Below are positions 1 to 64,000 of a stretch of DNA of 64,000 bases, in pieces (within the stretch, counting starts at the first letter, position 1; each line of letters starts with the position of its first letter). The translations under genes were made by a program, and so were the position numbers. Where the stretch lies: the NCBI GenBank assembly GCA_028688055.1, contig JAQTYZ010000001.1, positions 39,866-103,865 of the forward strand, in the 5' to 3' direction. Origin of the DNA: Patescibacteria group bacterium. GTDB taxonomy: Bacteria > Patescibacteriota > Patescibacteriia > Buchananbacterales > UBA6539. Below the pieces are notes generated by a model. That model did not search any database, was not told the DNA's origin, and saw nothing but the letters and a program-made list of their open reading frames with translations.

Positions 1-1
1 G

Positions 2-1549
2 CAGCCGGATTTTTTGCCGTCGCTGGGTACCGAAGACTCATGGTTGTTCCCAATGGAGAAAAACGCGTTTTGGGAGCCGAGCTCGCGGACAGCCGATAGT
101 CTATCCGAGGGCGCTGAACGACTAGGTTTCCGTTGTGGTCGCCAAATCACACCGGAGAACAGTTCAATCAAGAAAAACGAACCTTTTACCAGGGCAGTCT
201 TCACTGCCCTTGAGCAGCGGACAGGGGTTCTTTGTCTGCGTACCACCATTGAAGGCGTTGGATTGCATCTGGCTCATTATTTTGAGCGCGCCGCCGATCG
301 AATCCCGTATTGGGTCCATGAAGCGGTCTTTGTGAACGGTGGTGATGGTCGGAAGAATCATCCGACTCAGATCCTGCTGGATGTAGTTTGTTACACGGCA
401 TACCGTCTCGGGATGACGACGTATAACAACGCTGGTATTAAGGCGCTCGAAGTTAAACTCGCCGAAATGTCTGACGACGCTATTGGTGAATTCATCACCG
501 CGACGCTTAATGGGTTGAAAATTGCCATCGTCGGTGACGGGAAGAATAGCCGCGTGACTAACAGTTGGATTGACTTAGGTCGACTGTTTGACATCAAGTT
601 TCTTTTTGTCGCGCCGCAACCATTTCAGGTTGATCAATGGCGACTCGAAGGCGTCAAGTATTCAGTCTCAGACAAGTTGTCTGACGCCAAGGGTTGCCAT
701 ATCGTTTACACGATTCGCACGCAGATTGAACGTTTGGACAGAATTATGAGTGTCGCCGAAGCCGAGGAAGCAATTGCTTCGGTTATGATTACGCCTGAAT
801 TTCTCAGGGGCTTCAATGGCGTGATCATGGATGCCCAGCCCCTTGACGCTGAACGTCCGATTATTCATCCGTCGCTTTGGTCGGATCCTCAAGTGATTAT
901 GGATTTCCAAGCTGGTTGCGGCAGTATCACGCGTTGTGCGGTCTTCGACGAATGTTGGAGTCACCGGCACGATCACATTGAGTTGCCATCAATAGCTCAA
1001 GTCGAACCATCTAGGATCCTTGCCGCCGAATCAATCGCCGCTCATATCGAACGCGTGAAAGACAAGTGGGCTGGCGACCAGCGGAGCGTCAATCCGATCT
1101 ATAACGGAACGGTGCTCGATCGGCTTAAGGCTGGCTCCGGGTCATTGCTCGACTTATTGCTTGAGCGCGCAGGTGTCTATGGCCGTGAAGGCTCTGATTC
1201 GATCATTGCCAATCGTAAGCGTTCGACGACGTTGACTAAGAAAGACATCCTCTTTTTGGAGGATCGGTTCGTGCCATACCAAATGCTCGCGGCATTGACA
1301 ATGCTTGCCAGAGAAATGGTGGTGGTCGAGATGCGTGACGGTCAGTATCGGAAAATGTCTTTTGATTTACCACCGGCAATCGCGCAAATTTTCAACTGCC
1401 CGAATACGAATTGTATCACGCGCAACGATCCGGAAGCGGAAACATTTTTCCGCGTTAACGCTGGTGAAGTGCCGTCCTTTGACTGTGTGTACTGTCGTGA
1501 CCGCTTTAGCGCATCGCAAATGCGGAAGAGTCTCGCGTTGACACATTAG
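2..1549 (+). CDS. pyrB: Aspartate carbamoyltransferase (ATCase), catalytic PyrB domain fused in frame to a regulatory PyrI-like C-terminal domain. The 5' end is cut by the window edge.
   Basis: The catalytic domain carries the ATCase/OTCase motifs SSRTA (a STRTR-like carbamoyl-phosphate site), HPTQILLD, IRTQIERLD (RxQxER) and HPSL (HPLP-like). The C-terminal ~150 aa resemble PyrI: GTVLDRLKAG matches GTVIDHIP, and there are two Cys pairs, CPNTNC...CVYC, in a Zn-ribbon arrangement. The reading frame stays open to position 2, and the track start at 14 is a TTG. GC is about 50-52%, well above the rest of the window. Confidence 0.65.
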   Translation, partial: QPDFLPSLGTEDSWLFPMEKNAFWEPSSRTADSLSEGAERLGFRCGRQITPENSSIKKNEPFTRAVFTALEQRTGVLCLRTTIEGVGLHLAHYFERAADRIPYWVHEAVFVNGGDGRKNHPTQILLDVVCYTAYRLGMTTYNNAGIKALEVKLAEMSDDAIGEFITATLNGLKIAIVGDGKNSRVTNSWIDLGRLFDIKFLFVAPQPFQVDQWRLEGVKYSVSDKLSDAKGCHIVYTIRTQIERLDRIMSVAEAEEAIASVMITPEFLRGFNGVIMDAQPLDAERPIIHPSLWSDPQVIMDFQAGCGSITRCAVFDECWSHRHDHIELPSIAQVEPSRILAAESIAAHIERVKDKWAGDQRSVNPIYNGTVLDRLKAGSGSLLDLLLERAGVYGREGSDSIIANRKRSTTLTKKDILFLEDRFVPYQMLAALTMLAREMVVVEMRDGQYRKMSFDLPPAIAQIFNCPNTNCITRNDPEAETFFRVNAGEVPSFDCVYCRDRFSASQMRKSLALTH

Positions 1550-1571
1550 CAATCCGCACCTTGGTTAATCG

Positions 1572-1614
1572 CCGCTCTATCATCCCTTGGGACTTGAGGA
1601 GCGGTTATTTTTTT
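1572..1614 (+). terminator. Candidate rho-independent terminator after pyrB-pyrI
   Basis: A 6-bp stem ccgctc/gagcgg with a large loop is followed directly by ttattttttt, starting about 23 nt after the stop codon. Coordinates are approximate. Confidence 0.45.
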
Positions 1615-2024
1615 AAAAAAAAGAGAGCGCATCGACGTAATTGGTCTAGCGCTCTTGGTGGCGGATGGAGGGACAGTTGGTCAGGAAAAGATGGGGGAAT
1701 CCCCAACGAAGTTGAAGACGAGAGTCCCGAAAACGGGATGGCTGATGGTGCATTGGGACTTGAAAATCCCGTCTTCATGTCGGTCTTTCCAACCATTGTG
1801 TGCGCTGCTCCTCTCCGCGATTTGAATGTACTCTTCCGCCTCATGAGGCGGGACGGTTATTATGCCACCGGAATGGTGGCAAGCCTGGGCCCAACTCTCA
1901 AAGAGCTGGTCTGGGTTCAACGTCGCCGTTACTTGAGTCATCGGATTCACCTCCTTCCCGATAATTGTGATTTTGACGTTGTGGGAATTAATATACTACC
2001 GTAAAAAATTGAATTTGTCAAGAG

Positions 2025-2053
2025 TTGTCAGAGTGTTTAAAAAATTGTATGAT
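2025..2053 (+). promoter_or_regulatory. Sigma-70-like promoter upstream of aspS
   Basis: The -35 hexamer is TTGTCA, followed by a 17-nt spacer (gagtgtttaaaaaattg) and a -10 TATGAT. The -10 ends about 33 nt upstream of the aspS ATG. Confidence 0.55.
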
Positions 2054-2085
2054 ATAGACATTAATTTCGTAATTTTTTTTGTTTT

Positions 2086-3537
2086 ATGAAACGTACACCG
2101 ATTACAGAAACAGTGTCTAAAGCCGGGGAAAAGGTTCGGGTGGAAGGCTGGGTCCATACCCGTCGCGACCATGGCAAAATTATTTTTATTGATTTACGCG
2201 ATCGTTCTGGTGTCTTACAGATTGTTTTTTCACCGGAGTTCGAAAAAGCGCATATTTTAGCCAATAATTTGCGTTCAGAGTTTGTTATTGCCGTCGAAGG
2301 CACGGTTAATAAGCGCCCGGAAAAAATGGTCAACGACAAAATTGCCACTGGTACCGTTGAGATGGTTGGTGAAAATTTGGAAATATTAAACGAAGCAAAA
2401 ACCCCGCCGTTTGAAATTGATTCGCCAACGGCCGCCGGTGATGAAATTCGGATGAAATATCGTTATTTGGATTTACGCCGTGAGCGCATGAAAAATAATA
2501 TGATGATGCGGCACAAAGTAATTAAATTTGTCCGTGATTATTTCGATGCGAAAAATTTTTGGGAAATTGAAACTCCGGTTTTAACCAAAGGCACACCGGA
2601 AGGTGCGCGCGAATTTATCGTGCCCGCTCGACATTGGCCGGGAAAGTTTTATGTTTTACCGCAGTCGCCGCAACAGTTCAAGCAATTATTGATGGTGTCT
2701 GGTATTGAAAAATATTTTCAAATTGCCCGATGTTTCCGTGATGAAGATCAGCGCGGTGATCGGCAAGCGGAGTTTACGCAAATTGACGTGGAATTGAGTT
2801 TTGTTGATCAGGAAGATATTTTTGTCTTGGTTGAGGAGTTGATGATTGAAATGATTGAGAAGCTGTATCCCAACAAAAAAATTGCTACCAAACCTTTTCC
2901 GCGTTTAACGTATGCGGAAGCGATGGCAAAATATCAATCCGATAAACCGGACCTCAGAACCAACAAAGATGATCCCGACGAACTCGCTTTCTGCTGGGTT
3001 GTTGATATGCCAATGTTTGATCATTCAGCCAGTGAGAAAAAAACGGTCGCCATTCATCATCCGTTCACGATGCCTAATGCCGAAGATATGGCAAAATATC
3101 CTGATGAACCGCTGCAGTGGCGCGCTTATGCTTATGACTTGGCTTTGAATGGCAGCGAAATTTGGGGCGGCTCTCTTAGAATTCATCGCGAGGGTATTCA
3201 GAAAAAAGTTTTTGCCATTTTAGGTTTATCGGAAGACGAAACTCAACGCCGGTTTGGTCATATGCTGGAAGCCTTTACTTACGGCGCTCCGCCTCACGGC
3301 GGCATCGCCGCCGGGCTTGATCGCATTGTGACGATTTTGCAAAACGAACCAAGTATTCGCGAAGTTATTGCTTTTCCAAAAACTGGCGATAATCGCGACT
3401 TAATGATGGGAGCACCAAATATCGTCGGCGTTAAAGCCTTGACCGAGGCTCATATTAAATTAGCCGACGAAGTTATTGCTAAAGCCAAAGAGCAAGGTGA
3501 AACCGTCGCCGGTTCCGATACCAGTTTAGTTGATTGA
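2086..3537 (+). CDS. aspS: Aspartyl-tRNA synthetase, bacterial type but short (483 aa). The GAD insertion domain appears to be missing.
   Basis: It has an N-terminal OB fold, class II motif 2 FRDEDQRGDRQAEFTQIDVELSF, HHPFTMP, GGSLRIHR and motif 3 GGIAAGLDRIV. Motif 2 and motif 3 are only about 180 aa apart, compared with about 320 aa in E. coli AspRS. Confidence 0.85.
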   Translation: MKRTPITETVSKAGEKVRVEGWVHTRRDHGKIIFIDLRDRSGVLQIVFSPEFEKAHILANNLRSEFVIAVEGTVNKRPEKMVNDKIATGTVEMVGENLEILNEAKTPPFEIDSPTAAGDEIRMKYRYLDLRRERMKNNMMMRHKVIKFVRDYFDAKNFWEIETPVLTKGTPEGAREFIVPARHWPGKFYVLPQSPQQFKQLLMVSGIEKYFQIARCFRDEDQRGDRQAEFTQIDVELSFVDQEDIFVLVEELMIEMIEKLYPNKKIATKPFPRLTYAEAMAKYQSDKPDLRTNKDDPDELAFCWVVDMPMFDHSASEKKTVAIHHPFTMPNAEDMAKYPDEPLQWRAYAYDLALNGSEIWGGSLRIHREGIQKKVFAILGLSEDETQRRFGHMLEAFTYGAPPHGGIAAGLDRIVTILQNEPSIREVIAFPKTGDNRDLMMGAPNIVGVKALTEAHIKLADEVIAKAKEQGETVAGSDTSLVD

Positions 3538-3544
3538 TAAAATT

Positions 3545-3859
3545 ATGAAATTATCGCCGCTCCAAAAATATATCCTGATTCAAGGTATTGGGGCCAAAGA
3601 TAAAACGATTTCTAAATCAGTTTTGGAAAAGTTTTATTCAAGTAAAGCCGTAAAGCCAAACGCTAAAGATATTATTAGTATTATTACTAAAAGTGTCGAA
3701 CGATTAATAAAAAAAGAACTCATCATCGGCTATGGCTGGAAGACGCCGCAGAAATGGTATATTCGTCAAGGTAAATTAACCCCCAAAGGCATCAAGGCGG
3801 CCAAAGACCTGTTAGGAATTCAGCAAAAATTGCCCTTAAAAAATAAGTCTAAAAAATAA
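3545..3859 (+). CDS. Hypothetical basic protein
   Basis: This is an ORF from the track. The ATG at 3545 is preferred over the TTG at 3530, which overlaps the aspS stop. The C-terminus is lysine-rich and I recognised no motifs. Confidence 0.4.
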   Translation: MKLSPLQKYILIQGIGAKDKTISKSVLEKFYSSKAVKPNAKDIISIITKSVERLIKKELIIGYGWKTPQKWYIRQGKLTPKGIKAAKDLLGIQQKLPLKNKSKK

Positions 3860-3869
3860 TTTTAAATTT

Positions 3870-4469
3870 ATGGCTGTTCCAAAAAATGTCAAAAAATATT
3901 TGGACACCAAAATGGCCAAGTATGACGAGCTGTCGCATAAAACAGTTTACACGGCTTATGATGCGGCACAAACCCTGCGTCGCGAGTTAAGGGAAATTGC
4001 CAAGAGTTTGTTAATTGCCACTGATAAGGCTTACATTATTGCGGTCGTGCCGGCCCATATGCGTTTAGATTTGGGCAAATTAAAAAAAGCCTTGCAGTCC
4101 AAAAAAATATCAATTCCGGATGAGAAGGTAATGGTTAAGGTTTTTAAAGTTAAAGCCGGTGCCATGACGGCGTTTGGCGGTTTGCATAAAGTCGAAGTTT
4201 GGGTTGACCGAAGTTTGTTAAAAACGAAAGAGGTTATTTTATCGGCGGGAAATTTTACGGATTCGGTTCGGATGAAAGCTAAGGATTTTATTGAACTGGA
4301 ACAAGCGAAATTGGCAAGTTTTACTAAGAGCGGGGGATACAAATTACAAACCAAAGCTGTCACCGCGAAGAAAAAAGTAAAAAAATTAACCACCCGGAAA
4401 AAAGGTGTTAAAAAAATCGGCCAACCGAAAGTGAAAAAATCTCCAGCCGTTAAGCGTAAAAAACGCTAG
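3870..4469 (+). CDS. YbaK/ProX-family aminoacyl-tRNA trans-editing deacylase with a C-terminal polylysine tail
   Basis: AVVPAHMRLDLGKLKKAL, KAGAMTAFGG and ILSAGNFTDSVRM align with E. coli YbaK (AVTPVAGQLDLKKVAKAL, TGYLVGG, YVSGGKRGLDIEL). The last ~45 aa are KKKVKKLTTRKKGVKKIGQPKVKKSPAVKRKKR. Confidence 0.65.
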   Translation: MAVPKNVKKYLDTKMAKYDELSHKTVYTAYDAAQTLRRELREIAKSLLIATDKAYIIAVVPAHMRLDLGKLKKALQSKKISIPDEKVMVKVFKVKAGAMTAFGGLHKVEVWVDRSLLKTKEVILSAGNFTDSVRMKAKDFIELEQAKLASFTKSGGYKLQTKAVTAKKKVKKLTTRKKGVKKIGQPKVKKSPAVKRKKR

Positions 4470-4490
4470 CCATATTTTGTTAATAATATA

Positions 4491-5192
4491 ATGTATAAAG
4501 TTAAAGTCGAATTGTTTGAAGGGCCATTAGATTTATTGCTTCAATTGATTGAAGATCAGAAACTGGAAATCACTAAAGTTTCCTTATCAGTTATTACTGA
4601 GCAATATATCAAAATTTTAAATCAGTCCGAACCTGGGCAGCTCCGAGCAGAGGAGTTGGCTGATTTTTTAGTTATTGCCGCGCGCTTACTGTTAATTAAG
4701 TCAAAAGCACTGCTGCCTTTTTTGCAGTGGGGCGATGAAGATGAGGGTGAAGAATTAACACAGCAGCTAAAAATATACAAGGAATATTTGGAAGCGTCAA
4801 AGGTTATCACTGGTTTAATTAATAAAAAAAAATTTGCCTTTGCCAGACAAAAAATGTTAGTCGACAACGAGATTGAATTTGCCCCGCCGCCGAAACTCAA
4901 AGCATCCGATTTAGCCGTCTCGTTTGCGCAAATAATTCGCGCGCTTGACCCGTTTGTCAACTTGCCGTTAGAAGTCATTCGCAAGACCATCAGTATTCAG
5001 GAAAAAATTGCGTCAATTCGCGCCAAAATTTATAGCAACGCTACCACTAATTTTAGTGAAATTTTAAAAGAAGCCAAAGATCGCACGGAAGTTATTGTGA
5101 GTTTTTTGGCGTTGTTAGAATTGATTAAACAACGCGCTGTTTTTGTCAATCAGTCCAATACGTTTGACGATATTATCATTGAAAAGTTATAG
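4491..5192 (+). CDS. scpA: Segregation and condensation protein A (kleisin)
   Basis: The N-terminal FEGPLDLLLQLIEDQKLEITKVSLSVITEQY is the ScpA signature. Length is 233 aa. Confidence 0.8.
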   Translation: MYKVKVELFEGPLDLLLQLIEDQKLEITKVSLSVITEQYIKILNQSEPGQLRAEELADFLVIAARLLLIKSKALLPFLQWGDEDEGEELTQQLKIYKEYLEASKVITGLINKKKFAFARQKMLVDNEIEFAPPPKLKASDLAVSFAQIIRALDPFVNLPLEVIRKTISIQEKIASIRAKIYSNATTNFSEILKEAKDRTEVIVSFLALLELIKQRAVFVNQSNTFDDIIIEKL

Positions 5193-5208
5193 GTTTATAT
5201 TTAAAAAA

Positions 5209-5232
5209 ATAAACCCGAAATGTCAGGTTTAT
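5209..5232 (-). terminator. Candidate terminator for the minus-strand gene 5234..5794
   Basis: A hairpin ataaacc/ggtttat with loop cgaaatgtca abuts the minus-strand stop at 5234-5236. On the minus strand it is followed by a T-tract, seen as tttaaaaaaat on the plus strand. Confidence 0.45.
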
Positions 5233-5233
5233 C

Positions 5234-5794
5234 CTAGGCGTCATTTTGATCACCGTTTGGGGGTGCCACAAAGTGCAATTTAATCTGTCCGGCCTCTGGT
5301 AAATAACGATAGATCGACGCCACGGTGGCAGCTTCAACTCCGAAGTGCTGCAACCCTGATGGATCGGTGATAATCACCGTTTGTCCAGGCAAAGTCGAAA
5401 CAATGGCGCGTAGGGCAATTCCAATCTCAACCGAAAACGAGTAGTGGTCACGAGGAATCTCAAAGCCACAGGCCATAATTATGGTTTGTGTTTGAGGCTT
5501 GTATACCTCAGCGGTACCGTACACCGGCGAAAAATGGGTTACCTTGTCGCGAAGACATAATAGCTTCGCCATATCAATGTGCCTTTGACCCACGCCGCAA
5601 CGGACATGGTGGATGTTTCTCGGTAAGCACTCCATGAGCCTTACAGTCCGTTTTAATCCGAGCGGTGTTAAAGCGGGATTTGGCTCGTTGGTGGAGATAT
5701 CGGCATGCGTTACAAAATAAATTGTCCTTGACAAAGGGCTGCCCTCCAATTGGTTTTTGTTTGTCCGGCTAAAACTTATCAGCAATTGTACCAT
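5234..5794 (-). CDS. Hypothetical protein in a GC-rich insert, possibly a histidine-phosphatase (SixA-like) fold with a degenerate RHG motif.
   Basis: IYFVTHAD...PLTPLGLKRTVRL resembles the SixA N-terminus (IMRHGDA...PLT.G), but R is replaced by T and G by A. GC is about 52% against a flank of about 38%. The gene sits on the minus strand between scpA and scpB. Confidence 0.3.
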   Translation of the reverse strand: MVQLLISFSRTNKNQLEGSPLSRTIYFVTHADISTNEPNPALTPLGLKRTVRLMECLPRNIHHVRCGVGQRHIDMAKLLCLRDKVTHFSPVYGTAEVYKPQTQTIIMACGFEIPRDHYSFSVEIGIALRAIVSTLPGQTVIITDPSGLQHFGVEAATVASIYRYLPEAGQIKLHFVAPPNGDQNDA

Positions 5795-5841
5795 CAGTCA
5801 ACCCTTTATTTTTTGCTAAATTATTGATATAATCGTTAGGT

Positions 5842-6399
5842 ATGTCAAAGTTAAAATCTAAAATTGAGAGCCTGCTATTTATCACCAACCAGCCATTTTC
5901 TTTTAAAAAATTGGCTGATATTACCAAATCGGAAAAGGCTGATGTTGGGAAGGCAGTTGAAGAGTTAATGACAGAATACAATAATGACGACAAGGGAATT
6001 CAGATTCAGAAAATTGACGATAAGGTTCAGATGGTGACCTCGGGCGAAAATTCAAAGTTGGTTAAAGATTTTATTAAAGAGGAGACCACTGGCGAACTGA
6101 CCCGCGCCTCGCTGGAAACTTTAACCATTATTGCTTATCGCGGGCCGATCAATCGGGCGGAGCTGGAACAAATCAGGGGAGTTAACTGCGCGGTGATTTT
6201 ACGAAATCTTTTAATGCGCGGTTTAGTTGAAGCGGCCGAAGATAAAAAGAAAATGCAAATGTCATATAGTATCACTTTAGATTTTTTGAAATTTTTGGGA
6301 ATTAACCAACAGTCGGAACTGCCCGATTATGCTAAATTGAATTCAAGTGAAAGCTTGTCTAAAATTTTGTCGTCACAAGCTTTACCGACGGCCGAGTAA
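5842..6399 (+). CDS. scpB: Segregation and condensation protein B
   Basis: LETLTIIAYRGPINRAELEQIRGVNCAVILRNLLMRGLV is the ScpB winged-helix signature. An extended -10 (TGaTATAAT) lies 7-13 nt upstream of the ATG, so the mRNA may be leaderless or have a very short leader. Confidence 0.8.
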   Translation: MSKLKSKIESLLFITNQPFSFKKLADITKSEKADVGKAVEELMTEYNNDDKGIQIQKIDDKVQMVTSGENSKLVKDFIKEETTGELTRASLETLTIIAYRGPINRAELEQIRGVNCAVILRNLLMRGLVEAAEDKKKMQMSYSITLDFLKFLGINQQSELPDYAKLNSSESLSKILSSQALPTAE

Positions 6400-6414
6400 A
6401 AGTGGAACTCGTTT

Positions 6415-7329
6415 ATGTTAAAATTAATTACTAGTCTGATTTTAGCCGGTCTGTTTTGGGGCAGCGGCTTTAACTTTTTTAACTCAGCTTCAGTTGATAA
6501 TTCATATTTAGCTGCTGGGTCTGATTTAGTATTGGCACCGACTCGAATTGTTAATGACAGTTTCGGCCTGAAGACGACCGCTAAAAGCATTGTGGTTGTT
6601 GACAAAGCGTCAGGGGCAATTTTGTATCATAAAAATCCCCAGGCGGTTTTGCCTATTGCGTCAATTACCAAGCTCGTTAACGCGCTGGTTTTTTTAGACA
6701 CCAATCCGGATTGGGATAAAGTTGTTGAAATAAACCAAGCTGATTTAGTCGCCGGTAACCGTTGGTATTTTTTTGCGGGCGAAAAAGTCAAACTTAGTGA
6801 GGTATTTAACGTAATGTTAGTTGCTTCCGCCAATGAAGCGGCACTGACGCTGGCTCGCTATTCTGGTGTTGATGATTATGTTACCGCGATGAATAATAAG
6901 GCCGCCGCATTAGGGATGACGGCTAGCCATTTCGCTGATCCCAGTGGACTTAATGTCGAAAATGTTTCGACCGCGACTGATTTAGTTAAGCTCGCGACAA
7001 CGGCTTTTTCGAAAACGGAAATAATTAGCGCGGTCACGGCTGAAAGTTTTGATTATAAAATTATTAATAATAGTCGACGGGGGCATGCCGTTAATACCGA
7101 CAATTTATTGAATAGTTTTCTTAACGCTGACCCTTACAGTTTGGCTGGTGCAAAAACTGGCTATCTTGACGAAGCCGGCTACTGCTTGCTAACGGAAGTT
7201 AAAAATAAAAATAAGGGCACCTTAATGATTGCTATCTTGGGAGCGACCTCGCCAACCGATCGCTGGCAAGAAGCTAAGGGTTTAGTTGACTGGGTTAATA
7301 ATAATTATAACTGGCCGACTGAAAATTAA
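6415..7329 (+). CDS. dacA: D-alanyl-D-alanine carboxypeptidase (PBP5/DacA family serine peptidase)
   Basis: SITK (SxxK), SAN (SxN) and KTG motifs occur in the canonical order. There is an N-terminal membrane or signal segment. Confidence 0.75.
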   Translation: MLKLITSLILAGLFWGSGFNFFNSASVDNSYLAAGSDLVLAPTRIVNDSFGLKTTAKSIVVVDKASGAILYHKNPQAVLPIASITKLVNALVFLDTNPDWDKVVEINQADLVAGNRWYFFAGEKVKLSEVFNVMLVASANEAALTLARYSGVDDYVTAMNNKAAALGMTASHFADPSGLNVENVSTATDLVKLATTAFSKTEIISAVTAESFDYKIINNSRRGHAVNTDNLLNSFLNADPYSLAGAKTGYLDEAGYCLLTEVKNKNKGTLMIAILGATSPTDRWQEAKGLVDWVNNNYNWPTEN

Positions 7330-7393
7330 TTTGAAGTTTGGTGGTTAAAATTGTATAATAATAAAGCTTAAATTGGTTGAAACTTGATCTACT

Positions 7394-8146
7394 ATGACCG
7401 AAAAAATTTTGGTAATTGCTAATTGGAAAATGAAGCTAGGCTTGCAGGAAAGTAAAGACTTGGCTGCTGTTTATAAAAAATTAGTTAAGTCTGAGGCCGA
7501 AGTTATTGTTTGTCCTACCTTTGTCAGCTTAGACGCTGTCGGCAAGGTGTTAGCCGGTAGCGGAATAAAATTAGGCGCTCAAGATTGCTTTTGGGAAAAA
7601 TCAGGTGCCTTCACCGGCGAAGTATCGGTTAGTGAAATTAAAGAAACCGGTGCGGCATTTGTTATTATTGGTCATTCCGAACGCCGCAAGTATCTAAATG
7701 AGACCGATGAAATAGTCCATGAAAAAACGAAGCTGGCAATTTCAGCTGCGCTAACGCCGATTATTTGTGTCGGTGAGACTTTTGACCAGCGACAGCAGGG
7801 CGCCAAGGATTATGTCTTAATTAATCAGACGACTAAGGCGGTTGAAGGTTTAGAAATTGAGGCTGGGCAGCAAGTGATCATTGCCTATGAACCGGTTTGG
7901 GTCATCGGTTCCGGTCAGGCGATTGAGCCTCAAGAAGCCGAGGCCGCTCATCAAGTCATTAGGCAAAGTTTGTTTGATTTATTTAGTGCCGAAACGGTAA
8001 AAAATAATTTTAGAATTGTGTACGGCGGCAGTGTCGACGGGCAAAATGTCCATACCTTTACTTGTCTAAATAATACGTCTGGTGTTTTGGTCGGCGGTGC
8101 CAGTTTGACGATTAATGATTTTGTCGCTATTATCAAAAATGTTTAA
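7394..8146 (+). CDS. tpiA: Triosephosphate isomerase
   Basis: Motifs ANWKM, IIGHSERR and YEPVWVIGSG are present. Confidence 0.9.
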   Translation: MTEKILVIANWKMKLGLQESKDLAAVYKKLVKSEAEVIVCPTFVSLDAVGKVLAGSGIKLGAQDCFWEKSGAFTGEVSVSEIKETGAAFVIIGHSERRKYLNETDEIVHEKTKLAISAALTPIICVGETFDQRQQGAKDYVLINQTTKAVEGLEIEAGQQVIIAYEPVWVIGSGQAIEPQEAEAAHQVIRQSLFDLFSAETVKNNFRIVYGGSVDGQNVHTFTCLNNTSGVLVGGASLTINDFVAIIKNV

Positions 8147-8193
8147 TCAAGCTATTCGTCGGTGGGTGACATTAGCTTTTTAGTTTTATTAAT

Positions 8194-9024
8194 ATGATTT
8201 TGTATCTTATCCCAGCGGTCCTGATTGTCCTGAGCGTTATTGCGCTTGGGTATGTTGTGATCAAGAATTTGCCAAAATTGAAGATTATCAACGTTGAGTC
8301 GATGCCGAAAGAAAAAGAAACAAAGGTGCGAAATAGAATTATGTTGGATCGACTAAGCCGAAAACTTATTAGTGTTAAAAAAACTTCACAAAAATTGGCC
8401 GCACCGATGGTCAAAAAAGTTTCCATTAAAGCCAATAAGTTTTATCAGCGGATGATTGATTTAGAGAAGAAAACGCTTGAGAACCAGCCCTTGAAGAAAA
8501 TTGACGTCACGCAAAAAATAAATGATGATTTGGCGGTTATCGAAAAATTAATTTCGGAAAAAAATTATGATCAAGCCGAAGAAATGTGTATTGACATTTT
8601 GCGCTTAGATGAAAAAAATTTGGATGTTTACGAGCATATGTCAGAAATTTATATTGCCCAAAGAGATTATAAAAAAGCGCGCGAAACTTCCAGATTTTTA
8701 CTGAAATTGTTGCAAAAACATGGCGCCGAAACGGACAAGCATCGCTTGGCTAACTGTTTTACGAATTTGGGGGGGATTTATCAGTTGGAGAACAGAAATA
8801 CCTTTGCCCTGACCAATTATCAGAAGGCGGTTGAGCTTGAACCAAACAACCCAAGATTCCTTGACTTGTTATTAAAAATCAGTATAATATTAAAGAATAA
8901 AAATCTGGCCTCTCAGGTTTTTAATACTTTAAAGGAAGCGGATCCGGATAATCAGAAATTGCCGGAAATTAAAGACGAAATAGATAATATCGCCGATCAG
9001 CCAGCGCCCCCCGCAGGGCAATAG
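8194..9024 (+). CDS. Membrane-anchored TPR-repeat protein
   Basis: It has an N-terminal TM helix followed by TPR-like repeats (YKKARETSRFLLKLL..., ALTNYQKAVELEPNNP). Confidence 0.5.
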   Translation: MILYLIPAVLIVLSVIALGYVVIKNLPKLKIINVESMPKEKETKVRNRIMLDRLSRKLISVKKTSQKLAAPMVKKVSIKANKFYQRMIDLEKKTLENQPLKKIDVTQKINDDLAVIEKLISEKNYDQAEEMCIDILRLDEKNLDVYEHMSEIYIAQRDYKKARETSRFLLKLLQKHGAETDKHRLANCFTNLGGIYQLENRNTFALTNYQKAVELEPNNPRFLDLLLKISIILKNKNLASQVFNTLKEADPDNQKLPEIKDEIDNIADQPAPPAGQ

Positions 9025-9035
9025 GTTGTCAACGC

Positions 9036-9111
9036 GCCGAGATAGCTCAGCTGGTAGAGCGCTTCCTTGGTAAGGAAGAGGTCCCGGGTTCAATTCCCGG
9101 TCTTGGCTCCA
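9036..9111 (+). tRNA. tRNA-Thr (anticodon GGT)
   Basis: The sequence folds into a cloverleaf with acceptor GCCGAGA/TCTTGGC, a TAGCTCAGCTGGTAGAGC D-arm, anticodon loop TTGGTAA and T-arm GGTTCAATTCC. CCA is encoded. Confidence 0.85.
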
Positions 9112-9113
9112 GT

Positions 9114-9199
9114 GGGTCGGTACCGAAGCGGTCAAACGGGGCTGACTGTAAATCAGCTGGCTTTAGCCTTCGGAGGTTCGAATCCTTCCCGGCCCACCA
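9114..9199 (+). tRNA. tRNA-Tyr (anticodon GTA), with a long variable arm
   Basis: The anticodon stem-loop is GCTGA-CTGTAAA-TCAGC, the variable arm is TGGCTTTAGCCTTCGG, the T-arm is GGTTCGAATCC and the acceptor is GGGTCGG/CCGGCCC. CCA is encoded. It starts 2 nt after the preceding tRNA. Confidence 0.8.
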
Positions 9200-9238
9200 T
9201 GCCAGCATCATTCATAAGTATTACCTGCCATTGCCTAA

Positions 9239-9311
9239 GCCAACGTAGCTCAGTTGGTAGAGCAACAGTTTTGTAAACTGTGGGTCGTCGGTTCGAGCCC
9301 GACCGTTGGCT
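9239..9311 (+). tRNA. tRNA-Thr (anticodon TGT)
   Basis: The acceptor is GCCAACG/CGTTGGC, the anticodon stem-loop is ACAGT-TTTGTAA-ACTGT and the T-arm is GGTTCGAGCCC. There is no encoded CCA. Flanks extend the acceptor into a ~22-bp stem. Confidence 0.8.
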
Positions 9312-9414
9312 TAGGTAATGGCAGGTCGAACCATCTCGCTTAGTCGGGATTGGTCGTGGGTAGTTTATTCGGCGCCACTCCCAGCGCTAATTAAATAACT
9401 GAATCGAAAATTTT

Positions 9415-9570
9415 ATGTCTCAGGACAACATGATAAAATTTGAGTGCACCGAATGTAAGAGAGTAAATTATTTTTCTCACAAAAATAAAAAAATTCTCAA
9501 GGACAGATTAGAAATGAAAAAATTCTGTAAGCACTGTTCAAAACATACCTTGCATAAAGAAACAAAATAG
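9415..9570 (+). CDS. rpmG: 50S ribosomal protein L33 (zinc-ribbon type)
   Basis: This is a 51-aa ORF below the track's 60-aa cutoff: [51 protein letters not shown]. The CxxC...CxxC pattern and the KNKK / RLE.KK.C..C..HT.H.ETK motifs match L33. It lies between tRNA genes, the classic tRNA-rpmG-tRNA-Trp context. Confidence 0.85.
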
Positions 9571-9639
9571 CATATGGCGTATGGCAATTGGCGAATGGAT
9601 TTATCTATTGGCTACAAGCTATACGCTATTTGCTAATAT

Positions 9640-9713
9640 GGGGGCGTAGTTCAACAGTAGAACGGCGGTCTCCAAAACCGCAGACGAGGGAGCGTCACCT
9701 TCCGCCCCTGCCA
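9640..9713 (+). tRNA. tRNA-Trp (anticodon CCA) with an atypical T-loop
   Basis: The acceptor is GGGGGCG/CGCCCCT (G1:T72 wobble), the D-arm is GTTC-AACAGTA-GAAC and the anticodon stem-loop is GCGGT-CTCCAAA-ACCGC. The T-stem is GAGGG/CCTTC, but the loop is AGCGTCA and lacks the TTCRA consensus. CCA is encoded and a terminator follows. Confidence 0.6.
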
Positions 9714-9717
9714 AAAA

Positions 9718-9746
9718 ACAGCAGCTGTTAAGCTGCTGTTTTTTTA
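9718..9746 (+). terminator. Rho-independent terminator after tRNA-Trp
   Basis: A 9-bp stem acagcagct-gtta-agctgctgt is followed by ttttttt. Confidence 0.8.
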
Positions 9747-9860
9747 GTTAGCAATTATATTAAGGGACAATGTCTTACACCATCTGACGTGGTTTAGATT
9801 GTTGATTATGTTACTTTTTTAGGATACAATAGGTTCAGCTATGGTAATCTATTTAAATAA

Positions 9861-10556
9861 ATGCCAGGGGATCAGCTGATACAAAAAAAACAATATTATC
9901 TTCCTTATCATTGGTTTTATAATCCCCAGGATTTCGTCGGCCGAGAATATTGGGGTTACTTGGAACTAGCTTTAAAAAATTCTGGGGCCACAAAAGTTGA
10001 TTCAATTTTAGACGCCGGTTGTGGCGACGGGATGTTTTTAAGTATTTTGCATCGTCGCGGTTATGATAATTTGACTGGCTATGATTATACAGAACAAGCT
10101 ATCAGTTTCGCTAAAGCTTTAGCACCAAGCGTCGACTTTGAAATTAAAAATTTGCTGGCACCAATCGAAAAGAGATTTGATTATATTTTTTTAATTGAAA
10201 CACTTGAACATATTGATCCAAAAGATATTGCCGTGATTTTAAAAAATTTGAGGGCGGCACTTAATGACGGGGGCAAACTGGTGATCACGGTACCGTCAAT
10301 TAATAAACCGTTACCAGAAAAACATTACCAACATTTCACTGTTGCTAAATTGAGAGACTATCTTACACCTAGCGGGTTAACGGAAATTGGATTTTTTGGC
10401 CAAGATTATAAACCATTTGTTTATAAATTATTGGACAACCGATTCTATGACCTCAAGCCACTACGTAAATGGTTTAACTTAAAAATCTATCCAAAATATT
10501 TTAACCAAGTGGCAGTTGAAAAAGGGGAGCGGCTTATTGCCATTTACCAAAAGTAA
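9861..10556 (+). CDS. Class I SAM-dependent methyltransferase
   Basis: Motif I is LDAGCGDG. Downstream elements DYIFLIETLEH and GGKLVITVP are consistent with a Methyltransf_11/23-type fold. Confidence 0.7.
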   Translation: MPGDQLIQKKQYYLPYHWFYNPQDFVGREYWGYLELALKNSGATKVDSILDAGCGDGMFLSILHRRGYDNLTGYDYTEQAISFAKALAPSVDFEIKNLLAPIEKRFDYIFLIETLEHIDPKDIAVILKNLRAALNDGGKLVITVPSINKPLPEKHYQHFTVAKLRDYLTPSGLTEIGFFGQDYKPFVYKLLDNRFYDLKPLRKWFNLKIYPKYFNQVAVEKGERLIAIYQK

Positions 10557-10567
10557 TAATTATAATT

Positions 10568-11023
10568 ATGGGTCTGCATGAATTGCAACAAAAAGATACT
10601 TATTATGTGGCCGTTAAAGTTTTTTTAGAGAAAGATGGCCAGTTGTTTATTTTTAAAGATGTTTATGGCCATTGGGATTTACCAGGCGGCCGGATAAAAA
10701 AAGACGAGTTTGAAAAACCATTAACTGATATTATCAAACGAAAAATTATTGAGGAACTAGGAAATGAAGTAACATATCAACTCGGTCAGCCAGTAGTGAT
10801 GATGCGCCATGAGCGCGTTGAATCAGTTGAGGGTGACCCGACCATTAGAATTTTTGCCGTCGGTTATCAGGCGACCTATCTGTCGGGCGAAATAAAAATC
10901 TCGAACAATTTTACCGAGATGAAATGGGTTGATATCAAAAATTTTAAGCCAGCTGATTATTTTGCTGGTGGTTGGCTAAAGGGTGTTGAAGATTATTTAG
11001 AGGGGGTTCATCATATTTTTTAA
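10568..11023 (+). CDS. NUDIX hydrolase
   Basis: The Nudix box GGRIKKDEFEKPLTDIIKRKIIEELG fits GX5EX7REUXEEXGU. Confidence 0.75.
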   Translation: MGLHELQQKDTYYVAVKVFLEKDGQLFIFKDVYGHWDLPGGRIKKDEFEKPLTDIIKRKIIEELGNEVTYQLGQPVVMMRHERVESVEGDPTIRIFAVGYQATYLSGEIKISNNFTEMKWVDIKNFKPADYFAGGWLKGVEDYLEGVHHIF

Positions 11024-11266
11024 GCAGCATCTTTGGTTTAATGGTTGATGCTAAATATATAAAAAATTAGCCGTGGCGCCTAAGCCATTGTTTAGGTTGT
11101 ACCGAAATTCCTTTGGCCATTAATTAAACTCAGACCGACATCAAGCTTTTGACATAAGCGAAATTATTGTTAAATCGGCGGTCAATTTTTCTTTAGCAGA
11201 TTTTTAGAAACGGTAGATCAATTACTGCTCGCTATTAACGATCTTTTTTGCTATAATAATCAAACT

Positions 11267-12064
11267 ATGAATGATTTAATTATCATAGCCGAAAACTTAA
11301 CCAAGACCTTTGGCGATTTCACTGCAGTGAATAACATTTCGTTTGCTGTCAAAACTGGTGAAATTTTTGCGTTTTTAGGGCCAAACGGCGCTGGTAAAAC
11401 TACGACGATCAAAATGTTGACGACTTTATTGTCACCGACCAGCGGTTTTGTGGAAGTCGATGGTCACAGTTCAGTCAAACAGCAAGATGAAGTTCGTCAT
11501 TCTTTTGGTATTGTTTTTCAAGACCCCAGTCTTGACGACGAGTTGACGGCGTTTGAAAATATGGAATTTCATGGTGTGCTTTATAGCGTGCCGAAAGATT
11601 TGCGCCAAAAACGGATTAAGGAAATGTTTGATTTAGTTGATTTATGGGATCGGCGCGATGAACTGGTGAAAAATTATTCGGGTGGAATGAAGCGCCGGTT
11701 GGAAATCGCCAGGGGATTACTGCATCACCCAAAAATTTTGTTTTTAGACGAACCAACGCTTGGCCTTGATCCACAAACCCGAAATCATATCTGGAGTTAT
11801 TTAAAAGAATTAAATAAAAATGAAAAATTGACTATTTTTTTCACTACTCACTATATGGGGGAAGTTGAAAAAACGGCTAATACCGTGGCGATCATTGATC
11901 AAGGTAAAATTATTGTTGCCGCGTCGCCCGAAAAAATTATTGCCGACAACGGGGTGGCAACACTTGAAGAAGCTTTTTTGAAATTAACTGGTAATGTCAT
12001 CCGCGATGAGTCTGTTAGTGGCGTTGACCGCTTACGCAGCCATCGCAAAATGTGGCGGCGCTAA
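11267..12064 (+). CDS. ABC transporter ATP-binding protein (ABC-2/DrrA-like)
   Basis: It has Walker A GPNGAGKTT, signature YSGGMKRRLEIARGL, Walker B ILFLDEPT and an H-loop. Confidence 0.85.
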   Translation: MNDLIIIAENLTKTFGDFTAVNNISFAVKTGEIFAFLGPNGAGKTTTIKMLTTLLSPTSGFVEVDGHSSVKQQDEVRHSFGIVFQDPSLDDELTAFENMEFHGVLYSVPKDLRQKRIKEMFDLVDLWDRRDELVKNYSGGMKRRLEIARGLLHHPKILFLDEPTLGLDPQTRNHIWSYLKELNKNEKLTIFFTTHYMGEVEKTANTVAIIDQGKIIVAASPEKIIADNGVATLEEAFLKLTGNVIRDESVSGVDRLRSHRKMWRR

Positions 12065-12068
12065 ATAT

Positions 12069-12815
12069 ATGAATGCTATTTATATTCTTTGGTTAAGACA
12101 ATTAAAAAGATATAGTCGGTCGCGCGCCCGCATTATCGGCTCGCTAGGGCAGCCCTTACTATTTTTTATCGCTTTTGGTTTTGGTTTTGGTCCGATTTAT
12201 TCCAAAGCCGGTGCCGGTAATTATTTGGAATTTTTAGGTCCGGGGGTTATTACGATGGCCATTGTCTTTACTGCGATGTTTGCCGGTATTGAAGTTATTT
12301 GGGACCGGCAGTTTGGGTTTTTAAAAGAAACCTTAGTGGCGCCGGTGTCGCGCTTTAATATTATGCTTGGTCGAACGATTGGCGGCGCGACGGTCGCCGT
12401 CATTCAGGGCGGCGTCGTTTTTGTTTTGGCCTTGATCATTGGTTTTCGACCGACCAATTTAGCCTATTTGCCATTTGCGTTTATTTTTATGTTTTTGATT
12501 GCGACGTTTTACACCGCCTTTGGCACCGCCATTGCCTCACGGTTGCAGGATATGCAGGCTTTCCCGTTGATAATGAATTTTTTAGTTATGCCAATGGTAT
12601 TTTTATCGAGCGCGTTATTTCCCTTAGCTGGCTTGCCAAAAGCGATTGAAATTATTTCTCGAGCTAACCCCTTGACTTATGGTGTCGACGGATTGCGCTG
12701 GGCACTCGACGGCCAATCATTTTTTTCGCCATTGATTGACTTCTCAGTTTTATCGGTTTTTACTTTAATTGTCTTGGCAATTGGTAGTTATCTGTTTTCC
12801 AAAATTGAAATATAA
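12069..12815 (+). CDS. ABC-2 family transporter permease
   Basis: Six predicted TM helices sit directly downstream of the ATPase. The ATG at about 12069 is preferred over the track start at 11994, which overlaps the ATPase. Confidence 0.7.
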   Translation: MNAIYILWLRQLKRYSRSRARIIGSLGQPLLFFIAFGFGFGPIYSKAGAGNYLEFLGPGVITMAIVFTAMFAGIEVIWDRQFGFLKETLVAPVSRFNIMLGRTIGGATVAVIQGGVVFVLALIIGFRPTNLAYLPFAFIFMFLIATFYTAFGTAIASRLQDMQAFPLIMNFLVMPMVFLSSALFPLAGLPKAIEIISRANPLTYGVDGLRWALDGQSFFSPLIDFSVLSVFTLIVLAIGSYLFSKIEI

Positions 12816-12847
12816 TTTTCCGGTCGTTTTGTCTATAAGTAAAGAAT

Positions 12848-13396
12848 ATGAATAAAAATATTTTTGTTTTGTTGCTGGTAATTTTTTTGTTCACTAGTTT
12901 TTTACTTGGGGTTATTTATGTCATTGGCCAACAAATTTTGCGCGCGGCAGCAAATGATCCGCAAATTCAGCTGTCCGAAGATATTGCGTCGGCTTTAAAT
13001 AGCGGCGCTGATATCAACTCTTTAATCGCCGGGCATATTGATATTGCCTCTAGCTTGGCACCCTATATTATTATTTTTGATAAGTCAGGTCAACCGATCA
13101 ATGGCAACGGTTATTTAAATAATTCTTGGCCTGGGGTGCCAAAGGGGATTCTTGAATTTGTTGATACCAATGGCGAGGATCGAATAACTTGGCAACCGCA
13201 AGCCGGCGTTCGTTCAGCAACGGTTATTAATAAATATAATTCCGGCTATGTTTTGGCCGCGCGATCATTGCGGGAGGTGGAAGTTAGGGAAAACCTTTTA
13301 CTTCAGTCAATTATGATGTTTTGGTTGGCCCTGACCGCCGGTTTTACGTTGTTTTATATATTATTTATTACTAGGGCAAAGAAAATTAATAATTAA
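12848..13396 (+). CDS. Hypothetical membrane protein, possibly a transporter accessory
   Basis: It has N- and C-terminal TM helices with a periplasmic-looking middle. It is adjacent to the ABC pair. Confidence 0.4.
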   Translation: MNKNIFVLLLVIFLFTSFLLGVIYVIGQQILRAAANDPQIQLSEDIASALNSGADINSLIAGHIDIASSLAPYIIIFDKSGQPINGNGYLNNSWPGVPKGILEFVDTNGEDRITWQPQAGVRSATVINKYNSGYVLAARSLREVEVRENLLLQSIMMFWLALTAGFTLFYILFITRAKKINN

Positions 13397-13407
13397 TCGT
13401 TAAATTT

Positions 13408-13803
13408 ATGAATGGTTTCATCGGTAACATTGGTAAAGTGGCACTTGAAAATTTATATTTTCGAAAAGTGCTTTATACCGCTAAGCATTGTCAGTTAGTA
13501 GTGATGAGTCTTAAGCCAGGTGAAGATATTGGTCTGGAGGTACACCAACTTGATCAATTTATTCGAGTTGAAGCCGGGACTGGCACAGCGATTTTAGATG
13601 GCGTGGCCACGGAGCTTGGACCGGAATTCGCCGTGATTGTACCAGCGGGTACAAATCACAATATTATTAATACCGGTGAAAGTGACCTGAAGCTATATAC
13701 GCTGTACTCACCACCGAATCATCGTGATGGTGTGATCCATAAAACTAAGGCCGAAGCCGAGAAGGATGAGGAGCATTTTGATGGTCAGACAACCGGTCAA
13801 TAA
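13408..13803 (+). CDS. Cupin-domain protein
   Basis: Its size and the G(X)5HXH-like region EVHQLDQFIRVEAGTGTA with a later PAGTNHN fit the two-motif cupin pattern. Confidence 0.5.
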   Translation: MNGFIGNIGKVALENLYFRKVLYTAKHCQLVVMSLKPGEDIGLEVHQLDQFIRVEAGTGTAILDGVATELGPEFAVIVPAGTNHNIINTGESDLKLYTLYSPPNHRDGVIHKTKAEAEKDEEHFDGQTTGQ

Positions 13804-13846
13804 ATTTTTGGGGAATAAATTCACCTAAGATTGCGTACTAATAAAC

Positions 13847-14431
13847 ATGGCCGAAACACCAGGTTTTGAAGAAAAATCTGACAATGAATTAGTTGCCTTA
13901 ACTCTGCAAAATCAGGATCATTTTTTACACCTGATGCGGCGATATGAGAGGCGGTTGCTTAGTTATATCATGAGAATTTCCGGTTTGTCTTTTGATGAAG
14001 CCCAGGATGTTTTACAGGATGTTTTTATCAAGGCTTATCAAAATTTAAATAGCTTTAATCAGGAATTAAAGTTTTCCTCTTGGATCTATCGGATTGCCCA
14101 TAATCAGACCATCAGTCAGTTTAGAAAAAATAAAGCGCGACCGCAAAGTATCGGCTTGGAGGTTAATGATCAAGTATTGAATAATTTGTCGGACGGCTTT
14201 GATGTTAATATCCACGTTGACCGCCATTTTTTAAAAGCACACGTCAGCGATGTTTTGGCGTCGCTGGATGAAAAATATCGAGAGATTTTAGTCCTCCGGT
14301 TTTTTGAAGAAAAAGATTATAAGGAAATTTCTGATATTTTAAAAAAACCGATGGGAACAGTTGCCGCTTTGCTTAATCGAGCTAAAACAAAATTTCGTCA
14401 GCAATTGGAAAGTCAAAATGAAATCAAGTAA
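13847..14431 (+). CDS. ECF-type RNA polymerase sigma factor (sigma-70 regions 2 and 4)
   Basis: Region 2 is DVFIKAYQNLNSFNQELKFSSWIYRIAHNQTISQFRK. Region 4 is YREILVLRFFEEKDYKEISDILKKPMGTVAALLNRAKTKFRQQ. Confidence 0.8.
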   Translation: MAETPGFEEKSDNELVALTLQNQDHFLHLMRRYERRLLSYIMRISGLSFDEAQDVLQDVFIKAYQNLNSFNQELKFSSWIYRIAHNQTISQFRKNKARPQSIGLEVNDQVLNNLSDGFDVNIHVDRHFLKAHVSDVLASLDEKYREILVLRFFEEKDYKEISDILKKPMGTVAALLNRAKTKFRQQLESQNEIK

Positions 14432-15170
14432 ATATATGGAACAGTCAGAAAATTTAAGTCAGAAGGTTTTAGAAAAAATAAAAACACAGCATCTCAGCCC
14501 AAAGCCGAGGTGGGAGTTTTTACTTAAAGACTACGTGGTGTGGTCATTCTTTGTGGTGGCTATTTTGGTCGGCAGTTTGGCGACCTCAGTTTTAATTTTT
14601 ATGGTTGACCACAATGATTGGGTCGACGATGACTTTAGAATTGGCTCCGTTCAAAATCTAATCTCAGATTTGCCGATTTTTTGGGCGGCCTTGGTACTTA
14701 TTTTCTTATTTGTTGCCTATTACAATTTCAAACATACGGACAAGGGTTATAAATTTAATCCTTTCAGCGTTGTCGCATCAAGCATCTTAATTAGCTTGGC
14801 GGTTGGTACCGCTGTTTATGCTACCGGCGGTGGCGAAAAATTAGAATCGGTATTTTATAACCGTATTCCATTTTATCGTCAGTTAATTAATAATGGCGGC
14901 TTTAGTTGGGCCGCCACTTCAGATCATCGTCTGGCCGGAACGGTTCAAGCCCAAAGAGACGGGGGTTTTATTCTGAGAGATTTTGGCGGCAAGGTTTGGC
15001 TGGTTTATTGGACCGAAAATGGCCCCGATATTAGATATGGTATCAGAGTAAAAATGATTGGTGATGTGCTATCACCAAATGAATTTAGGGCCGACCAGTT
15101 AAAACTTTATTTTAGGCCCCAGCATTATATTTCTAACACTCGAATTCAGCCACCGCCTGAAAGAAATTAG
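14418..15170 (+). CDS. Putative membrane-anchored anti-sigma factor
   Basis: It overlaps the sigma gene by 14 nt, and the start is taken at the ATG at 14418. A short cytoplasmic N-terminus is followed by several TM helices and a C-terminal extracytoplasmic domain. The anti-sigma assignment rests on genomic context. Confidence 0.4.
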   Translation: MKSSKYMEQSENLSQKVLEKIKTQHLSPKPRWEFLLKDYVVWSFFVVAILVGSLATSVLIFMVDHNDWVDDDFRIGSVQNLISDLPIFWAALVLIFLFVAYYNFKHTDKGYKFNPFSVVASSILISLAVGTAVYATGGGEKLESVFYNRIPFYRQLINNGGFSWAATSDHRLAGTVQAQRDGGFILRDFGGKVWLVYWTENGPDIRYGIRVKMIGDVLSPNEFRADQLKLYFRPQHYISNTRIQPPPERN

Positions 15171-15518
15171 TTGGCGGCGCGTATCATTATCTGTCAACAG
15201 CTTTCATTGCCGCCTAATTAATAAGCGCAAGGCAATGATCATTATCATATACCACTTGTTGGTAGATTTTTTCGGCCGGCTTCAAGGTGGGTCGGAGATA
15301 TCTAATATGGCGCTCGCGGCCGACAGCCCGCTAGCGCCGCCAAAAAACAACTAGTTTATTTCTTCATTGTCTGACTTCCGATATATTTTGTCGGCGTCCA
15401 TGTTCTTTCACTTAGCACCGACTGTTAATGAGTACTAGTTGGTGTGTCTAGGCTAGTTGATAAATCATAGCATATTGATTGGCCGGCCAAAAAATCGCTG
15501 TGATGGCGGTTTTTTGGT

Positions 15519-16373
15519 ATGATAAAGCTGACTATGAAAAAAGTTTTGACGGGTTTAATTATGCTCGCGTCAATACTTGCCGTTACCGATGTCAGCTTGA
15601 CGTTTTATTTTCAAAAGCTGGCTTATTCGGCGGTTCAAGATTTGGGAACAAAAACTGTTGACACCGCCGCTAAGCCGGCACCTGAGTCAAGACAGGCTCA
15701 TTTTCCAATTTTAGTTTTTCACCACATTCGTGACTATCAGCCAAGTGATACTAAAAATGATCGAACTTTTATTATCCCACCAGCGGATTTTGAAAAACAG
15801 TTGAAGTATTTATCGGACAACGATTATTCATTTATTACTATTAGCCAATTAGCCGATTATTTGGCTGGCGGCAACGACTTACCGCCTAAGCCAATTGCCA
15901 TTACTTTTGATGACGGTGATGTCAATCAATACACTAATGCTTTTCTAATTCTGAAAAAATATAATATTATTGCAACTTTTTATATTTTTGTAAATCCAAT
16001 CGGGGTCAGTAAAAATTATTTAACTTGGGAGGAAGTTAAAGCAATGTCTGATGCCGGTATGGAAATAGGCAGTCATGGTTGGTATCATCTTTTTTTAGAT
16101 AAATTGAGCGACGGCCAAGAACTAGCCGAAATTGATCAGGAAATTGTTAAAAGCCAAGCAATTATTGAACAACAACTGGGCCGACCAGTCGTTTCTTTCG
16201 GTTATCCATTTGGAACTTATAATGATGACGTTGTCGCTCGCATCAAGGCGGCTGGTTATAACTCGGCGCGGGGGATTGTCAATGGTAAAACTCATCGCTC
16301 GGACAGCCTTTTTAATTTAAAGGCCTATTTTATTACGGCTGATTTTGATCGTTTTATTAATCTCGTTAAGTGA
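15519..16373 (+). CDS. Polysaccharide deacetylase (NodB-homology, CE4 family) with an N-terminal TM anchor
   Basis: It carries the Asp-Asp motif ITFDDGDVNQ, the His motifs GSHGWYH and FGYPFG, and the LTWEE catalytic region. Confidence 0.75.
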   Translation: MIKLTMKKVLTGLIMLASILAVTDVSLTFYFQKLAYSAVQDLGTKTVDTAAKPAPESRQAHFPILVFHHIRDYQPSDTKNDRTFIIPPADFEKQLKYLSDNDYSFITISQLADYLAGGNDLPPKPIAITFDDGDVNQYTNAFLILKKYNIIATFYIFVNPIGVSKNYLTWEEVKAMSDAGMEIGSHGWYHLFLDKLSDGQELAEIDQEIVKSQAIIEQQLGRPVVSFGYPFGTYNDDVVARIKAAGYNSARGIVNGKTHRSDSLFNLKAYFITADFDRFINLVK

Positions 16374-16411
16374 TTTTAGCGACTTAGCGATTTTTTTGGT
16401 ATAATCTTATT

Positions 16412-17776
16412 ATGAAAATATCATTCCATGGAGCCTGCCGCGAGGTAACTGGCTCTTGTCATTTAGTTGATACCGGGCAAACCCGCTTTTTAGTCGATTG
16501 TGGTCTTTTTCAAGGCGGTGATTTTGCCGCGAAGAAAAATTTTGAAGCTTTTGATTTTGATCCCAAGTCAATTGACTTTGTGATTTTAACTCATGCTCAT
16601 TTGGATCATTGCGGCCGGTTGCCGAAATTATGTCAAGAAGGATTTTCTGGCCCAATTTATTGCACACCGCCGACTGGCGATTTTACGGAAATTATGTTAA
16701 TTGACTCGGCCCGGGTGATTTTTGAAGAGGCCCTCGCTAAAAATGAGCTGCCGCTTTATTTAGATCAAGATGTCAAGAAAATGATCGGGCAGTTTAAAAC
16801 AATTGATTATCATCAAACGACCAAGCTGTCGGCTGATGTTAATTTAACTTTTTTTGACGCGGGTCACATTTTGGGTTCAGCTTTTGTCGGGCTAACGATC
16901 GGTCGTGGCTTGAAGAAAAAAACTATTGTCTTTTCCGGCGACTTAGGCAATCCGCCGGTGCCGCTATTGCCGGCGACTGAATCGATCGGCGGCGCTGATT
17001 TTGTCGTGTTGGAATCGACCTATGGCGGTCGCATTCATGAGCCGGCCAGCCTTCGCCATGATATGTTGCGTGATATTTTTCGGCAAACGATCGGTCGCGG
17101 CGGGATTTTAATGATTCCAGCTTTTTCACTAGAGCGCACGCAGGAGTTGCTTTATGAATTAAATCATCTGGTTGAAAACAAGGAAGTACCATCCGTTCCA
17201 GTTTATGTTGACAGTCCCTTGGCCATTAAAGCCACAGCCGTTTATCGTAAATATAATTCATTATTTAATGCCGAATCAAAAAAATTGATTAAGGCCGGTG
17301 ATGATATATTTGAATTCCCCAAATTGAAATATGTCACCAGCCCAAAACTTTCTAAAGCCTTGAATGATGATAACAAGTCCAAGGTTATTATTGCCGGCAG
17401 CGGTATGTGTAATGGCGGTCGCATTATTTTTCACCTCCAGCATCATTTGGGCAACGCCAAAAATCAACTTTTGATAATTGGCTATCAAGCCGAAGGGACC
17501 ACTGGCCGTCTCTTGCTTGACGGGGCTAGGTCCGTTGATATTCGCCATCAACGCATTAGTGTCAAAGCTAAAATTACGGCGATTGGCGCTTATTCAGCTC
17601 ACGCCGATCAGCCAAAATTATTGCATTGGGTTAAGCAGATCAGTAAGCCAAAGCCAAAACAAGTGTTTTTAGTTCATGGTGAATACAAAGCTACCCTGAT
17701 GGTAGCGGACGGTTTAAAGCAGAAATTAAATATTAAGGCGGTTGTGCCGGAGTACGGCCAAATTTACGAAATATAA
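16412..17776 (+). CDS. Beta-CASP family metallo-beta-lactamase-fold ribonuclease (CPSF/TTHA0252-like)
   Basis: MKISFHGACREVTGSCHLVD, the HxHxDH motif ILTHAHLDHCGRLP and the C-terminal RMMBL-like HGE region are present. Length is 454 aa. Confidence 0.7.
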   Translation: MKISFHGACREVTGSCHLVDTGQTRFLVDCGLFQGGDFAAKKNFEAFDFDPKSIDFVILTHAHLDHCGRLPKLCQEGFSGPIYCTPPTGDFTEIMLIDSARVIFEEALAKNELPLYLDQDVKKMIGQFKTIDYHQTTKLSADVNLTFFDAGHILGSAFVGLTIGRGLKKKTIVFSGDLGNPPVPLLPATESIGGADFVVLESTYGGRIHEPASLRHDMLRDIFRQTIGRGGILMIPAFSLERTQELLYELNHLVENKEVPSVPVYVDSPLAIKATAVYRKYNSLFNAESKKLIKAGDDIFEFPKLKYVTSPKLSKALNDDNKSKVIIAGSGMCNGGRIIFHLQHHLGNAKNQLLIIGYQAEGTTGRLLLDGARSVDIRHQRISVKAKITAIGAYSAHADQPKLLHWVKQISKPKPKQVFLVHGEYKATLMVADGLKQKLNIKAVVPEYGQIYEI

Positions 17777-17789
17777 TTTTTTATTTATT

Positions 17790-18521
17790 ATGGTTAAAAA
17801 AGTTAAGAAAAATAAATCAAGTCATACCAGAGTACTTAATCTACCATCAATTAAGTTGCCAATTAAACCATTGACTCATCGTGATATTGACCGTGATATT
17901 CAAAGTCGGGTTTCTCGAATCGATGTTGAGTTTACTAATGGTTTTAATTTTATCAAAACCATTTCGCAGTCGGTAACTTTTTTTGGATCAGCTCGTTTAC
18001 CTAAAAAAGATCCGTATTACCAAAAAGCTGAACGGCTTGGCAAACGCATCGCGGCGATGGGGTATTCGGTTGTTACTGGTGGTGGGCCGGGAATTATGGA
18101 AGCGGCCAATCGCGGGGCTTTTAAGGAGAATAAAAATTATTCAGTTGGTTTAACGATACGTTTGCCTCGCGAGCAGGTTGTTAATCCATATATCAACAAT
18201 TATTATGAGTTTTATTATTTTTTTACGCGAAAAGTTTGCTTAACTTTTTCAGCTGAAGCCTATGTTTATTTCCCCGGCGGTTTTGGAACTTTAGATGAAT
18301 TTTTCGAAATTTTAACCTTGGTCCAAACTAATAAAATCGTCAAAGTGCCAATCATTTTAGTTGGTAAAGATTTTTGGCAGCCGCTTGATGATTTTATCAA
18401 AAAAACTTTGGCCAAAAAATATCAAACTATCCACGGCCAGGATCGCAATTTGTATATTATTACCGACGACGAAGATAAGATTATGGAGATTGTCAGCCAA
18501 GCGCCGATTAAACAATGGTAG
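17790..18521 (+). CDS. LOG-family protein (cytokinin riboside 5'-monophosphate phosphoribohydrolase-like, TIGR00730)
   Basis: Motifs VTGGGPGIMEAANRGA and PGGFGTLDE are present. The start is taken at the ATG at 17790, just after the upstream stop. Confidence 0.75.
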   Translation: MVKKVKKNKSSHTRVLNLPSIKLPIKPLTHRDIDRDIQSRVSRIDVEFTNGFNFIKTISQSVTFFGSARLPKKDPYYQKAERLGKRIAAMGYSVVTGGGPGIMEAANRGAFKENKNYSVGLTIRLPREQVVNPYINNYYEFYYFFTRKVCLTFSAEAYVYFPGGFGTLDEFFEILTLVQTNKIVKVPIILVGKDFWQPLDDFIKKTLAKKYQTIHGQDRNLYIITDDEDKIMEIVSQAPIKQW

Positions 18522-18531
18522 TTATTTGCCT

Positions 18532-21060
18532 ATGGCCCAACAAGATATTCTAAAGTACAGTGCCAAAAGTATCGCTGAAGTTAGCGCCGATTTTGGCGTT
18601 AATTTTGATACTGGTTTAAGCGAAGTCGAGGCCGAAAAACGACTTGGTCTGAACGGACGCAACGAGTTATCTAATCAAAAGGTTAAGTGGTGGGATATTC
18701 TCTGGCGTCAGTTAGCATCGCCCTTTATCTATTTTTTATTTGGTGCCGGGGTTTTATCATTATCATTACGGGAGTTTATTGATGGTTTAATGATTTTTTT
18801 ATTTTTACTGATTAATACCGCGCTTGGTTTTTATCAGGAATTTCGTTCCGAAAAAACCTTGGAATTATTAAAAACCTTTGTGGCCTCATATTCTAAGGTG
18901 TTTCGAGGGGGTAAGGAAATGGTCATTGCTTCCAGTCTGTTAGTACCGGGTGATTTAATTATTTTAGAAACCGGCGACAAGATTCCCGCTGATGTTAGAT
19001 TTATTGATTGTATTAACACCACGGTTGATGAGTCAATTTTGACCGGCGAATCGATTGCGATAAAAAAAGTTGCCTCGGAATTGTCTAAGCCAGCAACTGA
19101 AATGTTTGAGGCGGTCAATTTTGGTTTTTCGGGAACAGCCCTTGTCAACGGTAAGGCTAAGGCAATTGTCTTGGCAACCGGCAAGGGAACCGCGTTAGGT
19201 CAGGTTAGTAAATTAGTCGCTGAAACAAAGCATGTCAGTAATTTTGAGAAGGGCATTGCCAAGTTTAGTAAATTTATTTTGCAGCTTATTGTCGTCACCT
19301 TAATTTTTATTTTTTTGGCAAATATTTTTATCAAAGGTTCAAGCGCCAATATTATTGAATTAATTATTTTTTCAATCGCGTTGGCGGTTAGTGTTATTCC
19401 TGAAGCGCTGCCGGTCGTTACAACTTTTTCACTTTCCCGCGGCGCGCTCAGATTGGCGAAACAAAAAGTAGTCGTCAAACGGTTGTCAGCTGTTGAAGAT
19501 TTAGGTGGTATTGAAGTTTTATGTACGGATAAGACCGGAACGTTAACGGAAAATAAATTAACCGTGATTGATTTATATGGTCAAGCCGACACAGTATTTT
19601 GGAGTAATCTTGCAACTTCATCACCCCAAGAAAAGAAGTTAGAGCCTTTTGATATTGCCCTTTGGGACCGGCTTTCGGGTAAAGAAAAAAATGATCTTAA
19701 AAAATATCAGCGTTTGGCCGATGTGCCGTTTGATCCGCTTCGCCGCCGTAATAGCGTGCTGGCTAAGGATGCTAATCAGCAAGTATTAATTGTTCGAGGA
19801 GCACCTGAGGCAATAATTAGTTTATGTTCAAACTTTACTTCAGCTCAAAAAAGTAAAGCTTTAAAATGGGTGTCGGAACAAGGTGAAGTCGGCCATCGGG
19901 TTTTAGCCGTGGCCAAACGAGAGCTTCATCTTCGTGACTACTCAACGGTGGTTGATAATGAAAAAGACCTAAAGTTTATTGGCATTATTTCATTTACTGA
20001 CCCGATCAAATCAACAACGACCGCGGCGGTTAAACATTCGCGCGAACTTGGCGTCAGCATTAAAATCATTACTGGTGATAGTCGCGAGGTTGCCGGAGCG
20101 GTGGCGAAACAAATTGGTTTGATTGATGACTGTCATCAAGTAATTAGCGGTGAAGAACTTGACCAGTTGTCGGTTAGCAAACAACTGGCCGCTGTTGAAA
20201 GTTTTTCCGTTTTTGCCAGAATTTCGCCGGAGCAAAAATATAAGATTATCGAGTTACTGCAGAAAAAATTTGCCGTTGGATTTTTAGGCGAAGGCATCAA
20301 TGACGCGCCGGCTCTCAAGATCGCTGGTGTTTCAATGGTGGTCCAAAGTGCGGCGGACATCGCCAGAGAGGCGGCGGACATCGTGTTAATAAATAAAAGT
20401 TTGAAATCAATTGTTGATGGCATCAAAGAGGGAAGAAAAATTTTTGCTAATACTACCAAGTATATCCGGGCCACACTGTCGTCAAATTTCGGAAATTTTT
20501 ATGCAGTGGCTGTAGCCTCGCTGCTGATAAATTATTTACCAATGTTGGCGCTTCAGATCTTATTGGTAAACTTATTATCAGATTTTCCAATGATTGCCAT
20601 TGCTTCAGATAATATTGATTCGGAGGAAATAGAAAACCCCAAGCAGTATAATTTAAAGGAAATTGTTTTGATCGCGACGTTACTTGGTGTTGTCAGTAGT
20701 GTTTTTGATTTTATTTTTTTTGGTATTTATTCGCGTATTTCACCGCACGTGCTGCAAACCAATTGGTTTATTGGTAGTATTTTGACCGAATTAGTTTTTA
20801 TGTTTTCGATTAGAACCAAGCGTCCATTTTTTCGCTCCAAGCGTCCATCGAGTCCGCTTCTCTGGCTAAGCGTTCTCGCCGCGTTTGTAACGGTTGGGTT
20901 GCCTTATACTTATCTTGGCCAACATATATTTTCCTTGACGCCGCCAACCCCGCAATTTTTAGCCATCGACTTAGCTTTAGTCTTAGCATATTTTGTCGTA
21001 ACCGAAACAGTGAAGTTGATGTATTATCGTCGTTTCAGTCCATCGGTGGCTAGTAAATAA
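18532..21060 (+). CDS. Cation-transporting P-type ATPase (P2/P3-type, Ca2+/Mg2+-like)
   Basis: It has the TGES actuator motif, the phosphorylation site CTDKTGTLT, the TGD motif and the GDGINDAPALK hinge, with 8-10 TM helices. The start is taken at the ATG at 18532 (MAQQDILKYS). Confidence 0.85.
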   Translation: MAQQDILKYSAKSIAEVSADFGVNFDTGLSEVEAEKRLGLNGRNELSNQKVKWWDILWRQLASPFIYFLFGAGVLSLSLREFIDGLMIFLFLLINTALGFYQEFRSEKTLELLKTFVASYSKVFRGGKEMVIASSLLVPGDLIILETGDKIPADVRFIDCINTTVDESILTGESIAIKKVASELSKPATEMFEAVNFGFSGTALVNGKAKAIVLATGKGTALGQVSKLVAETKHVSNFEKGIAKFSKFILQLIVVTLIFIFLANIFIKGSSANIIELIIFSIALAVSVIPEALPVVTTFSLSRGALRLAKQKVVVKRLSAVEDLGGIEVLCTDKTGTLTENKLTVIDLYGQADTVFWSNLATSSPQEKKLEPFDIALWDRLSGKEKNDLKKYQRLADVPFDPLRRRNSVLAKDANQQVLIVRGAPEAIISLCSNFTSAQKSKALKWVSEQGEVGHRVLAVAKRELHLRDYSTVVDNEKDLKFIGIISFTDPIKSTTTAAVKHSRELGVSIKIITGDSREVAGAVAKQIGLIDDCHQVISGEELDQLSVSKQLAAVESFSVFARISPEQKYKIIELLQKKFAVGFLGEGINDAPALKIAGVSMVVQSAADIAREAADIVLINKSLKSIVDGIKEGRKIFANTTKYIRATLSSNFGNFYAVAVASLLINYLPMLALQILLVNLLSDFPMIAIASDNIDSEEIENPKQYNLKEIVLIATLLGVVSSVFDFIFFGIYSRISPHVLQTNWFIGSILTELVFMFSIRTKRPFFRSKRPSSPLLWLSVLAAFVTVGLPYTYLGQHIFSLTPPTPQFLAIDLALVLAYFVVTETVKLMYYRRFSPSVASK

Positions 21061-21104
21061 AATGAAATTATAATATAATATAGAGGCATAATAATTTTAA
21101 ACCT

Positions 21105-21845
21105 ATGAAATCAACCTCCACTCGTTTGCAGGGAAAAGTGGCAATTGTCACCGGTGCGGCGTCAGGCCTGGGTAAGGCGAGCGCTGATCTTTTTTTAGCC
21201 AATGGCGCGAAAGTCGTCTACGCCGATGTTAAAAATATTAAGGTCAAATCGGCCAAGGCCTTATTTATCAATTGTGATGTTTCAAGTTCGGCGTCGGTAA
21301 ATAATTTAGTCGCCGCTACGGTCAAAAAATTTGGTCGGCTGGATATTATGTTTAATAATGCTGGCATTGCGACTGGTGGTACAGCCGTCAATACGACTGA
21401 TGAAATTTGGACTAAAACTTTAATGGTTAATTTATCCGGCGCTTTTTATGGCACGCGAGCGGCGGCTAAATATATGCAGCGTGAAAAAATTAATGGGTCA
21501 ATTATTAATACGGCATCAATTGCCGGGCTCGTTGGTTTTCAAGACTCGTTGGCTTACTGCTCCTCGAAGGGAGGAATTATCCAGCTCACGCGCGCGGCCG
21601 CCTTGGATTTGGCAAAATTTGGTATCAGGGTTAATGCGATTGCCCCTGGTGTTATTGATACCAATATGACTAAGCCATACTTGACCGATAAAAATTACGC
21701 CAATTTTTTTAAATTATCAACGCCGCTTGGTCGGATTGGTGTCCCGCTCGATATTGCTAATGCCGCTCTATATCTAGCTTCGGCTGAATCAGGTTTTGTG
21801 ACTGGCAGCGTGTTAACTGTTGACGGCGGCTGGGTGGCTAAATAA
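21105..21845 (+). CDS. SDR-family oxidoreductase (FabG-like)
   Basis: It has the TGAASGLGKA Rossmann motif, NNAG and the catalytic YCSSK (YxxxK). Confidence 0.8.
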   Translation: MKSTSTRLQGKVAIVTGAASGLGKASADLFLANGAKVVYADVKNIKVKSAKALFINCDVSSSASVNNLVAATVKKFGRLDIMFNNAGIATGGTAVNTTDEIWTKTLMVNLSGAFYGTRAAAKYMQREKINGSIINTASIAGLVGFQDSLAYCSSKGGIIQLTRAAALDLAKFGIRVNAIAPGVIDTNMTKPYLTDKNYANFFKLSTPLGRIGVPLDIANAALYLASAESGFVTGSVLTVDGGWVAK

Positions 21846-21852
21846 AAAATAT

Positions 21853-22191
21853 ATGATTTTTTTACTTCGTTGGTTGATTTTAACATTAGCTATTGTCATT
21901 ACCGCTTACTTGTTGTCCGCCGTAGTTATTAATAGTTTAGTAGCTGCTTTAATTGCGGCCCTCGTTTTAGGGTTAATTAACGTGACGATTAAGCCGGTTT
22001 TATTAATTTTGACTTTACCAATAAATATTTTAACGCTGGGACTTCTGACTTTGGTTATTAATGCGTTGATGATTTTACTAACGAGTTGGCTCGTACCTGG
22101 TTTTCAAGTCCACGGGTTTTGGTGGGCAATGCTATTCAGTATTGTATTGTCAATTATTAATTATTTCTTAAGTCAAATCCTAAACGATTAA
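21853..22191 (+). CDS. Small four-TM membrane protein of the phage-holin-4_2 / DUF360 family
   Basis: ALIAALVLGLINVTIKPVLLILTLPINILTLGLLTLVINALMILLTSWLVPGF matches the conserved core of that family. The start is taken at the ATG at 21853. Confidence 0.55.
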   Translation: MIFLLRWLILTLAIVITAYLLSAVVINSLVAALIAALVLGLINVTIKPVLLILTLPINILTLGLLTLVINALMILLTSWLVPGFQVHGFWWAMLFSIVLSIINYFLSQILND

Positions 22192-22272
22192 TTAAACCAA
22201 TCGGTACAAAAGAGGCTTACTTAGCCTCTTTTGACTTTGCTAAAAAAATGTGGGAAAATTAGTAAACGTTAA

Positions 22273-24369
22273 ATGTTTTTAATCAATTTAGTTATGGTGA
22301 AATACGTTCTAAAACCGTTTGAAGCTGCTGGCAAAAATTTACTGATCGATTATCGCTCTGAATTAAATGATGAACAATTTACGGCTGTTACTGACCTTAA
22401 CGGGTCTCTTTTAGTTTTAGCTGGCGCCGGCTCGGGCAAAACCAGAACTTTAGTTTATCGCGTTGCCTATCTGATTGAAAAGGGAATCAAGCCGGATCGA
22501 ATTTTATTGATGACCTTTACCAATAAGGCGTCAAAAGAAATGCTTAACCGCGTTGAGATTTTATTAAAAATTAAACCGCAAGGACTTTGGGGTGGCACTT
22601 TTCATCACGTTGGCAATCGCGTTTTGAGAATATACGGCAAAAAAATTGGTATTAATCCTGATTTTACGATTTTAGATTCAGAGGATGCCAGAGATTTAGC
22701 CAAGGTTTGTTTGAGCGAAGCTGATTTTGTTAGAGATAAATATTTTCCTAAGGCTGATACAATTTTAAAAATCATCAGTTTAAGCGTCAATGTTAATGAA
22801 TCAATTGAAAAAATCGTTGCCGAACGGTTTTCTTATTTAGCTGATGATGTGGTGCCAAAAATTGAAAGCGTCGCTGCACTTTACAAAGTTAAGAAAGCTA
22901 AAGCCAATAGCTTGGATTATGATGATTTATTGAGTAAGTGGTTAGAACTGCTAGAAACTGACCGTGCCACTCAGCAGAAATTAGCTACTAAATTTCAGCA
23001 TATTTTAGTTGATGAATATCAGGACACCAATTATCTGCAGGGAAAAATTATTAAACTCTTGGCCGGGCCTAAAACTTGTGTTTTAGCCGTTGGTGATGAC
23101 TCACAAAGTATCTATTCGTTTCGCGGGGCCACGGTTAAAAATATTTTAAATTTCCCAAAAATTTTCCCGGACGCCAAAATTTACAAACTTGAAACCAATT
23201 ATCGTTCGACGCCGCAAATTTTGCGCTTAGCCAATGATTCAATTAAATTCAATCTTAATCAATTTGACAAGAAGTTGAAAACCAATAAGTCGGATGCTGA
23301 CAAGCCAGTCTTAGCTTCATTCTATGACGCCAATGAGCAAGCCGACTTTGTTTGCCAGCGGATTTTGGAATTGCAAAGTGATCAAAATATCGGTTTGAAT
23401 GAAATGGCGGTATTATTTCGCGCCCATTATCAATCACTGGAAATTGAAATGGCGTTCAGTAAGCGTAATATCCCTTATGATATGCGCGGTGGTTTGCGCT
23501 TTTTTGAACAAGCCCACATTAAAGATGTCGTTGCTCACTTAAAAGCGTTAAATAATCTTAATGATGAAATTGCTTGGCTGAGAATATTGAGGCTACAGCC
23601 GGGGATTGGTGAGGCGATTGCCAGAAGAATCTGGCAACAAATTTCCAGTTTTCCCGATCTTAAAACAGCGTTGTCGGCCAGTTATGCCAACGTCGTGGGT
23701 GGTAAAGCGGCCAGCGGCTGGTCAACACTTGCTCACTTACTTTATGAAATGTCAGCCATTGGGCAAAACAGCGTTTCGCAATTAATGGCCTTGATTCTAA
23801 AGTCTGGTTATGATAAATATATCACCGCAAATTTTGAAAACGCAACTGATCGCATTGATGACTTAAAGGAGTTGGTTGAGTATGCTTCGACTTATGAAAC
23901 CCTCGAGAAATTTTTGTCCGATGTCGCGCTGTCCGAAGGTTTCAAGGGTCAAAGTATCGTCGACTATCAGGCGGCGCCGGCCGAGGCGGTGACGTTATCA
24001 ACTGTTCATCAAGCCAAGGGCCTGGAGTGGAAAGTCGTCTTCATTATTGGCCTAGCTGATGGACAATTTCCTCATGCCAAAGTTTTTGATTTTCCTGATC
24101 AGCTTGAAGAAGAGCGGCGGCTATTTTATGTCGCGGTCACTCGGGCTAAAGATCAGCTTTATATGTCGTATCCGATGATGTCGGTGCGAGGCGATACTTT
24201 CAATCGGGTTTCGCAATTTATTTCCGAAATTTCTGAAGCTAATTATGACAAATGGGATATTGAGTCAGGAGCTAAAACTGATTATACTGATCTAGCCGAT
24301 GGTGACGTAAAGTATGTGGATGAAGATCGGGGGTCAATTTTAGATATTTATTTAAAGAATCGGCGCTAG
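22273..24369 (+). CDS. UvrD/PcrA/Rep-family ATP-dependent DNA helicase
   Basis: It has Walker A LAGAGSGKTRTL (helicase motif I), TFTNKA, the VDEYQDTN motif and a C-terminal UvrD_C region. Length is 698 aa. Confidence 0.85.
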   Translation: MFLINLVMVKYVLKPFEAAGKNLLIDYRSELNDEQFTAVTDLNGSLLVLAGAGSGKTRTLVYRVAYLIEKGIKPDRILLMTFTNKASKEMLNRVEILLKIKPQGLWGGTFHHVGNRVLRIYGKKIGINPDFTILDSEDARDLAKVCLSEADFVRDKYFPKADTILKIISLSVNVNESIEKIVAERFSYLADDVVPKIESVAALYKVKKAKANSLDYDDLLSKWLELLETDRATQQKLATKFQHILVDEYQDTNYLQGKIIKLLAGPKTCVLAVGDDSQSIYSFRGATVKNILNFPKIFPDAKIYKLETNYRSTPQILRLANDSIKFNLNQFDKKLKTNKSDADKPVLASFYDANEQADFVCQRILELQSDQNIGLNEMAVLFRAHYQSLEIEMAFSKRNIPYDMRGGLRFFEQAHIKDVVAHLKALNNLNDEIAWLRILRLQPGIGEAIARRIWQQISSFPDLKTALSASYANVVGGKAASGWSTLAHLLYEMSAIGQNSVSQLMALILKSGYDKYITANFENATDRIDDLKELVEYASTYETLEKFLSDVALSEGFKGQSIVDYQAAPAEAVTLSTVHQAKGLEWKVVFIIGLADGQFPHAKVFDFPDQLEEERRLFYVAVTRAKDQLYMSYPMMSVRGDTFNRVSQFISEISEANYDKWDIESGAKTDYTDLADGDVKYVDEDRGSILDIYLKNRR

Positions 24370-24390
24370 AGATATCCACCGTAACATTTT

Positions 24391-24419
24391 TTGACGCACT
24401 ACATAGAGTAGTGTATACT
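24391..24419 (+). promoter_or_regulatory. Promoter of the dsbA-like gene with an embedded dyad
   Basis: The -35 is TTGACG, the 17-nt spacer is cactacatagagtagtg and the -10 is TATACT. The spacer contains the inverted repeat cactac/gtagtg. The arsR promoter at 26616 uses the same hexamers. Confidence 0.5.
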
Positions 24420-24453
24420 TAAAATAAGTTAATTATTTAATTATTATTTTTTT

Positions 24454-25194
24454 ATGTCGCAAGGTTTTTTTGACAATATGAATGGCAAACAAGGCTTAGT
24501 CTTTGGCTTAATCACTGGTATCGCCATTGTTAGTCTGGTCGGTATGGGGGCTTTATTGGCCAACGGTGGCAGTTTTTTTACCCCTAATAATAGTGGTAAT
24601 AATATTGCCGACGCTAACCCAACACCAACACCAACACCAACACCCTCACCTGATCCTGTTGCCGATGCCAGTAAAATAGCGGCGGTAACTAAAACTGATC
24701 ACGTTCGGGGTAATTTTAATGCCAAGTTGACCCTCGTTGAGTATTCCGATTTTCAGTGTCCGTTTTGCGGTCGACACGAGCCAACAGTCGAGCAAATAAT
24801 GGCGAAGTATGGTGATAAAGTTAGATTGGTTTATCGACATTTCCCGTTAACTTCAATTCATCCCTACGCTCAAAAGGCATCCGAGGCTTCAGAGTGCGCG
24901 TCAGAGCAGGGAAAATTTTGGGAATATCATGATATCCTATTCAAAAATCAGGATGCTTTAACCGTTAGTGACTTAAAAAAATATGCTGGAACGCTTAGCC
25001 TAAAACAAGATCAATTTGATGCTTGCCTCGATTCAGGTAAATACACTCAAAAGGTAAATACCGAGGCTTCAGAGGCGCAGGCGGCTGGTGTGACTGGTAC
25101 GCCGGGAACGTTTGTTGGTGACCAGCTGGTTAGTGGGGCGGTACCATTCGCTCAATTTACGCAGATTATCGATTCTCAGTTAAGTAAGTTGTAA
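24454..25194 (+). CDS. DsbA-like thioredoxin-fold protein (thiol:disulfide oxidoreductase), membrane-anchored
   Basis: It has an N-terminal TM helix, a (PT)n linker and the CPFC active site in DFQCPFCGRHEP. The spacing of the fold is DsbA/BdbD-like. Confidence 0.7.
   Translation: MSQGFFDNMNGKQGLVFGLITGIAIVSLVGMGALLANGGSFFTPNNSGNNIADANPTPTPTPTPSPDPVADASKIAAVTKTDHVRGNFNAKLTLVEYSDFQCPFCGRHEPTVEQIMAKYGDKVRLVYRHFPLTSIHPYAQKASEASECASEQGKFWEYHDILFKNQDALTVSDLKKYAGTLSLKQDQFDACLDSGKYTQKVNTEASEAQAAGVTGTPGTFVGDQLVSGAVPFAQFTQIIDSQLSKL
24621..24644 (+). repeat. (aacacc)4 microsatellite encoding a PTPTPTPT linker
   Basis: It is a direct hexanucleotide tandem repeat inside the dsbA-like ORF. Confidence 0.7.
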
Positions 25195-25202
25195 CCATCA
25201 AA

Positions 25203-25230
25203 GGCCGCTTAAGCTAAGGCTTAAGCGGCC
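25203..25230 (+). promoter_or_regulatory. Perfect 12-bp inverted repeat, either a hairpin or an operator, 13 nt upstream of blaI
   Basis: The sequence is ggccgcttaagc-taag-gcttaagcggcc. No U-tract follows, so it is not a canonical terminator. It may be a BlaI-family operator or an attenuator. Confidence 0.4.
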
Positions 25231-25242
25231 TGGTTAAAAAAA

Positions 25243-25650
25243 ATGAAAAAATTTAAACCGTCAACAATTCATTTGGCCGCGCGCGGGCCGCAAAAAGTTT
25301 TGGGCGAAGTGGAATCCAAAATTATGAATTTGGTTTGGCGCGATACGGAGCTAACCGTGAGACAAGTTCGAGATTTCTTAGCAGCTGAGTATAAAGAGCT
25401 CTCATTTAATGCGGTTATGACAATAATGAACCGTTTAACCGTTAAAAAATTACTCTTAAAAAAAAGCAAAGCGGGAATCAATGTTTACCAGTCACTCGTC
25501 ACTCGGGCGGATTTTTCTAGGTTGATAACCAGAGATATTATCGCATCGCTGCTTGAAGACCCGATGCTGTTTAGTAGCGCCGGATTTTTGGGTATTGCCA
25601 AAGATTTTGACGATAAAGACATTGCCAAACTAAAAAAATTGCTCAGCTAA
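25243..25650 (+). CDS. BlaI/MecI/CopY-family transcriptional repressor
   Basis: The winged-helix N-terminus GEVESKIMNLVW...TVRQV...NAVMTIMNRLTVKKLL matches the Penicillinase_R family. Length is 135 aa. Confidence 0.7.
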   Translation: MKKFKPSTIHLAARGPQKVLGEVESKIMNLVWRDTELTVRQVRDFLAAEYKELSFNAVMTIMNRLTVKKLLLKKSKAGINVYQSLVTRADFSRLITRDIIASLLEDPMLFSSAGFLGIAKDFDDKDIAKLKKLLS

Positions 25651-25654
25651 AATT

Positions 25655-26614
25655 ATGATGAATTTAATCAAATTTCGTCAGCAGTTTTATTTAGGTCTGT
25701 TGGCGATTAGTCTGCCGATATTTTTGTTGGTGGCGTTTTTAGGCGGCTTAAAAAAAATTGTTGGCAACTGGAATATATTTTTTTCGTTCTGTTCAAAAAC
25801 TATTAATTTTTTGTTCGGATTTATATTTTACTATCAAAATTTTTGGCTCATTCTAATTGTTGGCGGTTTTGCCTTTTATTTATTCAAAGGCTTTACTTTT
25901 ATTTTGTTGCAAACTTTTAAATTAAGTCGCATCAAAAACCGCCTCAATAACTCGTTGTCAACTAGTGTGGTGGGTCTCCGTGGTAACTTAATAGTTGAAG
26001 ATTCCAGGGTTTATGCTTTTACGACCGGTTTTTTACAGCCCAAAACCTATCTTTCAACCGGACTACTAAAGAAACTAGCTTATGAAGAATTGGTGGCCGT
26101 AACGACTCATGAAGATTTCCATCGCCATAATTTTCATCCCTTAAGTTTGTTACTGATTAATTCGCTTAGAGCTTTTTTTTCTTTTTTGCCGTTAGTAAAA
26201 GACGTGGCCGATTTTTTGGGTAAACGCTATGAATATCAAGCTGACGTCGCGGCCTTAGCTTTTGTGAGTAAAAGAACTTTAGCGACCGCCTTAGTTAAGG
26301 TTTTGGAAATAGACAACACAATTGATCTCCCGATAGCCGTTGCTTCATTCGCGTCAAATTATCGCGTTGATTTATTGACCTCAAATCAAGCTCCAAAATT
26401 ATTGTTTTCAAAATTTTGGTTGGTCGTAAGTTTAACCGTCTTTATCGGAGCAGTGGCTTTAACCTTTAGTCCGTCAGCCAGTCGGGCATCGACCAAGATC
26501 GTTAACAGTGGTGCTAATAATTTTTATTGTTTTAGCTCGGGCGAATCAATTATGTCACTAGTGAGTTTTGGCCAATCCGAAGCACTGATGACTATTGATT
26601 TTTCTAATAAATAG
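25655..26614 (+). CDS. BlaR1/MecR1-like M56 membrane metallopeptidase lacking the C-terminal sensor domain
   Basis: There are multiple TM helices and an HExxH motif (THEDFH) in a cytoplasmic loop. It lies 4 nt downstream of blaI. At 319 aa it is far shorter than the ~585 aa of sensor-bearing BlaR1. Confidence 0.6.
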   Translation: MMNLIKFRQQFYLGLLAISLPIFLLVAFLGGLKKIVGNWNIFFSFCSKTINFLFGFIFYYQNFWLILIVGGFAFYLFKGFTFILLQTFKLSRIKNRLNNSLSTSVVGLRGNLIVEDSRVYAFTTGFLQPKTYLSTGLLKKLAYEELVAVTTHEDFHRHNFHPLSLLLINSLRAFFSFLPLVKDVADFLGKRYEYQADVAALAFVSKRTLATALVKVLEIDNTIDLPIAVASFASNYRVDLLTSNQAPKLLFSKFWLVVSLTVFIGAVALTFSPSASRASTKIVNSGANNFYCFSSGESIMSLVSFGQSEALMTIDFSNK

Positions 26615-26615
26615 T

Positions 26616-26644
26616 TTGACGCTGATTTTTTTTGATTATATACT
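26616..26644 (+). promoter_or_regulatory. Promoter of the arsR-family gene
   Basis: The -35 TTGACG, a 17-nt spacer and the -10 TATACT are the same hexamers as in the dsbA-like promoter. Confidence 0.45.
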
Positions 26645-26671
26645 TAAGAAGTTGCTTAATTATTTAAAGAT

Positions 26672-26989
26672 ATGATTTCCGCGTCCGAATTATCACAACT
26701 TAAAAAATACGCTTCAAAAGTTGATGAAAAAATGGTTCGTTTATTTGATGCCCTTGGTGATATTAATCGCTATAAAATTTTTAATCTGCTGTTAGAAAAA
26801 AGAGGGGACATCTGCGTTTCTGAGTTTGCCGAGATCCTAAAAATTTCAGTACCGGCCGCATCACAGCAATTAAAAAGTTTAGAGCTCTCTGGGCTAATTA
26901 AAAGAGTCAGAAACGGCCAGTCAATTTGTTATCAAGCTAAAGCGACCGATCCGCGCGTTAAGTCGCTTATTACTTCCATCAAATCATAA
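26672..26989 (+). CDS. ArsR/SmtB-family transcriptional regulator
   Basis: LGDINRYKIFNLLLEKRGDICVSEFAEILKISVPAASQQLKSLELSGLIKRVRNGQSICY is a classic ArsR HTH. Confidence 0.75.
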   Translation: MISASELSQLKKYASKVDEKMVRLFDALGDINRYKIFNLLLEKRGDICVSEFAEILKISVPAASQQLKSLELSGLIKRVRNGQSICYQAKATDPRVKSLITSIKS

Positions 26990-26996
26990 AACGATT

Positions 26997-27761
26997 ATGG
27001 ATTTATCTTTAGTCATCCCGGTATTTATCGCCGGCGTCCTAACTTTTTTGGCCCCCTGCTCATTGCCTTTAGTGCCGGGCTATTTAGCCTTTATCAGTGG
27101 TGTCAGTTTCGGCGACGTCAGAGACGGGGTTTCTGATTCAGCCACGCGCAAGAAAATTTTGCTCAATGGTTCAATGTATGTTATTGGCTTTAGTCTGGTT
27201 TTTGTGGTGCTTGGTTCGATTTTTGGTTTAGCCGGGATGGTTTTAGCGCAGTATCGGTTTTGGCTTTACCGAATTGGCGGTATTTTTATTATTTTTTTTG
27301 GACTTTATCTAATTCATTTTTTTGATTTGTCATTTTTTAAATTTTTAGCCATTGATCGTCACTTTAAGTTCGGTTCAACCTTAACACCAGGTAAACCAAT
27401 TAGCTCGCTTATTTTTGGTATGATTTTTGCCCTGGGCTGGACACCTTGCATCGGCCCGATCCTGGGAACGGTTCTGGTGTTGGTGGCAACCACCGGTACC
27501 TTGATTCAGGGTGCGTTGCTGCTGGCGATATTTTCTTTAGGCTTGGCAGTGCCATATTTATTTTTAAGCTTAGCCTTTGGACAGGCCACTAGGTACCTCA
27601 AAAAAGTATCCAAATTTTTAAATATTACGACGCTGGTCAGTGGTATTTTTTTAATTTTTTTTGGAATTTTAATCGTCACCGATTCGGTTGGACTTTGGAC
27701 GGTCTGGTTTAATAAACTGTTTTATGTTTTTGATTTCAATCAGCTCTTAGACTATCTCTAA
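26997..27761 (+). CDS. ccdA: Cytochrome c biogenesis CcdA / DsbD-beta-type thiol-disulfide transporter
   Basis: The two Cys motifs are LAPCSLPLVPGY and GWTPCIGPILG. There are six TM helices. Confidence 0.75.
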   Translation: MDLSLVIPVFIAGVLTFLAPCSLPLVPGYLAFISGVSFGDVRDGVSDSATRKKILLNGSMYVIGFSLVFVVLGSIFGLAGMVLAQYRFWLYRIGGIFIIFFGLYLIHFFDLSFFKFLAIDRHFKFGSTLTPGKPISSLIFGMIFALGWTPCIGPILGTVLVLVATTGTLIQGALLLAIFSLGLAVPYLFLSLAFGQATRYLKKVSKFLNITTLVSGIFLIFFGILIVTDSVGLWTVWFNKLFYVFDFNQLLDYL

Positions 27762-27825
27762 AAATAAAATTAGCTTTTTTTATCCGGATATCGCCAGTCG
27801 TGATGATATCTGGTAGAATATATTT

Positions 27826-28050
27826 ATGACAAATTCTTGGGTGTCGTCAGTTATTATTTTATTTTTAATGACAGTGTTGTCGTGGACTTTAATTTTTAGC
27901 CGCCGGTGGCGGTTGTTTGTAGCAGCATTTTTTTTATTATTGTGGCTAGCGATTGATTTGATAAATTTTTACGACGCGTTGAACGTTTTATTGGGAACAG
28001 GCATTAAGCTTGGTTCGGAGTTATCATACTTAGTAAACAGCAATGTTTGA
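27826..28050 (+). CDS. Small hypothetical membrane protein
   Basis: This is a 74-aa ORF with two hydrophobic helices. Confidence 0.3.
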   Translation: MTNSWVSSVIILFLMTVLSWTLIFSRRWRLFVAAFFLLLWLAIDLINFYDALNVLLGTGIKLGSELSYLVNSNV

Positions 28051-29452
28051 ATATTTTAAAATCATTTTAGCTCTTTTGCTCATTTGGCCGCGCGGCTATA
28101 TTTTAATATACTTAATTGACCGCAGCAAAAATTTTAGTTTTGGTTTTAAGTTTTTTGCCGGTTGGTTATTAGGGTTGTCAGGCTTTACGATGGATTTATT
28201 TGCCGCCAATGTTTTTGGCGGACAATCATTCGGACCATTAGTTTACGCTTTGTCATCAGTATCACAGATTTTTGGCTTTGGTTTTTTGATTTTTATTGCT
28301 GAACATAAATTGCCATATCCGCACTTTAAAAATTTAAAGCCATTGGTAAAAAAACAGTGGCAAACATTTCAAAAATTTAAGCCAGCTGAAATTTTGGCCT
28401 TTGGTTTGTTACTTATCAGTATTTTTGCCCGCCTCGTGTTTGGTTTTACCTCGATCAATGACAAGTCGACCTATCAATTTGATCCAATCAGTGGTGGCAA
28501 TCTGGACGCGCGGGAAATTTATAATTTGCATGTTATCCCGACTGATTCATCGCAGCCGTATTATTTGGGCGGCCCGGATTCGCAGCCGCTTAATGATACG
28601 ATGGTCAAGGTTTGGCTGTCGGTGGCGGCTGGTAGCTTTGATTATAAATATGTTAATTTAGCGGGCCTGTTTTATTATCTTGTCTTGATGACTGTTTTTT
28701 ATTTTTCACTGCCCGTTCAAGTCAATCGTTTGATAAAATTAATGGCCACCTATCTATTAAGCAGTTTGCCGTTACTGTCGCTGTTTGGTAATTTTGCGCA
28801 GCCTGATATTTTTTTCTCAATCTTTCTTTATTTAACAATTGCGTGCTTATTTTATTATTTGGCTGGCGCCGGATTGTCATTTTATTACTTGTCGGGTATC
28901 ACTTTAGCATTTTCGATTTGGACAAAAAATGAAGGTTTGTCGATTATTTTTCCCTTTATTCTTTCCCTCACCGTTGTTTTATTGCTAATAAAAAAAGTTA
29001 AGTTTAAGGATTTTATGCTCAGTTGGTTTTTTGCCTTTTTAACTGCTTTACCGTGGTTGGCTTTTCTGTTTATCAACCACATCAACGTTATCAGCTCAGA
29101 TTTTAATGCGATAAATTTTGTTGTTAATTATCAACCTTGGTCAGAAATGCTGGCCAGCGGTTTTTGGCTCAATCATTTTAATATTTTGTGGTTTCTGGCC
29201 TTAGCCTTTTTAGTTTTTCGTGGTCGCCAATTATGGCGCGATTGGCCGTTGTGGTTTTTAACCTTTACCTTAATTTTTCTTTTTTCAGTTTATTTAGGGA
29301 TTATTTTATTTACCAATAAGTATAACGATTTAAGTATCCAGACTAGAATTAATTCTCAGTTAGCACCGGTTGCTGTTTTGTTTTTAACATTCTGTTTCCA
29401 CAATTTTTTTGCTAAAATAAAACCATATGCCAGAAAAAAAGCGAAAGCCTAG
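28043..29452 (+). CDS. Polytopic integral membrane protein of unknown function
   Basis: It has at least 10 predicted TM helices and is rich in F, L and W. It lies upstream of the GT28-like glycosyltransferase. Confidence 0.4.
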   Translation: MFEYFKIILALLLIWPRGYILIYLIDRSKNFSFGFKFFAGWLLGLSGFTMDLFAANVFGGQSFGPLVYALSSVSQIFGFGFLIFIAEHKLPYPHFKNLKPLVKKQWQTFQKFKPAEILAFGLLLISIFARLVFGFTSINDKSTYQFDPISGGNLDAREIYNLHVIPTDSSQPYYLGGPDSQPLNDTMVKVWLSVAAGSFDYKYVNLAGLFYYLVLMTVFYFSLPVQVNRLIKLMATYLLSSLPLLSLFGNFAQPDIFFSIFLYLTIACLFYYLAGAGLSFYYLSGITLAFSIWTKNEGLSIIFPFILSLTVVLLLIKKVKFKDFMLSWFFAFLTALPWLAFLFINHINVISSDFNAINFVVNYQPWSEMLASGFWLNHFNILWFLALAFLVFRGRQLWRDWPLWFLTFTLIFLFSVYLGIILFTNKYNDLSIQTRINSQLAPVAVLFLTFCFHNFFAKIKPYARKKAKA

Positions 29453-30785
29453 TCATCAAAAAGCTTGGGTATTATCAGTTGATATGGGTTACGGCCATCA
29501 ACGAGCGGCTTACCCGTTGAATGATTTAGCCTATCAGGGGCAGATTTTGACGGCTAATGCCTATCCTGGCATTCCGGCGTCGGACCGCCGCATTTGGTTT
29601 GAGAGTCGAAAGTTTTATGAGTTTATTTCTCGTTTTAAAAATGTGCCAGTGGTCGGCGCGACGGCGTGGAAAATTTATGACCGGCTGCAAGAAATTCCAA
29701 AATTTTATCCTAAGCGCGATTTATCAAAATTAAGTTTGCAGGTCAAACAAATTTATCAGCTAATTGAAGAACGAAATTGGGGCAAGCATTTGATTGATAA
29801 GCTGGCTAAAGATCCTCGACCCTTGGTCTGTACTTTTTTTATTCCGGCGTTTATGGCTGAAGCTTTCAAATATCCCGGCGAAATTTATTGTTTAACCACT
29901 GATGCTGACATTAATCGAGCGTGGGCACCAAAGTCGCCAGCCTCAAGTAAAATAAAATATTTTGCGCCAACTTATCGAGTAGTGGAACGTTTAAAACTCT
30001 ACGGTGTTTTACCCCAAAATATTTTTTTAACCGGATTTCCGTTGCCCAAAGAAAATACCGGCTCGCCGCAGTTGGAAGTTTTAAAAAAAGATGTGATCCA
30101 GCGCTTGGTTAATTTGGATCCGGAAAAAAAATATTTTCACCTTTATCGCGAAGTTGTCAAAAATCGTTTAGGAATATCAAAATTGCCGTCAGCAAGCAAC
30201 CATCCGTTAACCTTGATGTTTGCCATTGGGGGAGCGGGCGCCCAAAAAGAGATTGGGGCGCAAATCGTCAAAAGTTTAAAAAATAAAATTATTAATAAAA
30301 AAATTAGGATTATTTTGGTCGCGGGCATTCATAATAGCGTCAGCGCTTATTTTCACCAGCTCATAAAATCAATTGGTTTGGAGAAAAAAATCGGCCGTGA
30401 GATCAAAATAATTTTTGCCGCTAATAAGTACGATTATTTTAAAAAATTTAATATCGCCCTCAAAACCACTGATATCTTATGGACTAAGCCGTCGGAATTA
30501 AGTTTTTACTGCGCACTGGGACTGCCGATTATTATCGCGCCGCCGATTGGCTCGCAGGAAGAATTCAATCGTAAATGGTTGCGGACGATCGGTTCGGCTG
30601 TTTCGCAAGAAGATCCGGCCCACGCCGATGAGTGGATTTTCGATTGGGTTGACAGCGGGTGGTTTGCCGAAGCGGCGATGCAGGGATTTGTTGAGGCACC
30701 GCAGTATGGAACATATAATATTGAACATATTATTTTCCACCGCCTGGAAAAAACCAAAACCCCCAAAATGGTCACTCAATTTTAA
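29427..30785 (+). CDS. Glycosyltransferase, MGDG-synthase/UgtP-like (GT28-type)
   Basis: The N-terminal SVDMGYGHQRAA resembles the ANYGNGH motif of diacylglycerol glucosyl/galactosyltransferases. The C-terminal half has a GT-B donor-binding layout (AIGGAGAQ..., LGLPIIIAPPIGSQEEFN). Confidence 0.45.
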   Translation: MPEKKRKPSHQKAWVLSVDMGYGHQRAAYPLNDLAYQGQILTANAYPGIPASDRRIWFESRKFYEFISRFKNVPVVGATAWKIYDRLQEIPKFYPKRDLSKLSLQVKQIYQLIEERNWGKHLIDKLAKDPRPLVCTFFIPAFMAEAFKYPGEIYCLTTDADINRAWAPKSPASSKIKYFAPTYRVVERLKLYGVLPQNIFLTGFPLPKENTGSPQLEVLKKDVIQRLVNLDPEKKYFHLYREVVKNRLGISKLPSASNHPLTLMFAIGGAGAQKEIGAQIVKSLKNKIINKKIRIILVAGIHNSVSAYFHQLIKSIGLEKKIGREIKIIFAANKYDYFKKFNIALKTTDILWTKPSELSFYCALGLPIIIAPPIGSQEEFNRKWLRTIGSAVSQEDPAHADEWIFDWVDSGWFAEAAMQGFVEAPQYGTYNIEHIIFHRLEKTKTPKMVTQF

Positions 30786-30906
30786 TTTAAAGTCTAAACA
30801 TTTAATCCCGATTGGTCTCGGGATTTTTGGTTGCCAATTTTTTGGCTAATTGATAAAGTATAGGCGCTCTTTGGTTTTGTTCCCTACAACTCATAAAGGA
30901 AATGTC

Positions 30907-32199
30907 ATGAACAGAGACGGTCTAACAGTCTTGGTTATCGGCTCTGGTGGCCGAGAGGACGCCGTGTGCTGGAAATTGTCTCAGTCATCGTTGTTGAGAA
31001 AACTCTTTTGCGCTCCCGGTAATGCCGGCACCGCGCGCTGGGCAACCAATGTTGCCATTAAGGCAATCAATATTCAAGACCTGGTAACTTGGGCGATTGC
31101 CAACGGTGTCAATTTTGTTGTCGTCACGCCTGATGATCCGTTGGCGTTAGGCCTGGTTAATGCCTTTAACGAAGTCGGCATTATGGCATTTGGTCCGACG
31201 CTGGCCGCGGCGCAAATTGAAGCCTCAAAAGCTTACGCGGCTGAGGTAGAACAACGGTATCGAATTCCGATGCCGCACACTGTGTCGTTCAATGATTTTC
31301 CGAAAGCCCTTCGCTATTTGGATTTTTTGGCGCAAATCGGCGTGGAACGCTGTGTCGTTAAGGCTAGCGGTTTGGCGCTGGGCAAAGGTGCTTATCCTTG
31401 TCCAAGTCTCGGAGACGCGAGGTTAGTTTTATATCGCGTGATGATTGACAAGGTCAACGGTGCCGCCGGTGATACGGTGGTCATTCAGGAGTACCTTGAT
31501 GGTGCTGAACTTTCGGCTCACGCGTTTTGTGATGGCGAGACTGCAGTAATGATGCCGTGGTCGCGCGATTATAAACGTATCACCGATGAGGGCGGTGACA
31601 TGACTGGCGGTATGGGCTGTGATACTTATTCTGATCATATCACGCCACAACTAGCGGCGACCATCGAAAGTCAAATCGCCAAGCGTCTGTTGCAGGCGCT
31701 GCAAGCCGAAGAACGCCCGTTTAAGGGTGTGCTGTATCCGGGATTGATGCTGACCGAGCAAGGTCCCAAGGTGATTGAATTCAATTGCCGTTTCGGTGAT
31801 CCGGAAACGCAGGTCATTTTGCCGCGCCTTGAATCTGACTTGCTGGAGGTGATGTTCGCCTGTGTTAACGGTTCGTTAAGGAATCAGGAAGTCCGTTGGA
31901 ATGGCAAGCAGGTTGTGGCCGTTGTCCTGGCGTCGGCTGGTTATCCGGCTAGTAGGCAGATTGACGTGCCAATTTACGGAGTCAACGAAGCCGAAGCGCT
32001 TGAAGGTGTAACTATTTTTCATGCCGGTACTAAGCGCGACCATTCTGGTCAGCTGTTGACTAACGGCGGTCGTGTTTTGAATGTCACGGCCGAAGGCGAT
32101 GATTTAGCGCAGGCAACCGAGCGCGCTTATGGCGCCGTTGACTACATTAGTTTTGAAGGTATGCAATACCGAGAAAAAATCGGTAGCCGCTCATTCTAA
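30907..32199 (+). CDS. purD: Phosphoribosylamine--glycine ligase
   Basis: VLVIGSGGREDAVCWKL and the ATP-grasp core match PurD. GC is about 50-52%. The start is taken at the ATG at 30907 (MNRDGLTVLVIGSGGRE). Confidence 0.8.
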   Translation: MNRDGLTVLVIGSGGREDAVCWKLSQSSLLRKLFCAPGNAGTARWATNVAIKAINIQDLVTWAIANGVNFVVVTPDDPLALGLVNAFNEVGIMAFGPTLAAAQIEASKAYAAEVEQRYRIPMPHTVSFNDFPKALRYLDFLAQIGVERCVVKASGLALGKGAYPCPSLGDARLVLYRVMIDKVNGAAGDTVVIQEYLDGAELSAHAFCDGETAVMMPWSRDYKRITDEGGDMTGGMGCDTYSDHITPQLAATIESQIAKRLLQALQAEERPFKGVLYPGLMLTEQGPKVIEFNCRFGDPETQVILPRLESDLLEVMFACVNGSLRNQEVRWNGKQVVAVVLASAGYPASRQIDVPIYGVNEAEALEGVTIFHAGTKRDHSGQLLTNGGRVLNVTAEGDDLAQATERAYGAVDYISFEGMQYREKIGSRSF

Positions 32200-32221
32200 T
32201 GATACCGTTTGGTATCAAAAA

Positions 32222-32257
32222 CCGTAGCACCCCAAGGGGACTACGGCTTTTATTTTA
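32222..32257 (+). terminator. Bidirectional rho-independent terminator between purD and tRNA-Pro
   Basis: A GC-rich hairpin ccgtagcacccc-aa-ggggactacgg is followed by cttttatttta. On the opposite strand the A-tract tcaaaaa precedes it. Confidence 0.7.
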
Positions 32258-32265
32258 TTAATTTT

Positions 32266-32341
32266 TGGTCGGGCTGGCGGGATTTGAACCCACGACCTCA
32301 TCGTCCCGAACGATGCGCGCTACCAGCTGCGCTACAGCCCG
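32266..32341 (-). tRNA. tRNA-Pro (anticodon CGG)
   Basis: The reverse complement TCGGGCTGTAGCGCAGCTGGTAGCGCGCATCGTTCGGGACGATGAGGTCGTGGGTTCAAATCCCGCCAGCCCGACCA folds into a cloverleaf with anticodon loop TCGGGAC and T-arm GGTTCAAATCC. CCA is encoded. Confidence 0.85.
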
Positions 32342-32631
32342 ATACTCGATAATCTTAATAGCTAACTTAAACTATCTTTATAAATTCATTGGTTTCCGCG
32401 ATGAGTCCCGCTAAGTGTGGAGCTACAGCCCGAAGGAATAAAAGGTTAATAAATTTTACGGAGGAGGAGGGTCTTTATATGAGCTTGTAATCCCTGTCTA
32501 CAAGTTGTAACTATATTTTAGTTTAATGAGTTTGTAAAGTAAACGCAAATTGATTATTAAAAAAATTGTGGCCGCCGTCATCCTGGTTGGGAATCAAGCG
32601 GCCGTGGTGTGGAGTAGACGTAGTCAGTAGA

Positions 32632-33060
32632 CTACGTCAAATTGCTTCGCCGACTGAAGCCTGGTAGACGATTGATCGTCCAACCGAGCAAGATCAGTGT
32701 GAAGCTACCGGTGTACCAATACAGTACCTGAACGGTAGGGGTTTCTTGAGCTGGCTCAAAGAGCACACCGATGTAACCAACGAGGGAGAATACGATACCC
32801 CATTGTCGTTTCGGGTGCTCCATTTGCCAGTCAAGCCAGATGGCTAGCTGCTGTAGGAATCGGATGGTCAGATAGCTGATCGGCAGCAAGAGGGCGCCGA
32901 TAAAACTGATCTGACAAATCAGATTTGCCCCGATGACTACGGCGATCATTCCGATGGCGAATAGTGCCAGGCATATCTGGACGAGCCAGAACTGCTTGGA
33001 GTACCAGCCCCAGAATTCTGCCAATGTGCGGTCAATCATTCGACCAAAACGTTCGAACAT
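32632..33060 (-). CDS. Hypothetical membrane protein in a GC-rich block
   Basis: It is 142 aa with three or four TM helices. GC is about 52%. A strong SD (GGAGGAG) lies 7 nt upstream of the ATG, unlike neighbouring genes. Confidence 0.5.
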   Translation of the reverse strand: MFERFGRMIDRTLAEFWGWYSKQFWLVQICLALFAIGMIAVVIGANLICQISFIGALLLPISYLTIRFLQQLAIWLDWQMEHPKRQWGIVFSLVGYIGVLFEPAQETPTVQVLYWYTGSFTLILLGWTINRLPGFSRRSNLT

Positions 33061-33239
33061 GAGCCTTCTCCTCCGTGTTGAGCCGATATTAAATCGGCCT
33101 TAGTGACCCGTATACCCGAGAGTTGATACAAAAGAACATTTTTTAGTATAGCATAATTTTTAATTTTTGTCAATATTTTAGTACTTTGACCATCTTAGCT
33201 GAATAGAGGTAGAATTAAATAGCTTTAAAACGCTCAAAA

Positions 33240-34526
33240 ATGCCTTTTTTTGAGGGGTTTATCGATTATTTGACTATGGACTTGTTTGACCAAAAATTAG
33301 AGGAAAATCTCAGAAAAACCGCCCCTTTAGCTGATCGGATGCGGCCACAGTCTTTTGCTGATTTTGTTGGTCAAAAAGAGATAATTGGCGAAGGCAAGCT
33401 GTTACGCAAGGCCATTGAAAATGATGAGATTCCGTCAATGATTTTTTGGGGTCCGCCAGGTTCGGGCAAAAGCACGCTGGCGCGTATCATTGCCAAAACA
33501 ACCAAGTCTGATTTTATTCAATTGTCCGCGGTTAGCTCCGGCGTTAAAGAGTTTCGGGAAATTATTAAAGTCGCGCAAGATAAGCGCAAGTTTAACAACA
33601 AGCGAACGATTTTATTTATTGATGAGATTCATCGCTGGAATAAAGTCCAGCAAGATGGTCTTTTGCCGTATGTTGAGCAAGGGATTATTACTTTAATCGG
33701 TGCCACTACCGAAAATCCCAGCTTTGAAGTAGTTTCGGCGCTGCTGTCACGTTGCCGCGTTTTTGTCTTAACCCAATTAACCGATCATGATTTGGAAATA
33801 ATTTTAAGCGGCGCGCTTAAAAAAGGTTTTCCTAATTTGAAAATTGATTTGCCCGATGAGGTCTCGCGCTATTTGGCCGGGTTAGCTAATGGCGATGCGC
33901 GCGTCGCCTTGAACGCGCTGGAATTTGCGGTTAACGCCACCGCACCGAACACCCAAGGTAAAATTATTTTAGATAAAGATATTATTAAAGAGTCGTTGCA
34001 AAAATCGCACTATCTTTATGATAAAGCCGGTGACCAGCATTACAATTTAATTTCAGCCCTTCACAAATCGGTGCGCGGTAACGATGACAACGCGGCTTTG
34101 TATTGGTTGGCCAGAATGTTGGAAGCCGGCGAAGAGCCGCTTTATGTCGCCCGACGTTTAATTCGGATGTCGGTTGAAGATATTGGCCTGGCCGACCCAA
34201 AAGCTTTAGAGCAAGCGGTGGCTTGCTATCAAGGCTGTCATTTTTTGGGTATGCCGGAGTGCAACATCATTTTAGGTCAATGCGTTGTTTATTTGGCGCG
34301 AGCCAAAAAGTCCGTCGAAATTTATCAGGCCTACGGTCAAGTGCAAGCCGATGTCAAGGAAACTATGGATGAACCGGTGCCGCTTCATTTGCGCAACGCG
34401 CCAACCAAATTAATGAAAGATTTAAATTACGGTAAAGATTATAAATATTCGCCAAATTATAATTGGCAGGAGGATCAAGAGTATCTGCCTGCTAAACTCA
34501 AGCATAAAAAATATTTAAAAAAATAA
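33240..34526 (+). CDS. rarA: Replication-associated recombination protein A (AAA+ ATPase)
   Basis: [12 protein letters not shown], Walker [10 protein letters not shown] and the MgsA C-terminal domain are present. Confidence 0.85.
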
Positions 34527-34528
34527 TT

Positions 34529-34975
34529 ATGGCTCGAGAAAAAACAATTGGTATCGTCGTTTTTCGCCGCGAAGGCCAGGGGATTAGGTATTTATTACTT
34601 CATCACGGCGGCTCGTACTGGAATTTTCCGAAAGGCCGTCAGGAGGCTGGAGAAACCGAAATTGAATCGGCGTTAAGAGAGTTGCACGAAGAAACTGGTA
34701 TCACAGACATTAAAATTGTTGATGGTTTTAAGGAAGAGTATGATTATGATTTCGACAGTGAAATAATAAACGGCGTGCGGGAAAAAAAATATAAAACTGC
34801 CATTTTCTTTTTGGGCGAGGTTGCCAGCGCCGAAATTACGATTTCGTCTGAGCATATTGATTCTGGTTGGTTTGACTATGATAAAGCGCTCGAACGTTCT
34901 TTTTTTCAGCAAGGACAAAATTTATTAAAGAAAGCCAATCAATTTCTTTTGAATCAGCAAGATTTTGTGTTATAA
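34529..34975 (+). CDS. NUDIX hydrolase (Ap4A-hydrolase-like)
   Basis: The Nudix box is PKGRQEAGETEIESALRELHEETG. Confidence 0.7.
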   Translation: MAREKTIGIVVFRREGQGIRYLLLHHGGSYWNFPKGRQEAGETEIESALRELHEETGITDIKIVDGFKEEYDYDFDSEIINGVREKKYKTAIFFLGEVASAEITISSEHIDSGWFDYDKALERSFFQQGQNLLKKANQFLLNQQDFVL

Positions 34976-34987
34976 TAAAATCCAGCT

Positions 34988-36031
34988 ATGGATATAACAC
35001 AATATTTTGAAGCCGCTTTGCGGAGCAAGGCGTCTGATCTTCATTTAGTATCGGGAAATCGACCAACCTTGCGTATTCAAGGTATTTTAGAGCCGATTAA
35101 TGAGGTCGTTTTGAATCCCGCCGAGCTAGAGGAAGCTGTTAATGCTTTAATGTCACCGGAAGAAATTGATGTTTTTAAAAAAGAAAAAGAGTTGGACTTG
35201 GCACTGGATATTGCGGGTGGTCATTTTCGAGTAAATTTACATCGTCAAGAAGGTCAAATTGGCGTTTCGGCTCGCGTCATTCCGGAAATAATTCCCACGC
35301 CCAAAGAAATTGATTTTGACGAGACGATTTATCAACTCAGTCATTTGAACCAGGGCTTGATTTTGGTGACCGGACCGTCAGGCTCGGGCAAGTCGACGAC
35401 GCTCGCGGTGTTACTCAATTTAATTAACGCCGAGCGACGCGCCCACATTATTACCATTGAAGATCCAATTGAGTTTATTTTTAAAGAAAACCAGAGTATC
35501 ATTGAGCAGCGTGAATTAGGGCGCGACACTCATTCATTCCATGAAGCGCTTAAACGCGCGTTACGGCAAGATCCGAATGTCATTATGGTCGGGGAAATGC
35601 GTGACACCGACACGATCACGGCAACTTTAACCGCGGCGGAAACCGGCCACTTAGTGCTGTCGACGCTTCACACTAATACCGCGTCCGAGACGGTGGAAAG
35701 AATTGTCGATACTTTTCCGTCACATCAGCAGCAGCAAATTTTGCTTCAATTAGGTTCAGTTTTACGAGCGGTTATTTGTCAGCAGATGTTGCCCAAAAAA
35801 GACGGTGGTATTGTCGTGGCCAGAGAAATTATGATTAATACGCCAGCCATTGCCAATTTGATTAGAGAAAACAAGTTAGCTCATATCCCGTCAGCGATGC
35901 AGACGGGGCGCAGTGAAGGGATGGAAACGATGCGGGCTTCGATTAAAAGACTTTATGAGCAGGGGATAATCAGCAAACAAGTTTATGTTAATCGCACCGG
36001 AACGACCGATACTATGAATACTTATTATTAA
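34988..36031 (+). CDS. pilT: Type IV pilus retraction ATPase PilT
   Basis: It has Walker A GPSGSGKSTT, the Asp box, Walker B VIMVGEMRD and His box, and an AIANLIRE motif. Length is 347 aa. Confidence 0.8.
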   Translation: MDITQYFEAALRSKASDLHLVSGNRPTLRIQGILEPINEVVLNPAELEEAVNALMSPEEIDVFKKEKELDLALDIAGGHFRVNLHRQEGQIGVSARVIPEIIPTPKEIDFDETIYQLSHLNQGLILVTGPSGSGKSTTLAVLLNLINAERRAHIITIEDPIEFIFKENQSIIEQRELGRDTHSFHEALKRALRQDPNVIMVGEMRDTDTITATLTAAETGHLVLSTLHTNTASETVERIVDTFPSHQQQQILLQLGSVLRAVICQQMLPKKDGGIVVAREIMINTPAIANLIRENKLAHIPSAMQTGRSEGMETMRASIKRLYEQGIISKQVYVNRTGTTDTMNTYY

Positions 36032-36041
36032 CGAATAAATT

Positions 36042-36383
36042 ATGACTGATGAACGCTGGACAAATATTTTAGGGCACATCAAAGATAATTTTGAAGTGAT
36101 TAGCGAAACCACTGAAGTGATACCCGAAGAAGTTGGGACCGGATCAATTGAAATAATTGAATTTAACGGCCCGGCCGGAAAAATAAAACTTGAACGCACG
36201 ACGCAGCCTTTGGTCATTGATAAAAAAACCTTGGGCTCCAAAAGAATCGGCAGCCAAGCGACCGTTGAATATATTTATTCTGATACGGAGAAGGTTCATA
36301 AGTTTACCGCCTACAAATTTGATGAGGCCACGGCTGATTGGGTTGAATTAAAAATGGAAAAAGGTGACACCGCATTTTTTTAA
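36042..36383 (+). CDS. Hypothetical protein
   Basis: ORF track only. I recognised no motifs. Confidence 0.3.
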   Translation: MTDERWTNILGHIKDNFEVISETTEVIPEEVGTGSIEIIEFNGPAGKIKLERTTQPLVIDKKTLGSKRIGSQATVEYIYSDTEKVHKFTAYKFDEATADWVELKMEKGDTAFF

Positions 36384-36411
36384 AACTAAATAATTTTTAA
36401 AAAACAAAAAT

Positions 36412-36744
36412 ATGGTTAAGAAACAAAAAATCAATGAGTCCGAAGTAATGAAATTTGGTTTTTTGGGTGGCATCGCCGAAGCCGCCTACTGTTTTATTGT
36501 TGTTTTGGTGATGGAGTCTCTAAATCAGGCAATGCCTCAAGGACCGTCCGGGTCTTATGGCTTTTTGATATTTCTCTTAATTTTTGTTTTTTCCGCGGGC
36601 GTATCTGGAATATTAGTCTTTGGCTATCCCGCCTATTTAGCCATCCAAAAGCGTTATATTGAATCATTAATGACGGCCATTACTTCCTTTGTCGCCTTGG
36701 CTATCACTGGCATTCTGGTCTTTATGTTAATTTCTTTGGTTTAA
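36412..36744 (+). CDS. Hypothetical small membrane protein
   Basis: Three predicted TM helices. Confidence 0.3.
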   Translation: MVKKQKINESEVMKFGFLGGIAEAAYCFIVVLVMESLNQAMPQGPSGSYGFLIFLLIFVFSAGVSGILVFGYPAYLAIQKRYIESLMTAITSFVALAITGILVFMLISLV

Positions 36745-37154
36745 TGAAAAGTTTTTTTAAGTCAAAAATCTTAGTCGTCTTATTGCTGACCATAATGCCA
36801 ATTGGTTTAGTCGGCTGTTTTAAAAAAAATACTATTGTCAATAAATCGATTGACAGCATTCCGGCCGTTAATAATAATACTAATATCGCAATTAATCACG
36901 TTGAGCTTGAAACTCAGTATCAGACTAAACTACACGATATTTTGAAGCTTGACCCCGATCATAACAATGTCTCGGATATCAAACAAAAGATTTTAGACTT
37001 AACGGTTCCGACCAAATTTTTAGATTTGCATTTGAAATTGGTTTTAGCGCTCGACAGCCTTGAACAAGGTCAAGCGGCTGCTAACCAAAATAAGGTTGCT
37101 AAGGCTTTAGCTGAGCTTGAAAAATTAAAAACTCAATATCCTTGGCTAAATTAA
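36744..37154 (+). CDS. Putative lipoprotein
   Basis: It has a signal peptide with the lipobox LVGC. Confidence 0.45.
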   Translation: MKSFFKSKILVVLLLTIMPIGLVGCFKKNTIVNKSIDSIPAVNNNTNIAINHVELETQYQTKLHDILKLDPDHNNVSDIKQKILDLTVPTKFLDLHLKLVLALDSLEQGQAAANQNKVAKALAELEKLKTQYPWLN

Positions 37155-37167
37155 TCATTGCAATTTT

Positions 37168-37650
37168 ATGAAAAAAAATCAGGGCTTAACTTTAATTGAA
37201 TTGTTAGTGGTGATTTTAATTATTGCGATGTTGGCAACGTTTGGTGTGGTATCGTATAAAGAAGCGCGTGCTAAGGGACGTGATACCAAACGGGTTTATG
37301 ATGCGGCCCAATATGTCAAAGCCATGGTTTTATATGCTCAGGAAAACAGCGGCAGCTATCCGACCGCTAGCGGATTTTTAGGCCGTGGTGGCGCGATTGA
37401 TTCAGAAATTGCTAAATATTTGCCAACACCCCCTAAGGACCCTTCTGATACAGGCGGCGTAACGGTTGGTAGCTCATACTATTATTATTTAGCCAGCAAT
37501 AACTGTGAGGGCGATAATTTGCCAACAATTCACGTACAAAATATTGAGACATCAAATGCTAGCTATCATCAGAACCCTTGCACACTTGGAGCTAGTGGAA
37601 GTGAAAATGGCTTTGCCAGTCAAGCCGATTATTTGTTGATTGTTCGTTAA
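37168..37650 (+). CDS. Type IV pilin / pseudopilin (class III signal peptide)
   Basis: MKKNQG|LTLIELLVVILIIAMLA shows the prepilin cleavage site G^L, Glu at +5 and a hydrophobic alpha1 helix. Confidence 0.7.
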   Translation: MKKNQGLTLIELLVVILIIAMLATFGVVSYKEARAKGRDTKRVYDAAQYVKAMVLYAQENSGSYPTASGFLGRGGAIDSEIAKYLPTPPKDPSDTGGVTVGSSYYYYLASNNCEGDNLPTIHVQNIETSNASYHQNPCTLGASGSENGFASQADYLLIVR

Positions 37651-38356
37651 TTCTATGCCCCGTGTCGATTTAGATCAGCGTCTATTAGACCGGGATTATT
37701 TGGCAGAACGTATTTTGCAGGTGAAAAAGAAACGGAAAAAAGGTAGCTGGAAATTTAAATTTTGCTGTTTGCCAATTGTTATATTTTTTTTGTCAGCCTT
37801 GATTTTTGGTGTGGTGGTTGTTGCCAAAATTGGTGTTTGGCAGATTCCGATTGCCTCGAAAATTTTTTATACTTTACCGACGCCAAGCCGAATTGTCGTG
37901 GTTAATAATCCGGCCAGCGTCGCCGCGAGTCAATTGAATGTCAGACCGGATGAATCAAACGGAGCGGCGACGCTGAGTATTTCCGAACAGCAGCTGACTT
38001 TTTTAATCAGGCAATCACTGACGGGCAAATCCAGCTCGGTCTTTGCGCCAAGCTTGCAAGCTGTTATTAATCCTGATAATATTGAATTTTTCGGCCTGAT
38101 GGTTAAACCCGCCGCGCTAAATGTTAAGCTAAAAATCTTGCCGTTCGTCGAAAATAATAAATTTAAGTTTCGTATTGTTGAGGCGACCATTGGCAACCTG
38201 TCGTTGCCGGCGGTTTTGGCCCGTTGGTTTATTGATAAGTATTTGCCTTTGCCGTTAGCTAGTATCAGCAATATGTATCCGCAGTTGCCGTTGCGCGACA
38301 TTAAATTGGAACACGGCCAGCTGAATTTTATCTTTTCCTTAAACAATTCACAGTAA
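37640..38356 (+). CDS. Hypothetical membrane-anchored protein
   Basis: A basic N-terminus and one TM helix are followed by a beta-rich domain. It is downstream of the pilin gene. Confidence 0.35.
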   Translation: MFVNSMPRVDLDQRLLDRDYLAERILQVKKKRKKGSWKFKFCCLPIVIFFLSALIFGVVVVAKIGVWQIPIASKIFYTLPTPSRIVVVNNPASVAASQLNVRPDESNGAATLSISEQQLTFLIRQSLTGKSSSVFAPSLQAVINPDNIEFFGLMVKPAALNVKLKILPFVENNKFKFRIVEATIGNLSLPAVLARWFIDKYLPLPLASISNMYPQLPLRDIKLEHGQLNFIFSLNNSQ

Positions 38357-38369
38357 GCTTAGAATAAAA

Positions 38370-39140
38370 ATGCTACAAAAAATTATCAATCGTTTAATCC
38401 CAATGGCTGTACCGGTGTCAATCTTTTTTTTGGTTGAGGAAGTTTATCGCAATCCAAAATGGCTGTATTCAATTGCCGCCATTATTTTAGTCGTCGTTTT
38501 TGTCGGGGTTTGGCAGCTAACTGGCCGCCACCTCATCAGTCAAAAATTTTGGCGTTTTGTCATTACGCCGGTGCTCTTTTCGGCCGGCGCAATCCTTTAT
38601 CTAATTTTTTTAAAAAGCGAATTGTTGAAGCAGCTTTTTTTATTAGGTTTTGTCATTATGAGTTGGATATCGCTGGAAGTGATTTTTTTGCGTTTTAATT
38701 TCAGGCCCAAGTACCAGGTCCATTCGCTGGAAAATATTTTTACTCATCTGGATATTATTACCATTTTTTTAATCACGAGCGGTTTGTATAGCTTCATTGC
38801 TTTTTTGGGTTTTGATTTATGGACCATGTTGGCGATTTTGACAGCGGTGGTTTTGGCCCTTTCTTATCAATTGATTTGGACTAGCGATGCGACCATTGTT
38901 TCCGGGGCCCCATATTCATTAGTTATCACTTTAACGGTGGCTGAAACATTTTTGGCGGTAAGCTATTTACCCACTAGTGTCTATGTCGGCGGAATGATGG
39001 TATCCTTAAGTTATTATTGTATTGGCGGCTTGTCGCGCAATTGGTTATTGGGTAATCGCGAAGCCAAAGTCGTTCGGCGTTATTTGGTGACCGGTGCCAT
39101 TCTCGCCGTTTTAGTTTTAGCCACCGCTAAATGGTTTTAA
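38370..39140 (+). CDS. Hypothetical polytopic membrane protein
   Basis: About eight predicted TM helices. Confidence 0.35.
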   Translation: MLQKIINRLIPMAVPVSIFFLVEEVYRNPKWLYSIAAIILVVVFVGVWQLTGRHLISQKFWRFVITPVLFSAGAILYLIFLKSELLKQLFLLGFVIMSWISLEVIFLRFNFRPKYQVHSLENIFTHLDIITIFLITSGLYSFIAFLGFDLWTMLAILTAVVLALSYQLIWTSDATIVSGAPYSLVITLTVAETFLAVSYLPTSVYVGGMMVSLSYYCIGGLSRNWLLGNREAKVVRRYLVTGAILAVLVLATAKWF

Positions 39141-39141
39141 G

Positions 39142-40302
39142 ATGAAATTTTTAAACAACAAAAAAGGTGATCGGATTTCCGACGTGATAATTCTGGCGTT
39201 GATTTTTGGCTTTGCCGCCGGGGTAGTTGGTGAGATCGTCGCTGATGTTTACATTAACCCGTGGCAAACCGATTTTGCTTTCAACGATGTTAATCAGGTC
39301 GTGCCGGTAAATAACATCCCCGAATTGCGTCGCGTGAAGACATTTTTGGGTATTGAACAAGATTTTCAAGTCAATAGTGCTGTTACTAAGGCCGCGCCCG
39401 CGCTGGCCGGTATTTATCAAAAAAAATCTCTGGCCCCAAGTCCGGTGAATCAAATTTACCTGCCTAAAGATTTATTAGCCTCTTCTTTTATTTTAACTTC
39501 TGACGGCTGGCTGGTTAGCGTCGGCCAAGGTTTAGCTGATTATAAAAGTGATCAGTTGATTGTATCTTTCAATAACATCGTTTATCCAGTTATCAAAAAA
39601 ATAACCGACCCGGTAACAGGAGTAGCCTTCATCAAAATTAATGATAATAATTTACCAGTCGTACTGCTCGGTGACTCTGATGCACTGACACTAGGGCAGG
39701 TTGTCGTGGTGCTTAATTCGCTCAATCAAGTTTCCGTCAGCACCATTAAAGATGCTAATTATTCAAATGTGTTGACTCAGCAAGACTTGGTTCAGTCTTC
39801 AGATGCTTATGCTAAGTCAATTTTGCTTTCCGACGCTATTGCAAAATCAAACATTGGTAGTCCGGTTTTGAATTTAGGGGGCGAAGTAATTGGCCTAATC
39901 AAACCGATTGATAATGATAAAACTTTGACAGAAGTTTTACCCTTGAACAGCTTCAAAAATATTTTGATTAATATCCTCCGCACCGGTTTAGCCAAGCGTC
40001 CGACGCTTGGTGTAAAATATCTTGACTTATCACAGGCAGTTGGCCTTGATCCGGCCGCTTCTAATGGTTTAACTAAAGGGGCGTTGCTTACTGAAAAACC
40101 AGCCAAAAATTCAGCTGCTGCGGCCGCTGGTTTATTGGTTAATGATATTATAACGGCGGTTAATGGCAATCCCGTCGATGAGTCAAATAGCTTGAGTGAT
40201 TTAATTCTAAGTTATAAGCCAGCCGATAAATTGGAGCTAGATCTTATTCGAAATGGTTCGCCAATTCAGGTGGCAGTTACGTTGTTAGAAAATTCAAAGT
40301 AA
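39142..40302 (+). CDS. HtrA/DegP-like trypsin-fold protein with a C-terminal PDZ domain and all three catalytic residues replaced (predicted pseudoprotease)
   Basis: GDSDALTLGQVVVV aligns with DegP ADSDALRVGDYTVA. SDAIAKSNIGSPVLNLGGEVIGLI aligns with [25 protein letters not shown]. In these alignments His aligns to Gln, Asp aligns to Gly (DPVTGVAFIKI against DPRSDIALIQI) and Ser aligns to Ile. There is an N-terminal TM anchor. Confidence 0.6.
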   Translation: MKFLNNKKGDRISDVIILALIFGFAAGVVGEIVADVYINPWQTDFAFNDVNQVVPVNNIPELRRVKTFLGIEQDFQVNSAVTKAAPALAGIYQKKSLAPSPVNQIYLPKDLLASSFILTSDGWLVSVGQGLADYKSDQLIVSFNNIVYPVIKKITDPVTGVAFIKINDNNLPVVLLGDSDALTLGQVVVVLNSLNQVSVSTIKDANYSNVLTQQDLVQSSDAYAKSILLSDAIAKSNIGSPVLNLGGEVIGLIKPIDNDKTLTEVLPLNSFKNILINILRTGLAKRPTLGVKYLDLSQAVGLDPAASNGLTKGALLTEKPAKNSAAAAAGLLVNDIITAVNGNPVDESNSLSDLILSYKPADKLELDLIRNGSPIQVAVTLLENSK

Positions 40303-40375
40303 AAAAAGAAACGCAGGAGTTTTCCCTAACTAGGATAGCCCATGCGTTTTTGTTTTTCTTCAGTCCTCGGCGGTT

Positions 40376-41872
40376 TTACGCCGGAACCTCAATGAAGTCT
40401 GCTTCGGCTGGACCAGTACTGACCCGATCAATCACAATCGGTTCGGTGGCGCCGATGTTGAGTACGCCTTCGACCAGTTTTATGTAGTCTTTGGCCGCCT
40501 TCGGCAATTTCTGCCAGTCAGTCAGGCCGCGAATATCTTCAGTCCAGCCACTACAGGTCAAATAGCTGACGCCGACTTGCCCAATTAGTGTTGAGTCATC
40601 CGTCATGAAAAAGATTTCCCTGCCATTAAGCGTCCAACAACGGCCAACTTTGAGTTCGGGTTCTCCCGAAAGGGCATCGAGCTTAGCCAGCGTGACTTTG
40701 GTCACGCCATTAAGGCGGCAACCGGTTCTGGCAATGACACTGTCAAACCAGCCGATGTTGCGCACCCGTCCGGTGGTTGCGCCTTGCTCGTCGTCGACTC
40801 TTCGTTTGGTTGGATCAGTCGATCCTTGAAGTCGACGTGATAAGTCGTTTTCGAACTGCGTCGGAAATCCACCGGAGCCGACTTTGGACATAAATGCCTT
40901 GGCAACGCCACGGACTTCTCGAACCATCGTCGGTCCGATGCCAATGCCGACGCAAACGCCGCCGGCGGTGGTGTGAGACGAAGTCACATTTGGGTAACTT
41001 CCGAAGTCAATGTCGAGAGCCGAACCTTGGGCACCTTCGAAGAGAATTGCCCCGCCGGACTGTAATGTCCGGTGTGCCAATTCGCAGACGTCGCCAATGA
41101 TGCCTAGTGCGACGATTTGTTGTCGGAGGCTTTCATAGTATTCGACGAGAGCATCGGGCAGAAACTTGACGTAGTCAAGCGGGTGACAGAATCGACTGTA
41201 GTCAAATTCCGTCGCTTTGACGCGACCGCCCTCAATGAGTTTGGCGTTGGCGCGACGATCCTTTTCTTCCAGCTTGCGGAAGATTGCTTTCCAATCGGCA
41301 ACGGCAATGCCGCTCGCGGCAAACAGTCGCGTTTTTTCCTCAAGTTGGCGCCGAAGATGGGCCTCGAATCTTTGCGCGTCAAGCAGTTCGTGCGCATGAA
41401 TTGCCGTCCGGCTAGCCTTGTCGGCGTAAGTCGGGCCAATCCCTTGAGCGGTGGTGCCAACTTGACTGCCGCTCTTAGCCTTGAGCCACTCTTCCACCAT
41501 ATCCTGAATTCGGTGATAAATCATCGTCAGGCAACAACGGCCGTCGAGCATTAGTCGCGGTATCGGGTCAATGCCAAAACTTCGCACCGATTCGATTTCA
41601 TGAAGCAGGGCCGAAGGACTAATAATTGCTCCGGCACCAACAGCGGACAGGACTTCGCCAACCGAAATGGCTGACGGCAGAGCATGAAGCACGAGCGGCT
41701 CAACCTGGCCAGTCAAGAGGTTTAGCGTCATGGTCGTGTGACCCGCATTGTTGCCGCCTTGACCTCGGACCACAAGCTGATACAATCCTGATCTGGCACG
41801 TCGATAAGACTCCGTGCCCTTGCTTTCGTCACCGTACTGAATGCCGGTGAGCACGTCTACTAATCTTGACAC
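40376..41872 (-). CDS. purA: Adenylosuccinate synthetase
   Basis: QYGDESKG, NNAGHT, GTTAQGIGPTYADK, NVTSSHTTAGG and GATTGR are present. It uses a GTG start with the SD AGGAG 8 nt upstream. GC is about 58%. Confidence 0.85.
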   Translation of the reverse strand: MSRLVDVLTGIQYGDESKGTESYRRARSGLYQLVVRGQGGNNAGHTTMTLNLLTGQVEPLVLHALPSAISVGEVLSAVGAGAIISPSALLHEIESVRSFGIDPIPRLMLDGRCCLTMIYHRIQDMVEEWLKAKSGSQVGTTAQGIGPTYADKASRTAIHAHELLDAQRFEAHLRRQLEEKTRLFAASGIAVADWKAIFRKLEEKDRRANAKLIEGGRVKATEFDYSRFCHPLDYVKFLPDALVEYYESLRQQIVALGIIGDVCELAHRTLQSGGAILFEGAQGSALDIDFGSYPNVTSSHTTAGGVCVGIGIGPTMVREVRGVAKAFMSKVGSGGFPTQFENDLSRRLQGSTDPTKRRVDDEQGATTGRVRNIGWFDSVIARTGCRLNGVTKVTLAKLDALSGEPELKVGRCWTLNGREIFFMTDDSTLIGQVGVSYLTCSGWTEDIRGLTDWQKLPKAAKDYIKLVEGVLNIGATEPIVIDRVSTGPAEADFIEVPA

Positions 41873-41986
41873 GATATTTTCTCCTCTGGTTCGGGGGAAT
41901 ACTGATAACTAAATAAAAGGAACGCCTGGTCCCTCCGGCCTAAATAATAAATGACACCGTCGGTGGTGTCAATTATTATTTGTATT

Positions 41987-42265
41987 TTATTTGGTGTCTT
42001 CTAAAATTTTTGGGTTAGGGGAGTAGAGTCGATTTTTGATTTTCCACTTATCCACATACTGCCCAATGCCACTTTTATTAAGTTTATTCTTGGTTGTTGT
42101 TTTGCCCTGTGACCATTCTAATAGGCTGGAAAAGTTTATTTTATATCGACTTTGAACAACGATATATTTTAATTGTTCGGCTTTAATCGCTCGTCGTATC
42201 GTTTTAGTTTCGACGCCAAATAGTCTGGCTGCTTCGGAAACCGATACCCTGATAACATTTCCCAT
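41987..42265 (-). CDS. Small HTH_17 / excisionase-family DNA-binding protein
   Basis: VSVSEAARLFGVETKTIRRAIKAEQLKYIVVQSRYKINFSSLLEW matches the MerR-like Xis/HTH_17 fold. It is followed on its own strand by a hairpin gacacc/ggtgtc plus a T-rich tract. Confidence 0.55.
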   Translation of the reverse strand: MGNVIRVSVSEAARLFGVETKTIRRAIKAEQLKYIVVQSRYKINFSSLLEWSQGKTTTKNKLNKSGIGQYVDKWKIKNRLYSPNPKILEDTK

Positions 42266-42286
42266 ATGTCATTTATTATTAATTAT

Positions 42287-42308
42287 TTGTCTACAATATA
42301 CTAGACAA
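42287..42308 (+). promoter_or_regulatory. Inverted repeat upstream of the HTH_17 gene (candidate operator)
   Basis: The dyad ttgtcta-caatatac-tagacaa is 7 bp. It lies about 20-40 nt upstream of the minus-strand ATG at 42265. Confidence 0.35.
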
Positions 42309-42402
42309 AATACTATATCTATGATAGATTATCTAACTAAGACCGTCAATACAGATGTACTTAATCGGCAGAAAATTAGCTTTAAAATTAGAATTTTTAA
42401 GT

Positions 42403-42431
42403 TTGACTTAGAGTCAATAAATAGTTATAGT
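42403..42431 (+). promoter_or_regulatory. Promoter of the second ECF sigma gene, with a palindrome over the -35
   Basis: The -35 TTGACT, a 17-nt spacer and the -10 TATAGT are present. The -35 is part of the inverted repeat ttgact-tag-agtcaa. Confidence 0.45.
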
Positions 42432-42476
42432 TCCATTTATTACTGTAACGCTTATTTAGCTATTGCGTCTTAATTA

Positions 42477-43040
42477 ATGAAAGCTTCAAAACTGCAGGAC
42501 AAACTATTATTGTTGAGGTTAAAACGGAAAGATCCGGATGCTTTTGCTAAGGTTTATGACACCTATTCGACACCGATTTATCGATTTATTTATTTTAAGG
42601 TATCGAACCAGCAAGATGCCGAAGATTTAACCTCAGAAGTTTTTTTGAAAATTTGGCAATATGTCACCGAGACCGAAGAAGAAGTTGATAATTTGCGGGC
42701 TTTGATCTATCGCTCGGCCCGAAATTTAGTTATTGATTTCTATCGTCGTCGCGCCGCTAAAAGTTTGACGTCCGACATTGATGATATGGAAAATATCGTT
42801 GACGCGAGGCAACAAAGTTTGCTAGTTGGAATTGATACGACGCTGGCGATGACTAATGTTGAAAAAGTTTTGCGTCAACTCAAAGATGAATATCGTGAAG
42901 TAATCATTTTAAAATATCTTGAAGAAATGTCGATTGGTGAAATTGCCAATGTCTTAGGCAAGACCAAGGGCTCGGTCAGAGTATTATTGCACCGAGCGCT
43001 CAAGCTGGTTAAAGAACTATTGAATCAGAATGTCGAATAA
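42477..43040 (+). CDS. ECF-type RNA polymerase sigma factor
   Basis: Region 2 is EVFLKIWQYV...ALIYRSARNLVIDFYRRR. Region 4 is YREVIILKYLEEMSIGEIANVLGKTKGSVRVLLHRALKL. Confidence 0.8.
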   Translation: MKASKLQDKLLLLRLKRKDPDAFAKVYDTYSTPIYRFIYFKVSNQQDAEDLTSEVFLKIWQYVTETEEEVDNLRALIYRSARNLVIDFYRRRAAKSLTSDIDDMENIVDARQQSLLVGIDTTLAMTNVEKVLRQLKDEYREVIILKYLEEMSIGEIANVLGKTKGSVRVLLHRALKLVKELLNQNVE

Positions 43041-43899
43041 CGTCATCAACGAAATAAAAAAATTAAAGTCTGAAATTAAACCCCGACTGGAGTGGCAAAC
43101 TTTGAGCCGGGATGTTTTGTTATCTCAAATTAAAGAAACCGCCGCGCCGGAAAAAGTTTCGCTGGGCGTTTCGGGCTTCTGGTCAATTCTCAATCAAACT
43201 TTCCGCCAGGGCCTATTTGAACCGGTCGTCGTGATGTTTTTAATTTTAGGATCATTTTTAATGAGCAGCTTAACGATTAATGCCGCTTTTTATAGTTTGC
43301 CTGGTGATAATCTTTACCGGGTTAAGTTAGCTTTGGAAAAAACCCACGCGGCGTTTGTAACTGGTGACGAGCAGAAGTTGGAATTAAAAATCGAATATGC
43401 CGCCAAGCGGGTCGCGGAAATTGATAAATTGGTCGCGCAAACTAATGTTGATTCGGCCACCAAAAAACGAAATATTGAAGCAGCGGTCAATGAATTTAAA
43501 AATAATGTTACCGATGTTAACAGTCATTTGGCCAGATTAAATCAGTCAATCAAACAGTCAGACTCAGTTGAAAAAAACCACACCGTCAAAATGGCGCTAT
43601 TGGCCAGTACCAAAACTGAAGAATTAGTTAAAACCATTGATGAAAAAGTAAACCAGTTGACGGTGGATGAACAGCAAGATGTTTCTTCAGTAATTGCTGC
43701 GGCCGCTAAATCAGCCCAGGAAACCAGTATTTCCGTTCAGCAATTAGTCCAAGACGCTAATCAAAGTGGTGGCCCAGTCGAAGGGGTAGCCACTAGTACC
43801 GAATCAACAGTCAATGCTTCGACCACTGTCCCGGTTGGTAAAAGCGGTAATTCAGATTCCGGCCGTTTAGATATTGGAACGGACGTAACGGCAAATTAA
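43030..43899 (+). CDS. Putative anti-sigma factor (single-pass membrane protein with an extracytoplasmic coiled-coil domain)
   Basis: It overlaps the sigma gene by 11 nt. One TM helix (VVVMFLILGSFLMSSL) is followed by a long helical domain and a C-terminus rich in Ser, Thr and Gly. The assignment rests on genomic context. Confidence 0.45.
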   Translation: MSNNVINEIKKLKSEIKPRLEWQTLSRDVLLSQIKETAAPEKVSLGVSGFWSILNQTFRQGLFEPVVVMFLILGSFLMSSLTINAAFYSLPGDNLYRVKLALEKTHAAFVTGDEQKLELKIEYAAKRVAEIDKLVAQTNVDSATKKRNIEAAVNEFKNNVTDVNSHLARLNQSIKQSDSVEKNHTVKMALLASTKTEELVKTIDEKVNQLTVDEQQDVSSVIAAAAKSAQETSISVQQLVQDANQSGGPVEGVATSTESTVNASTTVPVGKSGNSDSGRLDIGTDVTAN

Positions 43900-43910
43900 T
43901 TTGTTATAAT
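43882..43910 (+). promoter_or_regulatory. Candidate extended -10 promoter for the large surface-protein gene
   Basis: TGtTATAAT ends at about 43910. This gives a ~245-nt leader ending in the SD AAAGGAAAA before the ATG at 44158. Confidence 0.4.
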
Positions 43911-44157
43911 TCCCCGGCGTCGCAAGACGTTGGGTAGTTATATTAAAACTCATTGAAGCTCTTTGGAGTAATTAGGTTTTAAGCCCCCTTAACTTTATTA
44001 GGCAAAGGTCGACTGTTAAAACAGTGCCTTGATAAACTAGGGAGTCAGGGTTTAAAAGTCATATTGACCATCAAGATGTTGTTAAGTTCGCCTAGGCGTA
44101 ACAATATTGATGTCTAACCAAATTGATTTAATGGGATTAAGAAAGGAAAATTAAAAA

Positions 44158-47100
44158 ATGCTTAAAAAATTACTAACCTACAGCGTAGTTCTTACTACCA
44201 TGGTTTGGTCCGTTGGTTTGATGGCCATGCCGGTGAGTGTTGGTGCTGCTGTTTCAGGCGATTTAGTTAAGCGAGCTAGCAGTTCCGCGGTTTACTACCT
44301 CGGTGCTGACAGCAAGCTTCACGTCTTTTTCAGTGCTGCTGACTATTACACCTGGTACTCGGATTTTTCTGGTGTTAAAACCATTTCGGAAACCGAGTTC
44401 TCATCATACGGCTTACCAGGGGAAAACGTTTTCCCAAGACCGGGCGTTAAGCTCGTTCAGGCCGTTGAAGGTCAGCCATGGCACACTTATAATGCCAATG
44501 TTTATGCTCTATCAGGAGATGGCATAACCCGAAAGATTGCTAGCGCTGCTGTTGCGGCTGCTATTTTTGGTGCCAATTGGGAAACTCAAATTATCCCAGT
44601 TGACATTACCATCTTTAGCCAGTTTGCTACCGGTGCTGATATCAATTCGGCTTCTGATTACGACAAAGCTTCCGAAATGAACAATGCTAGCTCAATCAAT
44701 GATGTCAAAAATCTAGGTAATGGCAATGTATCAACCGGTACTAGCCTAACCGTTTCTTTGGCTTCAGACACCCCAGCTAGTGGTATCGTTGTTGGAAATA
44801 CCATCAACAACAAATTCACCAAAGTTAATCTTACCGCTTCCGCTGACGGTGACATTGTCATCGACTCGCTAGTTGTAAGACGCGGTGGAACAGTTGCTTC
44901 CGACGGTGCTTTCAGCACCTTGGAAATCTTAGATGGTGCAACCATGATGAGAATTGGTGACACAAAAACCATCAATTCAACTCACATGGCAACCTTCAAT
45001 GAAGACATTAAGATTCCTGCCGGTACCACCAAGTCAATTTACTTGGCTGGTAACATGGGCAGTCTAGCCACTAAGGCTGGTGAAATTCCATCATTGGATC
45101 TATATTCAGTTACTTTAACTGGTAATGCTGCTGTTATCGGCAGTTTGCCAATTGTTGGTAACTACCAGAACCTAAATGGAACCATCACTGTCGGTGCTTT
45201 GACCGTTGCTAACGGAACCAACAATCCATCAGCTTCAACCCAGAAGATTGGTACTACCAAGTACATTGTCTCTGGTATTAAGTTGACTGCTAACTCAGTT
45301 GAAGACTTCAAAGTTTCCAGCTTAACCTTCAATGAAGGTGGAACGGCTGGCGATGCTGATGTTGCTAACTTACAGTTGTTAGCCGATGATGTTGTTGTTG
45401 CGACTGTTGCTAACCCAACCAGTAAGAATGTCGTTTTCAACCTATCGGCTAGCCCGGTCTTGGTTGCTAAAGGCAAGTCAGTTCAGTTTGATGTTCGTTT
45501 AGACATTGCTGACGGTTCAGCTCGAACCATCCGCTTTGATGTTAAGGACGAATCAGACGTCGTCGCTAAGGGCCAGTTATATGGTTCAGAAGTTAAGGCT
45601 TCTGCCGGAACCGGCGCGACCGCTGACGCTGATCCATTCTGGACAGCTCCAATTACCACTGTCTCAACCGGCACCCTAAGAATTGGCCCGGCCACTTTGT
45701 CCGCCGCCAATGTTCCGAATTCATCAACTCAAGTTGTCTTGGGTAAGTTTGAATTCGAAGCTAAGGGTGAGCCTTCAGTAATTACTTCCTTGCCAATCGC
45801 TTTCACCGTTACTACTTCATCAGGTAATTTATCAACCGACTCAACAGTCGACTTGACCAATGTTACCTTGTATGACGAAAACGGTTTGATTGTTGCTGGT
45901 CCGATTGACCCAGTAAGTAAGGGAACCCCTGGCAATAATGCCAAGGAATTGTTAGTTGCTACTTCAACTGACACCTTAACTGTCCCAGTTGGTGTTCACA
46001 CCTACACTGTTAAGGGTGACTTGGATTCAGACTTCGGTTCAAACGATACTATCGTTGCCCGAATCAACCCAGGTCAGGTCACTGATAAAGGCGATACTAC
46101 CGCTGTAACTATTTCAGCTACCCCAACAACCGATCAGAGTTCAGCCACCATGACGGTGCAGTCAGCTCAGTTGTCGGTTTCAGTTCTTAACACCCCAGTT
46201 GCTTCACAAATTGTTGCTGGAACTAAGAATTTGGAATTCGCCAACATCAGCTTAGGTACTCAGTCATCTGGTGAAGACATTAAGGTAACAACCATTAAGG
46301 TTGCTATCCACACCACCGGTGCTGCTTACCCAGCTCAGGTTTCGAACTGGTCAATATATGACGGCGCAACTAAGTTGGCTGTCACTTCAGACCCAGATTC
46401 AAACTTGTCATCGACTGCTGCCGCCGCTTCAACTTCAACATTCACCTTGTCAACTCCATTGGTCTTAACCAAGGGAACCAGCAAGACCTTGACTGTTAAA
46501 GGTGACGTTGCCGCTTCAGCCACTTCCGGCTCCATTAAGGCTGGTATGGCTGATTCAGTTGGTGCTGATAACATTTCAGCTAAGGGCAATGGCTCCGGCA
46601 CTGACGCTTCAATTACAATGAGCGTTAGCGACGGTCAGGCTATGACCCTAAATAGCGTTGGAACTCTAACCTTAACGTTAGACACAAGCTCGCCAAAGAC
46701 TGGCTTAATGCCAGGTGCTCCATCAAGCGGCTTAACCTTCGCTGTCTGGAATGCTTCTGCTCAGTATGAAGCAGTTAACATTGAGAAAATCTACTTGACC
46801 GCAACTGCCGCTAATTCCGGTGGTTGGGATCAAATTGCCAAGGTTTACATTTATGATGGCAGTACTATGTTGGCTTCAGTCGCTCCGACTTCTTCGGACG
46901 GCACTGCTAAAACTGTCTTAATTGATGTAACCAACAGTCCGATCCAGATTCCTAAGGACTCCAGCAAGAAGTTGACCATTAAGGTTGACACCACTGCTGC
47001 CGATGCCCAAAATGGATCAACCGGAACTTCCGGACAAGGATTGGCGATGACCATTACCGCCGCTGGTGATGTTACTGCCAAGGGTGCCCAGTCGGGTACA

Positions 47101-47874
47101 ACTGTCAGCTCAATCACCTTGACCGGTATTGCGTCAAACACCCAGTACTTGTATCGAACTGTCCCAACAATTGCTACTAACGACTTATTGTCGTCAGGTA
47201 AAGTTTCCAGCGGCACCTTAGATAGCGGAACTGCCGTAGGCAAAGACCTATATGCTTTCTCCGTTACCGCGGGTTCAACTGGTGACTTGGCATTGTATGA
47301 TGTAAGCTTCTACGTTGCTACCAACACCGCCACCATTACTAATATGGTGATTTCTGATGGTACTAACAACGTTGCTTACCAGCCAACCGGCGGTGACATT
47401 GCTGGATTCTTCCAGACCCAAGATGTCGGAACTGATGCGTGGAACGGAGCAACTCGATTTGTCTTCGTCAGCGACTTTACAGCTCCTGCTTCTTCAACCG
47501 CTGCAACCGTCGTGCCTTACACGATTGCTGCCAACACCACTAAGACTTTCACCCTACGTGGTGACGTCGCTTGTGTCACTGTTGGTGGTAGCGTCTGTTC
47601 AGGTGCAAGCGGAAGTGGATCACTTAGCGTCCAGTTGATGGGTAATACGGCTGCACCAGCCACTTACCCTGTCGCTATCTACACCTTGTCCAAGAATATT
47701 GGTCAGTTGTATAGCAACAGCTTCATCTGGTCAGATTTGACTGCTACCCACAATGCGGGTATCTCAGATCCAACCGCTACCACTTCATCTCAGTGGACCA
47801 ACGGTGCTTACGTAGCTTTGACCAATGGTGGCAAACTACAGGCAACCTCCACTGCGGTTACCTTCAGCAAGTAA
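44158..47874 (+). CDS. Large secreted surface protein with S-layer-like or adhesin-like composition and repeated beta-domains
   Basis: It is 1238 aa with a signal peptide (MLKKLLTYSVVLTTMVWSVGLMAMPVSVGA). It is extremely rich in Thr, Ser, Ala, Gly, Val and Asn, with few charged or aromatic residues. The domain-end motifs TYTVKGDLDSD, TLTVKGDVAAS and TFTLRGDVACV recur. GC is about 47% with a distinct codon bias, which fits high expression. A strong terminator follows. Confidence 0.55.
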   Translation: MLKKLLTYSVVLTTMVWSVGLMAMPVSVGAAVSGDLVKRASSSAVYYLGADSKLHVFFSAADYYTWYSDFSGVKTISETEFSSYGLPGENVFPRPGVKLVQAVEGQPWHTYNANVYALSGDGITRKIASAAVAAAIFGANWETQIIPVDITIFSQFATGADINSASDYDKASEMNNASSINDVKNLGNGNVSTGTSLTVSLASDTPASGIVVGNTINNKFTKVNLTASADGDIVIDSLVVRRGGTVASDGAFSTLEILDGATMMRIGDTKTINSTHMATFNEDIKIPAGTTKSIYLAGNMGSLATKAGEIPSLDLYSVTLTGNAAVIGSLPIVGNYQNLNGTITVGALTVANGTNNPSASTQKIGTTKYIVSGIKLTANSVEDFKVSSLTFNEGGTAGDADVANLQLLADDVVVATVANPTSKNVVFNLSASPVLVAKGKSVQFDVRLDIADGSARTIRFDVKDESDVVAKGQLYGSEVKASAGTGATADADPFWTAPITTVSTGTLRIGPATLSAANVPNSSTQVVLGKFEFEAKGEPSVITSLPIAFTVTTSSGNLSTDSTVDLTNVTLYDENGLIVAGPIDPVSKGTPGNNAKELLVATSTDTLTVPVGVHTYTVKGDLDSDFGSNDTIVARINPGQVTDKGDTTAVTISATPTTDQSSATMTVQSAQLSVSVLNTPVASQIVAGTKNLEFANISLGTQSSGEDIKVTTIKVAIHTTGAAYPAQVSNWSIYDGATKLAVTSDPDSNLSSTAAAASTSTFTLSTPLVLTKGTSKTLTVKGDVAASATSGSIKAGMADSVGADNISAKGNGSGTDASITMSVSDGQAMTLNSVGTLTLTLDTSSPKTGLMPGAPSSGLTFAVWNASAQYEAVNIEKIYLTATAANSGGWDQIAKVYIYDGSTMLASVAPTSSDGTAKTVLIDVTNSPIQIPKDSSKKLTIKVDTTAADAQNGSTGTSGQGLAMTITAAGDVTAKGAQSGTTVSSITLTGIASNTQYLYRTVPTIATNDLLSSGKVSSGTLDSGTAVGKDLYAFSVTAGSTGDLALYDVSFYVATNTATITNMVISDGTNNVAYQPTGGDIAGFFQTQDVGTDAWNGATRFVFVSDFTAPASSTAATVVPYTIAANTTKTFTLRGDVACVTVGGSVCSGASGSGSLSVQLMGNTAAPATYPVAIYTLSKNIGQLYSNSFIWSDLTATHNAGISDPTATTSSQWTNGAYVALTNGGKLQATSTAVTFSK

Positions 47875-47895
47875 TCAATCCTGATTACTTAAAGA

Positions 47896-47937
47896 CCAAA
47901 AAAGTCCTCGCTAACCGCGGGGACTTTTTGGTTTGTT
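47896..47937 (+). terminator. Strong rho-independent terminator after the surface-protein gene
   Basis: The stem ccaaaaaagtcc...ggactttttgg is about 11 bp and is followed by tttgttg. Confidence 0.75.
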
Positions 47938-48045
47938 GTCATCCTGAATCTGTCAAAGGATTAAAAATGTCATCCTGAACTTGTTTCAGGATCTCTTGTC
48001 ACTAGCCCTTTTTTTTGCTAACTTTATATAAGTTTAGGTATAAAT

Positions 48046-49731
48046 ATGGAGCATTTTTTAGTCAAATACCATAAAATTATTTTAGTGGCTATTATTATTT
48101 TAGCGGCCGGTTTGATTTTTTTTGGCTTAACCCGAGCCGATATTCAGATTGATGATGCGACGTATTCTTTTCGATCACTGGGATATTTAGATTATATGGC
48201 GTCGCAATTGCAGACCACGCCGTTGCAATGGTTTGACAGTTTACCGACTTGGTCGCATTTGTCATTTCACGACTCGCCGCCACTGGTTTTTATTATTCAA
48301 TTTATTTTCTTTAAAATTTTTGGGGCCACCGTTTTGGCCGCTCGTTTGCCTTTTGCCCTGGCCGGACTCGTCAGTATTTATCTAACTTATTTGATTGGTA
48401 AAAAGTTATTTGGTGAAAGCGTTGGATTATTGTCAGCACTTATTTTGACAATTTCCAGTTACCATATTTGGGCGAGTAAAGTTGGCTACCTAGAACCAAT
48501 GGCCTTAGCCTTTATTCTATTGACGCTTTATTTGTTCCTAGTCAGTTTAGATAACCATAAGTTTTTTATTCTGTTGGGTGTTGCCCTTGGCTTAATGTTT
48601 TTGACCAAGTACACTACTTTATTTGTCTTGCCGGCGATTTTGATCTATCTATTGATTGTTAATAAAAAATTATTGGCCAATAAATATTCGATATCAGGCG
48701 CGGTGATTGCTATTTTTCTTTTTTCGCCGGTGATTTATTACAATGTTAAAACTTTCCAGACCAGAGGTCATTTGGATTTGCAACTGACAAAACTGTTTGG
48801 TCAAAGTATGGCTGATTGGCCGGGGTTGGCGGCGGACAGCACCAATCATAATTATTTGAAGCAGGGAATTCAATTTTGGTCCGACCTCATGGTTTCGTCC
48901 TCGCTGCCGTTTTACCTACTTATGATGTTGTCAGTGGTTTATTTATTTTTTATCGCCGCCAAGAAGTATCAGAATAAAAAATATTTATTTCTGCCACTGC
49001 TGATTACCTTTATTACTTTGCAATTTTCCGTCATCGGTTCAGCGGTTAGATTTTCATCAATTATCAATCCATTTTTAGCCATTACTTTAGCCCTGGCAAT
49101 TGTTGAAATTTATCATTGGCTTATCAGGGGAGAGCAAAATAAGCCTTTGGTGCTTGGCTTCACGGCAATTTTATTTATCATTTTTGCCTTTGAATTGTTT
49201 TATAATCTAAACACCAATATTTTTTTAGAGCCCGTCGGGGAAAAAGGTAAATTTTATTCCATTTACCGCTGGGAAAGTTTGGGGTTTAATCAATTGAATC
49301 AATATTTGGTTGATAACGAGGGTTTGAAGTTTTCCTTTGCGCACCCTATCAAAAGTAAAAATGATATTAAATTGGACTTCAGTAATATTCCTAATAGTCA
49401 AATTTTTGTTTTTGATCCTGACTTGAATTGGTTTTCAACGCTTTGGTATTTCACCCGTTACACCGTGTATTCAGGAAATTATTTCCTGTCCGCTTCTGAT
49501 TTAGCGATCTTTTTTAAAGATTCCAACTGGCTTGATTTTTTTAAAAAAATTGGGGTAAAAAACGTCTACTTTATTCGCGGTGTTGACAATAAAACTAAAA
49601 ATGAGCTCAACGAGGCGTCGTCTTCCAAGTTAGAAGCTATATTTTTATCAGCTGGTGCCACCGAGCATGATATTAATAATATCAATCGCAAAGTATCAAT
49701 CAAACTTTATAAATTAACATTTAATCAGTAG
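48046..49731 (+). CDS. GT-C fold membrane glycosyltransferase (PMT/ArnT family, GT39/GT83-like)
   Basis: There are 11-13 TM helices and an N-terminal DD/DE-x-x-Y loop motif (DDATYSFRSLGY). It is a paralog of the 50421 gene and shares LPFALAGL...SSYHIWASKVG. Confidence 0.65.
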   Translation: MEHFLVKYHKIILVAIIILAAGLIFFGLTRADIQIDDATYSFRSLGYLDYMASQLQTTPLQWFDSLPTWSHLSFHDSPPLVFIIQFIFFKIFGATVLAARLPFALAGLVSIYLTYLIGKKLFGESVGLLSALILTISSYHIWASKVGYLEPMALAFILLTLYLFLVSLDNHKFFILLGVALGLMFLTKYTTLFVLPAILIYLLIVNKKLLANKYSISGAVIAIFLFSPVIYYNVKTFQTRGHLDLQLTKLFGQSMADWPGLAADSTNHNYLKQGIQFWSDLMVSSSLPFYLLMMLSVVYLFFIAAKKYQNKKYLFLPLLITFITLQFSVIGSAVRFSSIINPFLAITLALAIVEIYHWLIRGEQNKPLVLGFTAILFIIFAFELFYNLNTNIFLEPVGEKGKFYSIYRWESLGFNQLNQYLVDNEGLKFSFAHPIKSKNDIKLDFSNIPNSQIFVFDPDLNWFSTLWYFTRYTVYSGNYFLSASDLAIFFKDSNWLDFFKKIGVKNVYFIRGVDNKTKNELNEASSSKLEAIFLSAGATEHDINNINRKVSIKLYKLTFNQ

Positions 49732-49733
49732 TT

Positions 49734-50417
49734 ATGAACAAGAAAAAAATCAATCTAATCATTTCCATTGTCGCGGTCGTTATCGTTATTGGCTCATTGG
49801 GTTATTATCTTTATCCGAAGTCGAATGGTATAAAGCCAGCGGCGCCAAATTATTTTGAAATTAAAATTGTCGACCAGACTCTTCCTCAGAAAACAAAGGA
49901 TGCTTATGTGGCACAATTTAATAAAACTAAAGAAGAGTTATTGCAGAATCCGGATTTATTTAATCAATGGATGGACCTAGCGATGATTAAAAAACAATTT
50001 GGCGATTATCAGGGCGCTGAAGAGATTTGGCTTCACGCTAGTGACCTTCGACCTAAAAATAGCTTGTCTTATAGTAATCTAGCCGATCTCTATACAAATT
50101 TCTTAAAAGATTATGATAAGGCGCTGCCAAACTACCAGTCAGCCATTGCTAACTCTATCGGTGAACCTATTAACGTATCTTATGTCCGAAACTTTTTTGA
50201 TTTTTATTATTATAATTTGAATGATCAGGCCAAGGCTGAACAAGTCTTACTCCAAGGTGAAGAAAATAATCCAAAAAATATTGATATGATGATTTTGCTT
50301 GCCAGTTATTATGAAGACGAAGGTAATAAGGCTAAAGCTTTGGAGTATTATCAGAAAGCTCTTGATATTGATTCAAGCGATCAGTCAGTTAAAGCTGCAA
50401 TCAAGAAATTAAAATAA
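49734..50417 (+). CDS. Membrane-anchored TPR-repeat protein
   Basis: It has an N-terminal TM helix and TPR repeats (e.g. KAKALEYYQKALDIDSSD). It is sandwiched between the two GT-C genes. Confidence 0.55.
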   Translation: MNKKKINLIISIVAVVIVIGSLGYYLYPKSNGIKPAAPNYFEIKIVDQTLPQKTKDAYVAQFNKTKEELLQNPDLFNQWMDLAMIKKQFGDYQGAEEIWLHASDLRPKNSLSYSNLADLYTNFLKDYDKALPNYQSAIANSIGEPINVSYVRNFFDFYYYNLNDQAKAEQVLLQGEENNPKNIDMMILLASYYEDEGNKAKALEYYQKALDIDSSDQSVKAAIKKLK

Positions 50418-50420
50418 AAT

Positions 50421-52112
50421 ATGCCAGCTGTAAAATGGAAAAATTGGCTTTTAGTAGTTTTCATTTTATTGTCAGCGGCGTTTCTTCGACTTTATCAGCT
50501 GGGTAGCGCTGATGTTCTTAACGATGAAACTTTAATAGCTTTTAGGTCAGTCGGCTATATTGATTTTTTTTCATCACCCTACCAGACCACTCCTTGGGAG
50601 TGGTCGGCCGATGTGCCGTGGTGGGCTCATCTGTCGTTTCATGACCATCCGCCCGTAGTCTTTGTACTACAACACCTATTATTTCTTTTTTTGGGACCAA
50701 GTGTTTTTGTAATGAGGTTGCCATTGGCCTTGGCTGGTATTGGTTCGGTATTTTTGTTGTTCTTAATTGGGAAATTATTATTTGATAATAAAGTCGGATT
50801 AATTTCGACGGGGCTGTTAGCAGTTTCCAGTTATCATGTGTGGATTAGTCGGATTGGCCTGCAAGAATCAATGGTTATTTTTTTTGTTTTATTAATCATT
50901 TACCTATTTATTAAATCATTGCAATCGGGAGCTCATTGGCAGTGGGGGATTGCCTTTGGTCTAGCGCTGATGACCAAGTATACGGCGGTTGCCGTCGCCC
51001 CAATTATTTTCTTTTGGTTGATTTTTTTTAGACGGGATTTATTTAAAGAAAAAAAATTTTGGTTGGCACCGCTCTTATCGTTGTTAATTTTTAGTCCGGT
51101 TGTTTTGTATAATATTAAATTGTTCCAATCAACCGGTCATTTCGATTTACAATTTTCTTATTTATTCGGGCAAAATGTTGAAGCTTGGAGATATCTACCG
51201 GGAAAAATTCAAGCTGGGAGTTTATTTGATCGATTACGTAATTTAATCCCGTCGCTTTATGATGGCTTATTGGGCCCAATGTTTATCCTGTTTATCCTGT
51301 CAATATTAATTCCCATCGCTTCTTTTTGGCGTCAATTTTATCAAAAGACCTTTGACGCTAACGCGGCTGAATTTCAGGGTTTTTGCTTTGTTTTATTGGG
51401 ATTCAGTTCATTTTTGTTAGAGTTATTGCTGATTGGGCCATCAATCAGATTCACCGTTATGATTGTACCCTTTGTCGTTTTATTAGTAGGCCAGCTGCTG
51501 GCAAAATTAAGCAAAGTTATTTTAATTTCAGTAACATCGCTTCTTCTTGTTATTGAACTTTTTTTTACGTACAATGTCGTTTTTGCTGTTAGTCCAATCG
51601 GAAATCTGCATCAAACTTATTCACTAGCTAGAAACGAAAGCATTGCTTGGGGTTATAATTATCTTAATGATTACGTCGAGAAGTTGGTTGAAGAAAAACA
51701 ACCCGCTCTAAGCTTTTCGACCAAATATCCTTTTACTGAAAGATTAAAACAAGCCGCCATTCAACAAGATAAAGCTGAAAATAAAACGAGCTCAGCGATA
51801 CTAATGATCTATGATAATCGGATGTATGAAACGGCAACTTTTTGGATTTTTCATCGTCAACTTGTTTACGGTGCCTGGCCGATTTTAACAGCCCAAGATT
51901 ATTTAAACCAGGGAGTGGAATTTTGGCGCGCGCAGGGGATTACTGATTTTTATCTTTTCAAAATTTTGGACAATATTTTATTGGTTGATCCAGAGTCAAA
52001 TGCCTCAACGGCCACTGACGAAATTATCTCGACGCTTAGTGATAAAAAACCGTTGGACCTAATAAAAAACCGGAACGATGATCCGGTGTTTGAGGTTTAT
52101 CATTGGCAATAA
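50421..52112 (+). CDS. GT-C fold membrane glycosyltransferase (PMT/ArnT family), second paralog
   Basis: It has a DETLIAFRSVGY loop motif, many TM helices and the same architecture as 48046..49731. Confidence 0.65.
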   Translation: MPAVKWKNWLLVVFILLSAAFLRLYQLGSADVLNDETLIAFRSVGYIDFFSSPYQTTPWEWSADVPWWAHLSFHDHPPVVFVLQHLLFLFLGPSVFVMRLPLALAGIGSVFLLFLIGKLLFDNKVGLISTGLLAVSSYHVWISRIGLQESMVIFFVLLIIYLFIKSLQSGAHWQWGIAFGLALMTKYTAVAVAPIIFFWLIFFRRDLFKEKKFWLAPLLSLLIFSPVVLYNIKLFQSTGHFDLQFSYLFGQNVEAWRYLPGKIQAGSLFDRLRNLIPSLYDGLLGPMFILFILSILIPIASFWRQFYQKTFDANAAEFQGFCFVLLGFSSFLLELLLIGPSIRFTVMIVPFVVLLVGQLLAKLSKVILISVTSLLLVIELFFTYNVVFAVSPIGNLHQTYSLARNESIAWGYNYLNDYVEKLVEEKQPALSFSTKYPFTERLKQAAIQQDKAENKTSSAILMIYDNRMYETATFWIFHRQLVYGAWPILTAQDYLNQGVEFWRAQGITDFYLFKILDNILLVDPESNASTATDEIISTLSDKKPLDLIKNRNDDPVFEVYHWQ

Positions 52113-53240
52113 TTATTCACGATAAACTTTTTCGGTTTTAAAAATCATTTTGTCCAAACTGAATTTATTTTCGAAGTCAATTTTAGCCTGACGGCCTAAA
52201 GTGGCGGCCAGATTTTTATTTTTAATCAATTCAATTATCGCTCCAGCTAAAGCTTGCTTATCTGCCGGTGGTACCATCAGCCCATTGCTCTTATCTTGAA
52301 TCATCTCCGGAATACCGCCGACCTTGGTGGCAACAATTGGCAATCCGGCTTGCATTGCTTCAAGGATGGTATAGGAAAGACCTTCTTTAACCGAAGCAGA
52401 ACAATAAATATCAAACGCTTTTAGAAGTTTATAAAAATCGCTTGGTTGCCTGCCTAAAAGTATAAATGAGTTTTTTAACCCCAGTTCTGATATTTTATTT
52501 TCAAGGCTTGGCCGTAATCGCCCGTCGCCGACCAAAACAAATAAAATATCGGGCCAGTCGGTAATGACGGTTTTACTCGCGTCAATTAGATATGATAAGC
52601 CTTTAGTTAAATAAAAATTTGCCACCGTTCCGACAATAATTTTATTTTCTGGCAAATGGAGCTTTAGTCTGGCTTCATTGGTTGAATTGAAGTCTATTTT
52701 TTGAATGCCATTATTAATGGTAATTAGTTTATTGGCATTGGTAATTTTATTTTGAATGCCTGTCTGTCGATCATATTCTGACACACAAATTAATTTGTTT
52801 TTATAACGGGCGGAAAATTTTTCAGCCCAGACATAAATTATTTTTTTTAATTTCGACATCGGTTCATTAAAAACAAATCCGTGAACCGTGTAAATAATTT
52901 TTTTTATGCCGGTATGCCGACCGGCCATCGCGCCGATAACTCCGGCCTTACTGCTGTTAAGATGTAAAATATCAGGGGCAAAATTCTTAAGCAGTTTTTT
53001 GATTTCAAAATAAGCCGCGATGTCTTTGAGCGGATTAATTTCTCTGACTAAATTTTTTAGTTGGTACGTCTGAATGCCTTGTTGTTTCAATTTATCGAAC
53101 AGTTCTTCATCGCCTCCGGCCGCAATTGCCACCTGATAACCCTTGGCTTTAAATTCATTAGCCAAATCAAAAATATAACGCTGCGCACCGCCCCATTCTG
53201 ACTGGGTTACAATGTATAATATTTTGCTAATTTTAGGCAT
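52113..53240 (-). CDS. Glycosyltransferase family 4 (GT-B)
   Basis: EGLSYTILEAMQAGLPIVATKVGGIPEMI is the EX7E motif. It is convergent with the upstream GT-C gene with no intergenic space. Confidence 0.75.
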   Translation of the reverse strand: MPKISKILYIVTQSEWGGAQRYIFDLANEFKAKGYQVAIAAGGDEELFDKLKQQGIQTYQLKNLVREINPLKDIAAYFEIKKLLKNFAPDILHLNSSKAGVIGAMAGRHTGIKKIIYTVHGFVFNEPMSKLKKIIYVWAEKFSARYKNKLICVSEYDRQTGIQNKITNANKLITINNGIQKIDFNSTNEARLKLHLPENKIIVGTVANFYLTKGLSYLIDASKTVITDWPDILFVLVGDGRLRPSLENKISELGLKNSFILLGRQPSDFYKLLKAFDIYCSASVKEGLSYTILEAMQAGLPIVATKVGGIPEMIQDKSNGLMVPPADKQALAGAIIELIKNKNLAATLGRQAKIDFENKFSLDKMIFKTEKVYRE

Positions 53241-53348
53241 AAAGTAGACCCTTGAAGAGGGTATTTTTTGGCTTGACTGAAAGCAAATTTTATATAATAA
53301 TAATAAGGTATTATTGGTTAATAATCAAGTTATTTTTTTTGCTAAAAT

Positions 53349-54302
53349 ATGATGATTTTGGTGACCGGCGGCGCCGGTTTTATCGGCTCACACTTGTCTA
53401 AGGCTCTACTTGATCGGGGTGATAAAATTGTCATCGTGGACAATTTTAATGATTATTATCAGCCCTCTCTCAAAGAAGATCGGCTCAAAAATTTAATCGG
53501 CGGTCGCGCCGAAATTTTTCGTTTGGATATCGCCACTGATATTGATAAATTAAGAAAAATTTTTAGTGAGCATAACTTTGATAAAGTTGTCCATTTAGCG
53601 GCTCAGGCTGGTGTCAGGTATTCGTTAGAAAATCCTAGCTCCTATATCAAATCCAATATCGTCGGGACGCATAATCTTTTAGAGTTAGTGAAAGAATTTA
53701 AAATTAAAGATTTTATTTTTGCATCATCATCATCAGTTTATAGTGGTAATAAAAAATTGCCTTGGTCGGAAGCTGATCCAGTGGATCGGCCGGTCTCGGT
53801 CTATGCGGCGACCAAAAAAGCCAATGAGGTTGAGGCCTATGTTTACCATCATCTTTACGGCATCAATATTACTGGCTTGAGATTTTTTACCGTTTACGGA
53901 CCATGGGGCCGACCGGATATGGCTTATTTTTTGTTTACTAACGCAATTGTCCAGGGTAAGCCAATCAATGTCTATAATAATGGTAAGATGCGTCGTGATT
54001 TTACTTATATCGACGACATCGTCAGTGGTGCAATTCTAGCGATTGATCATTGCGATGGTTATCAAATTTTTAACTTGGGCCATAACAGTCCGGTTGAACT
54101 TGAAAAATTTATTAGTATTTTAGAAAAAGAAATTGGCCAAGTGGCGCTAAAAAATTATTTGCCAATGCAGCGTGGTGATTTTTTGGAAAATTATGCCGAT
54201 ATCAATTTAGCGAAAACCGTTTTAGGCTGGGAACCAAAAACGGACATTGATTTGGGCTTGGAAAAGTTTGTCGTTTGGTATAAGGACTATTATAAAATTT
54301 AA
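53349..54302 (+). CDS. NAD-dependent nucleotide-sugar epimerase (UDP-glucuronate/UDP-glucose 4-epimerase family)
   Basis: It has the VTGGAGFIGSHL Rossmann motif and the catalytic YAATKKANE (YxxxK). Length is 317 aa. Confidence 0.75.
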   Translation: MMILVTGGAGFIGSHLSKALLDRGDKIVIVDNFNDYYQPSLKEDRLKNLIGGRAEIFRLDIATDIDKLRKIFSEHNFDKVVHLAAQAGVRYSLENPSSYIKSNIVGTHNLLELVKEFKIKDFIFASSSSVYSGNKKLPWSEADPVDRPVSVYAATKKANEVEAYVYHHLYGINITGLRFFTVYGPWGRPDMAYFLFTNAIVQGKPINVYNNGKMRRDFTYIDDIVSGAILAIDHCDGYQIFNLGHNSPVELEKFISILEKEIGQVALKNYLPMQRGDFLENYADINLAKTVLGWEPKTDIDLGLEKFVVWYKDYYKI

Positions 54303-54306
54303 GATT

Positions 54307-55557
54307 ATGCCACAAAAAATTTGCGTTGTTGGTTTGGGTTATGTCGGTTTGCCGCTGGCTTGCTTATTATCAAAAAAATTTGAGGTTGCCGGCTTTGATA
54401 TCAATACCAATAAAATTAATGATTTAAAACAAGGACGAGATGAAACTGGTGAAGTCGATAATTTGGTGCAGTATCAAATAAATTATTCAGCTGACCCAAA
54501 AATAATCTCGGAAGCCAATTTTATAATTGTGGCGGTACCGACCCCAATCACTGATGACAAACGACCCGACTTAGCGCCGTTAATCAGTGCGTCACAAATT
54601 GTCGGTCGGAATTTAACCAGCGGTTCGATTGTCGTTTACGAAAGCACCGTTTATCCTGGGTGTACTGAAGAAGATTGTTTACCAGTTTTAATTAAAGAGT
54701 CAGGTTTAAAATTTGGCACCGATTTTACCATTGGTTATTCACCCGAACGCGTTAATCCGGGGGATCGTGTTCATACCATTGATAAAATTGTCAAAATTGT
54801 TTCGGGCAGTGATGATGAAACCTTAGCAAAAGTGGCGGCGATTTACGGCGCGATTACAACCGTTCATCAGGCACCGAGTATTAAGGTGGCGGAAGCCGCC
54901 AAAGTGATTGAAAATGTTCAGCGCAGTTTGAATATTGCCCTGATGAATGAACTGGCTTTAATTTTTGATCAAGTTGGCATTAGCACTAAGGATGTGATTG
55001 AGGCCGCCGCGACCAAATGGAACTTCCAAAAATTTTCACCGGGCTTAGTTGGTGGACACTGTATCGGTATCGATCCGTATTATTTAACTTATAAAGCTCA
55101 GCAATCAGGTTATGAACCGAAGGTAATTTTGGCTGGTCAAGATGTTAACGAGTCGATGGCCAAATTAGTTGCCGGTAAATTTGTCGGGCGCAAAACTGTT
55201 TTAGTACTCGGTGTTACTTTTAAAGAAAATGTCCCCGACGCCAGAAACACTAAGGCTATAAATGTTATGGCTGAACTAAAAAAACAGGGGGCAGAAGTTT
55301 ATTGGCATGATCCGATTTATTCGGCCAAACATCAGACCCAAGGGTTCGAAAAATATAAGTATGTCGACTCATTGGAAAATTCGACGGTAAAATATGACGG
55401 AATATTAATTTTTAGTCCGCATAGTATATTTAAAAATTATTTATTATCACAACTACAGTCTCATTGTCTAACCAACCAGCCATTAATTTTTGACGTTAAG
55501 GGTTTTTACAATCGGGCCGAAGCGGAAAGGCTCGGCTTTAAATATTTAACACTATAA
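54307..55557 (+). CDS. Nucleotide-sugar dehydrogenase (UDP-glucose/GDP-mannose dehydrogenase family, WbpA/TviB-like)
   Basis: It has the NAD-binding motif VVGLGYVGLPLA and the catalytic Cys in GGHCIGIDPYY. The start is taken at the ATG at 54307. Confidence 0.75.
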   Translation: MPQKICVVGLGYVGLPLACLLSKKFEVAGFDINTNKINDLKQGRDETGEVDNLVQYQINYSADPKIISEANFIIVAVPTPITDDKRPDLAPLISASQIVGRNLTSGSIVVYESTVYPGCTEEDCLPVLIKESGLKFGTDFTIGYSPERVNPGDRVHTIDKIVKIVSGSDDETLAKVAAIYGAITTVHQAPSIKVAEAAKVIENVQRSLNIALMNELALIFDQVGISTKDVIEAAATKWNFQKFSPGLVGGHCIGIDPYYLTYKAQQSGYEPKVILAGQDVNESMAKLVAGKFVGRKTVLVLGVTFKENVPDARNTKAINVMAELKKQGAEVYWHDPIYSAKHQTQGFEKYKYVDSLENSTVKYDGILIFSPHSIFKNYLLSQLQSHCLTNQPLIFDVKGFYNRAEAERLGFKYLTL

Positions 55558-56675
55558 TGAAGATTTTAATTTTTTCTTTAGCTTATTTACCGTTCATCGG
55601 CGGCGCCGAACTGGCGGTTAAGGAAATAACTGATCGGCTGCGGGATATTGATTTTGATCTGTTAACCGTCAATCTCGATGGCAAACAACAGCCAGTTGAG
55701 GAAATCGGCAATATTACTGTTTATCGTTTAGGTTTGGGTAAAAAAGCAAAATATTTTTTCCCTTATTCGGCCTATAATAAAGCCGTTGAACTTCACCAAA
55801 AAAATAATTACGATGTAACCTGGGCGATAATGGCCAATCAGGGCGGTATTGCGGCTTACCGATTTAAAAAACATTTTCCCGACGTTAAATATATTTTAAC
55901 TCTGCAAGAAGGGGATTCGTTGAAGCGAATTTGGAGTCGGACTTTTTTTATGAGATCTTTGTATAAAAAAATTTATGGCTCAGCTGATTTTATTCAACCC
56001 ATTAGTAGTTTCTTAAAATATCGGGCGGAAAAATATGGGTATCAAGGAAATATAAAAATTGTCCCTAACGGCGTTGATCTTGCGAAATTTCAGGATGAAT
56101 TTTCGGACGTCGAACGTAATGAGTTTCGGAGCAAGCTAGGGATATTAGCCACCGATAAAGTTGTTATTACAACATCTCGATTGGTTTATAAAAATGGTAT
56201 TGATAATTTAATCCGCGCGATGCGCAATGTTTCAGCCAAACTATTGATTTGCGGTGACGGCGGGTTGGAGATTAAATTAAAATCTTTAGCGCAAGAAATT
56301 GGGGTAAAAGATAAAATATTATTTTTAGGCCATATTGATCAAACGGATTTGCCAAAATATTTGCGCTCAGCTGATGTCTACGCCCGACCATCGCGTTCTG
56401 AAGGTTTGGGCTCCGCTTTTTTGGAAGCGATGGCGGCCGGGCTGCCAGTTATTGGTACTAAGGTTGGCGGTATCCCTGATTTTTTAATTGATGGTAGCAA
56501 TGGTTTATTTTGTGAGGTTGATAATCCTAGTGATTTGGCCAATAAGATTAATTTGTTGCTAACTGATAGCGCTTTGCGACAACGGCTGATTGAAGCAGGA
56601 CGAGCAATAGTGTTTAAAAATTATGACTGGCAACAAATTACCGATCAAATGAAAGAAATTTTTGAAAAAAAATAA
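55557..56675 (+). CDS. Glycosyltransferase family 4
   Basis: SEGLGSAFLEAMAAGLPVIGTKVGGIPDFL. Confidence 0.75.
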   Translation: MKILIFSLAYLPFIGGAELAVKEITDRLRDIDFDLLTVNLDGKQQPVEEIGNITVYRLGLGKKAKYFFPYSAYNKAVELHQKNNYDVTWAIMANQGGIAAYRFKKHFPDVKYILTLQEGDSLKRIWSRTFFMRSLYKKIYGSADFIQPISSFLKYRAEKYGYQGNIKIVPNGVDLAKFQDEFSDVERNEFRSKLGILATDKVVITTSRLVYKNGIDNLIRAMRNVSAKLLICGDGGLEIKLKSLAQEIGVKDKILFLGHIDQTDLPKYLRSADVYARPSRSEGLGSAFLEAMAAGLPVIGTKVGGIPDFLIDGSNGLFCEVDNPSDLANKINLLLTDSALRQRLIEAGRAIVFKNYDWQQITDQMKEIFEKK

Positions 56676-56677
56676 TT

Positions 56678-57805
56678 ATGAAGCTGGTAATTGCTGCTGA
56701 TATTTTTCCGCCGGACATTGGTGGACCTGCGACCTACAGCTTAAAGTTGGCAGAAAAATTAACTGCATTGGGCTGGCAAGTTAAGTTGGTTTGTTATAGT
56801 GATCAAGAACATCAAGATAATTTTTCATTTGCCGTCGCGCGCATTAATCGTCAGCACCATGTTATTGCTCGATATTGGCGCTATTTTGTAATTTTATTTT
56901 CTTTGTCCGCTGACGCTGATGTCATTTACGCGCAAGGTCCGGTCAGTGCCGGCTTACCGGCAGCCCTGGTCGCCAAACTGTTAAAAAAGAAATTAGTGGT
57001 GAAAATTGTCGGTGATTATGCCTGGGAATATGCGAGGAATTCTAAAAAAAGTACTTTGGGAATTGATGAATTCCAAACTGCAAGATTAACAGGTAAGGTA
57101 AGGCGACTGAAAAAAATTGAGACTTGGGTCTGTCGGCGAGCCGATAAAATAATTACGCCGAGTTTTTATTTGAAAAAAATTGTCTCAGGTTGGGGTATTA
57201 ATGATGGTAAAATTGAAGTGATTTATAATTCGGAACCGACTTCTCGTTATACTATTTCGCCAGCAGCGATTAATAAAAATCAGCTTTTGTCAGTCGGTCG
57301 TCTCGTACCGTGGAAAGGTTTTGAAGTTTTGATCGAGGTGGTTAAGGAATTGAATGACCAAAATGATCATTTTAATCTAATCATCCTTGGCGACGGGCCG
57401 GATAAAAAAAATCTGGTTAAAAAAATTAGCTCCTTCGGTGCTAGTGAGTTTGTCCTAATTAAGACGGCCAGCCAACTCGAGGTTGTTGATGAAATGAGCC
57501 AATCCGGAATTTTTATTCTTAATAGTGGCTATGAAGGTTTATCTCATACTATTTTGGAAGCTTTTTCGGCTGGCGTACCCGTTATCGCCAGCAATATTGG
57601 AGGTAATCCGGAGTTAATTACTGATGGGGAAAATGGCATTTTAGTTGAATATAATAATAAAGAACAGCTGAAGGCTGCCATCATTAAAATCGCCAATGAT
57701 GATGAATTACGAAAAAGTTTTATTGATAAATCTACAACAGTGCTGGAAAATTTTAGTGAGTCTAGGATGTTAGGTCGAATTAAGGAATTATTGGAACAGT
57801 TATGA
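56678..57805 (+). CDS. Glycosyltransferase family 4
   Basis: YEGLSHTILEAFSAGVPVIASNIGGNPELI. Confidence 0.75.
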   Translation: MKLVIAADIFPPDIGGPATYSLKLAEKLTALGWQVKLVCYSDQEHQDNFSFAVARINRQHHVIARYWRYFVILFSLSADADVIYAQGPVSAGLPAALVAKLLKKKLVVKIVGDYAWEYARNSKKSTLGIDEFQTARLTGKVRRLKKIETWVCRRADKIITPSFYLKKIVSGWGINDGKIEVIYNSEPTSRYTISPAAINKNQLLSVGRLVPWKGFEVLIEVVKELNDQNDHFNLIILGDGPDKKNLVKKISSFGASEFVLIKTASQLEVVDEMSQSGIFILNSGYEGLSHTILEAFSAGVPVIASNIGGNPELITDGENGILVEYNNKEQLKAAIIKIANDDELRKSFIDKSTTVLENFSESRMLGRIKELLEQL

Positions 57806-58917
57806 AAGTACTAATGATTTCAATTGATAAGGGGCTGCTGGGTCGCGATCAACTCGGCGATGTTATTAATCGGCACGCGGCGTATGGCAAATATGTTGAT
57901 ATTTTAGATATTTTAGTATTAAGCCCCGTTGGCTTCAACCAAAACAAAATCTCGGATAATGTGACAGCCTATCCGACCAATTCGGCCACTAGGCTCAAAT
58001 ATTATTTTGATGGTTTACGCATAGCTAAAAAAATGTATCAGAAAAAAAAATATGATCTAGTGGTTTGCCAAGAACCGTTTGTCGGAGGTTTAATAGCTGT
58101 CAAGCTCAAAAAAAAGTTTAAGATCAAAATTTTACTGCATTTTCACGGTGATTTTTGGCAAAATCCATCATGGCTCAAAGAAAGTAAATTGAATTTTTTA
58201 TTTTTAGCGATTTCAAAAATAACCGTTAGGAAAGCTGATGGCATCAGAGTGATGAGCGAAGGGCAAAAAACGAAACTTATTTCGGCCGGTATCAATCAAG
58301 AAATTATTAAAGTTATTTCCACGCCGGTTAATTTAGAAAAATATCGCCACCCCGATATTAATCAGGTCGCGATTAATCGCGGCAACGGGATGCCAATTGT
58401 TTTGCACGTTAGTCGAGATGATGTGGTTAAAGACTTTCCAACCTTAATTAAAGTTTTTGATTTAGTCTATCAAAATTTTCCACCGGTTCGATTTTGGCAA
58501 GTCGGAGCGCGCTCGACTATGGAAGAATTGAAAAAAAAGTTTCCACATTTGCCCATAACGCTAACCGGTAAAATTGACCAGAATAGCTTAGTTAATATTT
58601 ACCATGCGGCTGATGTTTTGGTTTTAACTTCAACCTCAGAGAGTTTTGGCAAAGTCTTGGTTGAAGCCAACGCTTGTGGTAAACCGGTTGTAGCGACTCA
58701 AACCACCGGCGCCAAAGAAATTGTGATTGATGGCGAGAACGGCTACTTAGCGCCGGTGGGCGACGCGGAAAAAATTGCGGAAAAGATTATTTACTTATTA
58801 AATAATCCGGCTGTGGCTAAAGCCATGGGGGCAAGAGGTCTAGAGCTAGTGAACAAAAATTTTGGCAATAATACCGAAAAGATTATTAGTTTTTGGCGGG
58901 AGGTGGCGGGGATATGA
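57802..58917 (+). CDS. Glycosyltransferase family 4
   Basis: SESFGKVLVEANACGKPVVATQTTGAKEIV. It overlaps the previous gene by 4 nt (ATGA). Confidence 0.75.
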   Translation: MKVLMISIDKGLLGRDQLGDVINRHAAYGKYVDILDILVLSPVGFNQNKISDNVTAYPTNSATRLKYYFDGLRIAKKMYQKKKYDLVVCQEPFVGGLIAVKLKKKFKIKILLHFHGDFWQNPSWLKESKLNFLFLAISKITVRKADGIRVMSEGQKTKLISAGINQEIIKVISTPVNLEKYRHPDINQVAINRGNGMPIVLHVSRDDVVKDFPTLIKVFDLVYQNFPPVRFWQVGARSTMEELKKKFPHLPITLTGKIDQNSLVNIYHAADVLVLTSTSESFGKVLVEANACGKPVVATQTTGAKEIVIDGENGYLAPVGDAEKIAEKIIYLLNNPAVAKAMGARGLELVNKNFGNNTEKIISFWREVAGI

Positions 58918-59942
58918 AATTAATAATGATCACAAGAAAAGTCGACCGGTCAGAGCACTTAGCTGGCTTTATTTATAATTGGGTTAACAAAATTAGCCGT
59001 CACGTCAATCAGCTAATCGTTATTAGTTGGCAGGAAGGCGATGCTAGTGGTTTACCTGGTAACGTTAAAGTTATTTTTTTACCAACTAACGCCAATAAGC
59101 TGGTTAAGGTTATTAAATTCGCCGCGGCGCTGCGCCACTATATCAAAGATGTTGACGGTATCTTTTGTCATCAGATGCCACTGTACACAATTCTAGCCGC
59201 GCCATTTTCCAAGTTATATCATAAGAAAATTGTGAGTTGGTATATGCATCGACAGGTAGATTTTAAAATGAAAGTTATGGAAAAATTATCCGATGTTGTG
59301 TTGTCAGCTTCGGCGGAGAGTTTTCGTCTGCCGACAAAAAAATTAGTGCTTACTGGCCACGGCATTGATGTTAATATTTTTCAGCCCGCCAAGATGGAGG
59401 TTGGCAGTAAGTCATTATTAACCGTTGGCCGTATTTCCCCCACGAAAGATTATGAGTCAATGATCAAGGCCGTTGATATTTTACATAAGAGTGGTGACAA
59501 TTTTAATCTATCAATTATCGGCAATATCGGCTTAAAGGATCAAGCCGTATATTTGGCGAGTCTCAAGGGTATGGTTGACGCCATGAAACTCAAAAATCAA
59601 GTATCATTTCTCGGACCGCGGTCTAACACCCAAATCCCGTCCTACCTCCAAAAAACGTCGATTTTTATTAATTTAAGCGGTACGGGCAGCGTTGATAAAG
59701 CAGTCCTTGAGGCGATGGCTTGTGGTTGTTTAGTCCTAACCAGCAACGAAGCTTTTAAGCCGATTTTACCGGAGGAATTAATGGTTGAGCAAAACAACCC
59801 GAAGCAATTGGCCGAGAAAATAAAATGGTTGACATCACTTGATTACTCAAAAATTAATGACCTGCGGTTAGTACTCAGGGAAATCGTTGTTAATAATCAT
59901 AACCTTGATAATTTAGTTAAAAAAATTATTTCACAATTTTAA
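58914..59942 (+). CDS. Glycosyltransferase family 4-like
   Basis: TGSVDKAVLEAMACGCLVLTSNEAF. The start is taken at the ATG at 58914, which overlaps the upstream stop (ATGA). Confidence 0.6.
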   Translation: MKLIMITRKVDRSEHLAGFIYNWVNKISRHVNQLIVISWQEGDASGLPGNVKVIFLPTNANKLVKVIKFAAALRHYIKDVDGIFCHQMPLYTILAAPFSKLYHKKIVSWYMHRQVDFKMKVMEKLSDVVLSASAESFRLPTKKLVLTGHGIDVNIFQPAKMEVGSKSLLTVGRISPTKDYESMIKAVDILHKSGDNFNLSIIGNIGLKDQAVYLASLKGMVDAMKLKNQVSFLGPRSNTQIPSYLQKTSIFINLSGTGSVDKAVLEAMACGCLVLTSNEAFKPILPEELMVEQNNPKQLAEKIKWLTSLDYSKINDLRLVLREIVVNNHNLDNLVKKIISQF

Positions 59943-60859
59943 TGATGAATTTCCGGCGACTTAAAAAAGAATTATACTACTTGCGCAAATCATTTTTTGA
60001 GTTTCATCGCCCAGTTCAATATACAATGTTGAGATTTTTTTATGCCAAAAAAATTCTTAAGTCGGCCACCCCTCTTGATCGAGCGGCCGACCGAACTGAT
60101 TTGTCAATTCATCTTTTAGTTTGCAGTCGCGATATTTTGATGATGTGCTGGTCACTGGCGAGTTATTACGCGGTCAGTAAATCAGTTGGTAAACTATATA
60201 TTCATAATGACGGAAGCTTGACGAAAAATGATATCACTATTATTACAAAATTATTTCCCCAGGCGACCATTGTCAAGACGGAATTGTTTGTTAAACAGTA
60301 TGAGTCGGAATTGTCAGTATATCCGCAAATTTATCGCTGTCGGTTAGACAAGCGGTATGTTTATTATAAAAAATTAATTGATCAATATTTTGTTTCTTCA
60401 GCGCCAATTCATCTTATTATTGATAGTGATTTGTTGTGGTTTTTACCGCCGACTGAGTTAGAGCGTGCTTATGATGAGGCAAAATCAAAATCATTAATGA
60501 TGCCAAATCTGTCAACGGCCGATGTCTATTTTAAGGGCGGCGAAGCCATGCCGAAAAATTTTGCGATGTATAATTCCGGCATTGTGATGTTTCATCGTAA
60601 CAATTTTAATTTGACGAGATTGGAAGATTTTTTGTCTCGGGTTGACGGCGATGACCCGCGTAATCATTTTATTGAGCAGGGCGCCTTTGCTTATTGTCTT
60701 GATTTTCTTTTACCATTACCGCTTGATCGGTATCATATTAAGGGAGAAATTAATAATGAAACAGTTGTGAAACATTACACCAGCCCGCGGCGACCACTAT
60801 TTTATATTGAAGGAGTTAAATTGTTAAAAAATAAATTAATTAAATATGCAACGAACTGA
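59942..60859 (+). CDS. Hypothetical protein, possibly a nucleotide-diphospho-sugar transferase with a DxD motif
   Basis: It contains IIDSDLLWF, a DSD stretch. I found no other recognisable motifs. It sits inside the glycosylation locus. Confidence 0.3.
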   Translation: MMNFRRLKKELYYLRKSFFEFHRPVQYTMLRFFYAKKILKSATPLDRAADRTDLSIHLLVCSRDILMMCWSLASYYAVSKSVGKLYIHNDGSLTKNDITIITKLFPQATIVKTELFVKQYESELSVYPQIYRCRLDKRYVYYKKLIDQYFVSSAPIHLIIDSDLLWFLPPTELERAYDEAKSKSLMMPNLSTADVYFKGGEAMPKNFAMYNSGIVMFHRNNFNLTRLEDFLSRVDGDDPRNHFIEQGAFAYCLDFLLPLPLDRYHIKGEINNETVVKHYTSPRRPLFYIEGVKLLKNKLIKYATN

Positions 60860-61439
60860 TTTTTTGTTTCAGCATCTCCAGACCGGTAAAATTTTAGATG
60901 TCGGTAATTTAGGAATGGATGCTGAAATTCATGACTTATTAATTAAGAAATATTCCGATAGTCAGATTTATGGTTTAGACGTTGAGAATCAAGCCAAATA
61001 CGGAAAAAATTACTCTAATCAATTAGTTGGTAACGCCGAAGCCATGCCCTATGAAGACAACCTTTTTGACACGATTTATTTAGGTGAAGTCTTGGAACAC
61101 ACTTGGCAACCCAAAGTTTTGATTGGTGAGTGTTTCAGAGTTTTGAAGCCGGGCGGTGTTTTAATTTTAGATACGCCAAATGTTTATGCTCTTTCAAGAT
61201 TAATTAGATATTTCATTATTGGGCAAGATATAATTCTAGGTAACCCCGACCATAAAATATTTTTTTCTCGCGCGATGCTAGATAATTTATTTAAAAAAGT
61301 CGGCTTTAATGTTATTACGACAATGGCTGATAATAAATTTACACTTAAAAGCAAAAATTTTTCTTTGCCCCGTTTTGGCGCTTTAAAATTTCAGGGTGAA
61401 CATTTACTTGGAGCGGCTAGAAAACCTCATGGAAATTGA
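60846..61439 (+). CDS. Class I SAM-dependent methyltransferase
   Basis: ILDVGNLGMD is a motif-I-like sequence, and LKPGGVLILDTPN is also present. Confidence 0.6.
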   Translation: MQRTDFLFQHLQTGKILDVGNLGMDAEIHDLLIKKYSDSQIYGLDVENQAKYGKNYSNQLVGNAEAMPYEDNLFDTIYLGEVLEHTWQPKVLIGECFRVLKPGGVLILDTPNVYALSRLIRYFIIGQDIILGNPDHKIFFSRAMLDNLFKKVGFNVITTMADNKFTLKSKNFSLPRFGALKFQGEHLLGAARKPHGN

Positions 61440-62493
61440 TCGGATAAAATTTAAATTATTTGCTTTCCCGTTGGCTTTAAAAGCCCCTAACGCTTATTGG
61501 GACAATTTATATGGTGAAATTGCAAAGTCCGGGGAGGTTAAAATTTATAATAATGATTTTTGGAAATTATTATTTTCCTTTAATCGACCGCAGATTGTTC
61601 ATCTCCATTGGCCGACGATTTTGTACGCTAGTCGTTATTCAATTATTCGTCCAATTAAATTATTAATTAGACTAAAAATTTTATTACTTTCAAAACTTCG
61701 TGGTGATATTTTAGTCTGGACCATGCATAATTATAAAAGTCATGAGTCTGGTGATAAAATTTTGGACAAAATTGCTATGACTTTTTTAGTTAAATTTTCT
61801 GATTCAATTATTGTCCATACGGAAGCTGGTAAAATTTTTTTAGCTCAAAAATATAAAAGGCTTAAAAATGTCTATATCATTGAGCATGGAAATTATGTTA
61901 ATTTTCACGGCCCAATTAAGGATCGTCCGGACGATAATTTATTGCGTCGGTTGGGCTTGACGGAAAATGATAAAGTTTATTTAAGTTTAGGATCCATAAA
62001 AAGATATAAGGGTTTAGAAAAAATTATTAAGGTTTTTAACCAATTGCCTCGTAACAATAAATTACTTATCGCTGGCAAATCGTTTGATCAAAGTTACCTT
62101 GATGATTTGAAAGCTTTGGCTAAAAATCAAAATATTATTTTTTCCATTGGCACCATCCCCGGTGATGATTTACCGAGCTATTTTTCACTTGCTCGCGCTT
62201 CACTTTTTTCTTTTAATGAAGTGTTGACGTCTGGCTCAGTTATTCTTTCACTATCATATGCGGTGCCAGTCTTAGTGCCAGCCGAGGGAGACTTGCCTTA
62301 CATAATCAAAGATGATTTTAATGGTTTTCTTTATCATTCTGAAGCAGAATTTAGAGATAAACTTAGTAATTTTATTTTAATGTCTGATGATAAATTAACC
62401 CAACTTAAAAAAGGCAGTTTTGGTTTTGCTAACAATTTAAGTTATAATAAAATTGCCAAAAAAACTTTAGTGGCATATAAAATTTTAAAATAA
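61396..62493 (+). CDS. Putative glycosyltransferase (GT-B-like)
   Basis: The N-terminal IVHLHWP resembles a GT4 N-terminal domain. The assignment rests mainly on context and is weak. The true start may be the ATG at about 61430. Confidence 0.35.
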   Translation: MNIYLERLENLMEIDRIKFKLFAFPLALKAPNAYWDNLYGEIAKSGEVKIYNNDFWKLLFSFNRPQIVHLHWPTILYASRYSIIRPIKLLIRLKILLLSKLRGDILVWTMHNYKSHESGDKILDKIAMTFLVKFSDSIIVHTEAGKIFLAQKYKRLKNVYIIEHGNYVNFHGPIKDRPDDNLLRRLGLTENDKVYLSLGSIKRYKGLEKIIKVFNQLPRNNKLLIAGKSFDQSYLDDLKALAKNQNIIFSIGTIPGDDLPSYFSLARASLFSFNEVLTSGSVILSLSYAVPVLVPAEGDLPYIIKDDFNGFLYHSEAEFRDKLSNFILMSDDKLTQLKKGSFGFANNLSYNKIAKKTLVAYKILK

Positions 62494-62496
62494 ATT

Positions 62497-63198
62497 ATGA
62501 TGGAAAAGACAAATTTTTACGATGAGTTGTATTCAAAAAAAGGTAAAGCAGCAATGCGTCCTTATTGGGTTTATGACAATTGGTTTAAGCTGTTAGGGCC
62601 GGTGGAACGTGGTCAAAGTCTGCTCGATGTTGGATGCGGTACGGGGTTGCTTTTAAAAGCGGCCGAACATAGGGGATTAAAGACGTTTGGTTTAGAACTT
62701 TCCATTGAAGCGATTAAGCTGGCGGCGGAAAACTCACCAAATTCTGAAATAACTCAAGGCGAAGGTGAACATTTACCTTTTGCCGATTCACAATTCGATT
62801 ATGTGTGTTGTCTGGGAACTTTAGAGCATATGTCCGATGTCCCAAAGGGACTAAATGAGCTTGTTCGGGTTGGTAGGCAAACTGCTAAATTTTTGATCGT
62901 GCTCCCTAATGATAATTATTTTTTTTGGAAATTAAAAAAAATTAATAAAGGCACCGCTCAAAGGGATTTTGAAGAATTAAAAACTCTAGCTGAATGGAAA
63001 AAAATGTTAGCTAATGCTGGGCTGGAAATAATTGGTAAAATTAGGCAAGACAAGTATCCCAGTCAGGAGCTCAAGATTTTTGCTTTTAAAAATCCGTATA
63101 AGGTTATCCGACGAATGATGTATAAATTTATTTGGTTGTTTATGCCGTTAAAATATACTTATCAGTTTGTTTTTATTTTAAAGAAAAAAACTCAATGA
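62497..63198 (+). CDS. Class I SAM-dependent methyltransferase
   Basis: LLDVGCGTGLLL is motif I. EHLPFADSQFDYVCCLGTLEHM is also present. Confidence 0.7.
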   Translation: MMEKTNFYDELYSKKGKAAMRPYWVYDNWFKLLGPVERGQSLLDVGCGTGLLLKAAEHRGLKTFGLELSIEAIKLAAENSPNSEITQGEGEHLPFADSQFDYVCCLGTLEHMSDVPKGLNELVRVGRQTAKFLIVLPNDNYFFWKLKKINKGTAQRDFEELKTLAEWKKMLANAGLEIIGKIRQDKYPSQELKIFAFKNPYKVIRRMMYKFIWLFMPLKYTYQFVFILKKKTQ

Positions 63199-64000
63199 AA
63201 ATAGTCTATATTGCCAACATTAGAATTCCAACGTCGAAAGCGCACGGGTTGCAGGTCGCCAAGATGAGTGAAAGTTTTTCCGCAAACGGTGCTGAAGTTG
63301 AGCTAGTTGTGCCCAGTCGAAAAAATCGAGAGCTACTTGGCGTCAATCTATTTTCTTACTATGGAATAAAGAAAAATTTTACTTTTAAAAAAATATGGTG
63401 CCTTGACCCGCTTTTTTTAATTGGTTTTAAAAACGGAATTTATATTAAAATTCAATCGTTGTTGTTCAGTGTTAGTTTATTTTTTTATTTAGCTTTCAAG
63501 AATAAAACTAGCTCGGATGTTGGTTATGTCCGCGATGAGTATCTACTGCCAATTGTTTTAAGGTTTTTCCCAAATGTGGTTTGGGAGGCTCATAATTTGC
63601 CTAACCATCGCCAGTACTACGTTAAGTACTTTAAGCGCTGTCAAAAAATCGTAACGATAACTTCTGGTTTAAAACAAGATTTAATAACCTTAGGGGTTAG
63701 CGCTGATAATATATACGTCGCCCCTGATGGAGTTGATTTGGATCAGTTTGCGGTTAAAGAAGATAAAAACTATTGTCGCAAGCAATTAAATTTAGTCAAA
63801 GACCAAAAATTGATAATATATACTGGCCAGCTTTTTGAATGGAAGGGGGTATTTACCTTAGCCGACTGTGGGCAATATCTAACGGGCGCCACAATTATTT
63901 TTGTTGGGGGCACTGCCACTGATCAAACAATTTTAAAAAAATATATCGAGGGTAAAAAAATTATTAATACCGTTTTAATTAATCAGCAGCCGCATGATAA
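63195..64000 (+). CDS. Glycosyltransferase family 4, cut at its 3' end by the window edge
   Basis: It overlaps the previous gene with ATGA at 63195 and is not in the ORF track because no stop is reached. MKIVYIANIRIPTSKAHGLQVAKMSE... and VGGTATDQ look like a GT4 N-terminal domain. The reading frame stays open to position 64000. Confidence 0.55.
   Translation, partial: MKIVYIANIRIPTSKAHGLQVAKMSESFSANGAEVELVVPSRKNRELLGVNLFSYYGIKKNFTFKKIWCLDPLFLIGFKNGIYIKIQSLLFSVSLFFYLAFKNKTSSDVGYVRDEYLLPIVLRFFPNVVWEAHNLPNHRQYYVKYFKRCQKIVTITSGLKQDLITLGVSADNIYVAPDGVDLDQFAVKEDKNYCRKQLNLVKDQKLIIYTGQLFEWKGVFTLADCGQYLTGATIIFVGGTATDQTILKKYIEGKKIINTVLINQQPHD

Follow-up and report, generated by a model that had tools for sequence, protein, structure and literature searches.

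A divergent single-chain ATCase-like gene and a small convergent gene in a probably old pyrimidine block of a patescibacterial genome

Positions 1-2085 of the window, the 64,000-nucleotide stretch of DNA that was analysed, probably form the right-hand end of an old, conserved and compositionally distinct pyrimidine block, in which the large ORF encodes a single-chain ATCase and the tail behind it is a gene for a protein of 86 amino acids. The host of the block would be a Patescibacteria genome related to Candidatus Buchananbacteria, with the block placed between recO and aspS. The large ORF would specify a catalytic PyrB half and a regulatory PyrI half, with a linker of about 45 residues between them, and in most relatives pyrBI would be co-transcribed downstream of pyrK-pyrD. 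Convergent transcription of pyrBI and the small gene would end in back-to-back terminators (Table 1).

An earlier note, made from the letters of this DNA, had read the same segment as a GC-rich insert that combines a fused ATCase gene with a hairpin-rich, non-coding tail. The outcome carries a practical warning, in that a GC step and a set of hairpins mimicked a transferred element with an RNA tail, whereas the comparative data show a block that is old and has been kept vertically, together with a small protein gene that had gone unannotated.

Table 1. Features at the start of the window, in order of position
Feature	Position	Strand	Basis or remark
Fused PyrB-PyrI gene (single-chain ATCase-like), 3' 516 codons	2..1549	+	Open frame, Pfam/NCBIfam, family alignment, AF2
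Carbamoyl-phosphate-binding domain, OTCace_N (residues 21-130)	62..391	+	Pfam, family alignment
Subfamily-specific insertion, ~35 residues, between the two ATCase domains	407..511	+	Profile split, AF2
Aspartate-binding domain, OTCace	512..952	+	Pfam, family alignment, solved-structure profile search
Linker, catalytic to regulatory half (residues ~318-361, ~45 residues)	953..1084	+	Alignable across the family
PyrI allosteric domain (362-449) and PyrI_C zinc domain (460-504)	1085..1513	+	Pfam, alignment
Putative pyrBI terminator: stem-loop 1571-1605 (-16.9 kcal/mol), then T7 at 1608-1614	1571..1614	+	Folding; almost unchanged in L012
Putative small-gene terminator: stem 1655..1624 (-15 kcal/mol, z -3.3), then T8 (1622..1615)	1615..1655	-	Folding
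Orphan protein gene, 86 aa	1681..1941	-	Conserved ORF, codon signature, orthologues
Shine-Dalgarno site AGGAGG, 8 nt before the ATG at 1941	1950..1955	-	Sequence
Promoter-like site of the small gene: TTGACA, 17 nt, TAGTAT	1993..2021	-	-35 conserved; -10 is TACTAT in L012
Divergent promoter-like site for aspS: TTGTCA, 17 nt, TATGAT	2025..2053	+	AT-rich spacer (GC 0.29)
Aspartyl-tRNA synthetase, conserved right-hand neighbour	2086..3537	+	Background composition, GC 0.444

The fused gene and its product

The pyrBI reading frame is cut by the window start and stays open from nucleotide 2 to its stop codon (1547-1549), with about 45 N-terminal codons lying upstream; the deposited protein (P0001) begins at the ATG at nucleotide 53, by which the first strand and helix are lost. 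The four domains expected by the earlier note (PF02729/PF00185 and PF01948/PF02748) were all recovered above the Pfam gathering scores: OTCace_N at 36.7 bits (gathering score 29.9), OTCace at 34.7 bits (29.4), PyrI at 29.4 bits (25) and PyrI_C at 38.6 bits (23.4). The two halves form a true in-frame fusion and are not the product of a frameshift, as a single ORF with an alignable linker is present in nine homologous clusters from independent assemblies. In the AF2 model (pLDDT 85.8, pTM 0.82), the N-terminal two-thirds superpose on ATCase catalytic chains with TM 0.72-0.77, and among solved structures the closest relatives are ATCase chains of archaea and bacteria, both catalytic (E = 2e-38) and regulatory (E = 6e-25). 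Every solved ATCase is matched by the profile in two stretches, 1-165 and 202-353, and the insertion at the junction of the catalytic domains is predicted by AF2 secondary structure as two helices, 143-154 and 158-169.

The OTCace_N domain carries SSRTA (residues 27-31, nt 80-94), SS..K (S54, S55, K58), LRT (R80) and HPTQ (residues 120-123, nt 359-370), and the OTCace domain carries SRV (R184, E. coli R167) and IRTQIERL (R239 and Q241, E. coli R229 and Q231). In the M. jannaschii ATCase, GDLKYGRTV is the aligned counterpart of GDGKNSRV, and TRIQKERF that of IRTQIERL. Invariant in the family are S27, R29, T30, S54, S55, K58, R80, H120, P121, Q123, R184, R239, E243 and four cysteines, whose aligned counterparts in E. 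coli are S52, R54, T55, S80, K84, R105, H134, Q137, R167, R229 and the zinc ligands. The zinc cysteines (C466, C471, C495 and C498; nt 1397-1399, 1412-1414, 1484-1486 and 1493-1495) are unchanged in 9/9 sequences. The carbamoyl-phosphate motif deviates, as had been pointed out before: the ligands S52, R54 and T55 are kept, T53 is changed to Ser and R56 to Ala, and a sister subclade carries STRTK, STRTR or STRTQ at this position. In place of HPLPR stands AQPLD (residues 278-282, nt 833-847), of which A278, P280 and D282 are family-invariant.

The window protein belongs to a very divergent, long subfamily of fused PyrBI proteins, which is distinguished by the two-helix insertion, SSRTA and AQPLD and has kept most catalytic residues. 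The fusion is real, but its description as unusual was overstated, given a Thermotoga maritima precedent, the NCBIfam model NF009916 ("bifunctional ATCase catalytic/regulatory subunit") and 115 cluster representatives found by profile search at E <= 1e-30, most of those listed being 480-616 aa long with both halves covered; hits to fused and unfused PyrB in this search numbered about 6000. The Thermotoga precedent is a fused allosteric ATCase that has been characterised (Chen et al. 1998, J Bacteriol 180:6389, as cited in PMC4581275). Like the T. maritima and NF009916 proteins, the window protein has PyrB at the N terminus and PyrI, with its allosteric and zinc domains, at the C terminus of one polypeptide; unlike them, it comes from Patescibacteria, bears SSRTA and AQPLD, contains the insertion of about 35 residues between the catalytic domains and scores 80.2 bits with NF009916 against a cut-off of 800. 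That match is a single collinear stretch, in which residues 22-502 cover model positions 56-517 of 525; six relatives score 82-162 bits with the same model, and P0029 falls under the listing threshold. The window protein reaches 103.6 bits with TIGR00670 (equivalog cut-off 236.95), 101.2 bits with NF002032 (cut-off 263) and 53.2 bits with TIGR00240 (equivalog cut-off 148.55).

The class B ATCase holoenzyme (E. coli, M. jannaschii and S. acidocaldarius; PDB 2rgw, 1ml4, 1pg5 and 1d09) contains the same pairs of catalytic and regulatory domains, has the four zinc cysteines and the key residues for substrate binding in common with the window protein and provides its best sequence and fold matches. 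In the holoenzyme, however, PyrB and PyrI are separate genes, whereas the window protein is fused, is only about 22-25% identical and carries the insertion and two altered motifs; no fused chain was found among the solved structures matched to it. An uncurated radiation of metagenomic fused PyrBI proteins of about 480-530 aa, such as P0035 (Candidatus Buchananbacteria, annotated "hypothetical protein"), has the same architecture as the window protein. These shorter proteins lack the inter-domain insertion and score 212-266 bits with TIGR00670, at or near its cut-off, against 104-128 bits in the window subfamily; their intermediate motifs HPLPC, HPQP, HAQP and DAMP bridge the canonical ATCases and the window subfamily.

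With regard to its predicted catalytic activity and oligomeric state, the fused protein most likely moves the carbamoyl group from carbamoyl phosphate onto L-aspartate, to judge from the residues retained, and by analogy with known c6r6 or fused enzymes it would most likely assemble into catalytic trimers that are bridged by zinc-domain regulatory dimers. An unlikely alternative, though one of some weight, is that it is no longer an ATCase and serves as a transcarbamylase with another acceptor or as a catalytically dead scaffold or regulator. The replacement of two hallmark motifs, the insertion at the domain junction and scores far under the equivalog cut-offs would fit such a change, as would the fast evolution of the family (pyrBI orthologues are 37-55% identical, compared with 71-83% for the neighbouring AspRS), a K in place of the expected Q231 in P0005 and the presence of pyrBI without pyrKD in L007. 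Against it, the residues that bind carbamoyl phosphate at its phosphate and carbonyl, and aspartate at both carboxylates, are kept, OTCase models fit the protein much worse than ATCase models, and pyrK-pyrD adjoins the gene in 5/7 lineages. In addition, the shorter fused relatives form a graded series from HPLPC through HPQP and HAQP to DAQP, which suggests drift inside a working site. The reading as a single-chain ATCase within a pyrimidine pathway also has points against it: besides the low equivalog scores, the Ala at R56, the loss of the near-universal HPLPR and the fast evolution of the family, carAB, pyrC, pyrE and pyrF are absent from the 64-kb window and, together with the L007 locus, this means that the full pathway is only presumed. 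As a predicted single-chain ATCase, the protein would be a compact, naturally single-chain allosteric enzyme with altered hallmark motifs; it is currently mis-annotated ("regulatory subunit", with a truncated start), and the curated equivalog models miss it.

The convergent small gene and the hairpins

The tail of about 400 nt had been considered non-coding, with no convincing ORF in 1615-2010. Read on the minus strand, it is a convergent gene for an 86-aa protein with its own putative promoter, ribosome-binding site and terminator. The ORF is conserved in relatives, five lineages having an orthologue in the same place, and AAGGAGGTGA or GGGAGGTGA lies ahead of the start in 6/8 sequenced copies; the L006 and L007 copies are read from upstream GTG codons. 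Differences between copies are biased toward the third codon position, with 8/14/27 differences by codon position between the window and L012 (22 synonymous and 15 non-synonymous codons) and 23/17/47 between L003 and L006. The terminator, which stands back to back with that of pyrBI, is 100% identical in L012, and the layout of a stem followed by a T-run recurs 3' of the small ORF at every orthologous locus.

The small protein had no usable match in Pfam, NCBIfam, PHROGs or BFVD (best E in BFVD at least 0.058), and profile-profile comparison with the PyrBI family gave a probability of 0.15%. Its AF2 model reached pLDDT 87 with an alignment of only five sequences. The sole fold resemblances, to glyoxalase/VOC beta-alpha-beta-beta-beta single modules and to eL38, are at noise-level scores for a protein of this size; it shares no sequence similarity with them, no conserved metal-ligand pattern emerged, and membership was rejected. 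The small protein may be linked to the enzyme.

The nested hairpins and the palindrome described earlier are present where they had been placed. The GAAGACG...CGTCTTC hairpin with its two inner stems spans 1713-1777, and the 16-bp palindrome CCGCCTCATGAGGCGG lies at exactly 1836-1851, where it encodes P-P-H-E-A-E of the small protein; both, like two further hairpins at 1692-1705 and 1863-1881, are contained in the coding sequence of the small gene. It is very unlikely that 1615-2010 functions as a structured RNA or a regulator-binding palindrome, either alone or overlaid on the coding sequence. The segment does fold better than its dinucleotide shuffles (z of -2.6 on the plus and -3.5 on the minus strand), and the small-ORF transcript has z <= -2.0 in 4/5 independent lineages, compared with -1.25 to +0.9 for control segments of pyrBI and aspS. 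Moreover, the arms of the palindrome change in a paired manner, from CCGCC...GGCGG to CCTCC...GGAGG, in L012, in which the two inner hairpins differ by their loops only. This single compensatory pair in a single comparison is anecdotal, however, and 16-bp perfect palindromes occur at the chance rate, with three in the window and 1.3 +/- 1.1 in shuffled sequence. When seven small-gene orthologues were codon-aligned and folded with RNAalifold, the consensus came to -0.8 kcal/mol with almost no pairs, so that the hairpins are lineage-specific, and the sequence is under clear protein-coding constraint. No known structured RNA was detected in 1615-2010: a Rfam scan of 1400-2300 at E <= 10 returned only chance-level matches (mir-1303, flavivirus CRE and CC2171; best E 0.88-8.8), far under the gathering scores.

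Two other candidates for this segment were discarded. A decayed gene remnant was rejected because the ORF is intact in every locus, with a Shine-Dalgarno site and a terminator, and a plus-strand ORF of 147 aa (1561-2004) was rejected in that it has no Pfam match and is interrupted by stops in L012.

Synteny, age and base composition of the block

Six further lineages, each from an independent assembly, have the order RecO-[pyrK-pyrD]-pyrBI-[small ORF]-AspRS at this site; a scan of genome contigs with an alignment of four family sequences gave two loci. It is complete in L001/L008, L003 and L006; pyrKD is absent from the L007 block and the small ORF from the L009 block. The block is bordered by recO and aspS in 7/7 lineages, with no patchy presence, and the junction of pyrBI, small ORF and AspRS recurs in independent ENA, JGI, Logan and NCBI assemblies, which indirectly excludes assembly chimerism. 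Between orthologues, the same-codon fraction is 0.31-0.49, compared with 0.32-0.38 expected; synonymous sites are therefore saturated, and the block predates the divergence of the lineages. The relative distances agree with those seen for the flanking genes, L003 and L006 being closest for every gene, and the nearest named relatives are Patescibacteria, including Buchananbacteria and Magasanikbacteria.

The high GC content that the earlier note had seen in the first 2 kb is borne out. In segments of 400 nt, GC is 0.48-0.54 over 1-2000 and 0.38-0.44 past about 2000, and the first 1.5 kb have a GC of 0.511 against 0.405 +/- 0.036 in the remaining window (z = 2.9). The designation of this region as an insert fared less well, as the window contains only a 3' GC boundary (about 1940-2000), formed by the spacer with the aspS promoter-like site, with the 5' boundary falling outside, before position 1. 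A recent GC-rich insertion by horizontal transfer, or a chimeric assembly with its join near 2000, is hardly credible as an explanation. It would account for the sharp step of about 10 points at 1940-2000 and for the raised values of GC1, GC2 and GC3 alike, and a patchy distribution of nucleotide-synthesis genes has been reported for Patescibacteriota (preprint 10.64898/2026.06.21.733656). It conflicts with the recurrence of junctions and gene order in independent assemblies, with synonymous saturation, with distances that parallel those of the flanking genes and with nearest relatives that all belong to Patescibacteria and not to a foreign taxon; nor was an integrase, tRNA or repeat seen at the block borders in relatives. 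Of the marks of a transferred island, deviating composition was found, and patchiness or mobility genes and foreign closest homologues were not.

A further feature of the block is the elevated GC3 in 5/7 lineages, where pyrBI exceeds its flanks by 10-25 points despite synonymous saturation; the GC anomaly itself is old. Part of the excess reflects amino-acid composition, as GC1 and GC2 are also raised. A possible, if tentative, account is that the ancestor of the lineage gained the block in a single acquisition, or that homologous recombination with GC-richer relatives keeps replacing it, and that an ongoing process maintains the excess. Such a process could be recurrent replacement, biased gene conversion or compositional selection on nucleotide-synthesis genes. 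Besides the persistence of the GC3 excess, this account draws on purD and purA, which with pyrBI make up three of the four GC-richest of the window's 56 ORFs and which show the same pattern in the near relative L015, and on two pyrBI motif subclades (SSRT/HPTQ and STRT/HPSQ) that have no clear mirror in the flanking genes. However, the pur-gene evidence comes from one window and one near relative, and the excess is not universal, being little or nil in L009 and for pyrBI of L001. No donor was found, distances of pyrBI and the flanking genes show no firm incongruence, and the contribution of amino-acid composition to the excess also counts against it. A metagenome scan with PurA gave no match. 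The L007 and L009 pyrBI genes might group in a clade at odds with the flanking genes, but the pairwise identities are too star-like for a decision.

A bolder and distinctly unlikely proposal joins these elements. The retained pyrK, pyrD, pyrBI, purD and purA would be held 10-15 GC points (GC3 up to +25) above the remaining genome by ongoing selection on composition or codon use, or by recurrent homologous replacement from GC-richer relatives, and would not be the residue of a single transfer; the 86-aa protein, which travels with pyrBI, would serve the single-chain ATCase as a partner or regulator specific to this lineage. More generally, the persistence of a GC excess in nucleotide-synthesis genes past synonymous saturation constitutes a small, testable problem in genome evolution.

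De novo nucleotide synthesis has been reported absent in most Patescibacteria, in 93% of genomes (preprint 10.64898/2026.06.21.733656). The lineage analysed here retains the pyrK-pyrD-pyrBI block, which adjoins a ribosomal-protein operon, as well as purD and purA, and these genes bear on the host dependence of Patescibacteria. One of the loci is labelled Gammaproteobacteria, yet has the patescibacterial gene order.

A probable single-chain aspartate transcarbamoylase

The start of the window is best described as a divergent single-chain aspartate transcarbamoylase (ATCase) gene, pyrBI, that ends an old pyrimidine block and is followed by an orphan small-protein gene. The observation in the earlier note was largely correct: the SSRTA motif, the nested hairpins and the 16-bp palindrome all lie exactly where it had placed them. 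The large ORF stays open in a single frame and extends past the window start. Pfam recognises OTCace_N, OTCace, PyrI and PyrI_C in its product, all four above the gathering score. Because all nine close clusters (9/9) are single chains of 537–584 residues with an alignable linker, from independent assemblies, the claimed PyrB–PyrI fusion is, by sequence comparison, real. The deposited protein (P0001, 498 aa) carries the name 'aspartate carbamoyltransferase regulatory subunit', a misnomer, and begins at an ATG at nucleotide 53. This start drops the first strand and helix present in homologues, which reach about 60 residues further upstream; the true start of pyrBI is upstream of the window. The deposited start suggests a source contig starting near the window start, or closed-ends gene calling.

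Features at the window start and elsewhere in the window
Feature	Position	Strand	Remarks
pyrBI	2–1549	+	stop codon 1547–1549
SSRTA motif	80–94	+	in pyrBI
Promoter-like TTGACA, 17 nt, TAGTAT	within 2021–1615	-	sequence
AGGAGG, 8 nt, ATG	ATG at 1941	-	sequence
Small ORF	1941–1681	-	86 codons
Terminator	1655–1624	-	GC stem, then T8; -15 kcal/mol; z -3.3
Nested hairpins	1713–1777		
Perfect 16-bp palindrome	1836–1851		codes P-P-H-E-A-E in small ORF
186-aa ORF	5234–5794	-	GC 0.483; between scpA and scpB
purD (GARS)	30850–32199	+	GC 0.513
142-aa ORF	32632–33060	-	GC 0.513, GC3 0.63; adjoins tRNA-Pro 32266–32341
purA (adenylosuccinate synthetase)	40376–41872	-	GC 0.545

Residues were compared by alignment to solved ATCases and within a family alignment, and are given in E. 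coli numbering. The equivalents of S52, R54, T55, S80, K84, R105, H134 and Q137 on the carbamoyl-phosphate side and of R167, R229 and Q231 on the aspartate side are kept, as are the four zinc cysteines. In contrast to the E. coli enzyme, T53 is replaced by Ser and R56 by Ala (both in SSRTA), and H106 by Thr. Relative to solved ATCases, AQPLD stands where HPLPR is expected, and about 35 extra residues, predicted to form two helices, are inserted between the two catalytic domains. With a pLDDT of 85.8 the AlphaFold2 model is confident; superposing the catalytic part on ATCases gives TM 0.72–0.77. The protein falls far short of every curated equivalog model, and its variant active-site motifs are a residual point of interest.

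The fusion is not very unusual, contrary to the earlier note. A fused allosteric ATCase from Thermotoga maritima is on record (Chen et al. 1998, as cited in PMC4581275), NCBIfam has a model for the architecture, and an exhaustive profile search returned 115 representatives at E <= 1e-30. Most of these have 480–530 aa with both halves covered; some 25 'long' forms resemble the window protein in giving a single uninterrupted match. Named fused members belong to Candidatus Buchananbacteria and Magasanikbacteria. Short fused forms carry intermediate motif states (HPLPC, HPQP, HAQP and DAMP) and come near the TIGR00670 cut-off. Together, the broad search and these intermediate motifs and scores argue that the window protein lies at the divergent extreme of a fused radiation that is broad and uncurated.

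An orphan small-protein gene behind pyrBI

The region 1615–2010, formerly regarded as a tail with no convincing ORF, is best described, from its layout and conservation, as an overlooked orphan small-protein gene. Orthologous ORFs of 83–99 codons occupy the same place and strand in the relatives' loci L001/L008, L003, L006/L013, L007 and L012. The decayed gene remnant that had been considered is not supported. Of 8 sequenced copies, 6 have either AAGGAGGTGA or GGGAGGTGA ahead of the start, those of L006 and L007 being read from upstream GTG codons, and a stem with a T-run follows the stop at every locus. Differences fall mostly at the third codon position, both between the window and L012 (8/14/27 by position; 22 synonymous and 15 non-synonymous codons) and between L003 and L006 (23/17/47). 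An alternative plus-strand ORF was rejected, its frame being interrupted by stops in L012. The convergent stop codons are separated by a 131-nt spacer in which two terminators stand back to back with a T7/A8 tract in common; this spacer is almost 100% identical in L012, against 87% overall. The AlphaFold2 model, from five sequences, is confident and has a helix-strand-helix-strand-strand-strand order (pLDDT 87). Searched with a profile, 5.8 billion proteins yielded only this handful of members, and Pfam, NCBIfam, PHROGs, BFVD and fold comparisons gave no assignable function. An orphan protein travelling with pyrBI is a further point of interest.

The earlier note also proposed a structured RNA here. 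The tail is more stably folded than dinucleotide shuffles of it (z = -2.6 and -3.5), as are small-ORF transcripts in four of five independent lineages (by 2–3.7 sd), with no excess in control segments of pyrBI and aspS, the AspRS gene. In L012, the palindrome differs by one paired, compensatory-looking change (CCGCC/GGCGG to CCTCC/GGAGG), and only the loops of two inner hairpins are altered. However, an Rfam scan of the region gave no match, and a codon-based alignment of seven orthologues yielded no consensus structure and none common to lineages. Perfect palindromes of 16 bp are not unusually frequent either (three in the window versus 1.3 +/- 1.1 in shuffles). An RNA element is therefore not supported, and the excess folding energy is treated as an unexplained side observation.

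Age and composition of the pyrimidine block

L001/L008, L003 and L006 share one gene order: r-protein operon, secY, adk, map, ruvX, recO, pyrK, pyrD, pyrBI, small ORF, aspS, the small ORF opposing its neighbours in strand. L009 (4369–6117) keeps this order, pyrK-pyrD-pyrBI included, except that the small ORF is missing and a 135-nt gap precedes aspS. L007 has pyrBI and the small ORF without pyrK-pyrD (CAZINP010000003.1, 9854–11888). In L011, pyrBI lies upstream of a tRNA-editing gene and scpA; the small ORF is absent, and AspRS was not recognised beside pyrBI. Because gene order is common to these loci, both the chimeric join at about 2000 and the recent insertion raised previously are ruled out. 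Synonymous sites are saturated between orthologues of pyrBI and aspS alike, and in every gene compared L003 and L006 lie closest to each other, both findings being consistent with vertical descent. The L007 contig is labelled 'uncultured Gammaproteobacteria' despite its Patescibacteria gene order, probably a binning or taxonomy error.

The GC-rich start was confirmed: GC is 0.48–0.54 over 1–2000 (400-nt windows) and 0.38–0.44 just downstream, and the first 1.5 kb (0.511) lie 2.9 sd above the remaining window (0.405 +/- 0.036). The block exceeds its flanks by 8–12 points in most genomes compared, and pyrBI GC3 is raised by 10–25 points in five of seven lineages; pyrBI of L009 has no excess (0.380 versus 0.375 for the locus). 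L009 is the only lineage without both the small ORF and this excess. A scan of most window ORFs of at least 120 aa found only pyrBI, purD and purA as nucleotide-synthesis genes. These are three of the four top-GC ORFs among 56, purD and purA being, like pyrBI, single-gene islands in the 0.405 background, and both show the same pattern in the near relative L015. A GC excess outlasting synonymous saturation is not predicted by a simple old transfer; possible alternatives are selection, recurrent replacement by homologous recombination and biased gene conversion, and the persistence of the excess in nucleotide-synthesis genes is of residual interest.

Other features of the window

PurA of the window has 498 aa; a typical PurA has about 428. 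Only one close relative was found (79% identity), all other matches being at most 37% identical. A small HTH_17 (excisionase-like DNA-binding) gene (window 41980–42300; L015 9592–9894) directly adjoins purA, in L015 as well as in the near-identical Logan contig L014. Neither the 142-aa nor the 186-aa ORF has a Pfam or NCBIfam match. The former may not be a real gene, since the corresponding L015 interval (18598–19401) holds no called gene; the latter may be a genuine small insertion, since scpA and scpB lie side by side in both L003 and L006. The interval from aspS to the tRNA-editing-domain gene (3530–4469) contains a single ORF of 109 aa in the window, whereas in relatives it holds an HD-domain gene, another of about 100 aa and, in most of them, a DUF5671 gene, which points to a local deletion in the source genome.

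What the first reader, a model, noticed from the sequence alone, without database searches (positions are those of the whole stretch)
5234..41872. Five GC-rich islets carrying nucleotide-metabolism genes (pyrB-pyrI, purD, purA) and unknown genes in an otherwise AT-rich genome
Spot GC counts are about 50% for pyrB-pyrI, 52% for 5234..5794, 50% for purD, 52% for 32632..33060 and 53-63% for purA, against about 32-42% for flanking genes. Islet genes carry strong SDs (GGAGGAG, AGGAG with a GTG start), unlike most host genes. The purD block ends in a GC-rich hairpin terminator next to tRNA-Pro. purA is adjacent to an excisionase-like HTH_17 gene. This pattern suggests repeated horizontal acquisition of isolated purine and pyrimidine pathway steps by an organism that probably cannot make nucleotides de novo. 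Lone purD and lone ATCase are metabolically odd and may serve non-canonical roles.
Basis: seen in the sequence. Interest (0 to 1): 0.6.

Follow-up and report, generated by a model that had tools for sequence, protein, structure and literature searches.

The report
Old GC-rich nucleotide-gene islets, Shine-Dalgarno-led
Six genes in this AT-rich, tiny-genome bacterium (three of them nucleotide-synthesis enzymes) really are GC-rich and foreign-looking, but relatives carry them at the same sites with the same oddities, so they are old residents with a stably kept signature, not recent imports.

Summary
After correcting for amino-acid content they still carry a third-position GC surplus of +0.11 to +0.19 (z 3-7).

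They also differ in other ways:
- canonical Shine-Dalgarno (SD) sites in 5 of 6, against 1 of 55 host genes
- their own near-consensus promoters
- frequent reversed orientation

- The fused PyrB-PyrI, PurD and PurA sit at the same syntenic positions in related Patescibacteria ("Ca. Buchananbacteria"-like).
- Their divergence from those relatives (42-79% identity) matches that of their neighbours.
- They keep the GC surplus (in all but one lineage) and the SD there, although synonymous sites have turned over more than once.
- No donor is identifiable. PyrBI has only five homologs, all Patescibacteria. PurA is at most 37% identical to anything outside its three-member clade. PurD's named nearest hits are all Patescibacteria.
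- Two relatives keep pyrK-pyrD beside pyrBI, which suggests loss rather than piecemeal gain.

Only two small genes are lineage-specific insertions: a 4-TM protein and a histidine-phosphatase-fold protein. Why the signature persists is unexplained.

The parts
1..1549 (+). Fused PyrB-PyrI aspartate carbamoyltransferase. The window holds the C-terminal 516 of 548 residues; the start lies about 97 nt upstream of the window. GC 51%.
   Evidence: Pfam OTCace_N, OTCace, PyrI and PyrI_C all above their cut-offs. Full gene in L002 1285-2931. Catalytic and Zn-Cys4 residues are invariant in the 5-member family. GGAGGT SD is invariant in 4 lineages.
1681..1941 (-). Conserved small gene (86 aa, function unknown) convergent with pyrBI. 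GC 53%, AGGAG SD 9 nt upstream of the ATG.
   Evidence: tblastn homologs at the same position and strand in L005, L099 and L007. SD found. Promoter-like site 2021..1993, 10/12 matches. The plus-strand ORF 1561..2004 has no homologs.
5234..5734 (-). Histidine-phosphatase-fold protein. Likely 166 aa from TTG 5734 with a GGAGG SD; the ORF extends to 5794. GC 48%. Inserted between scpA and scpB.
   Evidence: 91 homologs of about 165 aa begin at query residue about 21. 7 of 30 members give weak His_Phos_1 hits. AF2 model pLDDT 87. Foldseek matches RosC, SixA and PGAM5 with probability 1.0. ScpA-ScpB are adjacent in L099. Promoter 5848..5820, 11/12. Terminator hairpin.
30907..32199 (+). purD (phosphoribosylamine-glycine ligase, 430 aa). 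GC 52%, weak SD AAGGA.
   Evidence: GARS_N, GARS_A and GARS_C E 1e-28 to 1e-54. 77% ortholog at the same site in L003. GC3 excess z=4.8.
32215..32262 (+). Intrinsic terminator of purD: hairpin CCGTAG..CTACGG followed by a T-run.
   Evidence: Sequence. Folds at -16.3 kcal/mol, z -2.7. Conserved in L003.
32266..32341 (-). tRNA-Pro(CGG), bordering the purD and orf142 islets.
   Evidence: ARAGORN and Rfam. Also present in L003.
32409..32433 (.). Partial direct repeat of the 5' end of tRNA-Pro (exact GCTACAGCCCGA). Lies at the edge of the segment that differs from L003.
   Evidence: Repeat family D2. Conserved in L003; homology with L003 breaks off just after it.
32632..33060 (-). orf142, a predicted multi-pass membrane protein. 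GC 51%, GC3 0.62, SD GGAGGAG. Lineage-specific.
   Evidence: GC3 excess +0.195, z 5.2. Absent from L003, which has a different 73-aa membrane ORF in the slot. Promoter 33173..33145, 11/12 with TG. No Pfam, PHROG or viral relatives.
40376..41872 (-). purA (adenylosuccinate synthetase, 498 aa, with a roughly 50-aa insertion at about residues 186-236). GC 54.5%, GTG start, SD AGGAG.
   Evidence: Pfam 351 bits. Motifs and insertion seen against PDB 4m0g. Orthologs at 79% and 43% at the same site in L003 and L004. GC3 excess z 7.1.
41944..41972 (-). purA promoter-like site TTGACA-17-TATTAT.
   Evidence: 11/12 match. Conserved in L003.
41987..42265 (-). HTH_17 DNA-binding protein (92 aa). Context gene of host-like composition, not part of the islet.
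   Evidence: Pfam HTH_17. GC 36.9%. 96% and 76% identical in L003 and L004.

Best explanation
The islets are six separate, self-contained transcription units. Each has a sigma-70-like promoter, all but purD have a canonical SD of 5 nt or more at 5-9 nt spacing (purD has only AAGGA), and purD and orf186 end in clear intrinsic terminators. They are embedded in the SD-poor, AT-rich, co-oriented gene array of a Parcubacteria-type Patescibacterium close to 'Ca. Buchananbacteria'.

Four of them were already at these positions in the common ancestor of several lineages and have been inherited vertically since: the fused PyrB-PyrI ATCase, its small convergent partner ORF, PurD and PurA.

My inference is that they entered that ancestor from an SD-using, GC-richer source, or together as larger pyr and pur clusters, and that this lineage later lost neighbours such as pyrK-pyrD. 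What looks like isolated pathway steps would then be remnants.

Their GC surplus has two parts. One is a normal, enzyme-like amino-acid composition in a genome whose other proteins have drifted towards AT-rich codons. The other is a synonymous bias: NNC for F, Y, N, I, D and H; AAG for Lys; avoidance of TTA.

The synonymous part and the SD have persisted through more than one substitution per synonymous site. They are therefore being maintained, most likely by selection on how these mRNAs are translated or stabilised, and are not decaying as a recent-transfer scar would.

Only orf142 and the histidine-phosphatase-fold gene are lineage-specific insertions.

Shown: composition, SD, synteny, co-divergence and intact catalytic motifs. 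Inferred: the ancient foreign origin, gene loss, and selection as the maintaining force.
For: Composition and codon tests.

Synteny of purA (HtrA|purA|HTH_17|sigma) in L003 and L004, and of purD in L003.

Synteny of pyrBI (RuvX-RecO-[pyrK-pyrD]-pyrBI-small ORF-AspRS..ScpA) in L005/L009, L007/L008 and L099.

Co-divergence with flanks:
- PurA 79% and 43%, against flanks 48-96% and 32-78%.
- PyrBI 51% and 43%, against flanks 50-78% and 37-75%.

The same GC3 surplus in orthologs:
- L003 PurA +0.161, PurD +0.118.
- L004 PurA +0.084.
- L007 PyrBI +0.161.
- L099 PyrBI +0.187.

Four-fold-site divergence between the window and its closest relative is already about 1.1-1.2 substitutions per site.

Ribosomal-protein genes show no such bias.

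SD of 5 nt or more in 16 of 21 islet genes against 7 of 141 host genes across six lineages, p=8e-13. GGAGGT before pyrBI is invariant.

The three enzymes share a dinucleotide signature. They are 0.058-0.088 from each other and 0.11-0.19 from the host.

No donor is identifiable.

Catalytic residues are intact.

GC-ending codons are not rarer at variable sites (0.50 against 0.42), which argues against ongoing AT-ward decay.

Independent Logan assemblies reproduce the junctions.
Against: - In L005/L009 the pyrK-pyrD-pyrBI genes have no synonymous GC surplus. Maintenance is therefore not universal.
- An ancient foreign origin is not demonstrated. No donor clade was found, and PurD's best named hits are Patescibacteria.
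- The force that would maintain the GC surplus is not identified. The pattern does not fit translational-accuracy selection, the host's highly-expressed-gene usage, or plain biased gene conversion, since Glu, Gln, Arg and Ala codons are unchanged.
- The amelioration argument rests on rough divergence estimates from saturated sites and on a handful of loci.
- Relatedness was judged from identities, not trees.
Confidence: 0.5

Rival explanations
1. Each islet is a separate, relatively recent horizontal acquisition of an isolated pathway step. Its GC, codon usage and SD are un-ameliorated donor features.
For: - Atypical GC, GC3, dinucleotide signature, SD and strand.
- tRNA-Pro and a partial tRNA repeat lie next to purD and orf142.
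- orf142 and orf186 are missing from relatives' syntenic sites.
- The window's PurA is only 30% identical to the PurA of another Patescibacterium, L017, so purA is not uniformly vertical across the phylum.
Against: - The enzymes are syntenic and co-diverged in lineages down to 42-43% identity.
- No donor is closer than 37% (PurA) or 27% (PyrBI) identity.
- No integrase or att-type flanking repeats were seen.
- HTH_17 is a conserved host-like gene.
- The surplus is equal in lineages separated by more than one synonymous substitution per site.
Confidence: 0.08
2. The genes were never foreign. They are ancestral Patescibacterial genes forming a specialised expression class. The class has SD-dependent initiation and GC-rich, NNC-biased, UA-poor mRNAs. 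Its composition is held by selection, for example conditional translation or mRNA stability, while the rest of the genome drifted AT-rich and lost its SDs.
For: - SD and GC surplus are conserved in orthologs.
- An unrelated Patescibacterial contig (L018) shows the same link. Its three strong SDs sit on purD and two other GC-richer genes.
- PurD's best named hits are all Patescibacteria.
- A more distant fused PyrBI exists in other Patescibacteria, L010-L012.
- Variable sites are not AT-shifted.
Against: - The minus-strand placement of 4 of 6 genes and the non-host dinucleotide signature look like insertions.
- L005 lacks the synonymous surplus.
- The pur genes of L017 lack SDs.
- There is no expression data, and the 16S anti-SD status is unknown.
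Confidence: 0.27
3. Ordinary explanation. Conserved enzymes are simply richer in Gly, Ala, Arg and Pro, or are highly expressed, which makes them GC-rich in an AT-rich genome.
For: - Amino-acid composition explains about 25-70% of the surplus (expected GC 0.43-0.48 against a host mean of 0.395).
- purD in another Patescibacterium is +8.6% GC with no synonymous excess.
- The 1238-aa ORF is fully explained this way.
Against: - A GC3 excess of z 3-7 remains after correcting for composition.
- Other conserved enzymes in the window (AspRS, TpiA, UvrD, UGDH, SDR) show none.
- Ribosomal-protein genes in relatives show none.
- In 27 control loci, purD exceeds its neighbours by a median of about +1.7%, maximum +8.6%, against +12% here.
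- This explanation does not account for the SDs.
Confidence: 0.1
4. Artefact: chimeric assembly or binning contamination.
For: The source is a metagenome-assembled genome. One Logan contig ends exactly at the 3' end of purA.
Against: - Logan re-assembly reproduces the RecO-pyrBI-AspRS, ScpA-orf186-ScpB and HTH_17-purA junctions.
- The same junctions occur in four other samples and assemblies.
Confidence: 0.02

Closest known systems
Horizontally acquired genes or genomic islands recognised by atypical GC and codon usage (amelioration framework of Lawrence and Ochman 1997, as cited in PMC12455944, which also reports HGT of nucleotide-metabolism genes into Patescibacteria)
   Same: Sharp GC and GC3 steps at gene borders, non-host dinucleotide signature, own promoters and SDs, orientation against the local gene array, and tRNA adjacency for one pair.
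   Different: No integrase or att sites. Each unit is a single gene. The enzymes are syntenic and co-diverged across lineages at 42-79% identity. The signature is not decaying. No donor is detectable.
Fused catalytic-regulatory ATCase (PyrBI) of Thermotoga maritima (Chen et al. 1998, cited in PMC4581275)
   Same: PyrB and PyrI domains in one polypeptide. The Zn-binding Cys4 and the carbamoyl-phosphate and aspartate binding residues are kept.
   Different: At most 27% identical to canonical ATCases. Only five homologs among 5.8 billion proteins, all Patescibacteria. The relationship to the Thermotoga fusion was not tested.
SD-blind Bacteroidia ribosomes with a few conserved SD-bearing genes such as rpsU (PMC7797042, PMC9976891), and loss of the anti-SD motif in about half of Parcubacteria 16S rRNAs (PMC9297842)
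   Same: A genome in which almost no gene has an SD, including ribosomal-protein genes, but a small conserved set carries strong canonical SDs.
   Different: Here the SD-bearing set is nucleotide-metabolism and small accessory genes, and they are also GC-rich. Whether this organism has an anti-SD, or sequesters it, is unknown.
Complete and remnant purine gene sets in other Patescibacteria (L017: purL/Q/E/C/F/N/D/B/M-guaB-purA-purH operon; L018: lone purD)
   Same: purD at 48-50% identity. A lone purD with a strong SD and raised GC recurs in L018.
   Different: The window's PurA belongs to a separate three-member clade with its own insertion (30% identity to the L017 PurA). The L017 operon genes lack SDs.

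Membership tests
Aspartate carbamoyltransferase, catalytic chain (PyrB) | OTCace_N and OTCace domains above Pfam gathering scores | tested here: met
   36.7 bits against a cut-off of 29.9, and 34.8 against 29.4. The margins are weak because the protein is very divergent.
Aspartate carbamoyltransferase, catalytic chain (PyrB) | Carbamoyl-phosphate and aspartate binding residues: S-x-R-T, K84-equivalent, R105-equivalent, H-P-T-Q, R167-, R229- and Q231-equivalents, P-L of the HPLP loop | tested here: met
   S60 S61 R62 T63, K91, R113, H153-P-T-Q156, R217, R272 and Q312-P-L314 are invariant in the 5-member alignment. Placement is supported by alignments to PDB ATCases. Assignment of the E. coli equivalents is my own reading. 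The His of HPLP is replaced.
ATCase regulatory chain (PyrI) | Allosteric domain plus a Zn domain with four Cys | tested here: met
   PyrI 29.4 bits against 25, and PyrI_C 38.6 against 23.4. C499, C504, C528 and C531 are invariant. The best PDB match is the Sulfolobus regulatory chain 1pg5_B, E 3e-13.
Phosphoribosylamine-glycine ligase (PurD) | GARS_N, GARS_A (ATP-grasp) and GARS_C domains, full length | tested here: met
   E 7e-33, 9.5e-54 and 9e-28, covering whole profiles. 112 invariant columns shared with 11 homologs.
Adenylosuccinate synthetase (PurA) | Full-length Adenylsucc_synt match with the GDExKG P-loop, GGxNAGHT, (T/A)KLD and TTGR motifs | tested here: met
   351 bits. The motifs GDESKG, GGNNAGHT, AKLD and GATTGR are seen in the sequence and in the alignment to 4m0g, which also places the roughly 50-aa insertion.
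Mobile genomic island (integrative element) | Integrase, recombinase or transposase gene in or beside the island | tested here: not met
   None among the Pfam-scanned products around the islets. HTH_17 alone gives only weak excisionase-like PHROG hits, E 8e-4.
Mobile genomic island (integrative element) | Flanking direct repeats (att), typically a duplicated tRNA end | tested here: inconclusive
   A 25-nt partial repeat of the tRNA-Pro 5' end lies at 32409-32433. It is conserved in L003 and has no second boundary copy. The 16-nt inverted repeat around orf142 is within chance expectation.
Mobile genomic island (integrative element) | Presence or absence polymorphism among close relatives | tested here: not met
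   Not met for purA, purD, pyrBI and the 86-aa ORF, which are present and syntenic in relatives. Met only for orf142 and orf186.
Histidine phosphatase superfamily, branch 1 (for 5234..5734) | Phosphoglycerate-mutase-like fold | tested here: met
   AF2 model pLDDT 87, pTM 0.81. Foldseek probability 1.0 to RosC, SixA, PGAM5 and alr0221, TM 0.5-0.59.
Histidine phosphatase superfamily, branch 1 (for 5234..5734) | Catalytic RHG motif | tested here: not met
   The family has V-T-H-G and the window protein T-H-A, so the Arg is replaced. A conserved G-T-G-R-R-H follows. Pfam His_Phos_1 hits are below threshold, best E 1e-3.

The most novel reading that the evidence does not exclude
In SD-poor Parcubacteria, a small conserved set of genes forms a distinct translation class. 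Here the set is ATCase, PurD, PurA and a few accessory genes.

The class is marked by strong canonical SDs and by GC-rich, NNC-biased, UA-poor coding sequence, and selection maintains it over deep divergence.

By analogy with rpsU in SD-blind Bacteroidia, these mRNAs would be translated or stabilised only under particular ribosome or RNase states. One such state could be nucleotide starvation after loss of host supply.

If so, the 'foreign' signature would be a regulatory device rather than a relic of transfer.
Probability: 0.2. Interest if true: 0.75.

Novelty: new variant of a known kind. Interest (0 to 1): 0.5.

Why it matters
Atypical GC, codon usage and SD presence are routinely read as marks of recent horizontal transfer. 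Here the same marks are stable across orthologs that have diverged to 42-79% identity. If this is general, composition-based HGT calls in Patescibacteria would be misleading, and something other than mutation pressure sets the composition of these genes.

It also singles out which nucleotide-metabolism enzymes a reduced symbiont keeps: a unique fused ATCase, a lone PurD and an insertion-bearing PurA.

It links them to the open question of how translation starts in Parcubacteria, many of which lack the anti-SD motif. Conserved SDs there would be either paradoxical or a sign of specialised translation.

Tried and rejected
1. Rfam on the whole window found only five tRNAs, so no structured RNA explains any islet. 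The longer GC-rich purA leader in L004 matches no Rfam family and does not fold better than shuffles.
2. I tested whether 5193..5841 is a decayed LOG gene, because relatives have LOG-like genes after scpA. There is no similarity and the plus-strand frames are full of stops.
3. The highly-expressed-gene signature is rejected using ribosomal-protein genes of L005, L007 and L099.
4. Translational-accuracy selection (Akashi-type test) is not supported and trends the opposite way.
5. Plain GC-biased conversion or a generic donor GC shift is unlikely, because Glu, Gln, Arg, Ala, Ser and Cys codon choice is host-like.
6. Phage origin of orf142 and orf186: no PHROG hits, and no viral-contig relatives of orf142. 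The viral scan with the orf186 family alignment could not run.
7. The inverted repeat flanking orf142 (I3) is about what chance gives in 2.6 kb, by my estimate.
8. The L017 PurA (502 aa) is not the same long subtype: 30% identity and a different insertion site.
9. Literature searches found no report of SD or GC-rich gene classes in Patescibacteria.
That single job was then used for orf186.

Full report
**What the window is**

The window is 40.8% GC. It carries about 64 genes, almost all on the plus strand. They are typical of a Patescibacterium (CPR): type IV pilus genes, glycosyltransferases, ScpA/B, AspRS and a tRNA cluster. Exact-match look-ups name the source as an NCBI MAG, 'Patescibacteria group bacterium', on a 309-kb contig. 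The closest named relatives are 'Candidatus Buchananbacteria' MAGs.

**Observation check**

Six genes, not five, exceed every one of 58 other genes in GC:

| Gene | Coordinates | GC |
|---|---|---|
| fused PyrB-PyrI | 1..1549 | 51.2% |
| small ORF | 1681..1950(-) | 53.3% |
| orf186 | 5234..5794(-) | 48.3% |
| purD | 30907..32199 | 51.9% |
| orf142 | 32632..33060(-) | 51.3% |
| purA | 40376..41872(-) | 54.5% |
| 58 host genes | | mean 39.5%, sd 3.2, max 47.2% |

- The GC steps coincide with gene ends.
- I computed the GC3 expected from each protein's amino-acid content and the host's codon preferences. The islets keep an excess of +0.107 to +0.195 (z 3.1-7.1). Most host genes stay within +/-0.06.
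- Depending on the gene, amino-acid composition explains about 25-70% of the GC surplus and synonymous choice the rest.
- The 47%-GC 1238-aa ORF at 44158..47874 is explained entirely by amino-acid composition.
- The synonymous shift is specific. C-ending codons rise for Phe, Tyr, Asn, Ile, Asp and His; AAG rises for Lys; TTA is avoided. Glu, Gln, Arg, Ala, Ser and Cys codons stay host-like.
- The GC-normalised dinucleotide signature of the three enzymes is closer between them (0.058-0.088) than to the host (0.11-0.19; host chunks 0.076 +/- 0.042).
- Four of the six genes are on the minus strand, against 2 of 58 host genes (p=3e-4).
- In a control survey of 27 unrelated purD loci, purD exceeded its neighbours by a median of about +1.7% GC, maximum +8.6%. 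Here the figure is +12%.

**Expression signals**

- Host genes have AT-rich leaders without SD. Only 1 of 55 has a match of 5 nt or more.
- The islet genes read as follows:
  - pyrBI: GGAGGT
  - the 86-aa ORF: AGGAG
  - the histidine-phosphatase-fold gene: GGAGG. Homologs show its true start is TTG 5734, giving 166 aa.
  - orf142: GGAGGAG
  - purA: AGGAG
  - purD: only AAGGA
- All lie 5-9 nt before the start codon. The contrast is significant at p=6e-6.
- Each minus-strand islet gene also has a near-consensus TTGACA-17-TAnnnT site upstream.
- purD and orf186 end in clear intrinsic terminators.

**What the genes are**

- **PyrB-PyrI.** The first ORF is a single polypeptide, 548 aa in the Logan contig L002. 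All four Pfam domains are above threshold. Carbamoyl-phosphate and aspartate binding residues and the Zn-Cys4 site are invariant in its family. Its best PDB matches are only E 1e-13 to 1e-9. Fusion of the two chains is known from Thermotoga maritima (Chen 1998, via PMC4581275).
- **The stretch after it (1561..2004).** This is not pyrI. The conserved gene there is an 86-aa ORF on the minus strand, with homologs at the same place in L005, L099 and L007.
- **purD.** Canonical.
- **purA.** Has all its motifs plus a roughly 50-aa insertion.
- **orf186.**
  - It belongs to a family of about 165-aa proteins with 91 cluster representatives.
  - An AlphaFold model (pLDDT 87) matches histidine phosphatases such as RosC, SixA and PGAM5.
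  - The Arg of the RHG motif is replaced.
- **orf142.** A small hydrophobic protein with no relatives found.

**Are they recent imports?**

- PurA has only two close relatives among 5.8 billion proteins, at 79% and 43% identity. Everything else is at most 37%.
- Both relatives sit in the same slot, HtrA | purA | HTH_17 | sigma factor | DUF5667. The 79% relative also has purD between DUF6938 and tRNA-Pro-MgsA.
- PyrBI has five homologs, all Patescibacteria, at 42-51%. The next hit is 27%.
- All PyrBI homologs lie in the order: ribosomal-protein operon, SecY, Adk, Map, RuvX, RecO, pyrBI, small ORF, AspRS ... ScpA. In two lineages pyrK-pyrD sit directly upstream of pyrBI.
- Islet proteins have diverged in step with their neighbours.
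- PurD's best hits are 47-51% identical. Every one that carries a name is a Patescibacterium: Paceibacterota, Minisyncoccia or Doudnabacteria.
- One Minisyncoccia contig has a complete pur operon. Another Patescibacterium has a lone purD, like this one.
- The enzymes are therefore old residents. The ATCase looks like the remnant of a larger pyr cluster.
- The HTH_17 gene is host-like in GC and 96% and 76% conserved, and no integrase was seen among the products scanned. It does not mark a mobile element.
- orf142 is replaced by a different 73-aa membrane ORF in L003.
- scpA and scpB are directly adjacent in L099. orf142 and orf186 are therefore lineage-specific insertions.

**Persistence of the signature**

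The composition-corrected GC3 surplus recurs in the orthologs:

| Locus | Gene | GC3 surplus | z |
|---|---|---|---|
| L003 | PurA | +0.161 | 7.6 |
| L003 | PurD | +0.118 | 5.3 |
| L004 | PurA | +0.084 | 4.2 |
| L007 | PyrBI | +0.161 | 8.3 |
| L099 | PyrBI | +0.187 | 9.7 |
| L099 | PyrK | +0.115 | 4.2 |
| L005 | PyrK, PyrD, PyrBI | about 0 (+0.019, +0.032, -0.041) | 0.7, 1.2, -2.1 |

- Ribosomal-protein genes in L005, L007 and L099 are at or below expectation and lack the NNC preference. This is not the host's high-expression usage.
- Between the window and its closest relative, four-fold sites in purA and purD already differ by about 1.1-1.2 substitutions per site, like host genes. The surplus is nevertheless the same in both.
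- By my rough two-state calculation, neutral decay towards host composition from a single transfer predating the 43%-identity relative would have erased the surplus.
- GC-ending codons are slightly more frequent at variable than at conserved residues (0.50 against 0.42, p=0.012). This argues against both ongoing decay and translational-accuracy selection.
- The SD is conserved too. 16 of 21 islet genes against 7 of 141 host genes across six lineages have an SD of 5 nt or more (p=8e-13). GGAGGT before pyrBI is invariant in four lineages.
- In the unrelated contig L018, the three strong SDs sit on purD and two other GC-richer genes.
- Tsurumaki et al. (PMC9297842) found the anti-SD motif in only 48% of Parcubacteria 16S rRNAs. 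No 16S is available for this organism, so the meaning of the conserved SDs stays open.

**Conclusion**

- The composition, codon and SD anomalies are real and highly significant.
- For the three enzymes and the small partner ORF they are stably inherited properties of old, syntenic, lineage-specific genes. They are not scars of recent transfer.
- I favour an ancient foreign origin followed by vertical descent, loss of neighbouring pathway genes, and active maintenance of the signature (confidence about 0.5).
- The main rival is that these are ancestral genes forming a specialised SD-dependent expression class (about 0.27).
- Recent repeated HGT remains credible only for orf142 and the histidine-phosphatase-fold gene.
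- Whether the genome lacks the rest of the pathways cannot be judged from this window.

Noticed in passing
window 42477..47874 (sigma factor, DUF5667 protein, 1238-aa ORF) against L003 3999..9384: These three adjacent genes have far lower four-fold-site divergence from L003 (0.51, 0.73 and 0.37 substitutions per site) than other genes (about 1-3). This could mean recent recombination between the two lineages or strong synonymous constraint. The 1238-aa protein has no Pfam domain and is rich in Thr, Ser, Ala, Gly and Val.
   Followed up: no
window 61396..62493: An AT-rich outlier in the glycosyltransferase cluster: GC 31.5%, GC3 0.10 below expectation (z -4.3). Its neighbours at 60846..61439 and 62497..63198 are also low (z -2.7 and -2.3). 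It may be a separate low-GC acquired block.
   Followed up: no
window 32409..32433 and 32443..33140: A partial copy of the 5' end of tRNA-Pro lies 91 nt from the gene and is conserved in L003. The sequence just beyond it is a variable slot holding different small membrane ORFs in the two lineages, orf142 here and a 73-aa ORF in L003, both with AGGAG-type SDs.
   Followed up: partly
window 32458..32473 and 33061..33076: A 16-nt inverted repeat (ACGGAGGAGGAGGGTC / GAGCCTTCTCCTCCGT) brackets orf142, and both arms contain SD-like GGAGGAG. By my estimate this is roughly what chance gives in 2.6 kb.
   Followed up: partly
window 17790..18521; L005 17216..17983; L007 15567..16136: The window has a host-like (37% GC) LOG/Lysine_decarbox-family gene. 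Relatives carry GC-richer LOG-like genes right after scpA, the same slot where the window has the histidine-phosphatase-fold gene. The scpA-scpB junction seems to be a recurrent insertion site for nucleotide-related genes. L005 also has two NAPRT genes there.
   Followed up: partly
L004 2510..2735: The purA leader in the most distant relative is about 120 nt longer and GC-rich. It has no Rfam match and does not fold better than shuffled sequence.
   Followed up: yes
window 58914 (start of the 342-aa ORF) and 63597: These are the only host-composition gene starts in the window with a good SD: GGAGGTG within the end of the upstream glycosyltransferase gene, and GGAGG before a TTG ORF that runs off the window. 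They hint that the ribosome may still read SDs.
   Followed up: no
L001 (Logan contig SRR22315507_339034): The independent assembly breaks exactly at the 3' end of purA, 6 nt from the contig end. This could reflect a coverage or strain-variation boundary at the purA/HtrA junction.
   Followed up: no
L018 6246..7730, 13946..14851, 15458..16003: In an unrelated Patescibacterial contig with a lone purD, three genes without Pfam hits are also GC-richer than their neighbours. Two of them carry strong SDs (AGGAGGT, AGGAGG).
   Followed up: partly

Follow-up and report, generated by a model that had tools for sequence, protein, structure and literature searches.

A BlaI-type repressor and a sensor-less membrane protease predicted to control a secreted DsbA-like protein in a Patescibacteria bacterium

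The BlaI/BlaR1 and MecI/MecR1 systems of Staphylococcus aureus consist of a winged-helix repressor that binds a promoter-overlapping dyad operator and a membrane protease that carries a transpeptidase-like sensor (PMC9834060). Proteases with this sensor are a minority, as a survey of M56 proteins found it in only ~6%, while ~96% of M56 proteins were near a BlaI (PMC13492132). Two sensor-less BlaIR systems are already known. PetR/PetP of Synechocystis sp. PCC 6803 is a copper-responsive pair in which the repressor, of the BlaI/CopY family, precedes an M48/M56 membrane protease that lacks the beta-lactam sensor (10.1101/2020.07.31.226407), and CenI/CenR of Clostridioides difficile is a non-canonical BlaIR pair in which the protease has a short non-PBP extracellular tail (PMC13492132).

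Here we examine a related locus at positions 24391-27761 of a 64-kb stretch of Patescibacteria DNA (the window), where the genes for a DsbA-like protein, a BlaI-like repressor, a 319-aa sensor-less BlaR-like protease, an ArsR repressor and CcdA follow one another on the plus strand. The region can be read as two adjacent repressor-controlled transcription units, P1-operator-dsbA-(stem-loop)-blaI-blaR and P2-arsR-ccdA, that would form one stress-inducible envelope thiol-disulfide module. At a probability of roughly 55%, we propose that BlaI/BlaR form a proteolytic switch that responds to thiol or thiophilic-metal stress in the envelope by inducing a ScsC-like DsbA, and that the neighbouring ArsR-CcdA unit is an autoregulated reductant conduit. 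In this reading, a BlaI repressor and a membrane protease lacking any antibiotic sensor would govern the secreted disulfide enzyme of a Patescibacteria bacterium. The original prediction for this DNA holds in part: its gene order is borne out by sequence and profile matches, both of its TTGACG-N17-TATACT promoters are present, and a regulated extracytoplasmic thiol-disulfide module rather than a beta-lactam sensor is supported, but its view of an inverted repeat as a regulator site and of the module as one for oxidative folding is not.

Promoter P1 of the dsbA-blaI-blaR unit (24391-24419, plus strand) has the -35 element TTGACG at 24391-24396 and the -10 element TATACT at 24414-24419, separated by a 17-nt spacer. 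The full TTGACG-N17-TATACT combination would be expected 0.01 times in the 64 kb and is present exactly twice, at positions 24391 and 26616. As predicted, the P1 spacer contains a cactac/gtagtg dyad; CACTAC-N5-GTAGTG (CACTACATAGAGTAGTG, 24397-24413), with the core ACTAC-N5-GTAGT, occupies all of it. Taken singly, such a dyad is not rare by chance (53 of 100 shuffles matched at <=2 mismatches), and its significance therefore comes from its conservation in relatives. The core was found at 93 sites in 684 kb of related loci, compared with ~15 in shuffles, and 29 of these sites are directly before blaI; the loci were collected using a BlaI motif and the frequencies are therefore biased. It precedes blaI by 10-40 nt in Patescibacteria, Bacillus, Paenibacillus, Bifidobacterium, Mycobacterium, Chloroflexota and MAGs labelled as Gammaproteobacteria. 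The recurrence of the same motif before blaI and dsbA across relatives identifies the spacer dyad, at the level of sequence, as a BlaI-family operator. A geometry of this kind has been shown experimentally for the BlaI family by DAP-seq and EMSA, with GTCTAT inverted repeats 5 nt apart (PMC8457756), and the PetR operator is GAC-N5-GTC (10.1101/2020.07.31.226407). Two other Patescibacteria lineages share the -35/operator/-10 design before dsbA. The first (L078/L079) has the arrangement gatA-blaI-blaR-[TTTACA-CACTACATAACGTAGTG-TATAAT]-dsbA, and the spacer in L078 is identical to that of P1 at 15 of 17 positions despite the differing gene order. In the second (L072-74), a stand-alone dsbA is preceded by TTGACC...ACTACACCGTGTAGT...TATACT. 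A BlaI-like dimer bound to ACTAC-N5-GTAGT in the P1 spacer would keep both dsbA and its own operon off.

No operator or promoter-like site was found between dsbA and blaI in the window, so autoregulation would need read-through from P1. This gap holds a stem-loop predicted by folding (25202-25231, plus strand) with a 13-bp stem, a 4-nt loop and no U tract. It corresponds to the perfect inverted repeat that had been described as 12 bp long and 13 nt before blaI; the repeat is present, but its arms are 13 nt (25202-25214 and 25219-25231) and the distance from the 12-nt form to the blaI ATG is 12 nt. The 61-nt region containing it (25190-25250) has a dG of -28.5 kcal/mol and a z of -6.3. In the closest relative (L002), in which the synteny of the whole module and its downstream genes holds, a hairpin of unrelated sequence is in the same place (63-nt region, dG -28.8, z -7.9). 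Because stability and position are matched and sequence is not, the repeat probably acts as RNA and not as an operator, and we regard it as a predicted RNA-level attenuator or stabiliser that would lower regulator expression, or uncouple it, relative to the effector. It is very improbable that the repeat is instead a protein operator, as originally suggested, or a full terminator that leaves dsbA monocistronic and blaI-blaR separately transcribed. A perfect 13-bp dyad near the blaI start that contains CTTAAG-N6-CTTAA, found at P2 too, would fit such a role, but the replacement of the site in L002, the A/T-flanked canonical terminators of the same genome and the gap without an operator or promoter-like site argue against it, as do the relatives without dsbA, which keep the ACTAC-N5-GTAGT operator immediately before blaI.

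The repressor (25243-25650, plus strand, 135 aa) is a BlaI/MecI/CopY-family winged-helix protein (PF03965, 62.7 bits, cutoff 22.6) whose PDB relatives are BlaI (1sd4), Mtb Rv1846c (2g9w) and MecI, and its F115 corresponds in the alignment to Phe102, at the scissile site of BlaI. The protease (25655-26614, plus strand, 319 aa) is a BlaR1-type membrane zinc protease with HEDFH at 152-156. Its predicted assignment to M56 stands in its kinship with BlaR1 but not at the Pfam level, as it scores 25.6 bits on M56 (cutoff 31) and passes M48 (40.4 bits, cutoff 20.3); the relationship to BlaR1 is drawn from a profile search of the PDB, with BlaR1 8exp as the best match (E 5.5e-8), and from Foldseek, in which BlaR1 is all of the top five matches. 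The HExxH motif, E193 and F232 are invariant, and F232 is aligned to the BlaR1 autocleavage residue F284. After the last TM helix, where the sensor of BlaR1 starts, a 47-aa tail is found with no transpeptidase or other domain, as the original prediction held. Truncation of the gene, the possibility raised against it, is ruled out, as the 150 best-scoring representatives of the family are 216-352 aa long. The sensor-less state is natural and also common, as ~94% of M56 proteins are without a sensor (PMC13492132).

Two cysteines, C46 in the outer loop before a long TM helix and C292 in the outer C-terminal tail, are as invariant as HExxH in 33 sequences at 20-59% identity, and the closest relatives of the protease contain no more than 2-3 Cys altogether. 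In the alignment with BlaR1, C46 falls at residue ~91, where EL1, an extracellular loop of residues 56-96, ends (PMC9834060). In the AF2 model (mean pLDDT 85.7), the tail is below 50 and C46 is ~68, so the model gives no structural support for the proximity of the two cysteines. In the mechanism we propose, the 47-aa tail replaces the penicillin-binding sensor, the outer loop that ends in C46 is the counterpart of EL1, which docks into the sensor in BlaR1, and C46 and C292 would be a two-cysteine sensing device. The pair could be reduced, oxidised or linked through a thiophilic metal, for example Cu(I) or Hg(II), and the TM helix that follows could relay a change between these states to the cytoplasmic protease, which would then cut BlaI near F115 and derepress dsbA. 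A precedent that supports this mechanism is PetR, which the sensor-less PetP degrades in a copper-dependent manner (10.1101/2020.07.31.226407).

The cysteine pair could also be a purely structural disulfide. A tentative alternative keeps the same BlaI/dsbA wiring, has this disulfide staple the tail to the outer loop, and lets the tail motif read a different signal from the envelope, for example unfolded secreted proteins, a peptide, or damage to the wall or membrane. A ~25-aa motif of the tail that extends past the Cys is conserved (C[FY]S..ESI[MI]SL..FG.QSE..MT), CenR tails have been proposed as ligand or probe regions (PMC13492132), and two related loci (L003, L005) have hydrolases or uncharacterised proteins, not redox genes, behind their operators. 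A thiol or metal cue is a better fit, however, to the near absence of other Cys from these proteases and to the operator-linked thiol-disulfide and Cu/Hg genes that recur across phyla.

In these related loci, operators inside promoter-like sites are found upstream of dsbA (L017, L071, L021), of HMA-dsbA-dsbD2/cupredoxin genes (L014/L050) and of ccdA (L024 from Bacillus manliponensis and L011 from Chloroflexota). CopA, HMA and cupredoxin-DsbD are encoded near blaI/blaR in L014, L017 and L050, MerA equivalogs are immediately upstream of blaI in L005 and L055, CsoR occurs together with HMA-DsbD and HMA-DsbA fusions in L077, and DsbB, TlpA and CDF are also among the neighbours. The presence of such gene sets in other phyla suggests thiol or copper/mercury stress, and not beta-lactams, as the cue for these switches. 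Together with the invariant extracytoplasmic Cys pair and the CcdA neighbours, the gene sets point in the direction of the redox or metal trigger that had been predicted. The link between the operator and dsbA varies by lineage, because DsbA/CcdA are missing beside the same BlaI/BlaR pair in CPR relatives L003 and L006-L008 and because the operator was not found at the Patescibacteria dsbA genes of L075/76, L080 and L081. No metal transporter or metal-binding domain was found in the window cluster itself, and the P-type ATPase near it is of the Mg/H type, not Cu.

The DsbA-like protein (24454-25194, plus strand, 246 aa; PF13462, 107.7 bits; PF01323, 87.1 bits) is membrane-anchored by a single N-terminal TM segment, followed by a PT-rich linker and CPFC at residue 102. 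Over 177 aligned aa it shares 91.5% identity with the partial dsbA ORF of L002. Its best PDB relatives are the DsbA of C. diphtheriae and ScsC proteins; it matches solved ScsC copper-tolerance proteins at E ~1e-14 and is nearer to them than to BdbD. This likeness weakens the predicted role in oxidative folding, which is also made doubtful by the finding that the only nearby membrane redox partner is CcdA, a reductant conduit, and that no DsbB/VKOR-like ORF was found in the 64-kb window. A ScsC/ScsB-like reducing or isomerising role in metal defence is at least as likely. CcdA would supply the DsbA-like protein with reducing equivalents brought across the membrane, a partnership suggested by their adjacency and the analogy with ScsC/ScsB.

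It is also conceivable, if doubtful, that the system is a homeostatic feedback on oxidative folding, a reading that is the closest to the original view. The C46/C292 pair would be a DsbA substrate, so that low disulfide-forming capacity would leave the pair reduced and the protease active, BlaI would be removed and more DsbA would be made, with metals playing no part in this organism. The only operator-linked effector in the window, L078 and L072 is dsbA, DsbB is within the operator-headed operon of L021, and the window DsbA is orthologous (62-63% identity) to the stand-alone DsbA found almost universally in Patescibacteria, which is suggestive of a housekeeping oxidase. Set against this are the adjacent reductant importer CcdA without a DsbB/VKOR in the window, the operator linkage of the reducing-pathway proteins CcdA and TlpA in L024, L011 and L041, and the CopA, HMA, cupredoxin and MerA contexts, which the feedback leaves unexplained.

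The second unit starts at P2 (26616-26644, plus strand), an exact match to TTGACG-N17-TATACT. The element ACTTAAGAAGTTGCTTAATTATTTAAA (26642-26668), with TTAAG-N6-CTTAA, lies over the -10/+1 of P2 and is kept at 26 of 27 positions in L001/L002 although the promoter spacer differs there. Its conservation extends to one independent relative only, and it is a candidate ArsR operator or 5'UTR element. The ArsR/SmtB-family repressor (26672-26989, plus strand, 105 aa; NF033788, 67.6 bits, cutoff 55), which may autoregulate through this element, lacks the canonical alpha5 metal site and has a single Cys at the alpha3 position (C48), plus C86; its effector is not predictable because the canonical metal sites are incomplete. 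CcdA (26997-27761, plus strand, 254 aa; PF02683, 71.1 bits) is a CcdA/DsbD transmembrane-domain thiol-disulfide transporter with APC and TPC motifs. The two units could be cross-wired, with ArsR binding an element common to P1 and P2 and acting as the master of dsbA instead of or besides BlaI. P1 and P2 do share TTTGACGC, TATACTTAA and the 12-mer TTAATTATTTAA at a near-equal offset from the -10, and the 12-mer occurs in the 64 kb only at these promoters (0.14 expected). We consider this unlikely, as the spacings of the TTAA half-sites differ between P1 and P2, a duplicated promoter cassette explains the identity equally well and the shared pattern was picked post hoc.

Compared with the staphylococcal systems, the window pair has the same repressor family and fold, a promoter-overlapping dyad operator with predicted autoregulation, the HExxH...E protease between TM helices, the autocleavage-loop Phe and the Phe at the repressor scissile site. 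It differs in its M56 score and 47-aa tail, in its co-directional genes in one operon rather than a divergon, and in its target, which is not a beta-lactamase or PBP2a but a thiol-disulfide oxidoreductase. In CenR the tail is ~125 aa and largely unstructured, and the regulon consists of cell-wall genes (PMC13492132), whereas in the window family the tail is short and includes an invariant Cys, and the regulon is of a thiol/metal type. CopY/TcrY copper repressors are from the same winged-helix family and have a TAC..GTA-type operator, but the window repressor lacks the C-terminal CxCx4CxC copper site (its best NCBIfam match, TIGR02698, is 32 bits, far under the cutoff of 121.95), and in place of direct metal binding its signal is presumably relayed by the protease. 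As in ScsB/ScsC and DsbD/DsbC-type reducing pathways, a DsbA-like thioredoxin-fold protein adjoins a DsbD-family membrane electron conduit, and relatives fuse HMA or cupredoxin domains to DsbA/DsbD-type proteins. Unlike ScsB, however, the window CcdA is a minimal TM domain without periplasmic domains; unlike ScsC, the window DsbA is TM-anchored and of the monomer type and no copper-related gene is in the window; and Scs regulation is of the CpxR/CueR type rather than BlaI/BlaR plus ArsR. PetR/PetP shares with the window pair the operator half-sites 5 nt apart, a repressor without the CopY Cys motif and the removal of the repressor by proteolysis on a metal signal, as proposed here. In PetP, two Met of the loop between TM2 and TM3 are the proposed ligands, in contrast to the outer-loop Cys and tail Cys of the window protease, and its partner PetR controls petE/petJ (10.1101/2020.07.31.226407), compared with dsbA in the window and ccdA, dsbB, tlpA, copA, HMA and cupredoxin genes in relatives. 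It is this DsbA/CcdA regulon and the cysteine pair of the sensor-less switch that appear undescribed.

The module consists of five genes, which encode a DsbA-like protein that is anchored in the membrane and has a PT-rich linker and a CPFC motif (24454-25194), a repressor of the BlaI/MecI/CopY family (25243-25650), a 319-residue membrane zinc protease with an HEDFH motif (25655-26614), an ArsR/SmtB repressor (26672-26989), and CcdA/DsbD_TM (26997-27761). All five are present as stated in the original prediction, whose observations were borne out and whose interpretation was right in part only. The DsbA-like protein has a single N-terminal TM helix, matches PF13462 (107.7 bits) and PF01323 (87.1 bits) above cutoff, and carries CPFC as its CxxC active site at residue 102. 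CcdA matches PF02683 with 71.1 bits (cutoff 27.1) and has one cysteine in each of its conserved TM motifs, LAPCSLPL and GWTPCIGPI. On the 3' side of ccdA, two overlapping frames with no Pfam match encode a 74-residue protein (27826-28050) and a 469-residue multi-pass membrane protein (28043-29452). Their counterparts in L002, the closest relative, are syntenic (66% and 85% identity), so these proteins may share the functional neighbourhood of the module. A large P-type ATPase encoded upstream at 18361-21060 was considered as a copper pump and ruled out because its best matches are Mg-translocating/H+-type enzymes (592 bits against TIGR01524, slightly below cutoff); it has no relation to the module.

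The protease had been described as a BlaR1-type M56 enzyme, a label that the M56 profile does not support (PF05569, 25.6 bits, below the cutoff of 31); the M48 profile passed (PF01435, 40.4 bits against 20.3). The kinship with BlaR1 rests instead on structural comparison and on invariant residues. The best match of the family profile in the PDB is BlaR1 (8exp, E 5.5e-8, profile positions 43-280), and the AF2 model of the protease (mean pLDDT 85.7) gave Foldseek matches of which the top five are all BlaR1 with probability 1.00 and TM-scores of only ~0.4. Residues H152, E153, H156, E193 and F232 are invariant, and F232 aligns in the profile alignment with F284, the autocleavage residue of BlaR1 (PMC9834060). 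Sequence and model together point to a BlaR1-type fold in which TM helices flank a cytoplasmic HExxH...E gluzincin domain with a putative autocleavage-loop Phe.

No penicillin-binding sensor (PF00905) or other domain was detected in the protease, and only 47 residues follow the last TM helix. A truncated BlaR1 is ruled out by protein length: among 2163 cluster representatives found by HMMER at E <=1e-3, the best 150 are all 216-352 residues long, and the orthologs in the related loci L001-L003 and L078 have 307-318 residues. The sensor is absent by nature, as had been predicted. This absence is ordinary, since ~6% of M56 proteins carry a transpeptidase domain while ~96% are encoded near a blaI (PMC13492132), and since PetP of Synechocystis, a member of the sensor-less group, mediates the degradation of PetR, its partner of the BlaI family, in a copper-dependent manner (10.1101/2020.07.31.226407).

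The start codon of the protease gene lies 4 nt after the end of blaI, which places the cognate repressor gene directly upstream, and the pair is retained in L002, L003, L005-L008, L078 and other loci. The repressor contains a Penicillinase_R winged-helix domain (PF03965, 62.7 bits against 22.6), and its profile matches in the PDB are BlaI (1sd4), Rv1846c (2g9w) and MecI (1okr). Residue F115 is invariant in alignment A3 and aligns with Phe102 of the scissile Asn101-Phe102 bond of BlaI; the preceding residue of the scissile site (P1) is Gly, not Asn. Identity with CopY was rejected, as TIGR02698 scored 32 bits (cutoff 121.95) and there is no Cys motif: the C-terminus (...KDIAKLKKLLS) is devoid of Cys and lacks the CxCxxxxCxC Cu(I) site.

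Two cysteines of the protease, C46 and C292, are as invariant as the catalytic residues in 33 family members at 20-59% identity, and the total number of cysteines in the nearest relatives is only two or three. In a crude census both were present in 103 of 151 sequences (the 150 best representatives and the window protein). C46 belongs to the loop that precedes the long TM helix running into the protease domain, and aligns in the profile alignment with BlaR1 residue ~91, at the end of the outer loop EL1. In BlaR1, EL1 (residues 56-96) docks into the sensor, and its displacement shifts helix alpha3 (PMC9834060). C292 is found in the 47-residue tail after the last TM helix, at the point where the BlaR1 sensor would begin, and heads the tail motif C[FY]S..ESI[MI]SL[VM][ST]FG.QSE..MT (26528-26611, residues ~292-319), which is conserved between the window protein and that of L078 at an overall identity of only 38%. 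The tail is modelled by AF2 with pLDDT <50 and yet is conserved, and may act as a binding epitope or as a disorder-to-order element. Given the positions of C46 and C292, it is proposed that the cysteine pair stands in for the EL1-sensor contact, in which case its dithiol, disulfide or metal-bridged state would set the activity of the protease.

The window contains exactly two copies of the promoter sequence TTGACG-N17-TATACT (0.01 expected), before dsbA (P1, 24391-24419) and before arsR (P2, 26616-26644), and the dyad CACTAC-N5-GTAGTG occupies the whole spacer of P1; both observations agree with the original prediction. Relatives of the BlaI-like protein were gathered from metagenome assemblies, GTDB genomes and JGI contigs. 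The core ACTAC-N5-GTAGT was found 10-40 nt 5' of blaI in Patescibacteria, Bacillus, Paenibacillus, Bifidobacterium, Mycobacterium and other lineages. If up to one mismatch is tolerated, the 684 kb of related loci contain 93 sites compared to ~15 in shuffles, in a sample that is biased to one BlaI motif because the loci were gathered by BlaI alignment; 29 of the 93 sites are directly 5' of blaI. The half-sites in the window are 5 nt apart, the same geometry as that shown experimentally for operators of other BlaI-family proteins (PMC8457756; PetR GAC-N5-GTC, 10.1101/2020.07.31.226407). The spacer dyad is thus predicted to be a BlaI-family operator with dsbA as its target. This putative operator overlaps the promoter of its own operon, the arrangement of BlaI-family autoregulation, and in the relatives that lack dsbA (L003, L004, L005, L007, L034, L035) the operator is immediately 5' of blaI. 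With the operator before dsbA and a hairpin alone between dsbA and blaI, the BlaI-autoregulated unit would start with dsbA.

Independent confirmation of dsbA as the operator target comes from two further lineages of Patescibacteria. L078 and L079 have a different gene order, gatA-blaI-blaR-dsbA, and the dsbA promoter that follows blaR, TTTACA-CACTACATAACGTAGTG-TATAAT, repeats the -35/operator/-10 design, and its spacer is identical to that of the window at 15 of 17 positions. In L072-74, dsbA stands alone and ACTACACCGTGTAGT lies between the TTGACC and TATACT of its promoter. The operator is missing before dsbA in the Patescibacteria loci L075/76, L080 and L081, so the link between operator and dsbA varies by lineage. 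Automated assignment of operators to genes undercounted DsbA targets owing to variable N-termini, and these cases were inspected by eye.

More distant loci have a second operator, which mostly doubles as or touches a -10 box. It precedes dsbA (L017, L071, L021), HMA-dsbA-DsbD_2/cupredoxin (L014, L050), a gene for a 180-residue protein with dsbA and DsbD_2 behind it (L055), ccdA and then a TlpA/ResA-like thioredoxin gene (L024, Bacillus manliponensis), and ccdA (L011, a Chloroflexota MAG). Neighbouring genes encode CopA-like P1B ATPases (L014, L017, L050), DsbB (L021) and a CDF transporter (L005), and mercury(II) reductase equivalogs are encoded directly 5' of blaI-blaR at L005:8461-9873 and L055:4494-5933 (499 and 513 bits on TIGR02053, cutoff 454). 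Among genome-derived relatives, L005 comes closest to the window in its BlaI (53% identity). Additionally, L077:1157-4249 encodes a CsoR-family repressor followed by an HMA+DsbD_TM+cupredoxin fusion (582 residues) and an HMA+DsbA fusion (341 residues, 54% identical to the window DsbA); in this other organism the fusions provide a direct tie between copper and the DsbA/DsbD pair. Small membrane-anchored proteins of 157-180 residues that start with M(R/K)TETKVI(I)GG adjoin dsbA in BlaI/BlaR loci (L017:13100-13594, L055:8513-9055, L071:7980-8453) and have no Pfam or NCBIfam match. A second ACTAC-N5-GTAGT is also present just 3' of the blaR-like gene in loci of Paenibacillus, Bifidobacterium breve and Solibacillus (L013:11261, L019:11241, L025:11231, L023:11067), which makes operator-headed effector genes after blaI-blaR a seemingly general layout.

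The most far-reaching reading, to which we give a probability of roughly 0.35, is that these proteases form a large sensor-less BlaR subfamily that extends across phyla and has, instead of the penicillin-binding domain, a minimal two-Cys extracytoplasmic switch, with one cysteine at the end of the EL1-equivalent loop and one in the short conserved tail. BlaI/BlaR would then sense, by proteolysis, the thiol state of the envelope or thiophilic metals (Cu/Hg), and its conserved regulon would comprise DsbA, DsbB, CcdA/DsbD and TlpA together with Cu/Hg defence. In the genome-reduced Patescibacteria it would be dedicated to regulating the near-universal DsbA.

The arms of the inverted repeat before blaI, predicted to be 12 bp, are 13 nt long and enclose a 4-nt loop. 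The repeat forms a hairpin (25202-25231) that is followed by GGUUAAAAAAAA. The 61-nt region folds at -28.5 kcal/mol (z -6.3). In L002, which has full synteny and a BlaI that is 81% identical, the dsbA-blaI spacer contains a hairpin of unrelated sequence at the same position and of the same stability (63 nt, -28.8 kcal/mol, z -7.9). The repeat is therefore present but is not a protein operator. The possibility of an ArsR site was raised by CTTAAG-N6-CTTAA, which occurs only in the hairpin and at P2, yet L002 replaces the sequence and keeps the structure. A canonical terminator is likewise rejected, as there is no U tract and the terminator scan did not call the hairpin. Other perfect hairpins of this genome, at 9713-9744 (AAAAAACAGCAGC...GCTGCTGTTTTTT) and 22207-22233 (CAAAAGAGGCT...AGCCTCTTTTG), are flanked by A/T and look like canonical bidirectional intrinsic terminators, which indicates that this Patescibacteria genome does use U-tract terminators. 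The dsbA-blaI hairpin is best read as an RNA element. As blaI lacks a separate operator or promoter, transcription must read through it, and the hairpin most likely attenuates or stabilises the transcript, setting the ratio of effector to regulator.

The ArsR protein matches NF033788 (67.6 bits against 55) and PF01022 (36.6 against 22). It has a single Cys in ICVSE (C48) that aligns with C61 of SmtB and is conserved in two homologs; C86 is conserved in three. No complete recognised metal site was found (alpha3 CxC, alpha3N, or alpha5 Asp/His/His/Glu); the N-terminus has neither Cys nor His, and the C-terminal helix is free of His. After P2 comes ACTTAAGAAGTTGCTTAATTATTTAAA, with TTAAG-N6-CTTAA inside it. 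In L001/L002 this element is identical at 26 of 27 positions while the promoter spacer differs, and it is a candidate for either an ArsR operator or a 5'UTR element. The P1 and P2 regions (24391-24440 and 26616-26667) share TTTGACGC, TATACTTAA and the 12-mer TTAATTATTTAA. The 12-mer has just two copies in 64 kb, at P1 and P2 (0.14 expected), with offsets of +15 and +17 from the -10 box. Either duplication of a promoter cassette or a binding factor common to both promoters could account for the shared sequence.

No paper was found that links BlaI/BlaR to DsbA, CcdA, ScsC, MerA or copper resistance beyond PetRP, within an incomplete coverage of the literature. The system in the window is within the known class of non-canonical BlaI/BlaR switches. 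The features that were not found described, with the same incomplete coverage, are the operator link to DsbA/CcdA-type genes across phyla, the Cu/Hg association and the invariant extracytoplasmic Cys pair. To our knowledge, copper for PetP is the only signal with experimental support among the sensor-less BlaR-like proteases. For the ~94% of BlaR-like proteases that lack a beta-lactam sensor, the signal is openly described as unknown (PMC13492132). The locus and its relatives offer a concrete and checkable answer for one large sensor-less subfamily, in the form of an invariant Cys pair at the site of coupling between sensor and membrane helix in BlaR1, a defined operator, and a recurrent disulfide and Cu/Hg regulon, and a version of the system occurs in a culturable Bacillus. 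If true, this would be among the few regulatory circuits that can be read in Patescibacteria, and a previously unreported control of DsbA/CcdA-type envelope redox enzymes.

The original prediction had placed the module in oxidative folding. A regulated extracytoplasmic module is upheld; plain oxidative folding is less likely, since the window DsbA matches the solved ScsC copper-tolerance proteins (4gxz, 6nen, 6mhh, 4xvw) at E ~1e-14, better than BdbD, and no DsbB/VKOR-like ORF was found within the 64-kb window. The identity of 62-63% to the near-universal DsbA of Patescibacteria makes a role as housekeeping oxidase possible. On balance, DsbA and CcdA look more like a reducing, isomerising or metal-defence pair of the ScsC/ScsB type. 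The partner here is a minimal CcdA, whereas ScsB is a multi-domain reductase, and the likeness to ScsC/ScsB lies in the sequence similarity and in the HMA/cupredoxin fusions of the relatives.
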